This document shows positions 1 to 64,000 of a stretch of 64,000 nt of DNA, piece after piece. Location: contig JAWMAR010000667.1 in the NCBI GenBank assembly GCA_036785375.1, positions 558,001-622,000 of the forward strand. The letters are read 5' to 3'. Numbering within the stretch: the stretch's first letter is position 1; each line of letters begins with the position of its first letter. The position numbers and the translations under genes are program-made. Origin of the DNA: Leucoraja ocellata (lineage: Eukaryota). A model generated the notes under the pieces. That model was not told the DNA's origin and did not search any database. It was given only the letters and a program-made list of their open reading frames with translations.

Positions 1-39
1 TTTTGCTCAAGGTTCCTGCATTTGCACTTTCTTGTATCT

Positions 40-430
40 ATAGTTTAGTTTAGAGCTTCAGGCCCTTCGGCCCACCGAGTCTGTGCTGACCAGCGATCCC
101 TGTGNNNNNNNNNNNNNNNNNNNNNNNNNNNNNNNNNNNNNNNNNNNNNNNNNNNNNNNNNNNNNNNNNNNNNNNNNNNNNNNNNNNNNNNNNNNNNNNN
201 NNNNNNNNNNNNNNNNNNNNNNNNNNNNNNNNNNNNNCCAAGCCAATTAACCCACAAACCTGAACATCTTTGGAGTGTGGGAGGAAACCGGAGATCTCGG
301 AGAAAACCTACTCAGCCGGTCACTGGGAGAACATACGAACTCTGTACAGACAGCATCCATTGTCGGGATCGAAGCTGGATCTCTGGCGCTGTAAGGCAGC
401 AACTCTACCGCTGCGCCACCGTGCCGCCAC
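40..430 (-). mobile_element. HE1-type SINE containing an N gap (105-237)
   Basis: Reverse complement of the 12796-13105 family. Confidence 0.8.
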
Positions 431-1531
431 TAATTTAGCATATGACACACAAATCACTTTAACTTGCAATTATGCAGGACAGCTAGAAAATGTGACAAAC
501 TAGAACATGCCACAATTACCTTCACGGTGGATAAATAAATCTCAAGTTTGCGTGTATTTTGCTGGCATGCAAAGGTGTTCTTCTGCTTCTCTCAGTTTGT
601 AAGCAATATAAGTAACTTTACAATTCAATGTGAAAATTCTCATTTGCTACAAAAATGAATCATTGGGTCATCATGAAAATTCTGTCTGTGTGACATTCAA
701 GTCAGGAGAGTTTTGTAGATTTGCTGTCAATTTTATGTTCATTTTTCAGGTTCAAACGCAGCAGTTTGATGGATTTGTATAATTTCTTGCTGGGTAAATA
801 AAGTTATTTTTCCCCATAAATGGGCTGGCCTTGACTCCGAGAATGATTCCATTTGTCCCGATTGGTTTATGCTTTTTAATATGAATTTGAGAAGGGTTCA
901 ATAATCAGAGCGCAGGCCAGCAGCCTGTTGATCCAAGGGAATATATTTCAATCAATTAGTTCACGCTGACTCTAATATTTCATCAACCCTGTCACAAGAA
1001 AGGCTCTGTTTAGCATTAGTTATACCTTCTTTCATGCATTAAAATGTATTTATTCCGAATAGGTTTTTTTCTGCCCATCAGAATACCTTCAGATTGATTA
1101 TGTTCATTAGCATTTGGCATTTAACTCTCGATGTCAAAATCCAGTCCCATTCTCAGTGAAGTCACTTGCGCATAAAATATTAAGTTCACTTGCTAGGCAA
1201 GATGACATCCAGTCTCTGTGTGCAGGGTGACATTTCTAAGTGCAGCCTCTGTCATTTTCTGATCATTTGACTGCGGCACAACAACGTTGGAAAGACTCAT
1301 TAAAAAGTGATGACTTAATAATGCCAAGTATCGACGATATATTTTGTTTATTTATTTATTTGTTCATTTATTTGTTCCGAACAAGTAAAGACATAAATAG
1401 GAATAAATAACAACAACAAAATCGAAATAGTCAAACAATTGGACATTCCAGGCAATATTTGCAAAGCAATGAAAAGCATAAAGCAAAATTTAAATGTCCA
1501 ACACTTTTTCTTTACAAGCTCGAAAAGGAGT

Positions 1532-2038
1532 CTCCCTACCCTCGGTACAAGAACTGTTCCAGAGCTGCTGTCTGAAAAAAGCTCAGAGAATTGCTAAGGA
1601 CAAACTGCACCCCCTCCACATACACCTGGGTCTCCTGCCATCAGGCAAGAGATATCGAAGCATCAAAGCCCGGACTACAAGACTGCTAAACAGCTTCCTA
1701 CCACAGGCTGTGAGGCTGCTAAACAGTCACTCTGTACTCACAGTCACTTGATTCTGCGGCTGGCACGGACACTTTAATAACTGGCACTGGCCACTCAAAT
1801 CAGCTGCCCCGGACATTTTTATGATTGGTTTATTGTATTTTAACATTGTGTTTTACCTGCTTTTAACTATTTATACTGTTCCATGAGGGACTGGATTGTT
1901 TTTAGTGTTATGTGTGAAATGTTTTAAATTTCATGTGCGATGCTCCGCTTCACTGGGAAACGTCTTTTCATTTTGCACTGTACAACTGTTGCTTGCAAGA
2001 TGACAATAAAGGTTGATTGATTGATTGATTGATTGATT
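1532..2038 (+). mobile_element. Rex1/Babar-like LINE 3' fragment with (GATT)n tail, nested in another repeat (about 1340-2340)
   Basis: LPSVQELF...AQRIAKDKLHPLH...LLPSGKRYRSIKARTTRLLNSFLPQAVRLLN; AATAAA then GATT repeats; GGAGT on both sides. Confidence 0.8.
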
Positions 2039-3302
2039 GGAGTGAGACGAAGAATAACTTATTTAATCTCACTCCTTGTCCCTAAACCCTTCTTCCATGT
2101 TTAATAATTAATTAATTAATAATAATAATAATACCCCAGACAATTTTTAGATGCATACAGACATATATATGCACATATACACATACACATATATACATAC
2201 AAGTCATGTGTATGAAGTAACCAAAAAACATAAATTAATAATAAATAAAATAATAAATATACAGTACATTAATCCCTGTTTGTCAACCATCCCCTTCATC
2301 CCTGTACCTTGTGAAAAAAAGTTTTTTGTATGTCATTTTGAACTGTAAAACTCCTCTGGACCCTCTCGAGAGCCAACATTATGCTTCCTCCGATATGGGG
2401 CCCAAATCTGCGCGCAGTACTCCAAATGCGACCTGACCCGAGCCTTGTAGAGCATCAGCATTACATTGCTATTCTTGCACAATATTCTTGCTACATTCAC
2501 ACCACAGTTATTCTGCAGCCTTGGACACCTGTTACTGAAGCCTAGTGTATAATTATCCATTACAGTGCACTGACCCAGGTCAAGTCGGCAACCATCTCTC
2601 TCCTCTAGTTATCCAGCAGCACAGTGGATGTTGAATTGGTGTTAAAACCAGCTATTGATCCACCTGGAACAGAGTGTTGTCAGCATTCTGGCGGAAACTG
2701 ATGCTCTGTTTTCCGAAGATGTTGGTGAGAAAATAGATTTGTGGAAAGCATTGATCAGAAAGAACATCAGAGATAACCGTGTCAGAATGGAAAAATAATC
2801 ATGTTTTAACGAGATACAGCGCGGAAACAGGCCCTTCAGCCCAACGAGTCTGCACCAACCAGCAATCACCATGTACGCCAACTTGCGTAAATTTTACATT
2901 TTGGATGAATATTCAAATGTTCTGTTTAGAATATGATTTTAAAACTTGTTTGAATGCTAAATAATTATAGGACGTGGTTTCCTCTACCTGATTCCAAATT
3001 GCACCCAAACATTTAATATAATGCAAGAAAGCAAACTGGTAAACATTGTGCATCGATACCTTCTGTGATTCTTTTTTTTTAAGGATGTTTGTGATAGCTT
3101 CATTTGGTGGGCACTGCAACGTTAAGACTTTAAAATAAGTATCAGAGAGCTCCACTCAAATTGTCATTAAACCATGATTAAAGGTCAAACAACTTCCAGG
3201 ACGAACACAGCTGGTAGAGCTGCTGCCTCACAGGGTTCAATCCTGACCCTCGGGTGCTGTCTGTGTGGAGTTTGTACGTTTGTACGTACGTTTGTACGTT
3301 CA

Positions 3303-3855
3303 CACACCTGGAGTATTGTGTGCAGTTTTGGTCCCCTAATTTGAGGTGGGACATTCTTGCTATTGAGGAAGAGCAGCGTAGGTTTACAAGGTTAATTCCC
3401 AGGATGGCGGGTCTGTCATATGCTGAGAGAATGGAGCGGCTGGGTTTGTATACTATGGAATTTGGAAGGATGAGAGGATATCTTATTGAAACATATAAGA
3501 TTATTAAGGGTTTGGACACGCTGGAGGCAGGAAACATGTTCCCAATGTTGGGGGAGCCCAGAACCAGGGGCCACAGTTTAAGAATAAGAGGTAAGCCATT
3601 AGAACGGAGATGAGGAAACACTTTTTCACACAGATAGTTGTAAGTCTGTGGAATTCTCTGCCTCGGAGGTGGGTGGAGGTCGGTTCTCAGGATACTTTCA
3701 AGAGAGAGCTAGATAGGGCTCTTAAAGATAGCGGAGTCAGGGGAGAAGGCAGGAACGGGGTACTGATTATGGATGATCAGCTATGATCACATTGAATGGC
3801 GGTGCTGGCTCGAAGGGCTGAATGGCCTACTACTGCACCTATTGTCTATTGTCCC
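3303..3855 (+). mobile_element. CR1-clade (HER1-like) LINE 3' fragment
   Basis: HLEYCVQFWSP...QRRFTRLIP...RLGLY...RMRGYLIETYKIIKG...RTRGHSLRI, followed by the 3'UTR. Confidence 0.9.
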
Positions 3856-4511
3856 GAGGTACAGTGAAAAGCTTTTGTTGCATGCAGACTTTGTGGGCTG
3901 AAGGGCCTGTTTCCATGCTATATCTTTAAACTAAAGGGTCGGCACTATTAATTCCACAGGATTATACTCTGCCATTATAACTTCATTGTGCTGGCCTTTT
4001 TGATATTTCTATACATGTGGCAACCACTCTTTTAATAAGCGAGCGTGCATGTGTCACCCCCACCCTCGCACACACATTCTCTGAGAAATGACAGGGAGAG
4101 TAACCTGGGGACTTATTGACAAATGTTGAAAGCCAGCAAGTATGTTTTATTAAGAGTTTGTTCCGTTCCATATGTTCCAACCAATGTGCATTTAAAAATA
4201 AATCCTTGACAGTCAATTAGTACCACTCTGCGCTATATCTCAAGCATTCTCATCGATATTCAGCCTCAGCGATGATGCTGAAACATTTACTTTCTCGACA
4301 CAAAGCGACACGCTTGCATCACCAACTCATCAATCACCACGAACCGCTGCAGCTGACCAGCATCAACAAAACGCCTGCAATGCGCTCTGTGTAACAACAA
4401 GCCATGTTGTAGTTCCTTCAAATGGAAGAGTCTCAACACTGCCCATCTCAGGAAAAGAAAGCCACGTACGCAATGTGCTCCTACAAGATGAATGACAAAG
4501 TCTCGTAACAT

Positions 4512-4980
4512 TGAAACATAGGAAATGGGTGCAGGAGTAGACCATTCGGCACTTGATCATGGCTGATCATCCAGAATCAGTACCCTGTTCTAGCTTTCCA
4601 CCCCCCCCCCCCCCTATCCCTTGATTCCGTTGGCCCTAAGAGCTATATCTGACTCTCTCTTGAATGCATCCAGTGAATTGGCCTCCACTGCCTTCTGTGG
4701 AAGACAATTCCACAAATTCGCAATTCTCTGGGTGAAAATGATTTTTCTCATCTCAGTCCTAAATGGTCTACCCTGAAGAAGAGTCTCGGCCGGAAACATT
4801 ACCTATTCCTTCATTCCATAGATACTACCTCACCCCCCCCCCCCCCCCCCCCCTCCCCCGAATTTCTCCAACTTGTTTGGCTACCCCTAATTCTTAAACT
4901 GTGACCCCTGGTTCTGGACTCTCCCAACATCAGGAAATGTTTTCCTGCATCTAGCCTGTCTAATCCCAAAATAATTTTAT
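4512..4980 (-). mobile_element. CR1 LINE 3' fragment with a Penelope arm inserted (about 4773-4880)
   Basis: GRPFRTEMRK.FTQR..NLWN.LPQKAVEA. Confidence 0.8.
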
Positions 4981-4989
4981 TTTAAAAAG

Positions 4990-5272
4990 TGTCGTAGCTG
5001 CCAGTAGAGTTGCTGCCTCACAATACCGGGGGAGCCTGGTTCATTCCTGACCTCGGCTGCTGTTTACACTGAGTTTCTACCTTCTCCCTGTGACTGTGCG
5101 AGTTTCCTCCACATTCCAAAAACATGTGGGTTTGTAGGTTGGTTGGCTTTTTGCAAATTGCCCCCAATGTGGATGAGAGAGTGGGATAACATTGGGCTAG
5201 TACGAATGGGTGATCGATGGTCGGCGTGGCCTTGGTGGACCAAAGGGCCTGTTTCCACGCTGTAACTCTAAA
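4990..5272 (+). mobile_element. HE1-type SINE
   Basis: Head, V-domain and tail recognisable. Confidence 0.75.
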
Positions 5273-5537
5273 CGTGAGGAAAGAAAACTTGTGTAAATAC
5301 ATTTTCCCAAGATAGTGTTTGCTCACTGATATTGGTGGAGTTGATGTGGAACAGAGCAGTGAGATCCCGCACATTCCATATATGACTGTCGGTCAGAAAA
5401 CCCAGATATTATGTTTATATTTGCTGCTCTTTAATTTTTGGAAGTGGGAGGAGATTGAAGAACATAATTTAAAGGGTGCTGCTTCCCCGAGTTCCTGTGT
5501 TGCATAGTTTTCATTCAGAATGCATAGTTGGGATCTC

Positions 5538-5892
5538 TGTAGGAAGGAACTGCAGATGCTGGTTTACACCAAAGATAGACACAAAATGCCAGAGTAACTC
5601 GATGGGTCAGGCAGCATCTCTGGAGAAAAGGAATAGTTGGAGTTTCATAAGGTCACAAGCGATAGGAGTAGAATTAGACCATTCGGACCATCAAGTATAC
5701 TCCGTCTTTCAATCCTGGCTGATCTATCTCTGCCTCTTAACCCCATTCTCCTGCCTTCTCCCCATAACCTCTGACACCTGTACTAATAAAGAATTGGGTC
5801 TAATGAAGGATCTCGACCCGAAGCGTCACCTATTCCTTTGTTCCAGAGATGCTGGCTGGCCTGCTGAGTTACTCTAGCATTTTGTGTCTATT
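5538..5892. mobile_element. Palindromic Penelope-derived element interrupted by a CR1 3'UTR fragment (about 5646-5790)
   Basis: Left arm GTAGGAAGGAACTGCAGATGCTGG..., right arm ...GAGATGCTG...GAGTTACTCTAGCATTTTGTGTCTA. Confidence 0.7.
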
Positions 5893-6399
5893 TTTTTAAT
5901 CTCTACCCTGCATATGTGCAATATATTTGTCCACATCTAGCTTTGATCTTGGCCTTTGTTGTCTGTGCAGACTACATTTCAGGGAAATAATGTGTACATG
6001 GCACATTCACGCATGCTATCTTCCTGAAATGTATGATATACCTAAACAGGACTGCAAATATAGATGGCTTTGATATTTTATTTCACAACAGAAAAATGTA
6101 ATTTTGCAATATTATCTTATTTACTTTTTATCAGCTCGGTTGCTTGGTTACCAATGTAGATGTAACGAGTTGCAGAAAAAACACTGTGGCAAATCATGTC
6201 TTTTATTCACTGTATCGCACGTTCCAATTTCCTTCAGTCTATAGACTGCTGACTAACAGCGGTTGTGTTGCAAATGATAATTAGAACGAGAATGTTAGGA
6301 TATGATGAATGTCTTCAGAAAGATAGCGTAAGCATGATCCCTTTAAAAAAACAAAAAACAAAGAAAGTACATATTTGTATGCCTCGTTGTCACCGTCCA

Positions 6400-7080
6400 C
6401 TCATCCCGACAATGAACCACTAGACATTTTCTTGAACATTCTCTGCTTTGATTCATCCTTTTCACACCTTGCATTCTCTTTGTGCTCTTCCATATCTCTA
6501 GCTTCCCTCTTCCCCCTCTCCTCTCGGTCTGAAGAAGGGTATTGACCCAAAACGTCACCCTTTCCTTCTCTCCAGAGATACATCCTGCCCTGCTGAGTTA
6601 CTCCAGCATTTTGTCGACCTTGCATTTTGCCGTGATGGTTCTTTGTGAACAATAACATGTTTGCATTTTGCAAAACAAAACTATAGGTAGGCTAGTGTTT
6701 AAGAAGGAACTGCAGATGCTGGAAAATCGAAGGTCGACAAAAATAGAAGGTAGTCTAAAGAAGGGTTTCAGCCCGAAACGTTGCCTATTTCCTTTCGCTC
6801 ATAGATGCTGCTGCACCAGCTGAGTTTCTCCAACATTTCCATCTACCTTGTATGACGGCCAGTTTTTTTTCTTCTTAATCTCAGTTTTGGTCCTCTCTGG
6901 TAGTTATATCTATCCTTCCTTGCAATTTTGTACCTTGCCGAACTATTTGCTAATTGTCTCGTTGAACAAATGGACCTGTCTGAAGAATGGTCCTGACCCG
7001 AAACGTCACCCATCTTTTTTTTTTTCTCCAGAGATGCTGCCTGACCTGCTGAGTTACTCCAGCACTTTGCCTCTGTCTTA
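6400..7080. mobile_element. Cluster of three Penelope-derived arms (6527-6620, 6697-6848, 6978-7078)
   Basis: Each carries a hammerhead-like core; 6980-7007 CTGAAGAATGGTCCTGACCCGAAACGTC is near intact. Confidence 0.7.
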
Positions 7081-7920
7081 AACTGAATATAACTCTGTTC
7101 ACTCACACTTGAGAAGTAACATGGAAGGATTTTGATTTTACATCAATGCCAAGAGTAAGGAGTATAAATCAGGCATTAAAGTCCAAATTTATTCCAAAGC
7201 TAAGTGCAACATTGGCACCTCTTCCTGTGGGTCTCATTACCATTCATTCAATCATAAATTCATAAGTTATGGGAGTAGATTTAGGCCATTCGGCCCATCA
7301 AGTCTACCCCGCCATTCAATCATGGCTGATCTATCTTTCCCTCTCAACCTGATTGTCCTGCTTTCTCCTCATATCCCTTGTCACCCGTACTAATCAAGAA
7401 CCTATCCATCTCTGTCTTAAAAATGTCCACTGACCTGGCCTCCACAGCCTTCTGTGGCTCTGAATTCTACAGATTCACCACCCAATTGACATATCTGTTC
7501 ATGATGGAAAAGACCTCGTCATTTCTTTGGAGGGGTAATTAGAATATGAAGTGCTTGGGAAGGAAATGAAGCCACGATACCTGTATCTGTTTTCTTTCCT
7601 GTCACATACTGCAGTTTAATCATGCACAGCACACTAAATTACACGTGGAGTTCTATTTAGTGATGCTTTTCTAATTGTTAATTGTGTGTGCATTTGGTTA
7701 TTTGCCATTGTAGTCTGATGATCAGCCTGCCTCGATTATCTCTGGTCTACAACAAGGTTGAGCCTTGCAATGGATGCTGTGGTATTCGGCACCAGGTAAG
7801 ACCAAGACCCACACATGTGAAAATGACGATGGAGGATGAGCAGTGATCTCCTGGTTTATTGCTATCATTTACTCTTTGTAGCTAGTGCGGACAAAGTAAG
7901 GTGTCCTTAACACGTTCCCG

Positions 7921-8335
7921 TAGATAGATAGATATAGATATGCCATTTATTGTCACTATACATGTACAGTGAAACTGAAAGCTGCTCGTACTCGGTGCAT
8001 ACATACAATTTAGCACAAAAAACAAGAAACAGAAAAAACAAAAAACAGAAGGGAGATGGGGGGGGGGGGGGGGGAATAGGTGCACAAATTCTGCGGCGCT
8101 ACATACATATATACATATATACAGATGGAAGTCCGTGTTGGGCGGTGTAGTCAGTGCATGTGTGAATTTGAATTTATAGTAGTTATAATTCTCGGAAAGC
8201 AACTATTCCTGAGTCTGTTTGTCCTGGATTTGATGCACCTATAGCGCCTTCCAGAGGGCAGCAGGTCGAACAGTCCAAACGCAGGATGGGAGCTGTCTTT
8301 GATGATCTTCTTTGCCCTGCTAAGGCAGCGGGAGC
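7921..8335 (-). mobile_element. Rex1/Babar-like LINE 3' fragment
   Basis: Minus strand SRCLSRAKKIIKDSSHPAFGLFDLLPSGRRYRCIKSRTNRLRNS; (ATCT)n tail. Confidence 0.8.
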
Positions 8336-9234
8336 TCTTCAGTGATGTAGGAGGTCAGCCCATTCTTTGACATGTGAAAGAGGTTGACAGAGAACTTTCA
8401 GACTATGGAAGAGTTGGGCCAAACGGCCTGTTTCCATGCTCTAGGACAACCTGGGGTAAATTTAACCGCAGGGGGTACATTTTGCCAACCCAGGGGGTAA
8501 ATTTGTTGATACTGGATTTGTACATATTTTTTCTCATTGACTGACTGTGTTTGGTTCTGGTATACCGGTATCTGTTCATCACTAGTTGTTCATAAATAAG
8601 TGAAATAACATTGGTATGTGCTATTAAAGTTTCCACGGGTAAACGGGACAAAAAAGGGTGGGACCCCCTGATCTAGGACTCTTAAGGACTCTTAATCAGA
8701 CTGATGGGGATCTGTAATCTTTGCTATGGTTGGCATGGTTGCTTGACCTACTTGTGATAGATCATTGGGACTTCTTGGTGGCGGTAATTAGTACTTAACT
8801 GAAACCTGACACATCTTATTTCACATATACCTCGTCCATACTGAAGTCTGGATAATTGGTCACACGAATAGTGCTGAGGAAGTAATATTTTCTGTTTCAT
8901 CGTTTTCTATTAGCATAAAGGTGAAACATTAAACGGGTTTGATTGGAGCTCAAAGGAGACTTTCTGTGCAATGGTAGGAAATGAGGAACTTGAATTGAGA
9001 GCCAGATCACGAAGGGTCAGGTCAAGGAGAGCTTGCACCTGAATGGCAGTGAATGAATAAAGTATCATTCATGCATTAAGTTTCACTCATTCGCGTTCAG
9101 TTACAGACTGCAGGACCATCATCATCAGGTAGCAAGCCAGAGTCTGAGCTGGCCCTGGAAGATCGGTGCCCCAAATACAATGGAAGGGTGCACCATGTGC
9201 TACTTGTATTAACCTTTCAATATTTGGTGTTTTC

Positions 9235-9610
9235 ATAGAGTGAAACAGTGCAGAAACGGGCCCTTCGGCCCAACTTGCCCATACTGGCCAACGAGTCCCA
9301 TCTACACTAGTCCCACCTGCCTGCATTTGGCCCACATCCCTCCAAACCTGTCCCATCCATGTACCCATCTAACTGTTTCTTAAACTTTGCAATAGTCCCT
9401 GCCTCAACTACTTCCTCTGGCAGCTCGTTCCAGACATTTGTGTGACAAAGCTACCCTTCAGATTCCTATTAAATCTGTTCCCCTTCACCTTCAACCTATG
9501 TCCTCTGGTCTTCGATGTCCCCTACTCTGGGCAAGGGACTCTGTGCATCTACCTGATCTATTCCTCTCATGATTTTATACACCTCTATAAAGATCACCCC
9601 TCATCCTCCT
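9235..9610 (-). mobile_element. CR1 LINE 3' fragment (second subfamily); short 3'UTR fragments also at 7252-7483, 46395-46693, 47437-47545, 58860-59000
   Basis: Reverse complement resembles 30340-30815. Confidence 0.75.
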
Positions 9611-10210
9611 GTGATCATTTGTCAGCTTGATTTTACATATGTGGCAAGGACTAAAATAAAATCCTGATGTGCTTGTTCTGTTTACTCCAGGAGCCACTAT
9701 AACCATATATAACAATTACAGCACGGAAACAGGCCATCTCGACCCTACAAGTCCGTGCCGACACAACTATGAGTCTCTAAATAGACCTGCTGCCTTGCAT
9801 CAATAAATATTATGAAGGACACGGAGGGCAGATCAAGGAAACTCCAAGTGTTAATAACTATTGATTTTTTTTCAGAATATTGAAGTCATTTTGTGTTTCT
9901 TTTTATGGTTGCAACATTAAAGAGGGAACTGATGGGGATAAAGGAAATGCAAAGAAATAGTTCACCTTGATGCAGCAGCATAAATTCAAACCCTTAGAAC
10001 GTGAAGGCAATTGGATCTGTTTAAGATGGGAAATGCTTTATGGAATGCTGTTAAGGTGGAGAGAAAATATAATTCCAATTAGATTTATTGACAAATCAAA
10101 GACAAAATGGATGCATAGACCCACAGAGGGGTTTAAACCATAACAAAGAAATATAAACATGGATATTGCAGGTTTGAAATAAAAATGAAGTAAATCAGTA
10201 TATCGCCCAA

Positions 10211-10507
10211 GGATGGCACGGTGGCGCAGCAGTACAGTTGCTGCCTTGCAGCACCAGAGCCCCAGGTTTGATCCTGTCTACAGGTGCTGTCTGAACGGAG
10301 TTCGTACATTCTCCCTGTGACCTGTGTACATTTTCCCCTGGTGCTCCGGTCTCCACCCACGTTCCAGGTTTGTAGGTTTATTTGGCTTTGATAAAAATTG
10401 TAAATTGTTCATCATCTATAGGGTAGTGTTAGTGTATGGGGATCGCTGGTCGGCACAGAAGCGGTGGGCCGAATGGCCTGTTTCCGGGCTGTAACTCTAA
10501 AGTAAAC
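10211..10507 (+). mobile_element. HE1-type SINE
   Basis: GGCACGGTGGCGCAGC head through CTCTAAAGTAAAC tail. Confidence 0.8.
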
Positions 10508-10629
10508 TCTTTTCAAAAAGGATTAGCTAAAACGATCTCTGTAAAAAAAAAAAAAAAAAAAAATTCTTGAGTGAGTATATATATATATCTGTAACCTTTT
10601 TTGATTTGCTTCTAAAATGACCTGGGATA

Positions 10630-11126
10630 TCTATCTTTCTCCCCTTCCTATTCCCATACTGACCTTTTCTGTCCTGGGTCTCCTCCGTTGCCCGAGTGTG
10701 GCCTCATACAAACTGGAGGAACATGACCGGATGTTCCACTTGGGCCGTTTAACAAACAAACGGTATAGACATCGAATTCTCCAATTATATGTAACTCTCA
10801 ACTTTTATTTTCCACCCTTTTCTCCCACTCTTCTGCCAACCTCCCCACCTCCTCTTCCACCTATATCCCTCCCTCTAGCTTCCCCTACTCTTTTCTTCTT
10901 ATCTGACACCCTTGGTGTCTCTTTTTCATCTCTGTCCAAATCTGCCATTCAACCCCCTCACCTGTATCCACCTATTACTTTGTCCAACCCCCACCTCTTT
11001 TCCAGCTTTCTTCCCCTCTCTCCCCACACCACCTTTCCTGTCCTGACCCCCTCGGCCCCTCTCAATTCCTATCCACCTCCCCTACCATAATCAGTCTGGA
11101 GAAGGGTCTCGACCTGAAACGTTGCA
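10630..11126 (+). mobile_element. Penelope-like element 3' fragment (GIY-YIG endonuclease C-terminus, pyrimidine-rich UTR, degenerate hammerhead)
   Basis: SVLGLLRCPSVASYKLEEHDRMFHLG resembles the Penelope C-terminal LSVLGLLHC...KLEEQHLIFRLG; ends in CTGGAGAAGGGTCTCGACCTGAAACGTT. Confidence 0.75.
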
Positions 11127-11149
11127 TAACTTGCGTAACTTGCATAACT

Positions 11150-11540
11150 TAATAAATTCTTAAGGGGTTGGACAGGCTAGATGCAGGAAGATTGTTCCCG
11201 ATGTTGGGGAAGTCCAGGACAAGGGGTCACATTTTAAGGATAAAGGGGAAACCCTTTACGACCGAGATGAGAAGAACATTTTTCACACAGCGAGTGGTAA
11301 ATCTCTGGAACCCTCTGCCACAGAAGGTAGTTGAGGCCTGTTCATTGGCTATATTTAGATGTGGCCCTTGTTTAGATTTAGAGTTAGATGTGGCCCTTGT
11401 GGCTAAAGGGATCAGGGGGTATGGAGAGAAGGCAGATACGGGATACTGAGTTGGATGATCAGCCATGATCATATTGAATGGCGGTGCAGGCTCGAAGGGC
11501 CAAATGGCCTACTCCTGCACCTATTTTCTATGTCTCTGTT
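11150..11540 (+). mobile_element. CR1 LINE 3' fragment
   Basis: RTRGHILRIKGKPFTTEMRRTFFTQRVVNLWN. Confidence 0.85.
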
Positions 11541-12349
11541 TCTATATCAATGTCCTCCAGCGATCTTGCCTGGCCCGCTGTTGGTTGTGTTCAATCTTTA
11601 TTTCCGCTGTTTTGCTGTTTCAATCCACGCTTCTGTTTTATTTCACATAAACGAGATGTGTGGGAATTGCCCGGAATAATTTTGACAGGAACACTGGCAG
11701 ACCAGCATGAAAGCCACTGATCCAGCAGGAGATGTGGCAAACACCACTCCTCCTCAACTCCACCTTCCCCATGGAAAATCAACCTCTAACTTCTCCCAAT
11801 GCCTCTGCAAAACCGAGAGGAAAATGACAGGATTCTAAACGTGCACAGCTATGAAAATTACTACTTTGCTCTTTTGTTGAATCAATTCTAATTGGCATTG
11901 TACAGACAATATACCAAAGAATAAATTAACTCGGTCTATGCGGGCAGCAGAGAATTGCGCAATCTATTTTAAAATTCAATTACATAACTGGCTTTGCCAA
12001 TAATTTGAATTTTTAGATCAATCTAGCATCATTATAAAAAGAAAAAAATCATTTAATCTTTTGACTTGAAATACAAAATTGCTTATAGTTATTACATGAA
12101 AATAAGGTTAATTTTGTCAAGCAATTACCTATTTTTTAATTCACTTTCGTTAGTTGAAAATAATATATATATTTTCCGAGGCCTCTATTATTGATAAAAC
12201 AGTATCGACCATCTATTGTGGCATAGTGCAATCACGTAAATTCGTGTAAAATCTCATGTCCATGAGGAGTCGGCCATGCAGATCAAAGTTACTTTGCAGG
12301 CAGAAGCTATCTGCAGGCACCTTATCAAATGGTGGAATTAAAATTTGTT

Positions 12350-12650
12350 CTGTTTAGTTTAGAGCAGCAGTGTGGACATAGGCCCTTCAGCCCGCTGAGT
12401 CCATGCTGACCAGCGATCTCCGCACACCAACAATATCCTACACACACTAGAGACTATTTTACCAAGTCAATTAACCTACAAACCTGTGCATCTTTGGAGT
12501 GTGGGAGGAAACCGGAGCACCCGGAGAAAACCCACGCAGGTCAGGGGGAGAACGTACAACCTCCATATAGACTACATCGAAGACAACATCCATCAGGATC
12601 GAAACTGTGTCTCTGGCACAGTAAGGGAGCAACTCTACCGCTGTGCCACC
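12350..12650 (-). mobile_element. HE1-type SINE (head-to-head with 12796-13105)
   Basis: Reverse complement of the family consensus. Confidence 0.8.
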
Positions 12651-12795
12651 TCTTTTAAATGCTTTTAAATTATGGGACTATTACCTTCCTGAGTAATAAT
12701 ATTTTTGGGTGGGTGATCACTGCAAATTTTGACCTTTTTGTTCCAGCTGCAAAGTGGGTGTTGCATCGTATGAACTAAATTTATTTTAGTCACTA

Positions 12796-13105
12796 GGGTG
12801 GCATGGTGGCGCAGCGCTGGAATTGCTGCCTTCCAGAGCCAGAGAGCCGGGTTCGATCCTGTTACGGGTGCTTGTCTGTACGGAGTTTGTACGTTCTCCC
12901 CATGACCGGCGTGGGTTTTCTCCGAGATTTTCGGGATTCCTCCCACACTCCAAAGAAGTACAGGTTTGTAGGTTAATTTGCTTGGTATAAATGTAATATT
13001 GTCCTGAGTGTGTGTAGGATAGTGTTAATGTGCAGGGATCGCTAGTCGGTGTGGACTCGGTTGGCCGAGGGGCCAGTTTCCGCACTGTGTCTCTAAACTA
13101 AACTA
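12796..13105 (+). mobile_element. HE1-type tRNA-derived V-SINE, full length
   Basis: Pol III A box TGGCGCAGCG and B box GGTTCGATCC, V-domain GGAGTTTGTACGTTCTCCCC...CTCCCACACTCCAAAG, CR1/HER1-like tail ending CTCTAAACTAAACTA. Confidence 0.85.
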
Positions 13106-13632
13106 GAATTGTTATAATTTAAAAAAAACATGGATATGCAAGGAACTACGGATGCTGGTTTACGGAAAAAGACTCAGTGCTGCAGATGATGAGGCTGCAC
13201 AAGTCCAGTTCTGTGTCTACATGAACCTTGCTTACAGAATTATTCAATGTCCAGCATCGAGCACAGATTGATTTGATACATTGAGAGAAGTACATTACAG
13301 TGCAAACCAGTCCAAAATCTTCAGAGCCTACAAAAGATATCACAATACTGCCTGACCTGCTGAGAGATTGCAGCATTTTCAGGGTTTTGATTTTAGATTT
13401 CCAGCATCGGCAATTTCTTGCTCCAAGAAACACAAGGTTAATATAGCAGATCCCCGGGGAAAGTGGTCCTTCTACATCATCTATTAGTAGTAGTAGCAGT
13501 AGTATATATTTTATTTCTAACATGTAAAAGCAAAGTTAAAAACAAAGCAGAGTAACAATAAAATGAAATGAACGATAAACCTATACACAACAATATTGCT
13601 ACCCCTTCTCCACTACTCATCAATAATTCACA

Positions 13633-13774
13633 NNNNNNNNNNNNNNNNNNNNNNNNNNNNNNNNNNNNNNNNNNNNNNNNNNNNNNNNNNNNNNNNNNNN
13701 NNNNNNNNNNNNNNNNNNNNNNNNNNNNNNNNNNNNNNNNNNNNNNNNNNNNNNNNNNNNNNNNNNNNNNNNNN
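13633..13774. other. N gap (142 nt); other gaps at 105-237 and 28012-28147
   Basis: Runs of N. Confidence 1.
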
Positions 13775-14124
13775 ACAGTTTATAAACAATTATCCAAATT
13801 TTATGTACAATACAAATATCACACTGTGTCGATAAACTAAAACGTAACCATCATCACGGTCCTTCCTCATTCTTATACCTCTGGAAAATAATTTTTTTGC
13901 TCTTCTGAAACTGAATAATATTTGTGCTTTGCTTGAGTTCCACATGATTCCACAATCTCAGTGAATTGGTCATTCGCAACTTGAGTTGTCATTGGATTTA
14001 CAAAACAAAGAGTGCAATGTTGATTAATGTTGGTTATAGTTACTCGGAGAAAATGATCAAATCTCCTGATGGATTGTAAACCTCGCTAAAGACATATTTA
14101 ATATACCTGGAGTTATTTATTGCA

Positions 14125-14330
14125 CGGACACAAAAAGCCAGAGTAACGCAGTGGGTCAGACAGCATCTCTGGGGAAACGGAACGTTTCGGCGACGTTTCA
14201 TGTCGAGACCCTCTTCAGACTGAGAGTCGGGGGGGGGGGGGGGGGAAGGGGAATGAAAGATATAGACAATGATAGAGAGAGATATAGAACAAATGAATGA
14301 AACGTATGAAGAAAAGTAACGAAGATATTT
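14125..14330 (-). mobile_element. Penelope-derived arm plus UTR
   Basis: Minus strand CTGAAGAGGGTCTCGACATGAAACGTC. Confidence 0.65.
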
Positions 14331-14856
14331 AGTGCATTCTGTGCTTCAATTAATTTTAAATTAGAATAGGATGTAGATTAAGAACAAAAAATATGATGGA
14401 ACACGTTGAAACTCAAAAGCTGATTGAGTTACGCAATAGCTTGATAAGTTGTAATTCATTTTCAATCCCTTTCTTTACTGGTTTGTATTTGTGGCATGAA
14501 GAGTTATTTTTCCCATCATATAGTTGATTTGAAGCTTTTAGATGGGTTCATTTACCATCTGAACACCCTGTGGAGCCTTGTTCATGATGTTTCCTGTGGA
14601 CATCGCCTGTTTCTAGGGCTGCTGGTAAGACAATGGCAGATGAAAGCGATGGGGGAGCAATCTTCTGCTAGTCTTTGCTCTTTTTTTCCCATTGAATGGA
14701 GCCTGCATGAGAGTCACACTGGGATACAGTTTCGAAGACGCAAATTGTCCTCTTATACCTTGCGTAAATGGTCAGCCTGACATTTTCTCAGTTTGTCAAT
14801 GCAGACTGCATAAAATCAAGTTTATTCATGGTTTTCCCAAACACTGAACTCTTCTA

Positions 14857-15074
14857 AGGTTACACAAAAAAGCTGGAGAAACTCAGCGGGTGCAGCAGCA
14901 TCTATGGAGCGAAGGAAATAGGCAACGTTTCGGGCCGAAACCCTTCTTCAGTTCCCTCTTAAACTCGATTCTCCAGCATCTGCAGTTCCCTCTTAAACGA
15001 TGCTGCTGCACCCGCTGAGTTTCTCCAGCTTTTTTGTGTAACCTTCGATTCTCCAGCATCTGCAGTTCCCTCTT
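14857..15074. mobile_element. Young Penelope-derived inverted-repeat element (subfamily B) with 18-bp target duplication
   Basis: AAACACTGAACTCTTCTA at 14839-14856 and 15075-15092; minus-strand CTGAAGAAGGGTTTCGGCCCGAAACGTT. Confidence 0.8.
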
Positions 15075-15204
15075 AAACACTGAACTCTTCTAGTTTCTCT
15101 AGGCATGTAACTCCAGGATTCAAGGTTTTGGTGCACTGCGTATTGCATTCACGTCAAAGTTCAATACATGTAAACTTAATTGAGTTTTTAGGCTCCCTTT
15201 AATC

Positions 15205-15700
15205 TGCTGCCTCACAGCGCCAGAGACCAGGGTTCAATCCTGACCTCGGGTGCTGTCGATGAGAGTTTGCATGTTCTCCCTGTCGCTGCATGCGTTACCT
15301 CCCACATCACAAAGACCTGTGGGTGCTTGGGTTAATTGGGCTCTGTAAATTGCCTCTAGTGTGTAGGAAGTGGGTGCAAAAGTGGGGTGTGATAGAACAG
15401 GGGTTCCCAAACTTTTTTTTGTCCTGTTTACACCTGACAACTTTAATAGCGCATAACAATATTATTTCACTTATTTATGAACAATTAATGATGAACGTAT
15501 ACCAGAACCAAACATAGTCAGCCAGTGAGGAAAAAATATGTACTAATCCACAATCAACAAATTTAACCCCTGGGTAGGTGGAAAAATATCCCCTGGGAGT
15601 AAATGTACCCCAGTTTGGGAACCCTGGCCATAGAACTAGTGTGAATGGATGATTGGTGATCGACATGGGCTCAGTGGGCCGAAGGGCCTGTTTCTATGCC
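15205..15700 (+). mobile_element. HE1-type SINE interrupted by a hAT MITE
   Basis: SINE sequence resumes after 15627. Confidence 0.75.
15398..15627. mobile_element. hAT (Charlie-like) MITE; inverted, truncated copy at about 8449-8670
   Basis: TIR CAGGGGTTCCCAAACT / AGTTTGGGAACCCTGG; 8-bp flanks TGATAGAA / CCATAGAA. Confidence 0.75.
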
Positions 15701-16472
15701 CTTTGGCACAACTCGTACATGCCGACTAAAATGCCCCATCGATGCTGGTCCTATTTGCCCATGTTTGAACCATATGTCCCTCAACCTTTCCTATCCATGC
15801 TCCAGTCCAAGTGTCTTTTATATGTTCTTATAATACCTATTCTATATACAAAGGATACAACAAAGGATACAGAGCACATTTATTATCACATACACCAAAT
15901 GGTGTAGTGAAATTTGACTTGCCAATGCAGTACAAGGATAAAGATAAGACACAACATTAAAGAATTTAACATAAAAACATATATACGTTATTATAGAGAC
16001 TGATGAACATTTGGTTACTAGGTGAACTGAGGTGAATGGGGACCAAGTGAATTTGACATAATCAGTAAGTGTTTATAAATAATTTCTACGCTTGCATGAG
16101 AATCGCATACAGCACTGTCAAGTTTGGAAGGATCCCAACCCAAAACGCCACCTATCCATTTGCTCCAGAGGTGCCGCCTGACCCGGTGAGTTACTCCAAC
16201 ATTTTGTGACCGTCACATCTCTTTTGGAAACGAGCTCTGGAAATGGCAAACTGTAATGGTATTTTCAATCGTGACTCATCATCAGAATCCGTGCATTGTG
16301 TGCGTGGAATCTTTTATTCCAGTTTCTTTCTTGGTCAGAGTTGCCAATGTGAAAGGCCAGCTTTATTAATGTTTTTTAGCAGTCTTAATAAGATTCTAAT
16401 TCAAATACCACTATTAATAGATTCAATTTTTTTAATCTTATTACAATCGGAGATGAAAAGCCCTTTAGTTAC

Positions 16473-16598
16473 AAGGGTCTCGACCCGAAACGTCACCCAT
16501 TCCTTCTCTCCAGAGATGCTGCCTGTCCCGCTGAGTTACTCCAGCATTTTGTGTCTATCGTTGGGTTTAAAGCAGCATCTTGCAGTTCCTTGCTACAC
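16473..16598 (+). mobile_element. Penelope-derived arm, 5'-truncated within the hammerhead (another degenerate arm at 16125-16210)
   Basis: AAGGGTCTCGACCCGAAACGTCACCCATTCC...GCAGTTCCTTGCTACAC. Confidence 0.75.
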
Positions 16599-17688
16599 CT
16601 TGCGCTACTTGAATTGTTATTTTCAAGCTAGCCATAAAAAATTTATAAATAATAAATCTCCATGGTGGAGTTCACCATCTTCACGTTGTGCTAGCTAGCG
16701 TTTGCAAGGTCCCAATTCAGTTCAGTTTATTGTCACGTGTACCGAGGTACAGTGAAAAGCTTTTGTTGTGCTAACCAGTCAGCGGAAAGACAATGCATGG
16801 TTACAATCGAGCCATTCACAGTGTCCAAATACATGATAAGAGAATAACGTTTAAGTGCAAGATAAAGCCAGTAAAGTCGGATCAAAGATATTCTGAGGGT
16901 GCCTGATGAGGGAGATAGTAGTTCAGGACTGTTCTCTGGTTGCGGTTGGATGGTTCAGTTGCCTGATAACACAGCTGGGAAGAAACTGTCCCTGAATCTG
17001 GAGGTGTGCGTTTTCACACTTCTAAACACATTTTTCTCTCTACAAAAAGTTTAGATTTCTGGAGCAAATATTAGCCAAGCAACTTTCTATTCACTTTGCT
17101 ATTAATTTTTGGGCCAAGAACTTGATGATCCTCAACGAAATGCTAGAAGGCAGAGTAACAGAGGTGTCCAAACAGTAATTGGCTTCCATTGTATGCTTGG
17201 CCCTGTCTCCTTGCAGTGAAAAGCCATTGCATAACATACTTGTGTTATTAATAAAAGAAGTATGAAATGAAGGTGTCTCTGTACGTAATCATAGCAGGAA
17301 GAAGAATGGTAGAAGGTGTATACTTAGATGTTGTAAATGCAATCTTTCTCTTTTAATTGGATTTTCTTTGGTGATGATTAACATCCTGACTGTTTCTATA
17401 GTGCTAAGATTAGGATACATAAGAATACTTGAAGATGGGCACAAAATGCTGGAGTTCATTCGCTCGTGTGTCAGACGATATATAGCTCGCTGTCGGCTTC
17501 TGTCGTGGTCCAACACGTTGGCAGAGTTGGTTGCACGATGCGTCGCAGAGTGCATCATGTCATCGTTTCCAGGGATTGCCACACAAGGAAGCTTCTGTCA
17601 TGATCCCCATGCTGGAGTAACTCAGCGGGACATGGCAGCATCTTTGGAGAGACGGAATGGGTGACATTTCTGATCGACAACCCTTCTT

Positions 17689-17742
17689 GGGGTGGGAGAT
17701 TGCAACCTTCACGTGGTCCGCCCTGTTTCGACGAATGCAATC
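17689..17742 (+). ncRNA. Minimal HDV-like (CPEB3-type) self-cleaving ribozyme, predicted
   Basis: P1 GGGGTGG(17689-95)/CCGCCCT(17718-24) with G1-U wobble; P2 GATTGCA(17698-704)/TGCAATC(17736-42); P3 ACC/GGT; L3 TTCACGT; GT after P1; J4/2 CGAA with candidate catalytic C at 17732; P4 reduced to TTCGA. Confidence 0.85.
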
Positions 17743-17831
17743 AACACCCGGTGTGCACAATCAAATAAGTTCAAATAGAACAAGTTGTCCTACAACCTTT
17801 AGGCTGTGCACGTCATACGCAAGAAGAAGAG
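17689..17831 (+). mobile_element. 143-nt non-autonomous SINE-like retroelement with 5' HDV-like ribozyme and (AAG)n tail
   Basis: Perfect 9-bp direct repeat ACCCTTCTT at 17680-17688 and 17832-17840; 3' end CATACGCAAGAAGAAGA resembles RTE-type tails; interrupts a Penelope-derived arm. Confidence 0.8.
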
Positions 17832-17949
17832 ACCCTTCTTCATAGGGTGAGAAGGAGTCTAGAGATATGGAAGGGTAAGGTGGGGTTTTTTTCGTATGAC
17901 TGTTGGCAAATCAAATACCTTGTATGTTTACATACTTGGACAATAAATT

Positions 17950-18440
17950 AGTTACAATTACAATTATTCCTTGTGCCTATCTAAAACCCTCTTAAACACC
18001 ACTGGTGTATCTGCCTCCACCACCACCCCTGGCAATGTGTTCCAGGCCTTACAACTCTGTGTTAATAAAATAAAATCTTGCTCGGCACATCCTTCCTTGA
18101 ACTTTAAACCCCCCCCCCCCCCCTACCTCCCCACCTCTATAGCTATACCCTCTAGTGTTGGATATTTGCCACTCCAGGATAAAGGTTCTGACTGTCTACC
18201 CTATCTATGCCTCTCATCATTTTGCATACATCTATCGAGCCTTCCCTCAACCTCTGACTTTCCAGAGGAAACAATCCAAGTCTATCCATTGTCTTCCTGT
18301 AGCTGAAATTCTCTAATCGAGGCAGCATTCTGGTAAACCCCACTCTGCACCCTCTCCAAAGCCTTCACATCTTTCCTGTAATGGGGTGGCCAGACCTGCA
18401 CGCAATAGTCCCAAATGCAGCCTAAACCAAAGACTTACAG
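17950..18440 (-). mobile_element. Degenerate CR1 LINE fragment (another 3' end at 18858-19060, +)
   Basis: FTRMLPRLENFSY...RLGLFPLE. Confidence 0.7.
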
Positions 18441-18546
18441 GTATAGAGGTGCACCATGGGCGCTTGTCATGCATTCTGTCAATGCTTAATGAATTATCAT
18501 TGCTATTTTTACTTGCCAGAGTTAGTTAGAAATGTAAATATTATTT

Positions 18547-18848
18547 GGCACGGGGAGCAGCAGTAGTTGCTGCCTTACAGCGCCAGAGACCAGGGTTTGA
18601 TCCTGCCTGCGGGTGCTGTCCTGTAAGGAGTTTACGTGTTCTCCCCGTGACCTGCGTGGGTTTTCTCTGAGATCTTCGGTTTCCTCCCACACTCCAAAGA
18701 CTTGCAGGTTTGTAGGTTAATTGGCTTGGTCAATGTAAAAATTGTCCCTAGTGTAGAACAGTGTTAAATGTCCGGGGATTGCTGGTCGGTGCGGACTTAG
18801 TGGGCCGAAGGGCCTGAATTCTTCACTTTATCTCTAAACGGAACTAAA
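18547..18848 (+). mobile_element. HE1-type SINE
   Basis: Family match. Confidence 0.8.
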
Positions 18849-19799
18849 TTAATGTGGAATTACTGTGGAATTCTCTGCCACAGAAGGCAGGTGAGGCCAG
18901 TTCATTGGCTATATTTAAGAGTGAGTTGGATGTGGCCCTTGTGGCTAAAGGGATCAGGGGGTATGGAGAGAAGGCAGGTATGGGATACTGAGTTGGATGA
19001 TCAGCCATGATCATATTGAATTGCCTACTCCTGCACCTATTTTCTACGTTTCTATGTTTCTAATTGATTTCTAAGTTTAAAAAGTAAATTATTTTGTAAA
19101 ACTCTATTCTAAATAATTAACTTGCCTGTCATCGCTAAAATCCTTAATGTGACTTTGCGAATATCTAACACAATCTTGAGGAACCATTCTGCTTGAGCTC
19201 TCTCCAAACCATTGTGTCTACAATTTAATACAAGTTCGATCAGATTTATAATAAGAGGATAAAATATTATCACCGCCAACGGTGCCAGCAAATTTGTGAA
19301 ATGAAACATCAAAATCCCATTTGGAATAGAATTACAAACTTAGTAATGTAATTTTAAGAATGAATCCAGCATCTAATGGTTTACATGGCATTGACAAGGT
19401 CATGTAGAAATCAGTACATTTAATTTTGGATGAAAGTCTGGATTGCAAGAATCGGGAGGAGATAGATCATTCTTGGATCAAAAGTGTTGAAAGTAATGGG
19501 CCTGTCCCACTTGGATGATTTTTTAGGCGACTACAGGCGACTAAGCTGCCACAGCCAGACATTAAAAACTGCTTTTTTCCACGAGTAGTAGCTCTATTCA
19601 ATGTCCAAAAATCTGCAGCATCCTTTTGCTCTGGTATTTTAATTCACATGTTTAATCAATAATGTTTTATTATTAATGTTTTATGTGTTATTTCTAACTG
19701 TCACTGTGGGTGGAGCACCAAGGCAAATTCCTTGTATGTGAATATAATTGGCCAATAAACATTCATTCATTCAGTACACGTGACATTAAACTAAACTAA

Positions 19800-19998
19800 A
19801 GTTTCCCAGCTTTCACCCCCCTTCTTCCCCCTCCCTCCCCACACCCCCCACCCCGCTGACTACAATTTTTCTGAAGAAGGGCCCTGACCCGAAACGTTAC
19901 CTATCCCTATCCTCCTTAGATGCTGCCTCATCCGTTGAGTTAGTCCAGCACTCTGAGTTCCGTGCAAGATTCCAGCATCTGCAGTTCTTGTTGTCTCT
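19800..19998 (+). mobile_element. Penelope-derived UTR plus arm
   Basis: CTGAAGA 19871-77, GAAACGTT 19891-98. Confidence 0.65.
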
Positions 19999-20171
19999 AA
20001 AAAAACCATGATCTTAACCATCAAACTCAGTAACATTTCAACGTCAGATTTTAATAAAAAATATGCTGATCACGTTTTTCTTTGTTCTGCTGATCTGAAC
20101 ATTTTGTGAACAAGCTGAAAAGCAAATTTGCATTTACGGAATCTTTGTCTTTTCGTCACTGTGGAAGGTCA

Positions 20172-20702
20172 TGTTTACTTTAGACTTTAGAGATACAACC
20201 TGGAAATAGGCTGTTCGGCCCACCGAGACCGTGCTGACCAGCGATCACCCCGTACACTAGCACTATCCTACACACTAGGGACAATTTACAATTTTACCAA
20301 AAGCCAATTGACCTGCAAATCTGTGCGTCTTTAGAGTGCTGGAGGAAACCGGAGCACCTGGAGAAAATCCACGCAGTCACATGGAGAACGTGCATACTCC
20401 GTACAGACAGTACCTGCAGTCGGGTTCGAACCTGGGTCTCTGGCTCTCTGATGCCCCTATCCCACTTAGAAAACCTGAACGGAAACCTCTGGAGACTTTG
20501 CGCCCCACCCCAAGGTTTCCGTGCGGTTCCTGGAGGTTGCAGGTGGTTGCCGGATGTTGCAGGTAGGGAGACTGACTAAAACCTCCGGGAACCGCACGGA
20601 AACCTTGGGTGGGGCGCAAAGTCTCCAGAGGTTTCCGTTCAGGTTTCCTCAGTGGGACAGGGGCATAAGGTAGCAACTCTACAGCTGCGCCATCGTGCCG
20701 CT
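20172..20702 (-). mobile_element. HE1-type SINE interrupted by a palindromic MITE
   Basis: SINE halves join across 20452-20665. Confidence 0.8.
20452..20665. mobile_element. PIF/Harbinger-like MITE with about 85-bp TIRs
   Basis: TGCCCCTATCCCACT...GGAGG / CCTCC...AGTGGGACAGGGGCA; 3-bp flanks TGA/TAA. Related termini at 19498-19550 and 21360-21523. Confidence 0.75.
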
Positions 20703-22574
20703 CCACAACTAATTTAAATGTACGACAAATTTCTTTGCCACATGAGATGTATGGAAAAATCTTGGTCTATTTTAATCAGAAAAGCCCAGCAACATTGAGT
20801 ACATTATTTATAATCTTTGCCTCTGGCGATCTTTAGAGTATTTGCTTCTACTGGGAAATTCATTTTGAGTATTGATTACTGTGCAAAGTGTTTGCTAACA
20901 TCAATCTTAAAGTTGCCCTTTGCTCGCTAGAATCCTTGTCCCCGCTCGTGATTCAGTGTGAAGGGTTAGTGCAGATTTATTTTCATCCAATCCATTTAAC
21001 TCCTCTATAAATAATCACTAGAGTTTTTCCTTTCAAGATTAAAAAGGCCACAACATAAGGTTTTTTGTTTTTTTCTAACTTGGGAGCTAGTTTGCTTCTA
21101 ATTGTCTCAACAAGTCGCAAGTTGAGTTTCTATATCAATTCTGTGCCTCACAGTACCAGAGACCATGGTACCAGGACCACACTTCAGGTGCTGTCTGTGT
21201 GGAGTTTGCATGTTCTCCCTGTGACTGCATGCCGGGGCGGAAATCTTGGGGGGGGGGGGGGGGGGGGGGGGGGACAGGGGGACATGTTCCCTTCCGCCTG
21301 CTTTGATAAGTGGGGGACAATCCCCCCCTGTTTTGGAATCCGGATTTTCTAAGGGCTGAATCGGGCATGTCGCAGGGTGATGCCTGTATGGTCGTGAGTA
21401 GTCGCCCAAAGAGTCGTACCTTTTTCTGGTCGCCACTGGATTTTCAACATAATGAACATTTTCGTAACCTGCTGCGACTATGACAAATAGCTGAAAAAAT
21501 TGCATAAGTGAGACGGGTCCTTAACTGTTTCTTTGTTGCAGAGAGCATAAGGAATATTTGTGACTTTAGAGAAGACCAATGTTGTCAAATTCTTTTGAAG
21601 CCATCCAGTTAATAGATGATTGGAGAGAGTTTGAAATTTAGAATTTTATTGTAAAACCCCAGGAGATTATGCGAGAACTTTGAGAGGCAGAATATAGTTG
21701 CTGGAAGAGTGTGGATGGTCTTGGATCAGCCCTAACATAAACTGGGAAAGCTGGTTATCTGATATTGGCCCAAGGCCTCCTCATTGTCTGGAAGAAATGA
21801 GGTTGGCAGTCAAGGGAGTCGAGAGTGTTTAACTGTCATATGCCACAAGAAAGGAAGAAGTGTTTTTAACTTGCTGTAGTTTTTATGACCACATTAGTAC
21901 AACAACACAACAAAAAAGTACGACATAACACAATAAATTCTCAGTTATATTAGATAGCCACACCATTTCAGTCCAATTTGAAGTATACTGTGCAACGTTG
22001 CTACAAAGTTCATTGTAGTTCAGGGTTGTGCTGTTCAAGAGTGGGAGAGTCTAGGACCAGAGGGCACAGTCAGTCTGTTTCAACTGCCTACCTGGGTTCC
22101 GATTTACAATAAAGAACAAGTTTTGAGGTAAGGTCAAAATATTAAAATAAATCACAAATGACCTTGGGTGTAAACTGGCTGATTATTTTAATTAGGAAGC
22201 CCGGCAAATTGCACATTCACTTTGTACTCTGCGATGAAAGACTGGACGTTGGCTTCTAAGGTTTCTTCTACTTTCATGAATTCCTTTGACTTTCTTTAAA
22301 ATGCCCCAGAGTTAAATTTTATCCAAAAAAAAGTTTCAGAACATAAAATATTTAGTGGATTAATCAGTTCCTTAAAAAGTTATAGATTTTTTCTTCAGCA
22401 AAGATCCTTCAGAATTAAGTCCAACGAGTTTCAGCCAAATTGATATTAATTTTTGCTTCATGTAAAAGCCTTTTTAAACTACAGCTGTGCAAGAGACACC
22501 AGTAAGCAGCACTCTATACAATGGCAATTTTCTATTGTGTGTGCGTGTGTGTGCGCGCGCCACATTGTTGATAG

Positions 22575-22862
22575 GGTGGTGCAGTGGTAGAGTTTCTGCC
22601 TTATAGCACCAGAGACCTGAGTTTGATCCTGACCACAGGTGCAGTCTGTATGGAGTTTGTACGTTCTCACCGTGACCCCATGGGTTTTCACCGGGTGCCC
22701 AATTTTCCTCCCACATTTCAAAGACATACAGGTTTGTAGGTTAATTGACTTCTGTAAATTGTCCCTAGTGTGTAGGATGGGAACTAGTGTGCGAGTGATT
22801 CCTGGTCAGTGTGGACTCGGTGGGAGGCAGGGCCTGTTGCCACGCTCTCTCTAAACTGAACT
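22575..22862 (+). mobile_element. HE1-type SINE
   Basis: Family match. Confidence 0.8.
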
Positions 22863-23240
22863 ACACAATTCAAATTTTCCGTGCATTTATTCACAGTGAG
22901 ATTTGGCCTGTGCATGTAAACTAACCACATGGATGCTGGAAAGGCATACAAGGTGAATGACGGCACGTTTGATTTCATTTGATGCTGCTGTGCCACTTGA
23001 AATTCATTACAAAGCATTGTTGCACTATGACCATCAGGTAGCATTGACCTGAATAAAGTGGTTGACTTTAGCTTCCTGATTGATTTTCATTAAGTCCCAA
23101 GCTAAGAACTTATACCGGAAATGGAGGGCTATGGATCACATGCAGGCAGTGGAGGTTATCTTATATTAGTGTCAATGTTCAGCCCACACATTGTTGGCTG
23201 AAAGGCCTGTTGCCGTGTCGTATTGTTCCATCTTCTAATA

Positions 23241-23710
23241 CAGAGGTGTCAAACTCATTTTAGGTCATGGGCCAGATTGGGCAAAATGCTACCTCATGCG
23301 GGCTGGATCAGTTGTGCACGCACGGACGTCAGTCTGTCAGCCAGCCCGAGGCCAAGGGGAGCTCAGCGCCGCCATCTTGTCTGTTTGATGGCTGTTGCCC
23401 GGGGCACCCGTCCCCATGGCAACCGCGGGCCAATCACGGAGCGGAGGACGGGAGCGCCCTGCCACCATCTTGCCTCTTTGATGGCTGTTGCCCGGGGCAT
23501 CCGTCCCCATGGCAACCGTGGCCCAATTACGGAGCTGTGGATGGGAGCACCCCCTGCTGGAGCAGCAAGTGGCACAGACAGCGGCGAGAGAGAGAGAGTG
23601 AGCGGCTAACGTACAGATGCATAATAAATGGGAGTGAATATATATTTTTTTTTCCCTAAATCATCCCGCAAGCCGGATTGGACCCCTTCGCAAGCTGGAG
23701 GACACCCCTG
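23241..23710. mobile_element. Non-autonomous hAT (Charlie-like) element with internal 93-bp tandem duplication
   Basis: TIR CAGAGGTGTC / GACACCCCTG; perfect 8-bp TSD TTCTAATA (23233-40, 23711-18). Confidence 0.85.
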
Positions 23711-23734
23711 TTCTAATAGATGCCCCTGATGTGA

Positions 23735-24015
23735 CCTCACAGCACCAGAGATCTCCCCAGATTCCATCCTGATCTCGGGTGCTGTCTCTGTGGAGTTTGT
23801 ACGTTCTCCCTGTGTCCGTGTGGCTTTTCTCCGGGTGCTCTGATTTCCTCCCAAACGCCAAAGACGTGTGGGTTTGTCGGTTAATTGGCTTCTGTAAGTT
23901 GCCCCCAGAGTGGATGGCAAACTGAGATAACAGAACCAGTGTGAACTGGTGATCGCTGGTTGGCGTGGACTTGATGGGCCGAAGGGCCTCTTTCCGTGTT
24001 GTATCTCCAAGCTAA
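23735..24015 (+). mobile_element. HE1-type SINE
   Basis: Family match. Confidence 0.75.
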
Positions 24016-24062
24016 TCTAGTGTGGCAACTCTCGACCAGCGCCTGCAAAATATAAAATATAT

Positions 24063-24157
24063 CTGAAGAAGGGTCTCGACCCGCAACGTCACCCATTCCT
24101 TCTCTCCAGAGATGCTGCCTGTCCCGCTGAGTTACTCCAGCTTGTCGTGTCTATCTT
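24063..24157 (+). mobile_element. Penelope-derived arm
   Basis: CTGAAGAAGGGTCTCGACCCGCAACGTC (GAAA core mutated). Confidence 0.7.
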
Positions 24158-24289
24158 GTCGTGGGTATAATTCTGGTCTTTATTAAGAGCACCTGAAGAC
24201 TATTTGGAATAAAATAGTAGAAAGTGTGTTACAAAGTCGGTATGTTATGCGAAAGATCAGTTATAGTTCAGCAGCATATTTAATTGATT

Positions 24290-24557
24290 GAAAGATACAG
24301 AATGGAGACGGGCCCTTCTGCCCACCGAGCTCATGGCATCCCTGTTCCATGTTATCTTTTTAATCTCATCCACTCCGTACACACCAGCGGCAATTTTTAC
24401 AGATGTGCAAACCGCACATCTTTGTGATGTGGGAGGAAACCCACATGGTCACAGTGAGAAGTTGCAAACTCCACCCACTAACAGCACCCGAGGTCAGGAT
24501 CGAACCTGGGTCTCTGGTGCTGTGAGGCAGCAGCTCTACCCGCTGCACCACAGTGCC
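24290..24557 (-). mobile_element. HE1-type SINE (older)
   Basis: Family match, diverged. Confidence 0.7.
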
Positions 24558-24864
24558 TTCCTATAGAGAGAAAATGCAAGTGAAATAATGTACATCGATG
24601 CCATCATGTGGACAATACTAAAAATTACATAGAAAATGGGATTTCTTGTTTCAATCAGAGTTTGGGCTTTTCCTGCTTACATACAACACAATTTCAATAC
24701 AATACAGTCGCCATATCCACTTTTGATAGGCTGTGTCCAAGTGAAACCAAATTAACTTGCTCATTTAGGATGTATAACAGCATTATAGAATAGCAGATTA
24801 AATCCCATGGATCTGATTTCAGATAACGAATTCACAAATAGGATTCAAGAGCTCACAAACCAAC

Positions 24865-25695
24865 GGCCTGAAGATATACACAAAAAGCTGGAGTAACTCA
24901 GAGGGACAGGCAGCATCTCTGGAGAGAAGGAAAGGGTGATGTTTCAGGTCAAGACCCTTCTTCAGACTCTTAATTTTGTTCTGCATGGGTGCAGGAGGTA
25001 GCACCGATGCACTCGTCAATGTAGCAGAGATAGAGTTCGGGGAGAGGCCCAGTGTACGCCTGGAACAGGGATTGTTTGACGTGCCCTACAAAGAGGCAGG
25101 CCTAGCAGTTGCCCATGCCAGTGCCCATAGCTTCGCCTTGGATTTGGAGGAAGTGGGAGGGGTCGAAGGAGAAGCTGTTGAGGGTAAGGACCAGCTCTGC
25201 TAGATTGAGGAGAGTATTAGTAGACGGAAATTGGCTGGTTCAGTGGTCGAGGAAGAAACGGAGGGCTTTAAGACCTTTCTGGTGGGGGATGGAGGTGTAG
25301 AGTGACTGGACCTCCATGGTAAAGGTGAGGGAGTGGGGGCCTGGAAAACGGAAGTCATTGAAGAGACAAAGAGGGTGTGAGGTGTCTTGGACGTAGGTAG
25401 GGAGGGATAAGTCCGGGGGGGGGGGGATATGATGGAGTTGAGGTATGTGGAAATTAACTTGGTGGGACAATACAAGCAGAAACAATGCGTCTGCCATTAC
25501 AGTTCTGTTTGTGGATTTTATTCTGTTATTTTCATTATTTTGTTCTTTGTACCTTTTCATGCCACTAGTTTCCCTTCCCCCTCGACGTTCAGTCTGAAGA
25601 AGGGTCTTGACCCGAAACGTCACCCATTCCTTTTCTCCAGAGATGCTGCCTGACACGCTGAGTTACTCCAGCTTTGTATGTCTATGCTCAGGACC
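24865..25695 (-). mobile_element. Penelope-like element remnant: RT fragment flanked by inverted hammerhead-bearing pseudo-LTR arms
   Basis: Minus strand 25475-24978 encodes LPTYVQDTSH...FTMEVQSLYTSIPHQKGLKALRFFLD and QGEAMGTGMG...LFVGHVKQSLFQ...LYLCYIDECIG (degenerate YIDD), typical of Penelope RT; arms 24865-24968 and 25591-25695 are inverted copies. Confidence 0.85.
25591..25624 (+). ncRNA. Minimal type I hammerhead ribozyme motif (best-preserved plus-strand copy)
   Basis: AGT-CTGAAGA-A-GGGTC-TT-GACCC-GAAACGTC-ACC: CUGANGA and GAAA cores, stem II, palindromic ACGU stem III, GUC triplet; stem I only 2 bp. Confidence 0.7.
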
Positions 25696-25889
25696 ATTTA
25701 TTTGTGATATGCATGGGATATGAACCGGAGCAATGAAATTCTTAATTGCTGCACATTAAATGCGGCAGAAGCAAAAATAAACATACGCCAAATATACACC
25801 AAATTACTGCAAGTAAATGAGAGCAAAGACACAAGTACATGGAACAACTGGTGTAGTGCAAAGTCCACAGTGGTTCGGTGCTGAGGTGG

Positions 25890-26197
25890 GGTTTAGGCTT
25901 AGGGATACAGCAGGAAAACCGGCCCTACGGCCCACCAAGTCTGTGCCGACAAGCGATCACCCCGTACACAAGCACTATCCTACACACTAGGGGCAATTTA
26001 CACTTATACCAAGCCACTTAACCTACAACCTGTACGTCTCTTGGAGTGTGGGTGGAAACCGGAGCACCCGGGGAAAGCCCACACGGTCACAGGGAGAACG
26101 TACAAAGTCCGTACAGACGGCATCCGTGGTAAGGATCGAACCTGGGTCTCTGGTGCCGTAAGGCAGCAACACTAACTGCTGTGCCACCTTGTCGCCC
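25890..26197 (-). mobile_element. HE1-type SINE
   Basis: Family match. Confidence 0.8.
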
Positions 26198-27099
26198 CTA
26201 AATGCTGAGGGCTGATGGTTAAAAAACCTTGTGGATTTTATCAAAGATGGATAGCAATAGTATCAAAAACTTGATGGACCAAAGTATGTTGTGGCGAGGG
26301 TTTTACAGTGGTTCCTGATGGTTACTGGGGAAAACGCTGATCCTGAATCTGGAGGTAATAATTCTCAGGCTCCTGCACAAGGCTCCTGTACCATCTTCCC
26401 GATGGTGGCAGCAACCAGGGTGTGTGGTGTGATCAGGCTGGTGTGTTTTTTGATGCTATTAGCTGCCGTATTTAGCGTTTCCTCAAGATTTCATCCATGT
26501 GTTTCTATATATATATATATTCTATATATATATATCTCAACCTCTCCCTTGTAAGTCACTGCATTTTACAATAGGTATAATAATCAAGTGAAATCAACAC
26601 TGGGCAAGACTCAAAGACTGAGATAGAAACCCATTACTGGTGGGGCAGGTGGTACAGGACAATTATTACCTCCAGGTTCAGAATCCTGAACCACCTCAAA
26701 ACTCCAACAATTGCCCTGTTGTGCCCCAGGGCGGCACGGTGGAGCAGCGGTAGAGTTGCTGCCTCACAGCGCTTGCGGGTTCAATCCCGACCACGGGTGT
26801 TGTCTGTGCAGAGTTTGTACGTTCTCTCCGTGACCACGTGGGTTTTCTCCGAGATTTTCGGAAAAAATCGTGTGAGCTGCGGAGAAGACTCTGTTCATTC
26901 CTTTGGACGGTGAAATCGGCCAGACATTCAGCTTAGCTCTTTAAGAGCAATTGTATAATGAAAACCGTGAGCAGGATTAAAGGCAAGTGTTTGAGATGAG
27001 AGGAAGATTCTTCCTCATTTTAGCTGTCCCTTGAGATTGATTATTGACATGCCTCCCCTACTGTTTTGTGAGTGCTGAGGTTGACAAATAAAACCAATG

Positions 27100-27540
27100 T
27101 AGGAACTACAAAAAAAAAGAGATGCAAAGTGCTGGAGTAACTCGGTGGGTCAGGCAGCAACTCTGGAGATTGTGGGTTGGTGACGTTTTGGATCAGGACA
27201 AATTTTCAGATTAATTGTATTGGGATGGGGGGGGGCGGGGGGGGGAAGATTACAAGAAGAGAGGTGGGGGCAGGACACAGTTTGGCAAATGATAGGTGGA
27301 TACAGGTGAAAGGGATTTCTAAAACAACAGACGGTTGGAGAAAGGCCAGAGATGAAAAGACAACTAGTGTGAGATAAGGACAGAAGGTGCGTGAATTGTG
27401 AAGCCGGAGGAAGGAAGGAAGGAAAGGCTGAAGGGGACAGGGAGGTATGGAAAAGGAAATGAAAGTAATGGGTGTGAATCTAGATGGGGCACAGGGAGGG
27501 GTGGAGGAGGGGTAAGTATGAGATAAGGGAGAACTGCAAA
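27100..27540 (-). mobile_element. Degenerate Penelope 3'UTR plus arm
   Basis: Arm motif GCTGGAGTAACTC...GGCAGCA followed by a purine-rich tract that resembles the reverse complement of 10800-11090. Confidence 0.55.
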
Positions 27541-27919
27541 CAATGATCGGTGGGACCACACTGTATGGTCTCTGGGGCCAACTAAAAAATATGATTTTTT
27601 TCTCTGAACTTTTTCAACACTGCTGGTTGGATTGGGAATTCCAAGAATTAAACTCTGTAACTATGAAGGAAATACAATATATCTTTCGCTCAGAATGATT
27701 TGTGACTCGGAGGAGAATCTGTGGGCAGTGACATTCTCTGTTGCCATCTGGTGTGGTCTCGGCAAAGGTCGTGTCGTTGAATGTCAAGAGTAGGTGGTTT
27801 TGGAGATGATTGTAGACTTGTATTGTACAAATATGACATTCCTCAATATTCCCTCTGTCTTCCTGGATCCAGACGTAGGCTGGTTAGTTTTCTGAGGAGC
27901 TACAACAGGAGATGAACTT

Positions 27920-28325
27920 CAGTTTAGTTTTAGAGTTTAGTTTAATTTAGTTTAGAGATACAGCGTGGAAACAGGCCCTTCGGCCCACCGAGTCCGCACT
28001 GACCAACGATCNNNNNNNNNNNNNNNNNNNNNNNNNNNNNNNNNNNNNNNNNNNNNNNNNNNNNNNNNNNNNNNNNNNNNNNNNNNNNNNNNNNNNNNNN
28101 NNNNNNNNNNNNNNNNNNNNNNNNNNNNNNNNNNNNNNNNNNNNNNNTTATACCATGCCAATTACCTTCAAAGCTGTACGTCTTTGGAGTGTGGGAGGAA
28201 ACCGAAGATCTCAGAGAAAAACCATCCATGTAGGTCAGGGGGGAGATGGTACAGACAAGGACCTGTAGTCAGGACTGGACCCGGGTCTCTGGTGCTGTAT
28301 GGCAGCAACTCTACCGCTGCAACAC
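27920..28325 (-). mobile_element. HE1-type SINE containing an N gap (28012-28147)
   Basis: Family match. Confidence 0.8.
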
Positions 28326-28764
28326 CTTGGAAGGAAAGTGACTGGTGGAAAATGGTTTGGTCTAAGTCACTGTTTTAAGGAACTTGAGGGTTTTCTCCAG
28401 GTGATCCAGGTTCCTCCCACACTCCAAAGACGTGCGTACGGAATGAGTATAATTGACCAATAATTGACCTAAATTGACTCCTAATTGGACTTGTATGACA
28501 CAAAAACACAAAGTACTGGAGGAACTCAGTGGGTCAGGCAACATCTGTGGAGGGAATGGCAGTTGACGCTGCGGGTCGGGACCCTCCTTCAGTCTCTGAC
28601 CTTCTTATACCCTGTAGGAACTGTAGAAGGAAAATAAACCATGCCTATGATTTGTGGATGAAAGCTTCACTATGTTTAATGATTGATTCATGCTCAGAGT
28701 TGCACTATATCAGTTAAGGAGCATTAAATTGGCCATCGCCCTCTGATTCTAGTTTTACTTGTGT

Positions 28765-29036
28765 ACGGCAGGGTGGCGCAGCGGTAGAATTGCTGCCTCA
28801 CAGCGCCAGAGACCTGGGTTCGATCCTGATCGCGGGTGTTGGCTGTACTGAGCTTTTATATTCCCAGTGACCATGTGGGTTTTCTCCGGGTGCTCCGGTC
28901 TCCTACCACACTTCAAAGACGTGCACGTTTGTAGGGTAATCGGCTTTGGTAAATTGTCCCTAGAGTGTAGGATAGAACTAGTGTACAGGTGATCATTGGT
29001 TAGCATGGACTCAGTGGGCCGAATAGCCTGTTTCCA
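28765..29036 (+). mobile_element. HE1-type SINE
   Basis: Family match. Confidence 0.8.
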
Positions 29037-29182
29037 TTTATCATTTGTCTGTTTTATATGTTAGGCCATTCGGCAGCGGAAACCTGTGCTGCAGCGCCAC
29101 CTGGTGCCTATACTAAGCACAGCAGAAAATGAAATGATTCGAGTAAAATCTAAAATGGATGGAATGGAATATTTTATAGTCA

Positions 29183-30258
29183 CATAGATAGGTGCAGGAG
29201 TAGGTCATTCAGTCGTTCGAGCCAGCACCGCCATTCAATGTGATCGCGGCTGATCATCCACAATCAGTACTCCATTCCTGCCTTCTCCCCAAATCCCTTG
29301 ATTCCACTAGCCCTAAGATCTCTATCTAACTCTCTTTAGAACGCATCAGTGAACCGGCCTCCACTGACTTCCGCAAATTCGCAATTCTCTACGTGAAAAA
29401 GTTTGTCCTCATCTCAGTTCTAAATGGCCTACCCCTTATTCTTAAAATGTGGCCCGTGGTTCTGGACTCCCCCAACACCAGGAACATGTTTCCTGCATCT
29501 AGCTGGACCAATCCCTTAATATTTTTATATGTTTCTATAAGATACCCTCTCATCCTTCTAAATTCCAGTGAATACAAGCCCAGTCACTCCATTCTTTCAT
29601 CATATGACAGTCCCGCCATTCCGGGAATTAACCTTGTAAACCTACACTGCGCTCCCTCAATAGCAAGAATATTCTTCCTCAAATTAGGAGATTTACGCCA
29701 GGTATTGTCTCACCAGGCCCTGTACAACTTCAGAAGGATCTCTTTGCTCCTATACTCAACTGCTTTCGTTATGATATATCATATCATTAGCTTTCTTCAC
29801 TGCCTGCTGTACCTATATGCTTACTTTCAGTGACTGATGAACAAGGACACCCAGGTCTCGTTGTACTTCCCCTTTTCCTAACCTGATACCATTCAGATAA
29901 CCATCAGAAGAAGGGTTTCGGCCCGAAACGTTGCCTATTTCCTTCGCTCCACCCGCTGAGTTTCTCCAGCTGCTGCACCCGCTGAGTTTCTCCAGCATTT
30001 TTGTGTACCTACCATTCAGATAATAATCTGCCTTCCCGTTCTTGCCTCCAAAGTGGATAACCTCACATTTACCCTCATTATACTGCATCTGCCATGCATC
30101 TGCCCGCTCACCCAACCTGTCCAAATCATTCTGCATCCTCATAGCATCCTCTTCACAGTTCACACTGCCGCCCAGCTTTGTGTCGCCAAATTTGCTAATG
30201 TTACTTTTAATTCCTTCATCCAATTCATTAATGCATATTGTAAATAGCTGCGGTCTGA
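29183..30258 (-). mobile_element. CR1 LINE fragment including RT C-terminal motifs
   Basis: PQLFTICINELDEGIKSNISKF-GDTKLGG...MQNDLDRL...KCEVIHFG, then the 3' region. Confidence 0.9.
29901..30009 (+). mobile_element. Subfamily B Penelope-derived arm inserted in a CR1 LINE, 14-bp TSD
   Basis: TACCATTCAGATAA at 29887-29900 and 30010-30023. Confidence 0.8.
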
Positions 30259-30339
30259 GGCACAGTGAAATTATTTGCTTGCATGCCCAATGTATACAAA
30301 CAGAAGCCACCTACGATGCTGACAAAGTTACATTACAAA

Positions 30340-30815
30340 GTATGCCGGCTGTCAAGCTGGAAAGGGTACAGAGAAGATTTACGAGGATGTTGCCAGGACT
30401 AGAGGGTCTCAGCTATATGGAGAGGTTGAGTAGGTTGGGACTCTATTCCTTGGAGCAAAATAGGATGAGGGGTGATTTTATAGGGGTGTATAAAATCATG
30501 AAAGGAATAGATCAGATAGATGCACAGAGTCTCTTGCCCAGAGTGGATGAATCGAGGACCAGAGGATATAGGTTTAAGGTGAAGGGGAAAAGATTTAATA
30601 CGAATCCGAGAGGTCACTTTTTCACACAAAGGGTGGTGGGTGTATGGAACAAGCTGCCAGAGGAGGTAGTTGAGGCTGGGACTATCCCAACGTTTAAGAA
30701 ACAGTTAGACAGACACATGGATGGGACAGATTTGGAGGGATATGGACAAAACACAGGCAGGTGGGACTAGTGTAGCTGGGACATGTTGGCCGGTGTGGGC
30801 AAGTTGGGCTGAAGG
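30340..30815 (+). mobile_element. CR1 LINE 3' fragment
   Basis: KLERVQRRFTRMLPGLEGLSYMERLSRLGLYSLE...FFTQRVVGVWNKLPEEVVEAGT. Confidence 0.9.
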
Positions 30816-31231
30816 GGTGTAAGCTACCCAAGCGATATATGATCTTTGTGCCCCTGCTTAGTCGTGCATTCTATGCACTTCTCTGCACTCCACCTTTTCC
30901 CATTAGTTTTTGGACGCAGATGAATCGGTGCTGTAAGGTTCATTGGAACCTGTTTTGCTTATTTGTGGCCAGAAGTTGAATGAAGTGACCAGCTACTGAC
31001 ACTGAAGGTGGTCAAAAATGTTGGAGAAACTCAGTGGGTGAGGCAGCATCTATGGAGCAAAGGAATAGATGCACCATTGTGCCACAGATTCAGATTTTTT
31101 TTAATTGGACTGGCATAAAAACCGACGTCAATTGGCTTTAGTAAGAAATCATCCCAAAGAATTTGGTCACAAAAAGCAAGATGACTGTGGTTGTTGCCTT
31201 AATTGAAGGAGTTCCTCGGGGCAGTATCCTA

Positions 31232-31465
31232 GGTGACCCTTCTTCAGACTGATGTGGGGGTGGGGTGAGGGTGGGGTGTGAAGAAGAAAGAAAGAGGCGG
31301 AGACAGTGGGCTGTGGGAGAGCTGGGAAGGGCAGGGGAAGGAGGGAGAAAGCAAGGACTACCTGAAATTGGAGAAGTCAATGTTCATACTGCTGGGGTTT
31401 AAACTACCCAAGCGAAATATGAGGTGCTGTTCCTCCAATTTGCAATGGGACTCACACTGGCCATG
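31232..31465 (-). mobile_element. Penelope-like element 3' fragment
   Basis: Minus strand encodes QCESHCKLEEQHLIFRLGSLNPSSMNIDFSNFR*, followed by UTR and CAGTCTGAAGAAGGGTC (truncated hammerhead). Confidence 0.8.
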
Positions 31466-32560
31466 GAATTTCTTTCTTAAACATTTCGGCTACTGGCACA
31501 AATGACTTTGAATTGCAGCTTCATGCCAACAGGGTGCAGCAAAACAACGCATCTGCATTGAGACGTTTAACGGAGTTAGCTAAATGGTCAGACACACCGT
31601 ATCTTTTTGGCAGTTTCCCTACCGTCTGCCAGTGAAAAAATCATTGTAACATTGAATTGATAATGTAATGATTTTTACTAGGCATTGAACATTGTTCCAG
31701 CTTGAAAGGACAGAAATTTATTTGAGGTTCTAAAGATATTTTGATGTTACTTTTATTATTCTAAGTCTCTTCACCTAATATCTGGAAAACGGTGTTCAAA
31801 TCATTCACTAAATATTTTGTTGTTGGAATTTAGTGGGGGGATTATAAGATCACCAGCTGTTTTCTGTTAGGCTATTAAATAATTGTCATTCATCAATAGT
31901 TTAAGGGATATAAGTAGCGAGGCGACTTCTCCATGTTCCTTGAGAACATTTCCAATAATTTGTATTTATACAATATTTTGTGCAGGAAATGGACAGAGAT
32001 CGGATGCTTAGTTTAGAGAGACAGCATGGAAACAGGCCATTTGGCCCACTGAGACTACCCTGACCATCCATCACCCATTCACGCTAGTTCCATGCTATCC
32101 CATTTTTGCATCCGTTTGCTACATACGGGGCAATTTCCAAAGGCCAATTAACCTAAAAAAAAACGCACATCTTTGGGAATATAGGAGGAAACCCACATGA
32201 TCGCAGGGAGAATGGTACATGGGACAATGAAAGACCTTGAACATTGAATCTTGACCTGATGAGTTCCTCCAGCACTTTGTTTCTATCTTTGGCATAAACC
32301 AGCATCTGCAGTTGGAATTCTTTCAACGATGAAGTATATAAAAGTAAAACTTTGTTTTCCTTTGGGTGAACTGCACAGATATGGTTTGGATCTTAAGACT
32401 ATTAACAATGTAATTTACTACATAAATGTACGTTAGTGTTTTACGACTGTTGGCAGACCAATTTCCCTCCTGAGATAAATAAAGTTCCATTGTGTGTTGT
32501 ATCGTTCTAAAAGTAGCGGACTAGTGTGAAAAGAGAGATACAGAGGTCCTTCAATCTATT

Positions 32561-32788
32561 ATACACACAAAACGCTGGAGTAACTCAGCAGGACAGGCAG
32601 CATCTCTGGAGAGAAAGAATGGGTGATGTTTCGGGTCGAGACCCTTCTTCCAAAGAAGGGTTTCGACCCAAAACCTAACCTATTCCTTCTCTCTAGAGAT
32701 GCTGCCTGTCCCGCATTTACTGTGTTACCCCAGCATTTTGTGTCTATCTTCGGTGTAAACCAGCATCTGCAGTCCCTTCCTGCACACT
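32561..32788. mobile_element. Palindromic Penelope-derived element, 12-bp TSD (1 mismatch)
   Basis: CTTCAATCTATT 32549-60 / CTTCGATCTATT 32789-800; two inverted arms. Confidence 0.75.
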
Positions 32789-33371
32789 CTTCGATCTATT
32801 GCCTGAGCAGGAATGTCTAAAACTTTGGTTTGGTAGTGCATGCGCATAGTAGCTGTGGGTTTAAAAAATACTGTGTTACTTATCCATTGACCGGTTTGAC
32901 ATTTAAAAGGAAGTCCCTGTGGCCTCAAGTCAAAACTATCTGATATCAAATAGATACATGCAAATGGGTAAATTCAATACGATATGATAGAGTTATATTT
33001 ATCACAGTAGAGACATTGTTCTGCCAACGGTCATAAAACACAACAAGATGCATGAAACATGAGATTAAAGTGACAAATGGAAAGTCCAGGGTTGGGGTGT
33101 GCAAAGATTGGGGCGGGAGGGAGGGGGGGGGGGGGAAGTCAGTCTGTGCTGCATCTTGGTGGGGCCAGTGTGTTGCTGAAGGTGTTGCTGACCAGGTGTG
33201 TCATGGAGGGGATGAGCTGTATCGTCCGAGATGCAATGGAGTTTGAGGAGCATCCTCCCCCACCAAGACCACCTCCCATGAATCCAACTCCACTCCCAGG
33301 ATGGAGTCAGCCCTCCTGATAATCCTGTTAATTCTGTTGCCGTTTGGGGCCAACTGTTGAACCTGAGCGAG

Positions 33372-33964
33372 TAGGGTTGCCAACTGTCCCATATTAGCCG
33401 GGACATCCGGTAAATTGGGCAAAATTGGCTTGTCCTATACGGGACCGCCCTTGTCCCGTATTTGACTGCTACTACTCGGGTTGAGCAGACTGTTGGGTCG
33501 GAGCGCCGCGTCCGGCCCCGCCTCACCCGTCCCGACGTAGTGCAGCCCATGGAGTGCAGCAGCAGCGCCTCGCCCGTGGCCCCGTCAGTCAGCAGCCTGG
33601 CCAGCTGTCCTACCTTTGGACCTCCGCTTACCGCCGACACCACCACCACCACCACCACCCCTCCTTCTCATGGCCGATCATCAGTTCATGAGTTGGATGG
33701 GACGCCGGACTTTGCGTGCAGCAGAACACAAAGCCCAGCCGGCAGGCCAGCTGAGGAGTTTTGGCCTGGACCGCGCAAAGTCCGGCGCCCGGGCCAAAAC
33801 CCCTCAGCTGGCCCGCCGGCTGGCCTTTGTGTGGAGTCCAGCACCCAGGCCAACTGCTCATTCACCCAGCCACGGCCGAGTCGGTCAACGAATTGCCGTC
33901 GGGAATTTGTCCCTTATTTTGACCTTTTGTCCCTTATTTGGGAGTGAGAACGTTGGCAACCCTA
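33372..33964. mobile_element. CpG-rich non-autonomous DNA transposon, hAT-like (TAGGGTTGCCAAC TIRs)
   Basis: Perfect TIR 33372-84 / 33952-64; subterminal TGTCCC repeats; no clear 8-bp TSD. Confidence 0.75.
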
Positions 33965-34589
33965 CTTTCCAGCTACCGTCTGCTATTTAATGCTGGCATT
34001 TACTAATATCATTGGTTATTTTGGGATTGTCCCTTTCCCATTTCCCAAGTGTTTAGATTTCCACGGACAACTCTCTTGACAGATGGCAGCAGGTGCTTGC
34101 CTGACCTCTTGTGGTTCTTTGTGTAAGAGCAGCTCCCCGTTTCAACTCGAGGCAGGGTGGCTCGATACTGTATGATAGAACTTTATTTATCCCAGGAGGG
34201 AAATTGATCTGCCAACAGTCATAAAAACACAAAATACATGAAACATGAAATTAAAATGATGTGGGTAAAGGGTTGAGGGATGTGCAAAGATTGGGGATGG
34301 GGGGTGAGGGGTGAGGGGAGTCAGTCTCAGTAAACACCACACAGAAGGGGTGGATTTGTAAAGCTTGATAGCCACAGGGAAGAAGGATCTCCAGTTAACC
34401 ACAGACCAACCCTGATTTTCCTTCGGAGTCCTCTGTGTCAACACATGGTCAACGAAACCAGCTTCATTGAACTACTGGTGTTAGCAGACAACCTGGTCAG
34501 GGTGTCCATTTCTGTAGAGAAACGCATCACAGTTCAATGATGTACAATTCGGAGGTGGACTTGTGGTGCTGACATCCCCACCATCCAAT

Positions 34590-34990
34590 GGATCGACAAG
34601 AGTCACAGCCTCAAATACGGCAGCCAGCATCATCCGAGACCCCCACCACCCTGGCAACAGACTTATGCCCCTCCTGCCATCGGGAAGGTACAGGAGCCTG
34701 AAAACTGTAATGTCCATGTTCAGGAACAGCTTCTTCGCTACAACCATCAGGCCCTTGAACACTCAACTAAATAAGCTCAGAACTATATAGTCTTGGCATT
34801 ATTTTTGACTTTGCACTATTATTGTTTGCTTATTTGGCTGCGTGTATATATGTGTGTATATATATGTATATTCCCCCCCCCCCCCCGTTTATTATGGGTG
34901 TTACAAAGTACTTGGAATACATCTCAGTTGTGCTGCTGCAAGTAAGAATTTCATTGTTCCATTAGGGACATATGACAACAAAACACTATC
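34590..34990 (+). mobile_element. Rex1/Babar-like LINE 3' fragment (related minus-strand pieces at 16715-17025, 32975-33370, 34165-34390, 58612-58815)
   Basis: AASIIRDPHHPGNRLMPLLPSGRYRSL...RNSFF..TIR.LN. Confidence 0.75.
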
Positions 34991-36219
34991 GACTGTAGGT
35001 TTGCTCTTCTGGGAGGCAGGCATTCCAATGAACTTAACAAACATGTTGGGTGTACAGTTGGTGTGATCTATGGCCAGCCTATGATTGAGTTTTCCTTCCA
35101 TCAATATGCTTCCAGACGACTGTTTTTGTGCATATTGTATATGCTCCTCTCCCTACCTTTGTGCTTGCACCTGTTACTCTGGTAGTACATACCTCTCTTA
35201 CTCACCCCTGTATTGTGCAGTGTCAGATATTGAAGATGTGCCTTTCAAGCAAACTTCAGTGATGTTTCAATTTGTAGAAACAAAGAACTGCAGATACTGG
35301 TTTGCCAATAAAAGTGCTGGGGTAACTCGGGTAAAGCATCTCTGGAGACCATGGATTGGTGACGTAACAGGTTGGCACTTACTCCACAGTCCCAGTGGAA
35401 GTGATGGCAAGGTCACTAAAATCATATTAATTGAAATTGAATTGAAATTTAAATAATGGATTTAATCTGAAGAAAGGTCCTTGCCCTAAACGTCACCAAT
35501 CCATGTTCTCCAGAGATACTGACTCGTTGAGTCACCCCACCACTCTGTTTCATCACCTCATTCTACACTTTCAGGGTCCCATTATGCCAGCAGGTGCACA
35601 GTCTTTCACCCAGAGGAGAGGAATCAAAAACTAGGGGACAAGAGGAGTTTAAGGTGAAAGGGGAAAGATTTAATTGGAATCTGAGGGGCAACTTTTTCTT
35701 ACTGAGGGTGGTGGGTCTATGGAATGAACTGCCAGAGGGGGTAGTTGTGGCAGATACAATAACATAAAAAACAACAAAAACATTTGGACAGGTACATGGA
35801 CTAAAACAGTTTAGAGGGATATGTGCCAAACACAGGCAGGTGGGACTACTGTAGATGGCGCAGCTTGGTTGGCATGGGCAGGTTGGGCCGAAGGGCCTGT
35901 ATTTCTCAGATTGCATAAATAAGAACTCTGGCATTCTAGTGGCGCATTCATCAAGCTTGACTTCGATAAGGCTTTGTGTAAATGTGCAGCTTAACTGAGC
36001 TGTCGACTAAATCCATAATTTCAATTCAAATGATTTTAGTGTCCTTGCCTAAACACTTCTACAGGGACCTTGGAGGAAAATAATGGTTGGTTGGTTGGTT
36101 GTGGGCTTACTGGAGCAATCATCCAGTCTGCTTGTCATCAGTGTTATCACTAAAAGCAGCTTTTGCCCACGGAATTAATTTTGTTCACCCTCTGGTAAAG
36201 GACATTGTAAAACCTTGAG

Positions 36220-36488
36220 GCTGGCACAGTGATGCAGCGTCAGAAACCGATTCAATCCTGACTGCGGGTGCTGTCTGTACGGAATTTGTACGTTCTCCTT
36301 ATGACCGCGTGGGTTTTCTGCGGGTGCTCCGGTTTTCTCCCACACTCCAAAGACGTGCAGGTTTGCAGGTTAATTGGCTATTGTAAATTGTCGTAAGTGT
36401 GTAGGGTAGAACTAGTGTATGGGTGATTGCCGGTATGGGCAGTGGGTCAAATGGCCACTTTCAACACTGTATCTAAACTAAACTAAAA
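36220..36488 (+). mobile_element. HE1-type SINE (partial copies also at 2806-2880, 3200-3300, 21140-21232, 26728-26860, 32008-32215, 36770-36935, 61650-61820)
   Basis: Family match. Confidence 0.75.
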
Positions 36489-36983
36489 CTGTTTCCATGT
36501 GCCCAGTGAACAACGGCACTAACCAAAAATGTGTACAAAGTAGAATTGCAGCTTCGGAACAGCACTCAATGCAAGAAAGATTGTAAACTCAATATAAATT
36601 TAAATGCTCTGCTGACGTATTACTGCACTGAAGACCATTTGATCCATCAAGTCCAAGCTGGGTCTCATCAGAGTAATTTTGTCAAAACTTGGCTTCCCTG
36701 TAACCTGACCTATTCTCACTCCAAGCTCATCCACTCCCCTTTCATTCATATTCCCACTTAGCAATCCAACGAGTACCAACACAGCCAATCTTTAGGATGG
36801 AGGGGGAAACTGGAATACTGGGGAGCGAGGGGGGGCCTAATGGTTACATTGGAAAAGGTGCAAACTCTGTACAAGCAGCAACCAGTCATTGGAGCTGTGA
36901 AGCAGCAGCTCTTTACTGCTGCACCACTGTGCCAAACTTATAACATGTTTAACAGAATGTACGGGTAACAGCATCAGGGACAT

Positions 36984-37206
36984 ACACACAAAATGAAGTA
37001 ACTCAGTGGAACGGGCAGCATCTCTGGATAGATGGAATGGGTGATGTTTCAGGTCAAGACTTCTTCAGACTGAAGACCGTCTGAAGGTCACAACCCGAAA
37101 CACCACCCATTCCTTCTATCCAGAGATGCTGCCTGTCCCGCTGAGTTACTCCATCATTTTGTGACTATCTTGGGTTAAATCAGCATCTGCAGTTCCTTCC
37201 TACACG
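36984..37206. mobile_element. Palindromic Penelope-derived element (older relatives at 35275-35550 and 39886-40005)
   Basis: Inverted arms GGCAGCATCTCTGGATAGA / TCTATCCAGAGATGCTGCC. Confidence 0.7.
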
Positions 37207-38500
37207 TAGCATCATGGTCACATTGATTCCCTATTTCTCTGTTTATGTTCATTGAGGTAGGATACCTGCTGTATTGTACCATTGTAGCCTTGGGTGCAAA
37301 GGAAATCCAGGATATTTATGCAGTGATGAATGAAACAAACTGGTCAGATATATTTGACTTCTGAGGATTCCCACTTAAGAATTCTGTATTCAATTTTCCA
37401 ATCTAATCAAAATCACAATTGGTGACAGTTTTTGTCTGTATGAGTCTTTATTTAGAAGTCATTTGCTAAACCCCCACCTTTCTGTTTAAAATGTTGCTCC
37501 AAACTTTATTTCACCAGACCTCGGGTCACCTTTTCATACAGTATTATTGTGTCTTAAATGCCCACATTTATTATTGATATGGCTTTGGTGCAGTTTTACT
37601 GACATTATCTAACTGGCAGTGAATCTGTCCTCTCTCATTTGCAGCCAATATTTTTGAGTATTCTGACAAAGTGCTTGTGAAGATAAGAAAGGGGAAGGGT
37701 ACGCTTGTATTTGCCAATGGACATCAATATATGAATAGTTTTGAAACCCTCATGGGTTCTTGGGGTAATATTAGAACTCCCAATACCCAAGATTAACCTT
37801 GATCTGGAAAACAATGAAAAGCACAAAGATCCAAGAAATTAAAAATGTTTATTTAATTGCAGATGTGAAAAGCAAAATCTGTATGATTAAGAAATAAGAA
37901 ACATTAATATCTCCATAAAGTAAACTAACATGGTTTTACTTTTGCAGTGACTGTTGTGCTGATACTATAGACATTATCTTGGAACTTGGAGGCAATTTTT
38001 TCACTTGCAGGAAAGTTTAGGAATGCAATATGATGGAAGAGGGAAATACAAATTCAAAATTTAAATACTCACTGTACATTTGTTACTTTGTCAATGTGTT
38101 TGAAGTGTGGTGTTACCATAAATTAGAAATTAACTGCTAATCACCAGCTTCAGTTCTTTATAAGAGAAACTTATACTGGTTTCTCAGACTGATTGCATTT
38201 GGTAGAATTTAGTTTAAGATTTAATGGAAAATTCAGTTATAAAACTCTCTATCACTTCTTACTAGATCCTACAAAATGTAATGTAAATGGTGTAAAAATC
38301 ACAGTTCATTGGGTTTTCTTCAAAGCTTACAAACATTAACGATAAGCGTATAGCTTTCAATCCAATCAGATGGGTTAGCACTTAGATTTTTGGTACATCT
38401 GAGGTGCAATTTTGCCAAGGAAAAATTGGTTCAAAATTTCTATTAATTCAAAACAAAATCTATCCCATGGGTTCCGATTCTTAGCTTAATTTACATAGAA

Positions 38501-38655
38501 CAGTGGTTCTTAACCTGGGGGGTCGGGTCCCCATGGGGGTCATTTGGGGCTTTCCTGGGTGGTCATAAATAACACATCCATTTGTTGAGCTCATCTTTAG
38601 GAACCTAACAAAGGTACATACGACATACGTATGCCAAAAAGGTTAAGAACCACTG
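38501..38655. mobile_element. hAT (Charlie-like) MITE
   Basis: 16-bp perfect TIR CAGTGGTTCTTAACCT; TSD ACATAGAA / ACATAGAG. Confidence 0.85.
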
Positions 38656-39099
38656 ACATAGAGCATAGCAAAATAAAGCACATTAACAGGCTCTTTGGCC
38701 CACATTCTGCACCAAATGAGTCAAGATAAACTAATCTCCTATGACAGCACATGAGCCATATCCCTCTATATCCATATGCCTATCTAAAGGCCTCCTAAAT
38801 GCCAATATTGTATCTGCCTTCATCACCACCCCGCCCCCGTAGGAACATCACAGTGATGGAGACAGGATGACTAACACCGTCCTCTGCAGAATCCAGCACG
38901 AGTCCTGTAGACTATGTGGCCAACCTTGTGCCAAGTATAAGGTCTTCTTGGAGCTAGACAGGTACTTTGAAATGCAAAAGGAAAAGTCCAGTTGTGATCC
39001 ATGAGGAAACCGATAACACAGGTTGGACAAAGAAACCATTCCAGATAAAACAAGTATCAACTAAAATCCTATTTTTGTTTTAAACACAGCATTGGGATA

Positions 39100-40215
39100 T
39101 TATTAAGATTACCAGATCTATTGTGGATTTATGGGGGATGAAAATTATGCTTGACTCATTTATTTGAAGTTTGAGGTTATAACTTGTAGAATAGATAAGG
39201 GAGAAAACAGTTTTCATATGGACTTAAACAGATTGTGCCACAAGAGGTAATTATACATTAAAGCAGAGAATTGGGCATAATATACTTGTGTGGATTAAGG
39301 ATTGCTTAATGGTGCAAGAATTGTCACAGTGGCCACAGATATTCTTTCAATACTTTAAAGGTTTGCTGATGGTATAAAATGGGGTGAAAATGTGTGTTGA
39401 GAGAAGGGACAAAGGAGGGATGCAGGCAGTCTAAATGAAAGGACAAAGACATGACAGAATTACTAATCGAGTTTGTAAGAGAAAAGTAAGAGTATTTTTG
39501 AATGGCAAGAGATTGAAACGTGTTCGAAGGTCCTAGTACACAGGTGCAGCAAACAATTATTGAGGCGAGCAATATGTTGGGTCCATACTGCAAGAGGATT
39601 TGGCTACAACAGTGGAGATGTCTTATATGCAAATATTGGTGAAATTATATCCAAAATATTATATACAGGTTGGATTTCTCATCAAAGGAAGGATATGCTT
39701 GCAATAGAGGGAGTGCAACAAAGGTTCAATAGATTGATTCCTGATATGGGAAATTTATCTGAGAAAGAGATAAACCAGTTGTACATAAGAATGAGAGATG
39801 ACCTCATTGAAAGATACAGAATTGTTATGGCCTTAATACAGGGGTGATGTTGCCCAAGCTGGAGATCAGTCCCAAAATATGAGAGATACAAGGAACTGCA
39901 GGTGCTGGTTTACATTAAAAGACAAAGTGCTGGAGGAACACAGTGGGTCAGGCAGCATCTCTCGAAAACAGATACGTGATGTTTTGTGTATGGTCCCTTC
40001 AGGACTACGATGTGAAGATACTTCTCCACACAGTTAGGAATTCTCTACCCAAGAGGGCTAGTAAAGTCTAGATGCTGGGTATATTCAAGATGGAGACTGA
40101 TAGATTGATGCTATTATGGGAATCAATGGGCCTGAATGGTGCAGAAAAGCAGCTTTGAGAAATATGATCAGCCTTGATCTAAGCAGCACAAGGACCTGCT
40201 TCTATTTCTTAATCC
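39100..40215 (+). mobile_element. Old degenerate CR1 LINE (others at 2350-2480 -, 35600-35905 +, 38670-38830 -)
   Basis: RKDMLAIEGVQQRFNRLIP...RMRDDLIE. Confidence 0.65.
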
Positions 40216-40971
40216 TCACAGAAGACTGATATTCTGTTACATAGACAGCTGTTCCTGGTTCTTGCAGAAGTGATTTAAAAAAAACCTAGGAGAGGAGAAA
40301 ATGGGCTGAAAAACACAATTAACTGATGTCGATTTTGGGTATCAGTGGAATGTGAACCAAAATACAGTTTTTATTCATATACTGTAATAGTAACTAAGTG
40401 GAAGCAAGATTTAATTTCAATCATGCCTTTGTATTATAAAAGCATCTTAACCGCTGTTGCATTCTACTGTAAACATTACATTTCAGGCAGGGTTGGACAG
40501 TTCCACTTTAACATAATCATTCATCACATTAAGGATACGTGCATGAGTTTGTGTGTGTGCTTAACATGCTCCTCCAAAAGCAAATTTTAAATCCTTTTCA
40601 GTCCTCGGCACCAATCTAGTAAACTATTAAATATCAAGTAATTGGAATTTCAAGGATCATGCGATTGATGAAACATTGAAATGTACATAACAGTAGCACA
40701 ATAACCAGTATCACCAGTACTGACTGCATGTATGACATTCTATGAAGTCATTTTGGCAATGGTATGATTGAACTACTTTTGAATGGATTCTCTCATCACA
40801 CTGTGCTTCGTTATTTTTGCAATGTAACAAATATTGATTAGAATAGATCCAGTATATCAGAATTAAAGTTCAACGTAGGTAGGAACTGCAGCTGCTGGTT
40901 TAAACTGAAGATAGACACAAAAAGCTGGCATAAATCAGCGGGCCACACAGCATCTTTGGAGAAAAGAAAGA

Positions 40972-41005
40972 GGAGACGTTTCGGATCGAAACCCTTCTTC
41001 AGACT
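40972..41005 (-). ncRNA. Minimal hammerhead motif in palindromic Penelope-derived element 40876-41102
   Basis: Minus strand AGT-CTGAAGA-A-GGGT-TTCG-ATCC-GAAACGTC; cores intact, stem I poor. Confidence 0.55.
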
Positions 41006-42019
41006 GCGAGAAAGGTCTCGACCCGAACAGTCACCTAATTCCTTTTCTCCAGAGATGCTGATTAACCCGCTGAGCTACTCCAGCTTTTCGTGTCTATCTT
41101 CAGGATTGAAGTTTCATCTTATTTTATATCAATGCACCCAATTCACATTCGGTCCTAATCAGGCTGAATTAATTAAATGGGCATAAAATCATACAATAAG
41201 TAATTGATTTTATTATCTGTAATAGGTTTCCATTTTGATGCATTAGCTCTCTGCATCATTGCAGCCTCATGAACCACTGAAATAAATCGGCATGTAGTTC
41301 CTGTATATCCACAATAGATAACAATTAAACTTGCCACAGAAAATTAAATCGCGTACACTTCAGTCCTATACTATAATCCATTTACTAATTTGAAATGTGC
41401 AATAACTGCCAGTCAGCTTCTTGGCACTAAAATGTCAAATATAAAATCTCCTTCACTCAGCATTTAAATTGGAGATTTCAAAAATGGAAAATGCTTCATT
41501 TCTTTAATTGCTTATCTCGTTTGGAATTAAATCTTGCTTTCCCTGTATACATTTTTTTCATTCCAAACCTGGTCATTCTCACGTGCATTTCCTTCTCAAT
41601 CTGCAGGAAATGTTCACTTCGCAACCCATCAAATGGATTTAAGGACATGGTTACTTGCCCTTTTCATTCTGGCCCTGGGAGCTTGGTTTTGCACATTCTA
41701 CTGCTATCAGCTCACATTTTCGGTAACTTGCTTAACATAAATATTACGACCTATTTTCCACAGGCAGGTCTCAGGAGACCAGCTAATGAATATGGTCCAC
41801 TATCTCATAAATTCCCTTACCAGTTCAAAATCAGAACAAGATGCCTAACCTGCCAAATAATGTGTGCATCCAATCAGAACCATTTAATTGTGTATCCACA
41901 CCTATATCTCCAAAAAAGAAGTTAATAAAAAAATGTTTTCAGGTCTTTGCCTGTTCATATAATTCAGCACAAAGGACGAAACTGGCCATTGAAAACTTCA
42001 AAGAACTTCAAATAACCCA

Positions 42020-42282
42020 TGCATTCCCTCTCTCCATCCCTCCCCCACCCAAGTCACGCCAGCTTTTCGTTCTCACCTAGCAAACAGCTAACAATGGCCT
42101 GTTTCCTTTATCATTGTTACTTTTTTGCATAGCTTTCATTCATTTGTTCTATATCTCTCTACATCTACTCGTTTCCCCTTTCCTTCAGTCTGAAGGGTCT
42201 CGACCCGAAATGTCACCAATACCTTCTCTCCAGAGATGCTGCCTGTCCCGCTGAGTTACTCCAGCATTGTGTGTCTATCTTC
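42020..42282 (+). mobile_element. Penelope UTR plus arm
   Basis: CAGTCTGAAGGGTCTCGACCCGAAATGTCACC (3-nt deletion in core). Confidence 0.7.
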
Positions 42283-45200
42283 CATTTAAAATAATTATTC
42301 TTTTCTCCAAAATATACTATTTGTGAAAATGGAAATTAAAAAAAATTCAAATTTAGATTCAATGCTTAGAAAAGTGCTATACTACTGTCAGTCATTGAAA
42401 CATTTATAGGATAGTTTGGCAAAGAGCTACACAACAATTACAAAAGTAATTTTCAACTTTGGTTGGTGTGGAAAATCAATTGTCAGTTTTTTTTTAAAAA
42501 AGGTTAGTGTTAAAATACAGGTACAAGTTGAGTAAAATCTTTGCAAGAAGTGAATGACTACTTCTGGACAAGAAAACGATTTGAATTGTCCAGCAGAATA
42601 CAACCGCCTCTACACACCTTGACCATCTTCTTGCTGTGGGAGGAGGAGGTGGGGCAGAGGCGTATTTGACATCAAGAAACAAAGCAGCTGCTCTTGGGTG
42701 GTGTGATGGGGGTGGGGTGGAGAGGTGAGAAGTCCAAGACAATATCACCAGTGAACAGTACTATTATTCCACCAGGCACAAATAACATATGGAATTAACT
42801 TGGAATAAACTGGAGCAGCTGCTATTGTCAGTGATCACCTTACACAGTCGTAAATTAAGGAGACTAATGATTGAACTGTAGACAATGAATGATTCAGCCA
42901 CAAGGTTCTTAAAACTGCAATTGGATACCTAACATATAATTAAATCCTGATTTGTATAATAAAGGTTCATCACCAGGAACCGAGAGATGCTTTGGTGACA
43001 AAAAGCCATTTTAAAAAACTGTAGTAAACAAATCAATGGTCTGTAAAATAATGCACTTATTATCGGCTCATTAATGGAAGGTCCAGTTAGTTAATATTAG
43101 TCCCATCTAATTTAAAATTCCTCAATTATGACACAGATGATTATGGCACAATGTCCTATCTCAACAGCAACAGAATTTCAAATCATCCTATCTGCATCAG
43201 CTTGTCAAAAGAAACATTCTAGAAAGAACCGGACAAAGCAGAGCTATGGAGTATGCCAAGTTCCTCAAGGCCATTATAACAATGACTCGGTTTCAATTTT
43301 AGTGCTTGAAATCAGAGTCAATGCAAGGTAAGAAAAAAAAATGTGGAGTGTGGTGGAGAGAGGGAATGGAGAAACTGAAGGGATGGGTTGAGATTGGCAA
43401 ACGGTTTCCAATTTCAATAGCCGCAGAATTTCAAATCATCCTTACTACTTTATCGTTGGAGAATGCAAAGTTCTTGGAGATCATTATAATGTAACCTTTT
43501 CTGGATAGTACAAGTTGTCATAAGAACAGCTGATCTAGAACAAATGTCATAAGATTTTAATGTATTTCATTCAAAATAGACTGATGTTTTTAAATGGCTA
43601 TTTTAAATGAAAGTTTACTGTCTTAAGTATTTGACGTTAGGAAATATCAGTAAGGCACTAATCTTTTCTAGGTTTGTAATATCAAAACTATAAATGCCTC
43701 ATGGATCAATTAACTCATTTCACTTCAATTAAAAATTACATCACACGGCAGTGACAGAAAACAGTCTCACAAGAATGCCTTGGATATTCAACTTCTGAAG
43801 AATTTTTTCTTAACCATTATAAGCCGCAAATTATAAATACATTCTGATTTACATGAGCACATTCCACAATTTTTTCCCATGTAGAAATACCCAACAAGAC
43901 AGTATTTAATAACATTTATATAGAAATGAATAAATATCTGGAAGATAGACGATCAGCATGGCTGGTGAAATTATTTATATTATATAGTAAGACCTGAAAA
44001 TACCAAATATCTTGAAGAAGCATGCGTCTCTGAGGTAATTTTATACTTTTATATATAAATCTTACAAAGCAAAAAACAGACCTGAATGTATATCCACACA
44101 AAAGCATATATACCTTGTCACATTTTGCCATCTATGCTCATTCTACAAAGTGCACACATGCAGAGAAAAAGAAGCTGAACAGCTAGTAACATTTTATGTC
44201 TTGGCACAAAATAAGAAAAGTACTATTCCGCAAGCAATTAATTAGCGAGTATTGTGAAATTTCTGGCTCAATCTGATTTTTCCCACTTCGAATATACTGG
44301 CAGAAATACTGTGAGGCCATTTTTTCAAATTTGTGATTTGTAACTTAAAAGATATACAACTTCTCAAAGTGCCAAAAATAATTCTCAAAAATATATGACT
44401 ACAAACAAAAGGTACACAATTTCTAACTAACGTGGCATTCAAAATGTGAAGTGTTAAGTTTGTTGCAAAATAGTTTTGGTCGCCATAAGTTTTTAAATCA
44501 ACTTAAATCCAAAAGCATAATGATGTTAAAGAGCAAATCTGTGCATTCTCCTTAGTTTATTATAGTGTTATTCAAAAATTGCATGCTGTGTTTGGCAGGA
44601 CTGTATAATTAGTTTAAAATTGTGATTTCTTTTTTAAAAACAACTCACTGTTAAAACATGCAGCTAACATGAATCACTGTTCTCTTACTCATCTGATTAG
44701 AATGGTAATATAGTGAGAAAAAATAATTAAAAATTCACAGTAGACCAACATTTCCCTTAACATATAAAAAGCCCTGTGAATGCAGTGCATGGCATCCTTG
44801 TATCCTTTTTCAAAAGCCGATCTCTAAAGGGAGTATTGTCAACTGAAGGTCTTTTTTTCTAGTAGTAAAAGAGTTTAAACTAGGGAAACCAATTTACTTT
44901 TCTTTTTTAAAAACCCGAAATAGTGAACAGAGGAAAACATAGCCCTAAATCTTTCAGTTAAGTTTGTTAAATAAGTATATTAATATCCAAAATCATTTTG
45001 CTTTACTTATTTTAACCAAAAAAGTCAAGCTACAAAAATACATTTGCAAGATCTCCCTGAACTAACTCTTTTTTTTTTTAATGAAATAGAACCATAAGAA
45101 TCAGTTATTCTCTCTCTTCTTCCCTCCCCACCCCCAATCCACCCTCCCCAACCCGAGTCCCCAAATCCATTTGTACAATAGAATAATTCAAGCTCTCGAG

Positions 45201-45577
45201 CACAATCCTTGGCAGCTAGTACTGTATAATATAAACACAGGCAAAAGGTAAGGCAGCTGTTAGTTTCTACAAATACATTCCGCTCAGATGTATGTCTCCC
45301 AATGTATCTCATTTGCAAAACTGTAGGGCACAAACTGGTGATGAAAAACAGATCTGGATTCCTTTAAGAAGGGCCATTGTAATCAGTTTCTGCAGTGCCT
45401 GAGTGTCAAGTCTTGCAGGAGGTACAATTTTCCAAAAATCACCTTCCTTCTTCTCAACGAGACGGAGTACACAGGCTTCTGCGATGACTGCAAAGAATGA
45501 ACATAACATCAGTATGGCTTTGTTCAAAATCTTCAACAAATTATCAATCTTGTAGCTGCTTGGTACTGGTAAAATGT

Positions 45578-45586
45578 GCTTACCTC
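45578..45586 (-). other. 5' splice donor GAG|gtaagc 12 nt after the JPH2 stop codon (probable 3'UTR intron)
   Basis: Near-consensus donor at junction 45584/45583. Confidence 0.7.
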
Positions 45587-45595
45587 AGAAACAAA

Positions 45596-45676
45596 TCATG
45601 TGAGGAAATGCACAAACAAGATGGCAAGGCCAATATTCAACAAAATGACCATGGCAATCATAACGGTATTGGGTCC
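45596..45676 (-). CDS. JPH2: Junctophilin-2 last coding exon: C-terminal ER/SR transmembrane anchor [26 protein letters not shown]
   Basis: Acceptor tttatttcag|GGA at 45676, phase 0, compatible with the upstream exon; TGA at 45598-45596. [13 protein letters not shown] is the junctophilin tail-anchor signature. Too short for the ORF track. Confidence 0.95.
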   Translation of the reverse strand, partial: [26 protein letters not shown]

Positions 45677-45744
45677 CTGAAATAAATAAAAGAAAATGTC
45701 ATTATCCTGCTCTTTAGGTCAGAGGTCTGAGATTAAAACGTTAT

Positions 45745-46330
45745 GGAGCAGTACAGTCTTACAGTGTGGAAAGAGGCCCTTTGGCCCAACTTGCCACACA
45801 CCAGCCAACATGTCCACTTTACACTAGGCCCACCTATCTCCGTTTGGCCCACAGCCCTCTAAACCTGTCCTATCCATGTACCCGACTGTTTCTTAAACAT
45901 TGTGATAGTACCCACCTCAACTACCTCCCCCGTTCCATACACGTACCACCCTTTGCGTGAAAAGGTTACCCCTCAGATTCTTATTAAATCTTTCCCCCCT
46001 CACCTTAAACTTATGTCCTTTGGTTCTCGATTCCCTTACTCTGGTCAAGAGACTCTGTGTGTCTACCCAATCTGTTCCTCTAATGATTTTCTACACCTCT
46101 ATAACATCACCCCATATCCTCTTGCACTCCAAGGAATAGAGTCTCAGCTCTCCCCGTTGCTCAGGCTATCGAGGTCTGGCAACATCCTTGTAAATCTTCA
46201 CTGCCCCCTTTCCAACTTGACAACATCTTTCCTATAGTATGGTGCCCAAAACCATATAACCATAGCCCAAAATACTCTAAAAATGCGGCCTCACCGATGT
46301 ATTGGACAACTGCAACATGACCTCCCATTC
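45745..46330 (-). mobile_element. CR1 LINE 3' fragment in the JPH2 intron, ending about 70 nt before the TM-exon acceptor
   Basis: Reverse complement of the 30340-30815 type. Confidence 0.8.
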
Positions 46331-47658
46331 TTTATTACCTGGTCTTTCAAAATCCATACTGCTGACATTTTCCAACATAATGTTTAGAATCTTCATAAGG
46401 TCATAAGTGATAGGAGAGGCCATTCGGCCCATCAAGTCAACTCTGCCATTCAATCATGGCTGATCTATCTCTCCCTCCTAATCCCAATCCCCATCCCCTG
46501 CCTTCTCCCCATAACCCCTGACACCTGTACTAATGAAGAATCTATCCCTACCTTAAAAATATCCATTGACTTGGCCTCCACAGAATTCCAGAGATTCAAC
46601 CCCCTCTGACTAAAGAAATTCCTCCTCATCTCCTTCTTAAAGGAACATCCTTTAATTCTGAGGCTGTGACCTCGTCCTAGACTCTCCCACTATGCTAAAT
46701 ATTTACTTTATTTTAGCATGAATACTACAAGAGAGACAATCTGGTTATTTGGAATGGGCATTTTCCATCTTGTATACCCTTTTACAGGATTAGCAGTAGT
46801 TAGATATTCTTGCAATATCATTTTCGGACCACAAAACGATTGGAGAATTTTTGCTAAGAATTCAACTTAATCTACATTAGAAATGTAAGATCACAACCAC
46901 ATTGGTGAGACTGGATTAATGTACGAGTTGGACTGAGAAATTATGTCACATTTCCTATACCACAGAATGTTAACGAGCATGATTTTTTATTTTATAACTC
47001 GCAACTTTCATGTTATTGTTACAAAGACTGGCATTGCTTCTAAAAAAAAATTAAAAATAAATCAGGCTGTATTCGAGTTCCCTAGCTGCCAAGATGGGAT
47101 TCAAACACCTGTCTGTGGACCGATGATCCAGGTTCCAGGCTGGTAGTCCGGTAATTCAACCAACATTTTCTGTCACAATGCTTCTCTGCTGCACTCCACA
47201 TGGAATCTGTCAACATAGCTGATTGCCACTGCGATTCTGCAGCATTGCTTTGGAGAATTATGACTCTAGTTCTATGCCAAGTCAGACTCCAGTGCTCTCA
47301 CTGAGAATACCAGGCCCACAAATCAGGTGGCACTGGAGAAGGCAAGATTATTTTTTCATTTTTAACGTGTTTTTAAATTTGTTTTTTAATGACGTTGATC
47401 CTAACACTTTTTAATAAATGTCACTCAATTCCATAAATCATAGAGGCAGAATTAGGCCCATTCAGCCCATCGAGTATACTCCGCCATTCAATCTTGGCTG
47501 ATCTATCTTTCCCCCTCAACCCCATTTTCCTGCCTTTTTCCACATAATCCTTGACACCCTTAAGTTCAAAAGAGGCATAGCACCATCGCCACCAGTTTTC
47601 GTCAAGCCCGTAGCCCATCAGGGAGGAGGGTCTCTGCATTCAAGGAGATCCCATCATT

Positions 47659-48520
47659 TAGGTATGTTACAAAACCTACCTGAATCGTCATTGGGAATCT
47701 GCCCTCAGCCATGTCGGCGATTTTGGCGCTGTTTGGAGGGGGCGGGTTTAAAACGCGATTTTTACTAGGCTGTACTAATCGCACATGTTCAGCCTAGTAA
47801 ATCATTAACGAAAAATCGCTGCAAGACCCGGTCGCAAAAGGTATTATTAGTTTTATAGGCCTCGATAATATAGTTCTAATAGTTTTAAAATTACTGTCTC
47901 ATTTCGCAACCTCTCGCAGCCCCAGGGTTTTATAAAGCAAACAATTAAAGGTATGTACCTTATTTTTACATTAAATGTGGCATATATATAACCCTGTAAT
48001 TAAAGTTATCTATAGCGAGTAGTTCATTTTGGGCTTTTTATATCCCGCAGTATTTTTCTCGGCATTTGAGGGCACTAATCCAGCGCTATGTCAACGTTCT
48101 AAACCAGCGCGTTCCACATGAACCCACTAGAAAGCCGATTTAAATGGGCATTTATTTACAGCAATTGAACACTAAATTCCTTCCATTTGGCCTATAAATT
48201 AATGTAAATTAGATATAAAAATCATGTTATATTGTGAATTATTTGTGAATAATCTTTGGACACTTAGGCTATTTAAAAATGTTAATCTTTCCTTAAGAAA
48301 TGGGCTTTGACTATCCAAGATCACAGCTTTTTTGTAATGTCCATTGAAAATCAATAGGGAACAAGATGCTAATTTCCGAGTATGAAAATGGTCATAACTT
48401 TTTTAATACTTGAGATATGAAAGTGAATTTCGTGTCAAATTAAAATTATTGTTATGCTTTATCTGATGGGATAAATTGCAGACTTGATTTTTTAAATCTC
48501 AAAATTTTGTAACATTGCTA
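47659..48520. mobile_element. Unclassified non-autonomous DNA transposon, TAG...CTA termini, 7-bp TSD
   Basis: TIR TAGGTATGTTACAAAA / TTTTGTAACATTGCTA; CATCATT at 47652-58 and 48521-27. Confidence 0.75.
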
Positions 48521-48719
48521 CATCATTCTCAACATTTCATTCTTGTAAACTCCCAGCAGGTCAACAGGACCAACTTTGTTCAATCCTTGCATAAAAGACT
48601 GACATCTCATCCAGGAACCAATCTACTACATGCACACTGCATCAATTCCAAGGCAAGTATAGTCTTTTGTAAAGAAACTAAAAGGCCACATAACACATCA
48701 GGCTCTAGAGGTATAAGGT

Positions 48720-49290
48720 AAAGAATGGGTTGACTGGGCTCATATTCGCTGGATGAGGATGAGGGGGATCTTAAAGAAATGTATACAATTTTTAAGGGAT
48801 TGGACAGGCTAAATGCAGGAAAAATGTTCCCTATGATGGGAGACAAGGGGTCACAGTTTAAGAATAAGGGGTAGGCCATTTAGGACTGAGATGAGGAAAA
48901 AGCTTTTCACCCAGAGAGTTGTGAATCTGTGGAATTCTTTGCCACAGAAGGCAGTGGAGGCCAATTCACTGGATGCATTCAAGAGAGAGTTAGATATAGC
49001 TCTCAAGGCAAAGATAATCAAGGGATATGGGGAGAACACAAAATGTGTGGGAAAGAACTGCAGATGCTGGTTTAAATCGAAGATATACACAAAATCCTGG
49101 AGTAACTCAGCGGGACAGGCAGCATCTCTGGAGAGAATTCTATTTAGAAGATAGACACAGCATTTTGTGTCTACAATATGGGGAGAAAGCAGGAATGGGG
49201 TGCTGATTTTGAATGATCAGCCATGATCATATTGAATGATGGTACTGGCTTGAAGGGCTGAATGACCTACTCTTGCACCTATTTTCCATA
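48720..49290 (+). mobile_element. CR1 LINE 3' fragment with Penelope arm insertion 49037-49175 (12-bp TSD ATATGGGGAGAA)
   Basis: MRKKLFTQRVVNLWNSLPQKAVEA; TSD at 49025-36 and 49176-87. Confidence 0.85.
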
Positions 49291-49679
49291 ATGACAGTAA
49301 GAATTCCTTAATTTTTGTGCTCTCGTTCCTGGTATCTGCATGTTATCTTTCTGCCCAAGATCCATTTGCAAAGCCAATATCTATCAGTTTTATACAATTT
49401 ACACATTCTGTTTTCCTACCAAAGCAAATGGCCTCGCCTTTTGCCCATCCTCCGCTCCAATTTCTTGCCTACTCTCTTCTCAGTGCCTCTCAGAATCTTG
49501 TTTAAATTAGATTGTAAATCATTCTTCTAATTTGGCAGAGATTCATTTTACTGAACCTCTCCCTTGTAGTTCAGCCCTACCAATTGACTTATATCCCAAA
49601 AACCATCTCACGGCCCAAGACAACCAGTTTCCTAACTAAAAATTGTTCCACTGCTTGCAAAACTCATTCCAATCAAGAT

Positions 49680-49902
49680 GACACAAAATGCTGGAGTAAC
49701 TCCGTGGGACAAGCAGTATATCTCCGAAGAGAAGGAATGGGTGAATTTTCAAGTCGAGACCCTTCTTCGGGTCTGAAGAAGGGACTCGACCCAAGATATC
49801 ATCCGTTCCTTTTCTCGAGAGATGCTGTCTGTCCCGCTGAGTTAATCCAGTATTTTCTGTCTATCTTCAGTGTAAACCAGCATCTGCAGTTCCTTCCTAC
49901 AA
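49680..49902. mobile_element. Palindromic Penelope-derived element, 10-bp TSD
   Basis: CAATCAAGAT at 49670-79 and 49903-12. Confidence 0.75.
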
Positions 49903-50448
49903 CAATCAAGATTTGGTTCGGTATAACAATCAAACCATCAGATAAATGAACCCTTAGTGACATGGAGAGAAAAAAGCTGGAAAAAACAAATAATCTGTCC
50001 ACCTATTCACTCTGTTCTACCATCCACTTATTTTTGAGTGCAATAACATGCTGACATGAAATTACACAACAAAACAACAAACTCCATGCAAGAAAAATAA
50101 CAGCATTTCATGGACCAATGATAATTTGAGAACATTTCAAATAATTTCTGACAACTATCATGTCAATAAAATATGATTAACTATCGGGCATCACCTTTTT
50201 AAGATGATATTTGTTTTGATTTTTTTTTTTTTTACACATCTTACCCATTTAATGGCTTATGCAATGTACAAAAGAAATCAAGCTTATTTAATTATCAAAA
50301 AATACCAATTCTACTTTACATCTTATCACGTTTTCAATAAATCAATGAAAGGATGAAAAATGCCAAGCATGTTGGACAAGTGAGTGGCGAGACCATAAGA
50401 CCAACATGTACATTATTCACTAATCAAAAATGTGATATGCCAGTCACG

Positions 50449-50476
50449 CATTCCTAATTAACTGTGTTATAAATAG
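50449..50476. promoter_or_regulatory. Candidate muscle enhancer core in the JPH2 intron: MCAT/TEAD (CATTCCT), TAATTA and MEF2 (TTATAAATAG)
   Basis: CATTCCT 50449-55, TAATTA 50455-60 and YTA(W)4TAR 50467-76, within a repeat-poor block; motif match only. Confidence 0.35.
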
Positions 50477-51563
50477 CTAACGGATAAGCCCTGTGTGCAA
50501 GCAGTTATTTTATATCCAGATTGTGTTTTTAATTTCATATTTGTTTGATTTGCCTGAACTTTAAAAATAATGTAATTTGGTTCTAATCTTGCAACTTTGC
50601 TCTCTATTAATCTAATGCCTGCCGGTCTCGTGTAATAGCCTTAATTGTTTCTCTCTAGCTGTTGAGAGGTTCATCTGTTTTGTTTTTTTTGCATCCATGT
50701 TGCAATGGTGTATAAATGTTCAGAATTTAAAGAGTAGCATTGCCACAGCAACAGTCATCTGGTCGCAAAGAATTAATTATTATATATCAGCACAACTTTC
50801 CATCCAAATGTCTTTTCATTCGTGGCTTCGGCAACATAAAGATGTTGCCATAAGAATTCAAAGATGAGGGTTAAAAAAACACACCAGTACAGTATGCACC
50901 GTCGAATGTACAGGTACACTAACAATTGTTCCAGATCTGTCAGAGTCCTCTACTGAATAGCCAAGTCTATCAAAGACCAAAGAGAAGAGGGGACTGTAGA
51001 ACTGACCAGGGCTGCAGCTCAGTTTACCATTCAAATAATTGATCAGTGGGGGAGGCTGAGCTTTATTTATTTGTGAAGGCAAATATCTATAAAATGTGGT
51101 CATCTCTAATCCATCCCCCATTTTCTACTGAACTGACGAGGTAGCGGAGAGTCGACTGCATTTGATGGGCTTGGAATCTAATTCAGTCCAGCCTGAGGAT
51201 ATCTGTAGACAAATTGGGTGAAGTTGGAGAATGGAGCCTCAGGATTGGGAAAAGAGGGCTAGAAAGGAAGGAAAGAAAGGCAAGGCGGATTCCATTACCA
51301 CACTGTATTGCAATGTGAAGTCCAGGTTTCTTAATCAGTGATGATTATTCTAGGGAAAACTGGAAATCAACATGGATCCTGAAATTTGCAACTTGGTTGG
51401 GAAATATGGAGTTTCCAGTTCCCCTACTTTGCTCGTATAAGATTTATGTCAGGTTGTTACCAAAACGGATCACCAAGCTTGACTGGTGAGGAGAGACTGA
51501 GTGAGATTGTCCTATGCTCACCGCACTTTAGTGCGACCCAGAAATGGCTAACAGTCTAGCACT

Positions 51564-51858
51564 TTGCTTCGCTCGTGTGTTAGACGATGTTCTGCCATTG
51601 CTTTGCCACAGCCAGTGTCACATCTGTGGAGATCGTCTGCAGCGCATACCGCTCATCCGCAAGTCGGTAGGTGGGCCGTTGTCTGTATCTCTCCACAGTT
51701 GCACTTGTCAGAGTCCGAGAGGCCTCACTTCTTCAGGTTGAGTCCGCAACGTCCCACTCCGGTGTGGGGGCAGTTTAGGGCTTTCCAGGTAGTATAAGGC
51801 AGGTGGTGGCCTGGTGCCGTCTGGTGTTTGGTTTTGGTGCCTGGCTCTGTTGGCTCTC
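51564..51858 (-). mobile_element. RTE-like LINE 3' fragment with 10-bp TSD (related piece at 17455-17610)
   Basis: Minus strand WKALNCPHTGVGRCGLNLKK*GLSDSDKCNCGEIQTTAHL (C-terminal Cys/His motif); GTCTAGCACT at 51554-63 and 51859-68. Confidence 0.75.
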
Positions 51859-53476
51859 GTCTAGCACTGAAATAGTCTTATGCAATCCAATCCCTAGACC
51901 ATGATTGCTTTGTTGCAACATTTTCCGTGAAGAACCAATGCTCAAAAATAATGGCCATGGCTACCATGGAAACAGTTGGATTGTTAAGTAAAAATAAGCA
52001 GAGATCCACAGAATCCCAATGCCTACTTTGGGCATAGATTTGGCAGCATGTGTTCAGAATTGTCTAAACAAAATACCAGTCGGGTTAGTCATGTAACTTC
52101 TTGTAGGCAATAAGATATTAAAGATGGTTAGAGTTAGTTGATGAGATGTTTTTGTTTAAAAACCTTTGACAAATAACTTGCCAGTGCTGCTTAAAGGAAG
52201 CCAGTACCATATAAATGCTGAAAGTTGATTTTACTGTCAAATCTATTTGGCTGCCAACATTCTTCTTCAGCTGTGGCTAGGAAAGAAAACTAGGCAGAAA
52301 TTCACCAAACGGGCTGGTGGAAAACGGTGACAGGCATGTTAAGGGTTATTTTGTGCAGTCATTCTTTTTTTGTTGCCTTTGATACCACGGGCGTGGGTGC
52401 TGAAACTTGGTGGCTGCCAATGGAATAATATTTATACTATTTAATTATTCTTCTTTCTTATTATGCGATACACGAAACATTGGGATATCTTGTGCACGAT
52501 CATATATTAAAACTATCTTTTTCATCTTTGTTGCAAGTCACTTTGCAGAAATGAAATAAATTGAATTTTAATGTCGAATTCTTCGGAATTAATTCTTTGA
52601 GTTTCATAAATGAAACACAGAACAAATGGGAATTGAGCACTTACTCAAAACAGAGAAAATGTGTATAATAAAATGATCAATCGCTAGTGCTGAATAAAAA
52701 TACTGTACATTGCTTTAAGAACTGTTCTGCAAACTGCAACTCATCAGTACCAGCTGGGATAAAAAGCTGTTTCAGGCATAAAACAAACTTCCAGTGCATG
52801 ACATGGTGCTTCTTAAAAAGGCTTAGAATCTGATCATATAAGCCCACTGGAAATTATTCTGCAGGAGATGGAATAAAGTTAGTGTTCCCTTGAAAATTGC
52901 ACAAAAGTATTATGTAAAACAATTAAGTTGCTGTAAGTCATATAAATGAGGTATTAAATAAATTTAAGTTCCTACCACTATCATTTATAAATTTCACTAT
53001 AAAAATGTCCCTCTACTTCGCTATTTTGCATGTGTGGCAGGTGAATCAGTTTGTGTTGTTTAAAATCAATTTTTACTTCATGATTTCAACGTACAAAAGA
53101 TGAGTCCCATAATACTGGTTTTCCTCATACATAATATAAAAGAAAGCCCTTGACTGAACACTGACTATAAAACTTACTGTAAGTGTACAATTGCTTGCTG
53201 AAACTGGATAATCGTCAAAATATATATTCAACAAAGAAGGATACATAAGGAAACTGTATATTATAACATTAGTTAGACAAAAGTAGAATTTCCAAATACA
53301 TTATCTTTGAATAAACCAAAATCCCTTCTTTCATTTCAATAATTTCCAAGCCCATCCCCACATTCTTTGTTTAAGCACTAATCAACTTGTTCCCTCTCAG
53401 CCTTATCTTAATTCTTTTACCATAAGTGAACATTAGTATACTACGTGTTCCTAACACCAGTCTGCATGGGAGACTT

Positions 53477-53710
53477 GTGTAGGAAGGAACTGCAGATGCT
53501 GGTTTAAAGTGAAGATAGAGACAAAATACTAGAGTAACTCAGCGGGACAGGCAGCATCTCTGGTGAGAAGGAATGGGTGACGTTTAAGGGTCGGAACCCT
53601 TATTCAGAAGAAGGAGGAGCTTCAGTCTGAAGATGGGGCTCGATCCAAATGTCACCCATTCCTTCTCTCCAGAGATGCTGCCTGTCCCACTGAGTTACTC
53701 CAACATTTTT
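53477..53710. mobile_element. Palindromic Penelope-derived element, 17-bp TSD
   Basis: GTCTGCATGGGAGACTT at 53460-53476 and 53711-53727; inverted arms. Confidence 0.85.
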
Positions 53711-53879
53711 GTCTGCATGGGAGACTTTCCTAGCATAGAATCACTCAGTCTTTCAAAGACAATATTAAACAGCATATAAGGTTGTACTTCATTCAATATG
53801 CCAAGTGCGGGTGTAGATAATTGGCAAATAACCTATGGTGTTGCCGAGGTATCTTTATAAAGGGCCACCTGTCAGTACT

Positions 53880-54265
53880 TTAAGGTGAGGGGGAAAAGAT
53901 TTAGTAGGAACGGAGGGGTTACCTTTTCATACAAAGGGTGTTGGGTGCATGGAACGAGATGCCGGAGGAGGTAGTTGAGGCAGGTACTACCGCAATGTTT
54001 AAGAAACATTTAGACAGGTATTTAAGAAGGAACTGCAGATGCTGGAAAATCAAAGGTACACAAATATGCTGGAGAAACTCAGCGGGTGCAGCAGCATCTA
54101 TGGAGCGAAGGAAATGGGCAACGTTTAGACAGGTACATGGATAGGACAGATTTTAGAGGGATATGGGCCAAATACAGGCAAATGGGACTAGTGTAGATGG
54201 GCCATGGTGGTCAGCATGGGCAAGTTGGGCCAAAGGGCCTGTTTGCACGCTGTATGATTCTACGA
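53880..54265 (+). mobile_element. CR1 LINE 3' fragment with Penelope arm insertion 54021-54123 (12-bp TSD TTTAGACAGGTA)
   Basis: TSD at 54009-20 and 54124-35. Confidence 0.85.
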
Positions 54266-54769
54266 CTTGCCCTGACCTCCATCTCCTTATCCTAGACCAG
54301 TGATGCTCAGGTATCCTTGACTTCTGCCCTCGTCTCCTGCAGATCTATCTCATCTTTGGGCAGCACAGGAAGAAGTTCATTATGGTGGAGTGAATGAAAA
54401 TGACAAAACCATCAAGCGATACCCACCACATGATGCTGTCAGGATACAATCATGAATTGGCACTCAATCAATGGCTTAAAGTTTCATCTCTAGCGTATGC
54501 TTCTGGATAATTTTGTATCACATTCTAAGGCATTCTAAATTGAGCTGATATTATAACTGCAATGTTTACAGGTTAGTTTTTTTTTCAGGACAACTGTACG
54601 ATGTTTAAAAATTAAAATGCAGTTAATATCTCTCCAGTGATTTCTTGAGGATGCGCAAATGATGTGTTTAACTTACCTTTAATGGGTCAAAATCAAAGAT
54701 TAAAATGTACAAGATAAAGTCTAGAAGTCAGAATTTCAGAACTTGGGCAGGCTGCCTGTATTCTACATG

Positions 54770-55390
54770 GATAATTATGTAGTGTTTCATTTTGGTAAGT
54801 TAAACTAGGGTTGGACTTGCACAGTAAAGGGAAGGACCCTGGAGAGAGTTGTAAAACAGAGACTTAGGGAGCAAGTACACAGTTCCCCGCTGGTGTGCAG
54901 ATTTGATCACCTAGCCAAAGGAGGAATATCGTGCAGACAAGAATCACAAGAATGATGAATGGATCTGGAGGGCTTGAGTTGTGAGAAGAGACTGGAGATG
55001 CTGAGCTTTAATCTCACTATCATACAAAACTAAGGGGTGAACTTTATAGAGGTAGATAAAATCACGAGGGACATAGATAAGGTGAGTGGTCAGTCTTTTT
55101 TCCCCCAATGTTTCGGAATGTGAAAGTATAGGGTATTGATGGAAGGTGAGAAAAATTAGTAAAGTTCACATTTGTCATCCTCTGTGGGTCTGTGCAACGA
55201 GCTGCCAGTGGGTGTGGTGGAGCAGGGTAAAATTACAATGTTTAAAAGACATTTGGACTGGGAAAGTTGTAGAAAATCCTTAGAGGGATACGAGCCAAAC
55301 TCAGCCAAATGGGATAATCTCAGGAAGGCAACTTGGACAGCATGAACGTGTTGGGGGAAAGGCCCGTTTCCATGCTGTATGACTATGATT
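54770..55390 (+). mobile_element. Old CR1 LINE fragment
   Basis: Degenerate match to CR1 3' coding region and UTR. Confidence 0.6.
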
Positions 55391-55484
55391 TCATGACCCA
55401 TACAGTGTTAGAGTACAACTGTCTGTCTCGAAAGGTCTATTTGTAGGTCCGTGCTTCATTTGTTTGGCCAAATTGTGAACTCAC

Positions 55485-56428
55485 CTGATCAAATGGTGCC
55501 ACCTCCTTTCCTTCCATTTCAGGCGGTGTTACTGATTTAGATACCGGTTTGGACACTGGTTTTGGTGCAGGTTTGGTTTCTGGCTTGGGCTGAGGTCTGG
55601 GTTCCGGCTGGGGTTGCAGCGGTTTCTCCTGTTTGGGACGTGGTGCAGCTTCATGCACCCGAGGTGCTGGCTTTGGTTCAGGTTCTGGTTGTACTTTTTT
55701 TACTTTGACCTCTGATTTTGGCTCTTGTACTGATGGTTTTGCTGGGATTGCTTCTTTCTTGAAGGACAAGGACGGGACGGGAACTACATCATCCAATAAA
55801 TCCAAAGGAGGGGGACCTACTTGCGGCCGCACAGCATAGCTGTGATAACTTTCATGGAACTGAAAATCAGTCTGACGACTGGGTGGGATAAGTTCTCTTG
55901 GTTTGCTCTTTAGATTTGTGTGAGGCTTATTTTCACTCCTTTCCAAAGGCTTTATGTCTAAATCACAGTTATTTTGCAACTGTTCCTCCATTTTTGTCGG
56001 TGTCCTTCTGTTACTTTGTTGACTAGAGCTCCTTGAAACATTTCGGCTGCTGGCCGTTGACCTGTTCTCAATCTGGACGGTCAACAAATCGGAAGGTGCT
56101 CCAGGATGACCGCTGGATCGGCTGCTTGTGCTTTTGTTTTTAGATTGCTCCCCATTCCAGTTGCCTGGACTCAAGTAGCTGGGGTCCTCCATTTTAAGAT
56201 TTGAGTCTCTAATCTTTCGTACTTCTGGTGGTGTCTCCACAGGGCTCGGTGAAGGAGTGACAGCAGGAGATGACTCGAATGGAGTTGTGGCTGTCCCATG
56301 GAGGCCAGGGCTCTCTGGTGGGGTAGGTGGAGGTTCCTCTATTGATGGGGGTTCTTGGTCAGTGTTTTCCACATGATCCCCATTCTCTATCAGTTCGTGC
56401 AGCAGTTTTCGTTTTTGATATTCTGGAC
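55485..56428 (-). CDS. JPH2: Junctophilin-2, large internal coding exon (divergent Pro-rich region; equivalent of mammalian exon 4)
   Basis: Acceptor tttttcag|GT at 56428 and donor CAG|gtgagt at 55485; 944 nt = 2 nt + 314 codons, open. Reads (G)PEYQKRKLLHELIENG...YLSPGNWNGE...YHSYAVR...PFDQ, matching the JPH2-type motifs GPEYQKRRLLQEILEN, LSPGAWNGE and YHSYAVR. Extends ORF 55437..56372 upstream by 18 codons. Confidence 0.93.
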
Positions 56429-56602
56429 CTGAAAAAGATTAATTATTGCAAGCCATTCAGTACAATTGCAATGTGTAGATTTTTCTGTATTACTTCAATG
56501 CTGTTATATTTCTATTATCCTTTACACAGATCAATAACAAAAATAATGAAAAATGAATGTACATGAAAATAGAACCCCAGTAACCTGGTAAATAATCCTA
56601 AA

Positions 56603-56693
56603 GGTACACAAAAATGCTGGAGAAACTCAGCGGGTGCAGCAGCATCTATGGAGCGAAGGAAATAGGCAACGTTTCGGGCCGAAACCCTTCTTC
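56603..56693 (-). mobile_element. Subfamily B Penelope-derived arm, 13-bp TSD
   Basis: AAATAATCCTAAA at 56590-56602 and 56694-56706. Confidence 0.8.
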
Positions 56694-56989
56694 AAATAAT
56701 CCTAAATGTTAGATTGATCCTCGTTCATGACAATTAACTGTGTTACATGGAGTTTCACCCACTTCCGGCATATAATGGAGAACTATTATTATTTTCCCTT
56801 GACCAAAATTCGCTTGTTGCAGAAGTTGAATACAACATTCACGGCCACATGTACAAAATTACATCCCTTATTTCTTCATGCAATGTGACCAGTGTGCCAG
56901 GTATTATTTATCATTCATCCTTGAAACACGCTGAAGTCATCACAAGTGAAAGATGTTTCTTAAGAAGGATATTATTAAACGACCATTTT

Positions 56990-57995
56990 GTGGCGGTGCG
57001 CCTCTGGCTGCAGCGGCTTACCGGCGGTCCCGTTGTCTTTGTGTTTTTTATGTTGTTTATTTTGTTTGGTTAGTTTAGTTTTTTGGTTTTAGCTTGTGTT
57101 TTTGGGGGGGGGGGGGGGGGGGTTGAAACGGGGTTTGCAGTCTCTCCCTGCGGGGGAATACGACCTTTTTGTCGTATTCCCCTTCTCTGCCTCCGTCTGC
57201 GCTGAGGCCTAATGGAGCTGACGACCTCGAGGCTCCGGAGGCAGAGCACCGTCAGGACTCGCTCTGAGCTCGCTCCCGTGAGGGTGGTCCGGCTCAGGGC
57301 TGGAAGAGGTTGGGACGCTCCCGTGAGGGCGGCCAGCCCGAGGGTGGAACGAGGCTCCCGTCGGAGCGGCCGAGCTCGGGAAGGTGCGGCGCTGGCAGCC
57401 CGAGGGAGGTTCGGCGCCCAAGTCGGGGAGGCCCGGTCCGGGGGGAGAAGCGACGCCCAAGTCGGGGCGGCCCGGTCCGGGGGAGGTTCGGCGCCCAAGT
57501 CGGGGTGGCCCGGTCCGGGGGGAGAAGCAACGCCCAAGTCGGGGCGGCCCGGTCCGGGGGAGGTTCGGCGCCCAAGTCGGGGCGGCCCAGCCCGAGGCTA
57601 AAGACGGCACAGTACTCACGTGAGGGTGGGTGGGACGGTGTTCTGGCGGCGGTGGCCTGAGTCTGGGGTTCGGCCGCGGCCAGCAGCTGCTTCTGCAGGA
57701 CTGGTGGGCGGCAGCTTCAACCATCCCGGGCCGCGGTGTTTGAGCCGCGGGACTGTTCTTAACATCGCCCGGGGGGGGGGGGGGGGAAATCGCCCCAGCG
57801 CAGAGGGAGAAGAGGAGGGAAGAGACTGCGACCTAAGACTTTTGCCTCCATCACAGTGAGGAGATGCTGGGTGGACTCACTGTGGTGGATGTTAATGTGT
57901 GTTTATTGTTGTTTTATTGTAATGTATTATATGTATGACTGCTGCAATTTCGTTCAGACTTCTGTCTGAATGACAATAAAAGGCTATCTATCTAT
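56990..57995 (+). mobile_element. GC/CpG-rich non-autonomous retroelement with internal VNTR and LINE-type tail
   Basis: Ends AATTTCGTT...TGACAATAAAAGGCTATCTATCTAT, like the Rex/L2-type tails in this window; composition contrasts sharply with the flanks. Confidence 0.65.
57403..57590 (+). repeat. G-rich minisatellite, five 38/39-bp units forming a 77-bp higher-order repeat
   Basis: CGCCCAAGTCGGGG starts at 57415, 57454, 57492, 57531 and 57569. Confidence 0.9.
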
Positions 57996-59549
57996 TTTTT
58001 TTTTTTAAAGTTACTTTTCATGAAAAACTCAATGGGCCATTTTCCTCAGATGGTCACAAATATCACTTTATTTCACCTCTTGCTGTGGATTCACAATCAG
58101 TGAATGTTTATTTTGCAAATGTAATCTACATCCAACGCGTCTTGATATTCTGCACTATACCAAAAAAAAAAATTGGAGACATCATGGAAAAATAATCTAA
58201 TGCAACAATGGTCCACAATGATAGTGAAGTTCACTTCAATGTTAAAATGGGAAAGCTGTTCAAAAAAGATACAAGGTATTCTGGTTTATAAAGTAAGGAT
58301 GCAATATGAAAAGGTCAAATTAGCCTGAAGCTTTTATCAGTTTAACCCACCACAACTAAGTACGGATGTCGAGTGTAGAGATTAGTTTATTAGTAGGGAT
58401 ATGGAACTTTGTTTCCAGAGCAATACTAAAATAGCCAGGAGAGCATTTAATCCAGCCGTTCATCACCCACTCTTGCCTTTGCCCCAGGTCAACTTGTGAG
58501 GTGGTTAGGTTCCACTGCTGGTTATGCAGGGCCTTTGTGCTCCCAATGTAAGGCATGTCGAGGCCCCATCATTTATTGAGACATTTGTTGGGACATTTTT
58601 CAGCTGCTATTCAAGTCAAGTCAAGTCAAATCAAGTTTATTTGTCACATACACATACGAGATGTGCAGTGAAATGAAAGTGGCAATGCTCGCGGACTTTT
58701 GTGCAAAAGACAAACAACAAAACAACCAAACAAATTATAAACACAATCATAACACACATTCTTTTACATAATAAATAATGGAAGGAAAAACGTTCAGTAG
58801 AGTTAGTCCCTGGTACAGATATTCTTTCCTAATAGTGATTATTTGAAACATTATTGTTTCATAAGGTCATAAGTGATAGGAGTAGAATTAGCCAAAAACC
58901 TATCACTGCCATTTTAATCATGGCAGATCTATCTCTCCCTCCTAACCGCATTCTCCTGCCTTCTCCCCATAACCTTCGACACCTGTACTAATCAAGAATA
59001 AATACCGATAGCAAAGTATTATAATTTATTTTACCTCCAGTGGCCATGCATTTATGTTTTTTATACATATAAACAATCTATTTTCCTTTCCCTGCTGGCA
59101 TATTTTCTAACTATTTTCTCTTAGCAATGTTTTGGTTATCCATTGCTTGTCCCTAAAACGCCTTAGTATTTTTCCTGGCCATACTGTAAACCTCTTCTAT
59201 TAATCTACCACTATCTTAACCTCATCGGTTAACCTCATCGGAAACTCACAACAAAATGTACATTATAAGACTTACAAAGTGTTTCTCTTTTGTTTTCAAC
59301 CATGTTCATATGTTCATCCCACTTACCGTAGAAAAAATGTTTTCTTTATGTTACGCAATTGATTTAATTTAGATCTACGTCTGTAATTTCAGGATTAAAA
59401 AGGTAATTCCTAAAATAAAATGTAAGATTTTATCATTCTTCACAATTTGACCTGCTGCCAGTTTATTAATAAACATACTGAATTTCACCACAAAATAGAT
59501 CCTGCAGATCCAAGTCAGCTTGACAACCCGATGTGGTGCCTTTATCCTT

Positions 59550-59980
59550 GAAACATAGAAAGTAGGTGCAGGTGTAAAGCATTTGGCCCTTCAAGCCAGC
59601 ACCACCATTCAATGTGATCGTGGCTGATCATCCAAAATCAGTACCCTGTTCCTGCTTTCTCCCCATAAGCCTCGATTCCGTTAGGCCTAAGAGCTAAATC
59701 TAGCTCTCTTGAAAACGTCCAGTGAATTGGCCTCCACTGCCTTCTGTGGCAGAGAATTCCACACAGATTCACAACTCTCTGGGTGAAAACGTTTTTCCTC
59801 ATCTCAGTCCTAAATGGCCTACCCCTTATTCTTAAACTGTGACCCCTGGTTCTGGACTTCCCCCAACATGGGGACATTTTTTCCTGCATCTGGCCTGTCC
59901 AATCCCTTAAGAATTTTATATGTTTCTATAAGATTCCCTCTCTCTCATCCTCCAGTGAATACAAGCCCAGTCGACCATTT
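59550..59980 (-). mobile_element. CR1 LINE 3' fragment
   Basis: RTRGHSLRIRGRPFRTEMRKNVFTQRVVNL. Confidence 0.85.
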
Positions 59981-62454
59981 CTTTAATGTCATGACCCGCA
60001 AGCCATTCCTCCAGTAATTCATCCTTCAAGTGTTCGCCTACTGCAATTTGGGAACCGAGGATAACCCTACCACAAATGGCTAAATATACAGTCATTGTGA
60101 ACCCCATGGAATGGTTTTGGCAGCTCGGTCCTAGCTTGAACCGACTGCCAAAGTTGTCAAATTGTTTGAACATTTAAAAATATTACTTTACACTTAAATT
60201 AACTTGTTAAAATAAAATAAACTTGTTTTGCTTAATGTTTTTCTAATATTTACATTAATAAAATTGCACAAAATAGTGTAAACAACTTGGCTCTCAAGCG
60301 CTCTTTTGCAGTCCCTCCTGTCCATTAAATTGAATGGAGTCACAGAATCTGTGCCAAGTTGAACATGGCATGGGCTCAGCAGAGAGATTTTGCAGAGTAA
60401 CTGCTGAAGTTGATGTTCCAGAGCTGGACTCGGGAGGAGCACACTGCTAATGGAAATGGCACGGACCTCTTAGGAAATCTGAGACTTCACGTAAGCATAT
60501 GCTTTCAACAGCTCTGGAATATTGTACATATTTAAGATATACCGGTGAGAGAATGAGAAAAATGTTAATTTTCATATTTCTCCTTTTAATACACATTATT
60601 GAGTGTGACAGTAAAATGTTAAAACCAATCCAATTTCCTTCTAGTTGATTTTCTTCTGGGGTATGAATGGCAACTCCACCATAACACACAAACTAACAAC
60701 ATTATTATTCCAATGAGTTTTAAAATGCACAAGTTTAAACATGATCAGAAATTACATTAAAGAATGATCAAAACATCCATCTATTATAGTCAAGTAACAT
60801 CTGTGGAGAGAGAATCATTTAATATTTCAGGTTAATGGCATTGGTAAGGTAATTGATTTTATACACACAATCAAAGCTGATACCAGTGCTAATGTTGAGA
60901 TTTAGCCAGCTTTCTGAAATGCAGCACTGGCATTGGGTTAGCCTGCTGTTGGCACTTGTCACTGCCTTTATCTTGCAGACGTGGATCATCATGCTATCCA
61001 GTGGGTCATTGTGAACTTTACAGACCACTCAGCTTCTGAGCTAAACCCGGTGTATGTAGAGTGGTGCCACGAAAATGAATAGTCGCTAACAGGGGAGAGG
61101 TAGGAAGAGCTTTATATTTGATATCAATGAATTCCCATGTCTCAGATGGTATTTAGCCACCTGTTGTAATGGTTTAATTATTTTTTTAAGTAACAATTTG
61201 TTAATGGTCTCCGGGAGCTTGAATGTTGCGTGCTTCAAGTTGGCAGTAGTGGGGTCCTAATGCTGGACAGGACGGCTCAATTTTGTCGTGAGGCGACCCA
61301 GTCTCTGTTTATCAACCACCCGATGATCTCAATCATGTGCCACTCGTTGCTCATTTTGGGCATCAAAGGGCATTTTAGTCCTGCCCTCTGGTCTCACCAC
61401 TTAGGTTCGGAAGAAACTGCTAAATCTCTTCGGGAGGGGGCGCGAGACAAACAATTGCAAATCTGAGTCACCTGATAAGAGGATGGTGGCTTGTGGCCGA
61501 TGTGCATCTGTACCCAGGTAGCAGCTCTGCCTTCAGACTTTACGTAGATGGGTGTGTACACAAGCTAGGGGCACTGCTGTCAGGAAGACGTGTAGCTCAA
61601 GAGTAAGCATCAGCTGTGCTGTTCTGAAGGAGTTCCATCTGTCTTTCTTTGTTTAGATGGGAGATACAGTTTGGAAATCAACCCCTCGGCCCACCCAGTC
61701 CACACTGACCATCGGTCAGGTAGTTCTATCTTCTCCCAGTTTTTCCATCCACTCCTTGCATGCCAAGGGAGATTTGCAGAGGCCACTTAACCTACAAATC
61801 TTTAGAATATAGGAGGAAGCATTATCTTTTTTACGAGCGCCTTTTTCAGAGTCTGGGCCAAAGCTGCCTTCAGTCAGAGTGTTCCCCTGCCAGTGGAGAG
61901 AGGTGTTCCCATAATTTGCTCCCCACCACAAGACCAGTTCTACTGCACAAATCACACACGGAGGAATGTGGCACCTTTGTCGCCACACATCAAACTGGTG
62001 CAACATCCCACAAAGTGCCTCTTCCGCATTTAAACACACATTTCAGGCCCATCTTTTGATAATAAAATCAGAAAGCATGTGATGGGAAGGATTATCGTGA
62101 ATAAGCTTTTGAGACATGGGATTGCTTTTACTGGCCAAGCACAAGAATTAATCACAATCTTTAGTATCCGCAGGGTTCCCAATCAACTGACGTGGAACCC
62201 AAAACTGGCATGGAGTGCAGAGCAGCTCGATTTCAAGTGGCTGTATGCCCAGGATTTGTATGTTTGTCAGGCATAAATAAATCGTGCGGTCAATGTGAAA
62301 ATTATCCAAATTGGATTAACAAACTAACCTGATCACAGCAGCTGCTGAATTGCTGAAAATGGATCAGGTCGTAGAGACTGTCGTTTACTGTCTATTTTAA
62401 CTGCTGTGAACCGCAATTTTTCAATGTATTAAAAATAATCCACATAATTATATT

Positions 62455-62581
62455 GTGTAGGAAGGAACTGCAGATGCTGGTTTAATCTGAAGATAAGACA
62501 CAAAATGCTGGAGGAACGCGGCAGGCCTGGCAGCATATCTGGAGATTTTGTGAATATCCAGCATTTTGTATCTATCTTAAG
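62455..62581. mobile_element. Internally deleted Penelope-derived palindrome, 10-bp TSD (further arms at 63390-63580 and 63895-64000)
   Basis: TAATTATATT at 62445-54 and 62582-91. Confidence 0.7.
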
Positions 62582-64000
62582 TAATTATATTTGTACTTTC
62601 ATGCTGCTTGTAGATTTAAAGTGATAATGCTATTTCAAAGGTATTGCCCTTGAATCAATTCTTCACACAATGTCGGAGTTCCCCAGATTGCCGTTTTTCT
62701 TCCAGTTCCCACTTGCGATAATGGGTATATTTCACTGCTAACAAGGCTATGTGCCTTGCTGTGCATCATGGGAATCTCGAGACACGGTCAACTGAGCACA
62801 GGGTAGAACAGATATCAGCATCATTGCTTCAGCATACCAGCAAGTCTTCACTACTGCAAAACTATGGGTTTCAATGGACACAGACTGAATAGAAAGAGCA
62901 TTTGGCATCATAACTGGAAAGAGAAAACAAATTAGCCCTTCAGGTTGAAGACTCTTCATCAGTTCTGACAAAGTCTTCAACCAGAAACAATTTCAGTAGT
63001 GACCTCCCTCAAGGAACTGTTTGAGAATCTGCCGCACTAAATTCTCTTGAAACAAACAATAAAACTGTAGAAGCAGCCAAAATCAAAATCAAGAAGAATA
63101 CCTTACCATGATTAATAGTGCAGCAGATTCAATTGCAGGATTTGAAATGGAACTGGAGCAGCACCCAGAGGCATGGAGCAAAGTAGTGAGACTCACTGGA
63201 TTGCTTTTACATTTGACAGGAGGTGCATACTACCCCACTGACTGACATTTCTGTCCTTAAAGGAAGAGGATGAGACCTATCTCGCCTTACCCTGGGTCTG
63301 TGGCCCACCCCGCTCAAATTTACCAAAGCCTGTTTTGAAGGCCAAGTATCTACCACAATACTTGGCCTTCAAAGCTGCCCTACTCAAAATGTACCCCCCA
63401 CCCCCCTCTCACCTGTATCCACCTATCACTTTCTGCACTGTGTTATGCCCTCGCCTCTCTTCCAGCTTTCTCACAGCATTCCAATCAGATTGAAGAAAGA
63501 TCCAAAATGTCGCCTATCCATGTTTTCCAGAAATGATACACAACATGCCGAGTTACTCCAGCATTTTGTGTCTTTTTCCTACTCAAAATGGCTTCTCCCT
63601 GGGAGCCTACCTACCCCTCTTAATTGCAGCTGACGCAACCAATGGAAATATTTCCTCATGAGGAAGACTGATCACAGATCTTTTATTTTAAAAGAACCTC
63701 TTGTCTCCATATTAATATTTATATTCATAAATTCATGCAGACTATGATTCCTGGGCCTTAGAGATTTCAGCATATAAAACCCGACAGTAAGATCTGAATT
63801 CATGAGGTACGTGCCTTTATTGAGATGCTTATGAGTCAGTAGGTGATGTACTTCTGAAAAACCAACAAGCTTCCCTGCACAATAGATGACCCTGTGTGTA
63901 GAAAGGAACTGCAAATGCTTGTTTAAACTGAAGATGGACACAAAATGCAGGAGTAACTCAGCGGGATATATCTGGAGTTTTGGGTCGAGACTCTTCTTCA

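Follow-up and report, generated by a model that had tools for sequence, protein, structure and literature searches.

Minimal type I hammerhead ribozymes were described in Penelope-like elements by Cervera and de la Pena in 2014 (PMC4209133), where they combine a CUGANGA...GAAA core, an extra base 9/10.1, the G10.1-C11.1 pair and a loopless palindromic helix III, lie in pseudo-LTRs and occur mostly as single dispersed copies, with some pairs on opposite strands. The EN+ Neptune/Nematis units, as described in PMC8557442 and PMC3846280, carry a C-terminal GIY-YIG endonuclease and a Cys-rich linker between reverse transcriptase (RT) and endonuclease, form partial tandems, and show strong 5' truncation, an inverted 5' copy, a 30-40-nt tail at one end and a target duplication. 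According to a 2026 preprint (10.64898/2026.07.22.740005), non-LTR retrozymes are short, non-coding, related to pseudo-LTRs, provided with a type I hammerhead and present as dispersed monomers. All these features are shared by the repeats analysed here. Inverted ends, tails and the occurrence of minimal hammerheads in vertebrate Penelope elements are already in the literature and, as a ribozyme or element find, ours is ordinary; its worth lies in the data it gives on a poorly understood transposition cycle.

The window (the whole 64-kb stretch of DNA analysed) was searched for arms of the repeat scoring at least 40 bits, and head-to-head arms at most 150 nt apart were counted as a pair. It contains 41 arms (21 plus, 20 minus) in 34 insertions, namely seven head-to-head pairs and 27 single arms, more than the approximately 25 elements of the preliminary description; the repeat, there called often palindromic, does form these pairs, but only 14 of the 41 arms belong to one. 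Same-strand neighbours, again within 150 nt, were 2 of 9 neighbour pairs among the 41 window arms and 6 of 48 among 172 arms of a random genome sample. A strict descriptor of the minimal hammerhead gave four matches in the window and 25 in a 400-kb random genome sample, but none in ten dinucleotide shuffles of either: the motif is real, and chance is excluded. The Rfam search of the window at E<=10 returned 14 matches, none to any hammerhead family. One palindrome resembled in that search a plant microRNA family, with a score below the cut-off. All 11 core positions are intact in 9/41 arms and the 2-bp stem I is kept in one of the four strict window matches (25594), in line with an earlier caveat about mutated cores and a short stem I.

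Among the pairs, the subfamily B insertion at 14853..15082 joins an untailed minus arm with intact core (14853-14951) to a tailed plus arm (14999-15082), is 98-99% identical to the parent element B described below and is flanked by a duplication. The A pairs consist of an untailed and a tailed arm at 32561..32786 and 36982..37208, of a tailed and an untailed arm in the old pair at 35282..35551 and, at 40875..41101, of a tailed minus arm (core intact, stem I lost) and an untailed arm, which overlap in the small palindrome before the core; two further A pairs, at 49675..49901 and 53476..53714 (the latter with a flanking duplication), lie within the host gene's final intron. A probable eighth pair (5538..5894, tailed minus and untailed plus arm) has another repeat between its arms, which are 151 nt apart and entered the counts as two single arms. 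The long inverted A insertion at 24870..25685 has an RT remnant between a minus arm (24870-24968) and a plus arm (25565-25685), the latter holding the strict hammerhead with the 2-bp stem I; the remnant is a broken Penelope RT fragment (24979..25407, minus) that tblastn aligns over 143 aa with the protein of parent B, at 68% identity.

Further A arms include one on the plus strand with an intact core (6978..7079), one with 35 nt of the parent 3' UTR (6489..6614, plus), an old one with 95 nt of it (14127..14327, minus), a copy with about 200 nt of it upstream of the hammerhead (42004..42290, plus), an old arm with a damaged core (16127..16208, plus), a tailed one starting within the core (16473..16598, plus), one at 17609..17688 (minus) and one that starts at -1, counted from the core C, and has a damaged GAAA (24062..24157, plus); the hammerhead is missing from the tailed A fragment at 32252..32313 (plus) and from the tailed A arms at 49043..49137 and 62454..62545 (both minus). 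B is represented by a plus arm (6752-6839) with an inverted tail remnant ahead (6695..6849), a single plus arm with a 14-nt target-site duplication (29904..30017), a tailed minus arm starting at about +21 with such a duplication (54018..54126), a minus fragment without hammerhead (31013..31065) and a single minus arm starting at +1, also with a duplication (56601..56694). Old arms lie at 4773..4835 (plus, short, core present), 19870..19987 (plus, tailed, a strict match with 1-bp stem I), 27125..27210 (minus), 28506..28595 (minus, starting at -3), 39890..40000 (minus, tailed) and 63499..63573 (plus), and the window end cuts the plus partner of a tailed minus arm at 63895..64000. A longer old copy (10605..11128, plus) passes from a GIY-YIG C-terminal remnant through a pyrimidine-rich UTR to a hammerhead remnant. 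The five hammerhead sites cited in the preliminary description all exist, with corrections of strand, loop and pairing: 25594-25621 is a TT loop variant, 6980-7007 has its first stem II pair broken, 56667-56694 lies on the minus strand, and the supposedly damaged CUGA at 29907 and 56694 is an insertion cut short beside its target-site duplication.

The host gene, on the minus strand, has a large exon at 55440..56438 and a last coding exon, with a hydrophobic C-terminal tail, at about 45600..45690 (approximate limits). It is putatively junctophilin/JPH2, the large exon being junctophilin-like, and this is the name under which intronic copies had earlier been reported; the search made for this identity gave no match. 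The copies at 49675..49901, 53476..53714 and 56601..56694 are indeed intronic, the last of them in the intron that precedes the large exon, and an intact core is found in 0/10 of the arms between 45690 and 64000.

The arms are the 3' ends (a pseudo-LTR with an optional tail of about 35 nt) of RT + GIY-YIG Penelope-like elements, and not a separate non-autonomous family. Parent B is young, with 40 loci of about 99% identity. The hammerhead spacing in its tandem copy L158 gives a unit of 3,939 nt with a 954-nt repeat, i.e., pseudo-LTRs from a partial tandem, and the frame of this copy has 1,198 aa with one frameshift near the N-terminus. The RVT_1 match in this frame (E 1.9e-6) is just under its cut-off; relatives have RT domains and, in some cases, GIY-YIG, and the GIY-YIG C-terminus of parent B was read from the sequence and from these relatives. 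A CX4CxxC between RT and endonuclease in the translation fits the CX2-5CxxC of Neptune/Nematis (PMC8557442), the type to which this motif would assign the parent. The hammerhead follows the ORF in 27/30 parent B loci read, which bears out the Penelope-like origin proposed before; in parent A, whose frame is older and of which no intact element was found, it lies downstream of the GIY-YIG end in 22/30 loci. From the GIY-YIG stop codon to the hammerhead there are about 117 nt in B and 190 nt in A, and in the tandem B copy the next ATG is 164 nt downstream of the hammerhead. The young autonomous family B gives rise to long copies and stubs alike.

In both subfamilies, stem II is best read as 4 bp with a 4-nt loop, the form of most of the 29 strict matches, 28 of which have the extra base 9/10.1; together with the cores and the G10.1-C11.1 pair, this matches the minimal type I hammerheads of PMC4209133, as had been recognised. 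A and B differ at 4/33 positions: a loop base, the cleavage-site base C/U (the NUH cut site being GUC in A and GUU in B) and two A-to-G changes, both converting U-A to U-G. These pair changes, the only ones between two very close families, preserve the pairing but are one-sided, so that calling the subfamilies covarying was an overstatement. The hammerhead fold is predicted to lie 6-8 kcal/mol above the best fold, and stem I to form with a probability near 0. As a ribozyme, the motif is likely weak and dependent on protein or on dimer formation, and most copies are not defined by its cut. Because the two halves of a palindrome are encoded on opposite strands, any RNA that reads through it has just one hammerhead in sense orientation and no dimer. 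Within inserted copies the cores decay neutrally (15/320 core vs 123/1,974 flank sites, p = 0.31).

Young B copies were sampled by reading 99 out of 6,925 exact matches. Their 5' ends fall past -6 into the parent 3' UTR/ORF in 45 cases, at -5..0 in 27 and downstream in 27; 57 are untailed, 39 tailed and 3 other. The 5' ends are thus scattered apart from a pile-up at -5 to 0, whereas the 3' ends form two groups, one at +93 to +97 and the other at +124 to +136. Genome-wide, about 27% of arms are estimated to start at -2. A base other than the parental one precedes -2 in 5,836 of the 30,775 exact B hammerheads (position -3), namely G in 2,337, C in 1,573 and T in 1,926; parent sequence upstream was seen in 0/30 of the G-type cases inspected, and re-priming at the GG-GT of stem II explains at least part of the G excess. 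A cap-type extra G before A at -3 was absent (1,215 G vs 1,501 A, near base composition), and no pile of starts appeared at -3 in RNA reads of a related species, which came from fragmented, poly(A)-selected libraries and covered 1-5% of each run. Among the joints listed for these reads there was no cut-to-cut RNA joint. The 5' pile-up may mark the RNA start of the element. Insertion junctions are mostly unique to each insertion; stub-from-stub copying may occur to some degree, since long upstream parts are rare among old A arms (4/152 extend beyond -40).

One tailed and one untailed arm compose 17/17 young pairs, 7/7 window pairs and 23/33 classifiable random pairs (47/57 in total), the other 10/33 random pairs being contrary to this rule, and a 14-18-nt target duplication (microhomology included) surrounds 17/17 young pairs. 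One-tailed pairs within a target duplication fit copying from both nicked strands, and the inverted 5'-truncated copy with a 30-40-nt tail at one end is that of EN+ Penelope-like elements.

We consider it very likely that the repeats are Penelope-like 3' ends made anew at each insertion as dead ends, with no self-spreading family. To extrapolate from the anole element in vitro (PMC11167929), the endonuclease would nick both target strands about 14 nt apart, and each nick could serve as primer for a reverse transcription that begins at either of two internal positions of the RNA; a single primed end would leave a single arm and two primed ends a palindrome, with the halves sometimes joined at the hammerhead's own short palindromes. 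For the pile-up, our tentative best guess is run-off where the RNA begins: transcription would start at an initiator-like motif immediately in front of the core. Because the reverse transcriptase would prime inside the RNA, the 5' pseudo-LTR would yield run-off cDNA, and because of the start just before the core such copies would measure just 95-135 nt. Against run-off counts Drosophila Penelope, in which an intron and about 120 nt in all are reported to separate the transcription start from the hammerhead downstream (PMC2377424, PMC4209133). The complete scheme, in which the RNA of this fish-lineage Penelope starts at the hammerhead front edge and the 95-135-nt run-off cDNA goes straight into the target, often with two enzymes working from both nicked strands at the two different priming sites, is plausible while still short of probable. 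If true, more than a million stubs would document in vivo where transcription starts, where both priming sites lie and that integration is two-ended, and would account for the abundance of single-copy minimal hammerheads in animal genomes.

It is also quite possible that the RNA extends upstream and that only the pile-up needs another cause, either RT stalling at the folded or protein-bound hammerhead edge or cDNAs annealing at the palindrome that overlaps the core. The 2-bp stem I has its outer edge at the modal end, -2, the junction of several pairs (L247-L249, L259) lies in the small palindrome or in stem II, the C-rich upstream UTR may be hard to copy, and the negative cap test is on the same side. 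However, single arms alone show the same pile-up (12/55 5' ends within its 6 nt, 6 in the 95 nt upstream), therefore annealing is not its whole cause; the predicted rarity of the hammerhead fold speaks against a stall, as does the lack of enrichment at +20 to +29, on the 3' side, where a hairpin would be expected to block the enzyme.

Rather unlikely, in our judgement, is that the motif is hammerhead-shaped but no longer cleaving and kept in master elements as a promoter or protein-binding sequence, which can be compatible with the 3'-end explanation above. Helix I has 2 bp in both parents instead of 4-5 bp, positions upstream of -4 vary between subfamilies with pairing not kept, the monomer is predicted not to fold as a hammerhead, tandem hammerheads are 3.9 kb apart, and the RNA reads of a related species, a kind of data that cannot show 5'-OH ends, lack a read-end pile at the cut site. 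On the other hand, the CUGANGA and GAAA cores are invariant (B and four A groups agree at 11/11 positions), whereas differences occupy 24/105 aligned columns of the downstream arm and 28/59 of the upstream UTR; this is the conservation above flanks that had been set beforehand as a check. Furthermore, Drosophila Penelope has likewise been described with a helix I of 2 bp (PMC4209133), and the anole hammerhead cleaves only together with its protein (PMC11167929).

Very improbable, and already largely refuted, is the self-amplifying, non-autonomous retrozyme-like family of the preliminary description, in which short hammerhead RNAs would be cleaved in dimeric form, might become circular and would insert again in trans. 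It would suit the very high copy number, the defined 5' edge, the internal Penelope promoters (PMC2377424) and the link drawn in the 2026 preprint (10.64898/2026.07.22.740005) between tandem retrozymes and pseudo-LTRs, and a cut-site start is possible for up to about 1,100 B arms. However, copies span the cut site, beginning before it and ending 65-100 nt beyond it; starts at the cut site (+28) are found in 0/99 young copies, 0/127 B arms and 1/133 A arms, and genome-wide they are estimated at about 1.7% of arms, compared with about 0.8% per base in the vicinity. Arrays of cut-to-cut units were not found, and same-strand neighbours are rare. In addition, the anole element requires ORF sequence past its priming sites (PMC11167929), which the stubs lack, and stubs share their young autonomous family with the long copies. 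A MITE, a DNA transposon derivative with terminal inverted repeats, has next to no chance, as had been rightly judged: short palindromes flanked by target duplications recall one, but the arms are asymmetric, variable in length instead of uniform, often single, devoid of fixed terminal inverted repeats and continuous with an RT + GIY-YIG frame.

At 155-172 arms per 400 kb, which make up about 6% of the bases sampled, the genome is estimated to hold 1.3-1.5 million of them. These numbers, with a young family whose protein is almost intact, make testable the both-strand priming, the use of one site per strand and the cause of the -2 edge. Hammerhead counts in such genomes mostly tally dead insertion ends, and the palindromes are prone to misannotation as MITEs or microRNA hairpins.

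Compared with the hammerheads of PMC4209133, helix II here has 4 bp, unlike those reported there, and helix I has 2 bp, as in Drosophila, against 4-5 bp in Schistosoma; strict matches are estimated at about 200,000 (25 per 400 kb) against about 4,000-9,000 in coelacanth and Xenopus, with differing descriptors. Unlike the Neptune/Nematis units in PMC8557442 and PMC3846280, most units here have no ORF sequence and only 95-250 nt, and their sharp 5'-end pile-up at the hammerhead front edge has no description in the parts of these two sources consulted. Retrozymes are head-to-tail tandems with a hammerhead per unit (10.64898/2026.07.22.740005), whereas the stubs are single or head-to-head and their ends disregard the ribozyme cut site that bounds a retrozyme. 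The Anolis Poseidon element PAc (Frangieh et al. 2024, PMC11167929) has both target strands cut and extended in vitro, on uncleaved RNA as template, and can be likened to the present family in its two internal priming sites with the tail between them; its ORF is reported to start inside the hammerhead, whereas here the ATG is 164 nt downstream, so that both priming sites fall in the 5' UTR.

Aligning the window to two references, one for each subfamily of arms (A and B; an arm being the repeat unit that bears the minimal hammerhead), we found 41 arms scoring at least 40 bits, organized in 7 head-to-head pairs (arms no more than 150 nt apart) and 27 single arms. The preliminary description had recognized real copies of the motif, and all five sites that it cited were found, although its count of about 25 copies was too low; its caveat that most copies have core mutations holds, with all 11 core positions intact in only 9/41 arms. 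Positions are counted along the arm from the C of CUGAAGA (position 0), the predicted cut lying between +27 and +28. A strict minimal-hammerhead descriptor gave 4 matches in the window, 25 in a 400-kb random genome sample (40 stretches of 10 kb at fixed round coordinates), and none in 10 dinucleotide shuffles of each. An Rfam scan of the window returned 14 matches at E ≤ 10, none to a hammerhead family, a result of little weight because the Rfam models require longer helices. The random sample contained 155–172 arms per 400 kb, depending on the threshold, covering ~6% of the bases (this coverage and a few coordinates come from the B reference without tail). Extrapolated to the genome (3.44 Gb), this gives 1.3–1.5 million arms, and the genome contains 30,775 exact matches to the 28-base B hammerhead.

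Stem II of the motif consists of 4 bp closed by a 4-nt loop; stem I has 2 bp, as short as anticipated. A and B are identical at 29/33 positions of the hammerhead, 81/105 columns downstream, and 31/59 columns upstream. Stem II had been described as covarying: pairing is indeed preserved, although the stem differences between A and B are two U-A to U-G changes, none of them compensatory. Folded alone, the hammerhead shape lies 6–8 kcal/mol above the best structure, with pairing probabilities near 0 for stem I and at most 0.11 for stem II. Dimer cleavage of hammerheads is attributed to Lunse et al. 2017 in an excerpt of PMC6765202. In a set of 46 younger A copies, the core has mutated to the same extent as the flank (4.7% vs 6.2%, p = 0.31), and hence no selection on the copies is detectable; the master elements did retain the core.

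Two junctophilin-like exons lie on the minus strand (55440–56438 and ~45600–45690), and the host gene is a putative junctophilin, a check of this name having given no hit. Arms had been reported in the introns of this gene (as JPH2), and its last introns do hold 10, although none of these (0/10) has an intact core and the orientation of arms across the window is 21 vs 20. Nothing suggests a role of the arms in the host gene. The window also carries another abundant dispersed repeat family, presumably SINE-like (families D10–D13 and D18–D20; e.g., 238–428, 12458–12570, 22620–22777, 23760–23917, and 36249–36406), LINE 3′ fragments (e.g., 3218–3761 and 30027–30767), and a GC-rich tandem minisatellite (57073–57832), located in the intron on the upstream side of the large exon (55440–56438) and producing long repetitive open frames.

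Elsewhere in the genome, arm copies extend on their upstream side into the final part of a GIY-YIG endonuclease frame; with one of these pieces as query, 40 loci were recovered, ~99% identical. The B hammerhead lies ~117 nt past the stop codon in 27/30 loci read, and the A hammerhead ~190 nt past the GIY-YIG stop in 22/30 loci, these having been selected by upstream sequence. One locus (L158) is a partial tandem of parent B, with hammerheads 3,939 nt apart, an ATG at +164, and one frameshift near the N-terminus. The parent B frame has a reverse transcriptase (RT) match and a CX4CxxC linker, and 1,607 relatives, with RT domains in most of those listed and GIY-YIG in some. In the window, an RT remnant (24979–25407) lies between two inverted arms. 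The linkage of the hammerhead to a GIY-YIG frame in both subfamilies and to RT in B, together with this remnant, identifies the arms as the pseudo-LTR ends of Penelope-like elements, probably of Neptune/Nematis type, the clade being read from the linker motif (PMC8557442, in part). The Penelope origin already proposed is upheld. Young B units are arrayed at 3,985-nt spacing at G000:C1:8.66–8.68 Mb (L218–L220), and such full-length tandem copies could put several hammerheads on one transcript.

A first GIY-YIG search led to a different family and was discarded, its 30 loci holding 3 arm matches, none downstream of the ORF or close in sequence. This second, unrelated, very young Penelope-like family (L044 and L061–L064, on G000:C353, C2032, and C1427, and many other contigs) has an intact 759-aa frame encoding RT and GIY-YIG, preceded in L061 and L062 by a frame of 637 aa, and forms head-to-tail arrays interspersed with (CCCTAA)n telomere repeats. 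An endonuclease-bearing element linked to telomeric repeats may merit separate study.

A 27-base pattern of the young B family gave 6,925 matches, and the 100 at the head of the list, which lie on two contigs, yielded 99 distinct arms. Their 3′ ends fall at +93 to +97 (57 arms) or +124 to +136 (39 arms), with 3 elsewhere; the two classes are the optional tail already published, tied to two internal priming sites in an excerpt of PMC11167929. The 5′ ends lie at −6 or further upstream in 45 arms (11 beyond −1,000), at −5 to 0 in 27, and downstream in 27, a density of 4.5 per base at the front edge versus ~0.1 upstream and 0.2–0.9 downstream. Single young B arms also end at this edge (12/55), as do 69/152 old A arms, at −6 to −1. 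Raw reads of a related species contain 705 loose ends with mixed flanks at −3. Genome-wide, the adenine that the parent has at −3 is missing from 5,836/30,775 B hammerheads, and ~27% end at −2 once chance matches are corrected. At four loci (L293, L298, L312, and L313), short duplicated hammerhead pieces directly precede the −2 edge and fit template jumps by microhomology.

The pairs join a tailed and an untailed arm in 17/17 young cases, 7/7 in the window, and 23/33 classifiable ones in the random sample (2 further pairs were unclassified), i.e., 47/57 overall (p = 8e-7 against an even split). A target duplication of 14–18 nt, microhomology included, encloses all 17 young pairs, and duplications of at least 11 nt flank 5/27 single arms in the window and 18/102 in the random sample, versus 1–2% in swapped controls. 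Pair junctions are mostly private to a single insertion; recurrent ones use palindromes that belong to the motif itself, located at −5 or running through stem II. A near-perfect GC-rich palindrome at 20478–20639 has no match to Penelope arms.

The link to the ORF is directly observed, as are the two classes of 3′ end, the excess of 5′ ends at the front edge, the unequal tails of the pairs, and the target duplications. From an excerpt of PMC11167929, we infer that the endonuclease would make staggered nicks, that priming would occur inside the RNA from one or both of them, and that the RNA template would be uncleaved. The 5′ edge may be run-off at the RNA 5′ end, with a candidate transcription start at −3/−2, which would yield exactly the run-off lengths observed. 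The sequence at the edge matches a vertebrate initiator consensus. Penelope promoters reside in the pseudo-LTR (PMC2377424, in part), and the re-primed hammerhead pieces before −2 are compatible with a free cDNA end there; the start of Drosophila Penelope, ~120 nt upstream of its hammerhead, counts against run-off. Two negative results also count against it: an extra G before −3, the signature of cap copying, was looked for and not found, and raw RNA reads of the related species show no accumulation of starts or ends at either −3 or +28. Template jumps confound the excess of G at −2. Stalling or annealing at the motif is nearly as likely a source of the edge. In bulk RNA of that species, arm depth is ~900–1,100 per strand vs 0–2 for the 5′ ORF, as expected of passenger transcription.

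The cut site was rejected as a major end, since ends at +28 were found in 0/99 young copies, 0/127 B arms, and 1/133 A arms. The genome count includes 1,004 purine-preceded matches at +28, and the estimated ~1,100 ends there correspond to ~1.7% of arms, on a rough denominator, versus ~0.8% per base nearby, an excess we estimate at twofold at most. Upstream hammerhead sequence was lacking in 23 of 30 inspected cases, of which ~15–17 were true ends by eye and the remainder small deletions or hybrids. In L378/L379 and three similar B head-to-head pairs, both arms begin at the predicted cut site and overlap by 2 bases, reflecting microhomology or, alternatively, cleaved RNA that is copied on rare occasions. 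In L380 and L381, which resemble duplicates of one event, the B ORF start is fused directly to +28. Splicing at the CAG that precedes the core was dismissed as the source of the 5′ edge: what lies upstream is target-duplication sequence or a handful of private bases, and in no case a common exon.

The hammerhead arms are real, and minimal hammerheads are already published; for Penelope-like elements, excerpts of PMC8557442 and PMC3846280 also describe inverted ends and tails as well as palindromes at junctions. Our literature searches found no paper on such stubs (short insertions made of one or more arms) in sharks or rays, and the supplements of the cited papers, Repbase, or Dfam may list them; the parts worth testing are the 5′ edge and the rule that pairs have a single tail. 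The retrozyme-like family of the preliminary description is not borne out: retrozymes are defined as head-to-tail tandems in the consulted part of a preprint (10.64898/2026.07.22.740005), whereas the arms are not so arranged and none of the 99 young copies begins at the cut site. For vertebrate Penelope elements, an excerpt of PMC4209133 describes minimal hammerheads that carry an additional base at 9/10.1 and are dispersed singly and as opposite-strand pairs.

Follow-up and report, generated by a model that had tools for sequence, protein, structure and literature searches.

The window, a stretch of 64,000 nucleotides, carries at positions 17689-17831 of the forward strand a 143-nt insert, in which all the features read from the letters in a preliminary description were found in place. 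The insert is flanked by a target-site duplication, ACCCTTCTT, delimited by sequence comparison, whose 5' copy (17680-17688, +) lies within an abundant host repeat and whose 3' copy occupies 17832-17840 (+); 15 other copies of this repeat in the window run through the insertion site uninterrupted. The 9-bp duplication stands as first described, but the original may have been 11-12 nt long, the family mode, in which case the 3' end of the insert would move 2-3 nt to the left. Similarly, a GTTC/GAAC hairpin reported inside the insert exists in this copy and in its paralogue, but depends on their substitution, the family having A at 17770. In the paralogous copy, on contig C131, pairs of both P1 and P3 are disrupted; its site had been considered as an empty allele and was rejected as such, the contig carrying both this element and the second one described below.

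A second, independent bipartite element of Vingi type, belonging to a family that we call B, lies in the same host repeat, 80 nt away, at 17456-17608 on the reverse strand, between duplications at 17446-17455 and 17609-17618. Family B (1,254 candidates in the genome) has an HDV-type head of about 88 nt with a long P4, decayed in this copy by a 2-nt insertion in L3/P3. Its last 20 nt or so match a 5'-truncated 3' fragment of a LINE, VB, at 51564-51858 (-), flanked by a 10-nt duplication, and VB, when walked to its start, begins with the family-B head, making it the partner of family B. This fragment was the lead to all the Vingi-type families discussed here.

Two further observations concern the surroundings. 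The locus on C131 aligned with window positions 15894-19126, together with many other locus pairs, indicates that large parts of the genome are present twice at 95-99% identity, through segmental or whole-genome duplication or as uncollapsed haplotypes. Besides, a proline-rich open frame of 333 codons at 55437-56438 (-), which has no Pfam match, probably represents a large host-gene exon.

The fold of the head

The preliminary description had read a complete HDV double pseudoknot into the first 54 nt of the insert. An HDV descriptor parses 17689-17742 (+) identically, this being its sole match on both strands of the window, with no match in 15 Markov-1 resamples of the window, and the segment is identical to the family majority at 54 of 54 positions. 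P1 (17689-17695/17718-17724), P2 (17698-17704/17736-17742), P3 (17705-17707/17715-17717) and P1.1 (C17710-G17725) follow the nested double-pseudoknot order, with L3 at 17708-17714 and only a remnant of P4 at 17727-17731. In head numbering, the G1-U36 wobble, U20 and G25 in L3, and C44 as the first base of J4/2 are all present, positions whose roles in HDV-like ribozymes are known (PMC4836649, in part); P1 holds a second wobble, U5-G32, and a decayed VB copy has A in place of G25. The predicted catalytic cytosine, at 17732 (+), corresponds to C57 of the CPEB3 ribozyme and C75 of HDV, and is invariant in six related heads.

A check against Rfam, proposed in the preliminary description, gave a weak result: the HDV-F-prausnitzii model aligns to exactly 17689-17742 with 14.4 bits (E 5.9), below its cut-off of 44, while the CPEB3 model (RF00622, cut-off 35 bits) has no match there, and no Rfam family reaches its gathering cut-off anywhere in the window. 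Rfam models of HDV type expect a P4, and this head is nearly P4-less. The whole insert folds no better than its shuffles (z -0.96), as expected from a folding program that cannot form pseudoknots.

Aligning A1, the subfamily to which the insert belongs, with the sister subfamily A2, VB, VD and two metagenome elements, all related and selected because they parse (a seventh, L443, was left out for misalignment), gives 18 pairs in which 108 of 108 cells are paired, 11 of the pairs having changed on both sides; none of 500 shuffles reaches this figure, and slid controls are 36-48% paired. The length of P4 varies among the heads from five bases in A1 to about 38 in VB. The first 54 bases are predicted to form a self-cleaving HDV-type ribozyme. 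A competing pairing visible in the sequence, of G37-U38 with A43-C44 around a UUCG loop, could mask the catalytic cytosine.

Once inserted, A1 copies decay neutrally, with no selection on the catalytic cytosine: its C-to-T changes are as frequent as those at a control CpG in the P4 loop, both genome-wide (248 versus 247) and among 84 copies (7 versus 8). An apparent depletion among the first 100 head matches listed, counted by eye (2 C-to-T and 16 G-to-A, against 16 and 17 at the control CpG), was not repeated in an independent sample or genome-wide, and selection at this site was discarded. The four CpGs of the head (nt 24-45) show about twice as many sense-strand G-to-A as C-to-T changes (14-18 versus 6-8 of 85), an excess that the 3' CpGs lack. 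Outside CpGs, the head has diverged by 3.1% and the 3' part by 4.9%, the latter figure possibly inflated by alignment near the tail.

The family and its partner LINE

The 3.44-Gb genome holds 2,133 candidate copies, and all 40 that were scored are full length, at 94-100%. An exact 26-nt body motif of A1 has 4,323 genome matches and the head pattern 6,183, against none for the reversed head pattern; such counts are lower bounds for diverged copies and are somewhat inflated by duplicated segments. With at least 4,323 copies, target duplications that vary between insertions and a simple-repeat tail, the insert is the multicopy retroposon it had been taken for. Its 5' end was mapped in the first 100 copies listed by the 3' body motif, a selection that leaves the head out, reduced to 90 independent copies by removing 10 segmental duplicates. 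The 5' end is reached in 85 of the 90 (G at position 1 in 74 of these 85), and 47 of 58 scored duplications, mostly 11-13 nt long, end within 1 nt of G1, so that G1, as first proposed, is the first base of the element. In the 135-nt subfamily A2, P1 pairs U5 with A where A1 has U5-G, and J4/2 reads C-U-A-A.

Near full-length pieces of the family occur in four sequencing runs from four organisms. In one polyA RNA run, 917 reads cover both strands of the element, many of them extending past G1 into the flanks, so the family is transcribed as a passenger in that organism. This run, from a library not designed for 5'-OH ends, shows no pile-up of read starts at G1; 271 loose read ends fall on the 5' boundary.

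The partner LINE came from the other Vingi-type families. VC, VD and VE were found by protein search after VB, and none of the four matches the A1 element, which eliminated them as partners; their ORFs all end in Trp, four codons and a stop. Searching for this frame before the element tail led to subfamily A2 and to a further LINE, VA. The 3' fragments of VA (970 candidates) share element nt 102-143, the last 42 nt or so; its long copies open with an A2-type head, behind which an ATG lies at nt 106 or thereabouts, and one insertion of about 2.77 kb (L422/L430) has both ends and a 12-nt duplication. In the insert, 17689-17767 (+) is homologous to the VA 5' UTR (82-90% across element nt 1-79), and 17790-17831 (+) to the VA 3' end, comprising the last codons, the stop codon at 17800-17802, a short 3' UTR and the (AAG)n tail. 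A2 consists of VA nt 1 to about 95 joined to the last 41 nt or so; A1 arose later and has a changed middle part. Judged by these homologies, A1 is an internal deletion of VA, made of its first 80-95 and last 42 bases approximately, and the insert accordingly has the make-up of a bipartite non-autonomous LINE, sharing both ends with one autonomous element and having no ORF. The earlier statement that it lacks tRNA A and B boxes holds: a tRNA gene search found no tRNA gene in the element, and A- and B-box patterns have no match in it, which sets it apart from tRNA-derived SINEs. At L210/L223 and L232, a VA 3' fragment directly adjoins an A2-type head in inverted orientation, an arrangement that twin priming or a template switch could produce.

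VA is about 2.8 kb long and has a single ORF, which aligns along residues 18-963 of a Vingi-type protein (P0004) with 28-52% identity in segments. Six unbroken pieces give Pfam matches to APE and RT and none to RNase H; all VA copies seen are broken. In an RT tree built without named Vingi or RTE proteins, and with two VA rows under half filled, VA sits on short branches beside VB-VE and an Anolis protein, outside the core clade that these form with 99/99 support, and far from both CR1-like rows and rows that we take to be RTE-like from a motif, the latter on a branch of 3.7. The Vingi definition, a compact single ORF with APE and RT and no RNase H (PMC13708176), describes VA as well. On these comparisons VA can firmly be called Vingi-type and, less firmly, Vingi proper.

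The two ends of VA are also complementary to each other. A GTGCACA/TGTGCAC stem, with its 5' arm at 17753-17759 (+) and its 3' arm at 17805-17811 (+), joins what in the LINE are the 5' UTR directly behind the ribozyme and the 3' UTR. Perfect stems of 7-9 pairs, 5-10 nt behind the ribozyme, occur in five of six comparisons, namely VA, SINE B, VC and two VD copies, for which controls at least as long numbered 0, 11, 22, 33 and 20 of 500, respectively; in the sixth, a decayed VB copy, the stem is absent (control 354 of 500). The stem sequences differ among families, the VA arm including a palindrome, and an 8-pair stem with one G-U was seen by eye in the metagenome element L433. This recurrence suggests that the end stem is a conserved structural signal.

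Several observations bear on the sister families in their own right. Relatives of VD are APE-RT proteins of 900-1000 residues in sea urchin, lancelet, Anolis, a teleost and insects. VD is young, with 95-98% identity between copies, and its closest database relative, P0001 (85%), clusters at 90% with a protein of the teleost Aldrovandia affinis; if the host is a cartilaginous fish, this likeness hints at horizontal transfer. The VC head (L150, oriented 483-580) shows an HDV-type P1, P3 and L3 with a long P4, with no intact G1 in the copies seen; the HDV descriptor failed to parse it and Rfam gave no match. One truncated copy of VE is part of a repeated unit that 14 contigs or more carry with 98-99% identity (L158/L159, L166-L179).

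Likeness to the CPEB3 ribozyme

The CPEB3 ribozyme has been reported only from mammals, with no outgroups (PMC8233481, in part). The preliminary description had guessed that the insert might bear on its origin, and the bearing proves stronger than guessed, the evidence coming from the sister families VD, L433 and Vingi-2. The three VD 5' ends (L157 4301-4385 (-), L163 423-507 and L152 512-596) score 64.2, 59.2 and 53.5 bits on RF00622, all above the cut-off of 35, and L433 scores 55.6; VB reaches 32.9. Outside P4, 45 of 49 positions of L433 agree with the CPEB3 consensus, among them all 34 stem positions of P1, P2 and P3. The supplement of Kojima 2018 (PMC5786205, in part) prints the 5' end of a Vingi-2 from gharial, together with an alligator SINE that derives from Vingi-2. 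Leaving the P4 apex aside, 52 of 54 positions of the former agree by eye with the consensus, as do both 7-nt P4 strands of the latter; the accessible part of that paper makes no mention of CPEB3. VD is tied to Repbase Vingi-2_Gav by head similarity only.

These likenesses could reflect convergence on the HDV fold instead of descent. The choice of sequence is narrowed by stems that are short and rich in G+C and by a catalytic core that is fixed; the A1 head and family B fall low or below the cut-off on the CPEB3 model, and the metagenome loci (15 of 80 scanned with Rfam) give one hit above that cut-off and one below. A relaxed descriptor found heads in two of 24 upstream regions, many of which may be truncated or decayed. 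Convergence nevertheless leaves unexplained why L433 equals the CPEB3 consensus at every stem position when 11 stem pairs vary freely among Vingi heads, why the gharial and alligator elements agree so closely with it, and why the two best-scoring families, VD and L433, group together by RT (89/93). Because those 11 pairs vary freely, descent is the likelier explanation and convergence seems unlikely. The mammalian CPEB3 ribozyme is therefore probably an exapted copy of a Vingi 5' end, as far as sequence comparison can tell, and the A1 head takes its place, by the same comparison, as a more distant member of the series that links Vingi heads with CPEB3.

In the literature searched, we found no publication that connects CPEB3 with Vingi, and none on family A or on Vingi ribozymes. 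We also lean, with somewhat more reserve, towards a wider picture, in which Vingi LINEs throughout animals carry HDV-type ribozyme 5' ends, ranging from P4-less heads of 54 nt to near-copies of CPEB3, one such 5' end was domesticated as the CPEB3 ribozyme of mammals, and mini-elements that excise themselves, need no promoter and have ends pairing behind the ribozyme number in the thousands in vertebrate genomes like the present one. If so, the CPEB3 ribozyme would find both its outgroup and its origin among Vingi 5' ends, a question that phylogeny and cleavage assays could address.

Mobilisation and comparison with known systems

Our main reading, which we hold at about 80%, is that the insert is a non-autonomous retrotransposon derived from both ends of a Vingi-type LINE, with a head predicted to self-cleave, and mobilised in trans. 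In the model, the ribozyme would cut the element out of a longer host transcript exactly at its first base, dispensing with a promoter of its own; the short 5'-OH RNA thus released would close the stem between its LINE-derived ends; the LINE endonuclease/reverse transcriptase would bind this RNA in trans; and the element would be inserted by target-primed reverse transcription that starts in the (AAG)n tail, leaving a duplication of 11-13 nt. Mobilisation in trans by a LINE, as proposed in the preliminary description, is supported as probable.

A precise 5' end could also follow from an internal promoter, as Pr77 provides for L1Tc. The element would then be the same Vingi derivative, but an internal Pol II promoter would fix its start at +1, and the ribozyme fold, inherited from the LINE, would be weak or idle in its shortened form or serve mainly as a protective 5' structure. 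Pr77 of L1Tc/NARTc is indeed both promoter and ribozyme (PMC3383444, in part), and the lack of a start pile-up in the RNA reads, the undepleted changes at the catalytic cytosine and the reduction of P4 to five bases all favour such an origin. An idle fold, however, would hardly keep 18 pairs and the catalytic cytosine across six divergent heads with compensatory changes, nor would both subfamilies be expected to retain C44 while the neighbouring base and a P1 pair change consistently; the neutral decay of dead copies is expected under either model. We regard the promoter account as improbable. The earlier proposal of a composite, ribozyme-headed SINE mobilised by an RTE-type LINE can hardly be right: bipartite RTE derivatives exist, some predicted to bear ribozymes (PMC5786205, in part), and an RTE-like family is abundant in this genome, but head and tail both come from VA, whose protein aligns along the Vingi-type one and whose RT lies far from the RTE-like rows.

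If the main reading is correct, thousands of dispersed minimal self-cleaving RNAs could cut host introns and UTRs wherever they are inserted in sense. Vingi elements are under development as gene-insertion tools (PMC13708176), and a natural template of 140 nt would define the minimal cis signals as ribozyme, end-joining stem and tail. Ribozyme-headed internal deletions (NARTc, RIME, R2 SIDE) and bipartite Vingi deletions (the Vingi-1_EE derivatives) were already known; what is new lies in the clade and host concerned, in the minimal fold and in the probable connection with CPEB3.

Among related ribozymes, that of CPEB3 (RF00622; PMC8233481 and PMC4836649, both in part) has in common with the A1 head the L3, GU (G37-U38) and CGAA of J4/2, as the preliminary description had noted, and also the G1-U wobble, a single G-C pair as P1.1 and the spacing through nt 38. 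The A1 head differs in its stem sequences, its lack of P4 and its lack of a match to RF00622, and the CPEB3 ribozyme exists as one copy, in an intron. Minimal HDV-like and theta ribozymes (PMC10879173, in part) share with A1 the nested double pseudoknot without P4 and the catalytic cytosine as first base of J4/2; such P4-less ribozymes are active and reported almost wholly from gut phages, beside tRNAs, whereas the A1 head belongs to an animal retroelement.

Among elements, Vingi-1_EE derivatives, SINE2-1_ACar and SINE2-1_AMi (PMC5786205, in part) are likewise bipartite internal deletions of Vingi LINEs. The R2 SIDEs of Drosophila (PMC3414825, in part) are internally deleted non-LTR elements whose sole requirements are an HDV-type ribozyme at the 5' end and a recognition sequence at the 3' end, and their heads cleave at +1 in vitro; they are rare, site-specific in 28S rDNA and of the restriction-like endonuclease clade, whereas the A1 family is dispersed, abundant and of APE type. 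The most similar layout is that of the trypanosome pairs NARTc/L1Tc and RIME/ingi (PMC3383444, in part), short elements with both ends of an Ingi-group LINE, an HDV-type ribozyme at +1 and duplications of 11-12 nt. NARTc cleaves at +1 in vitro, and A1 is predicted to do so and would need no promoter. Compared with NARTc, A1 has a Vingi-type partner LINE without RNase H, a 3.4-Gb animal genome as its host, 140 nt instead of 263, a 54-nt head without a real P4, an (AAG)n tail, and thousands of copies.
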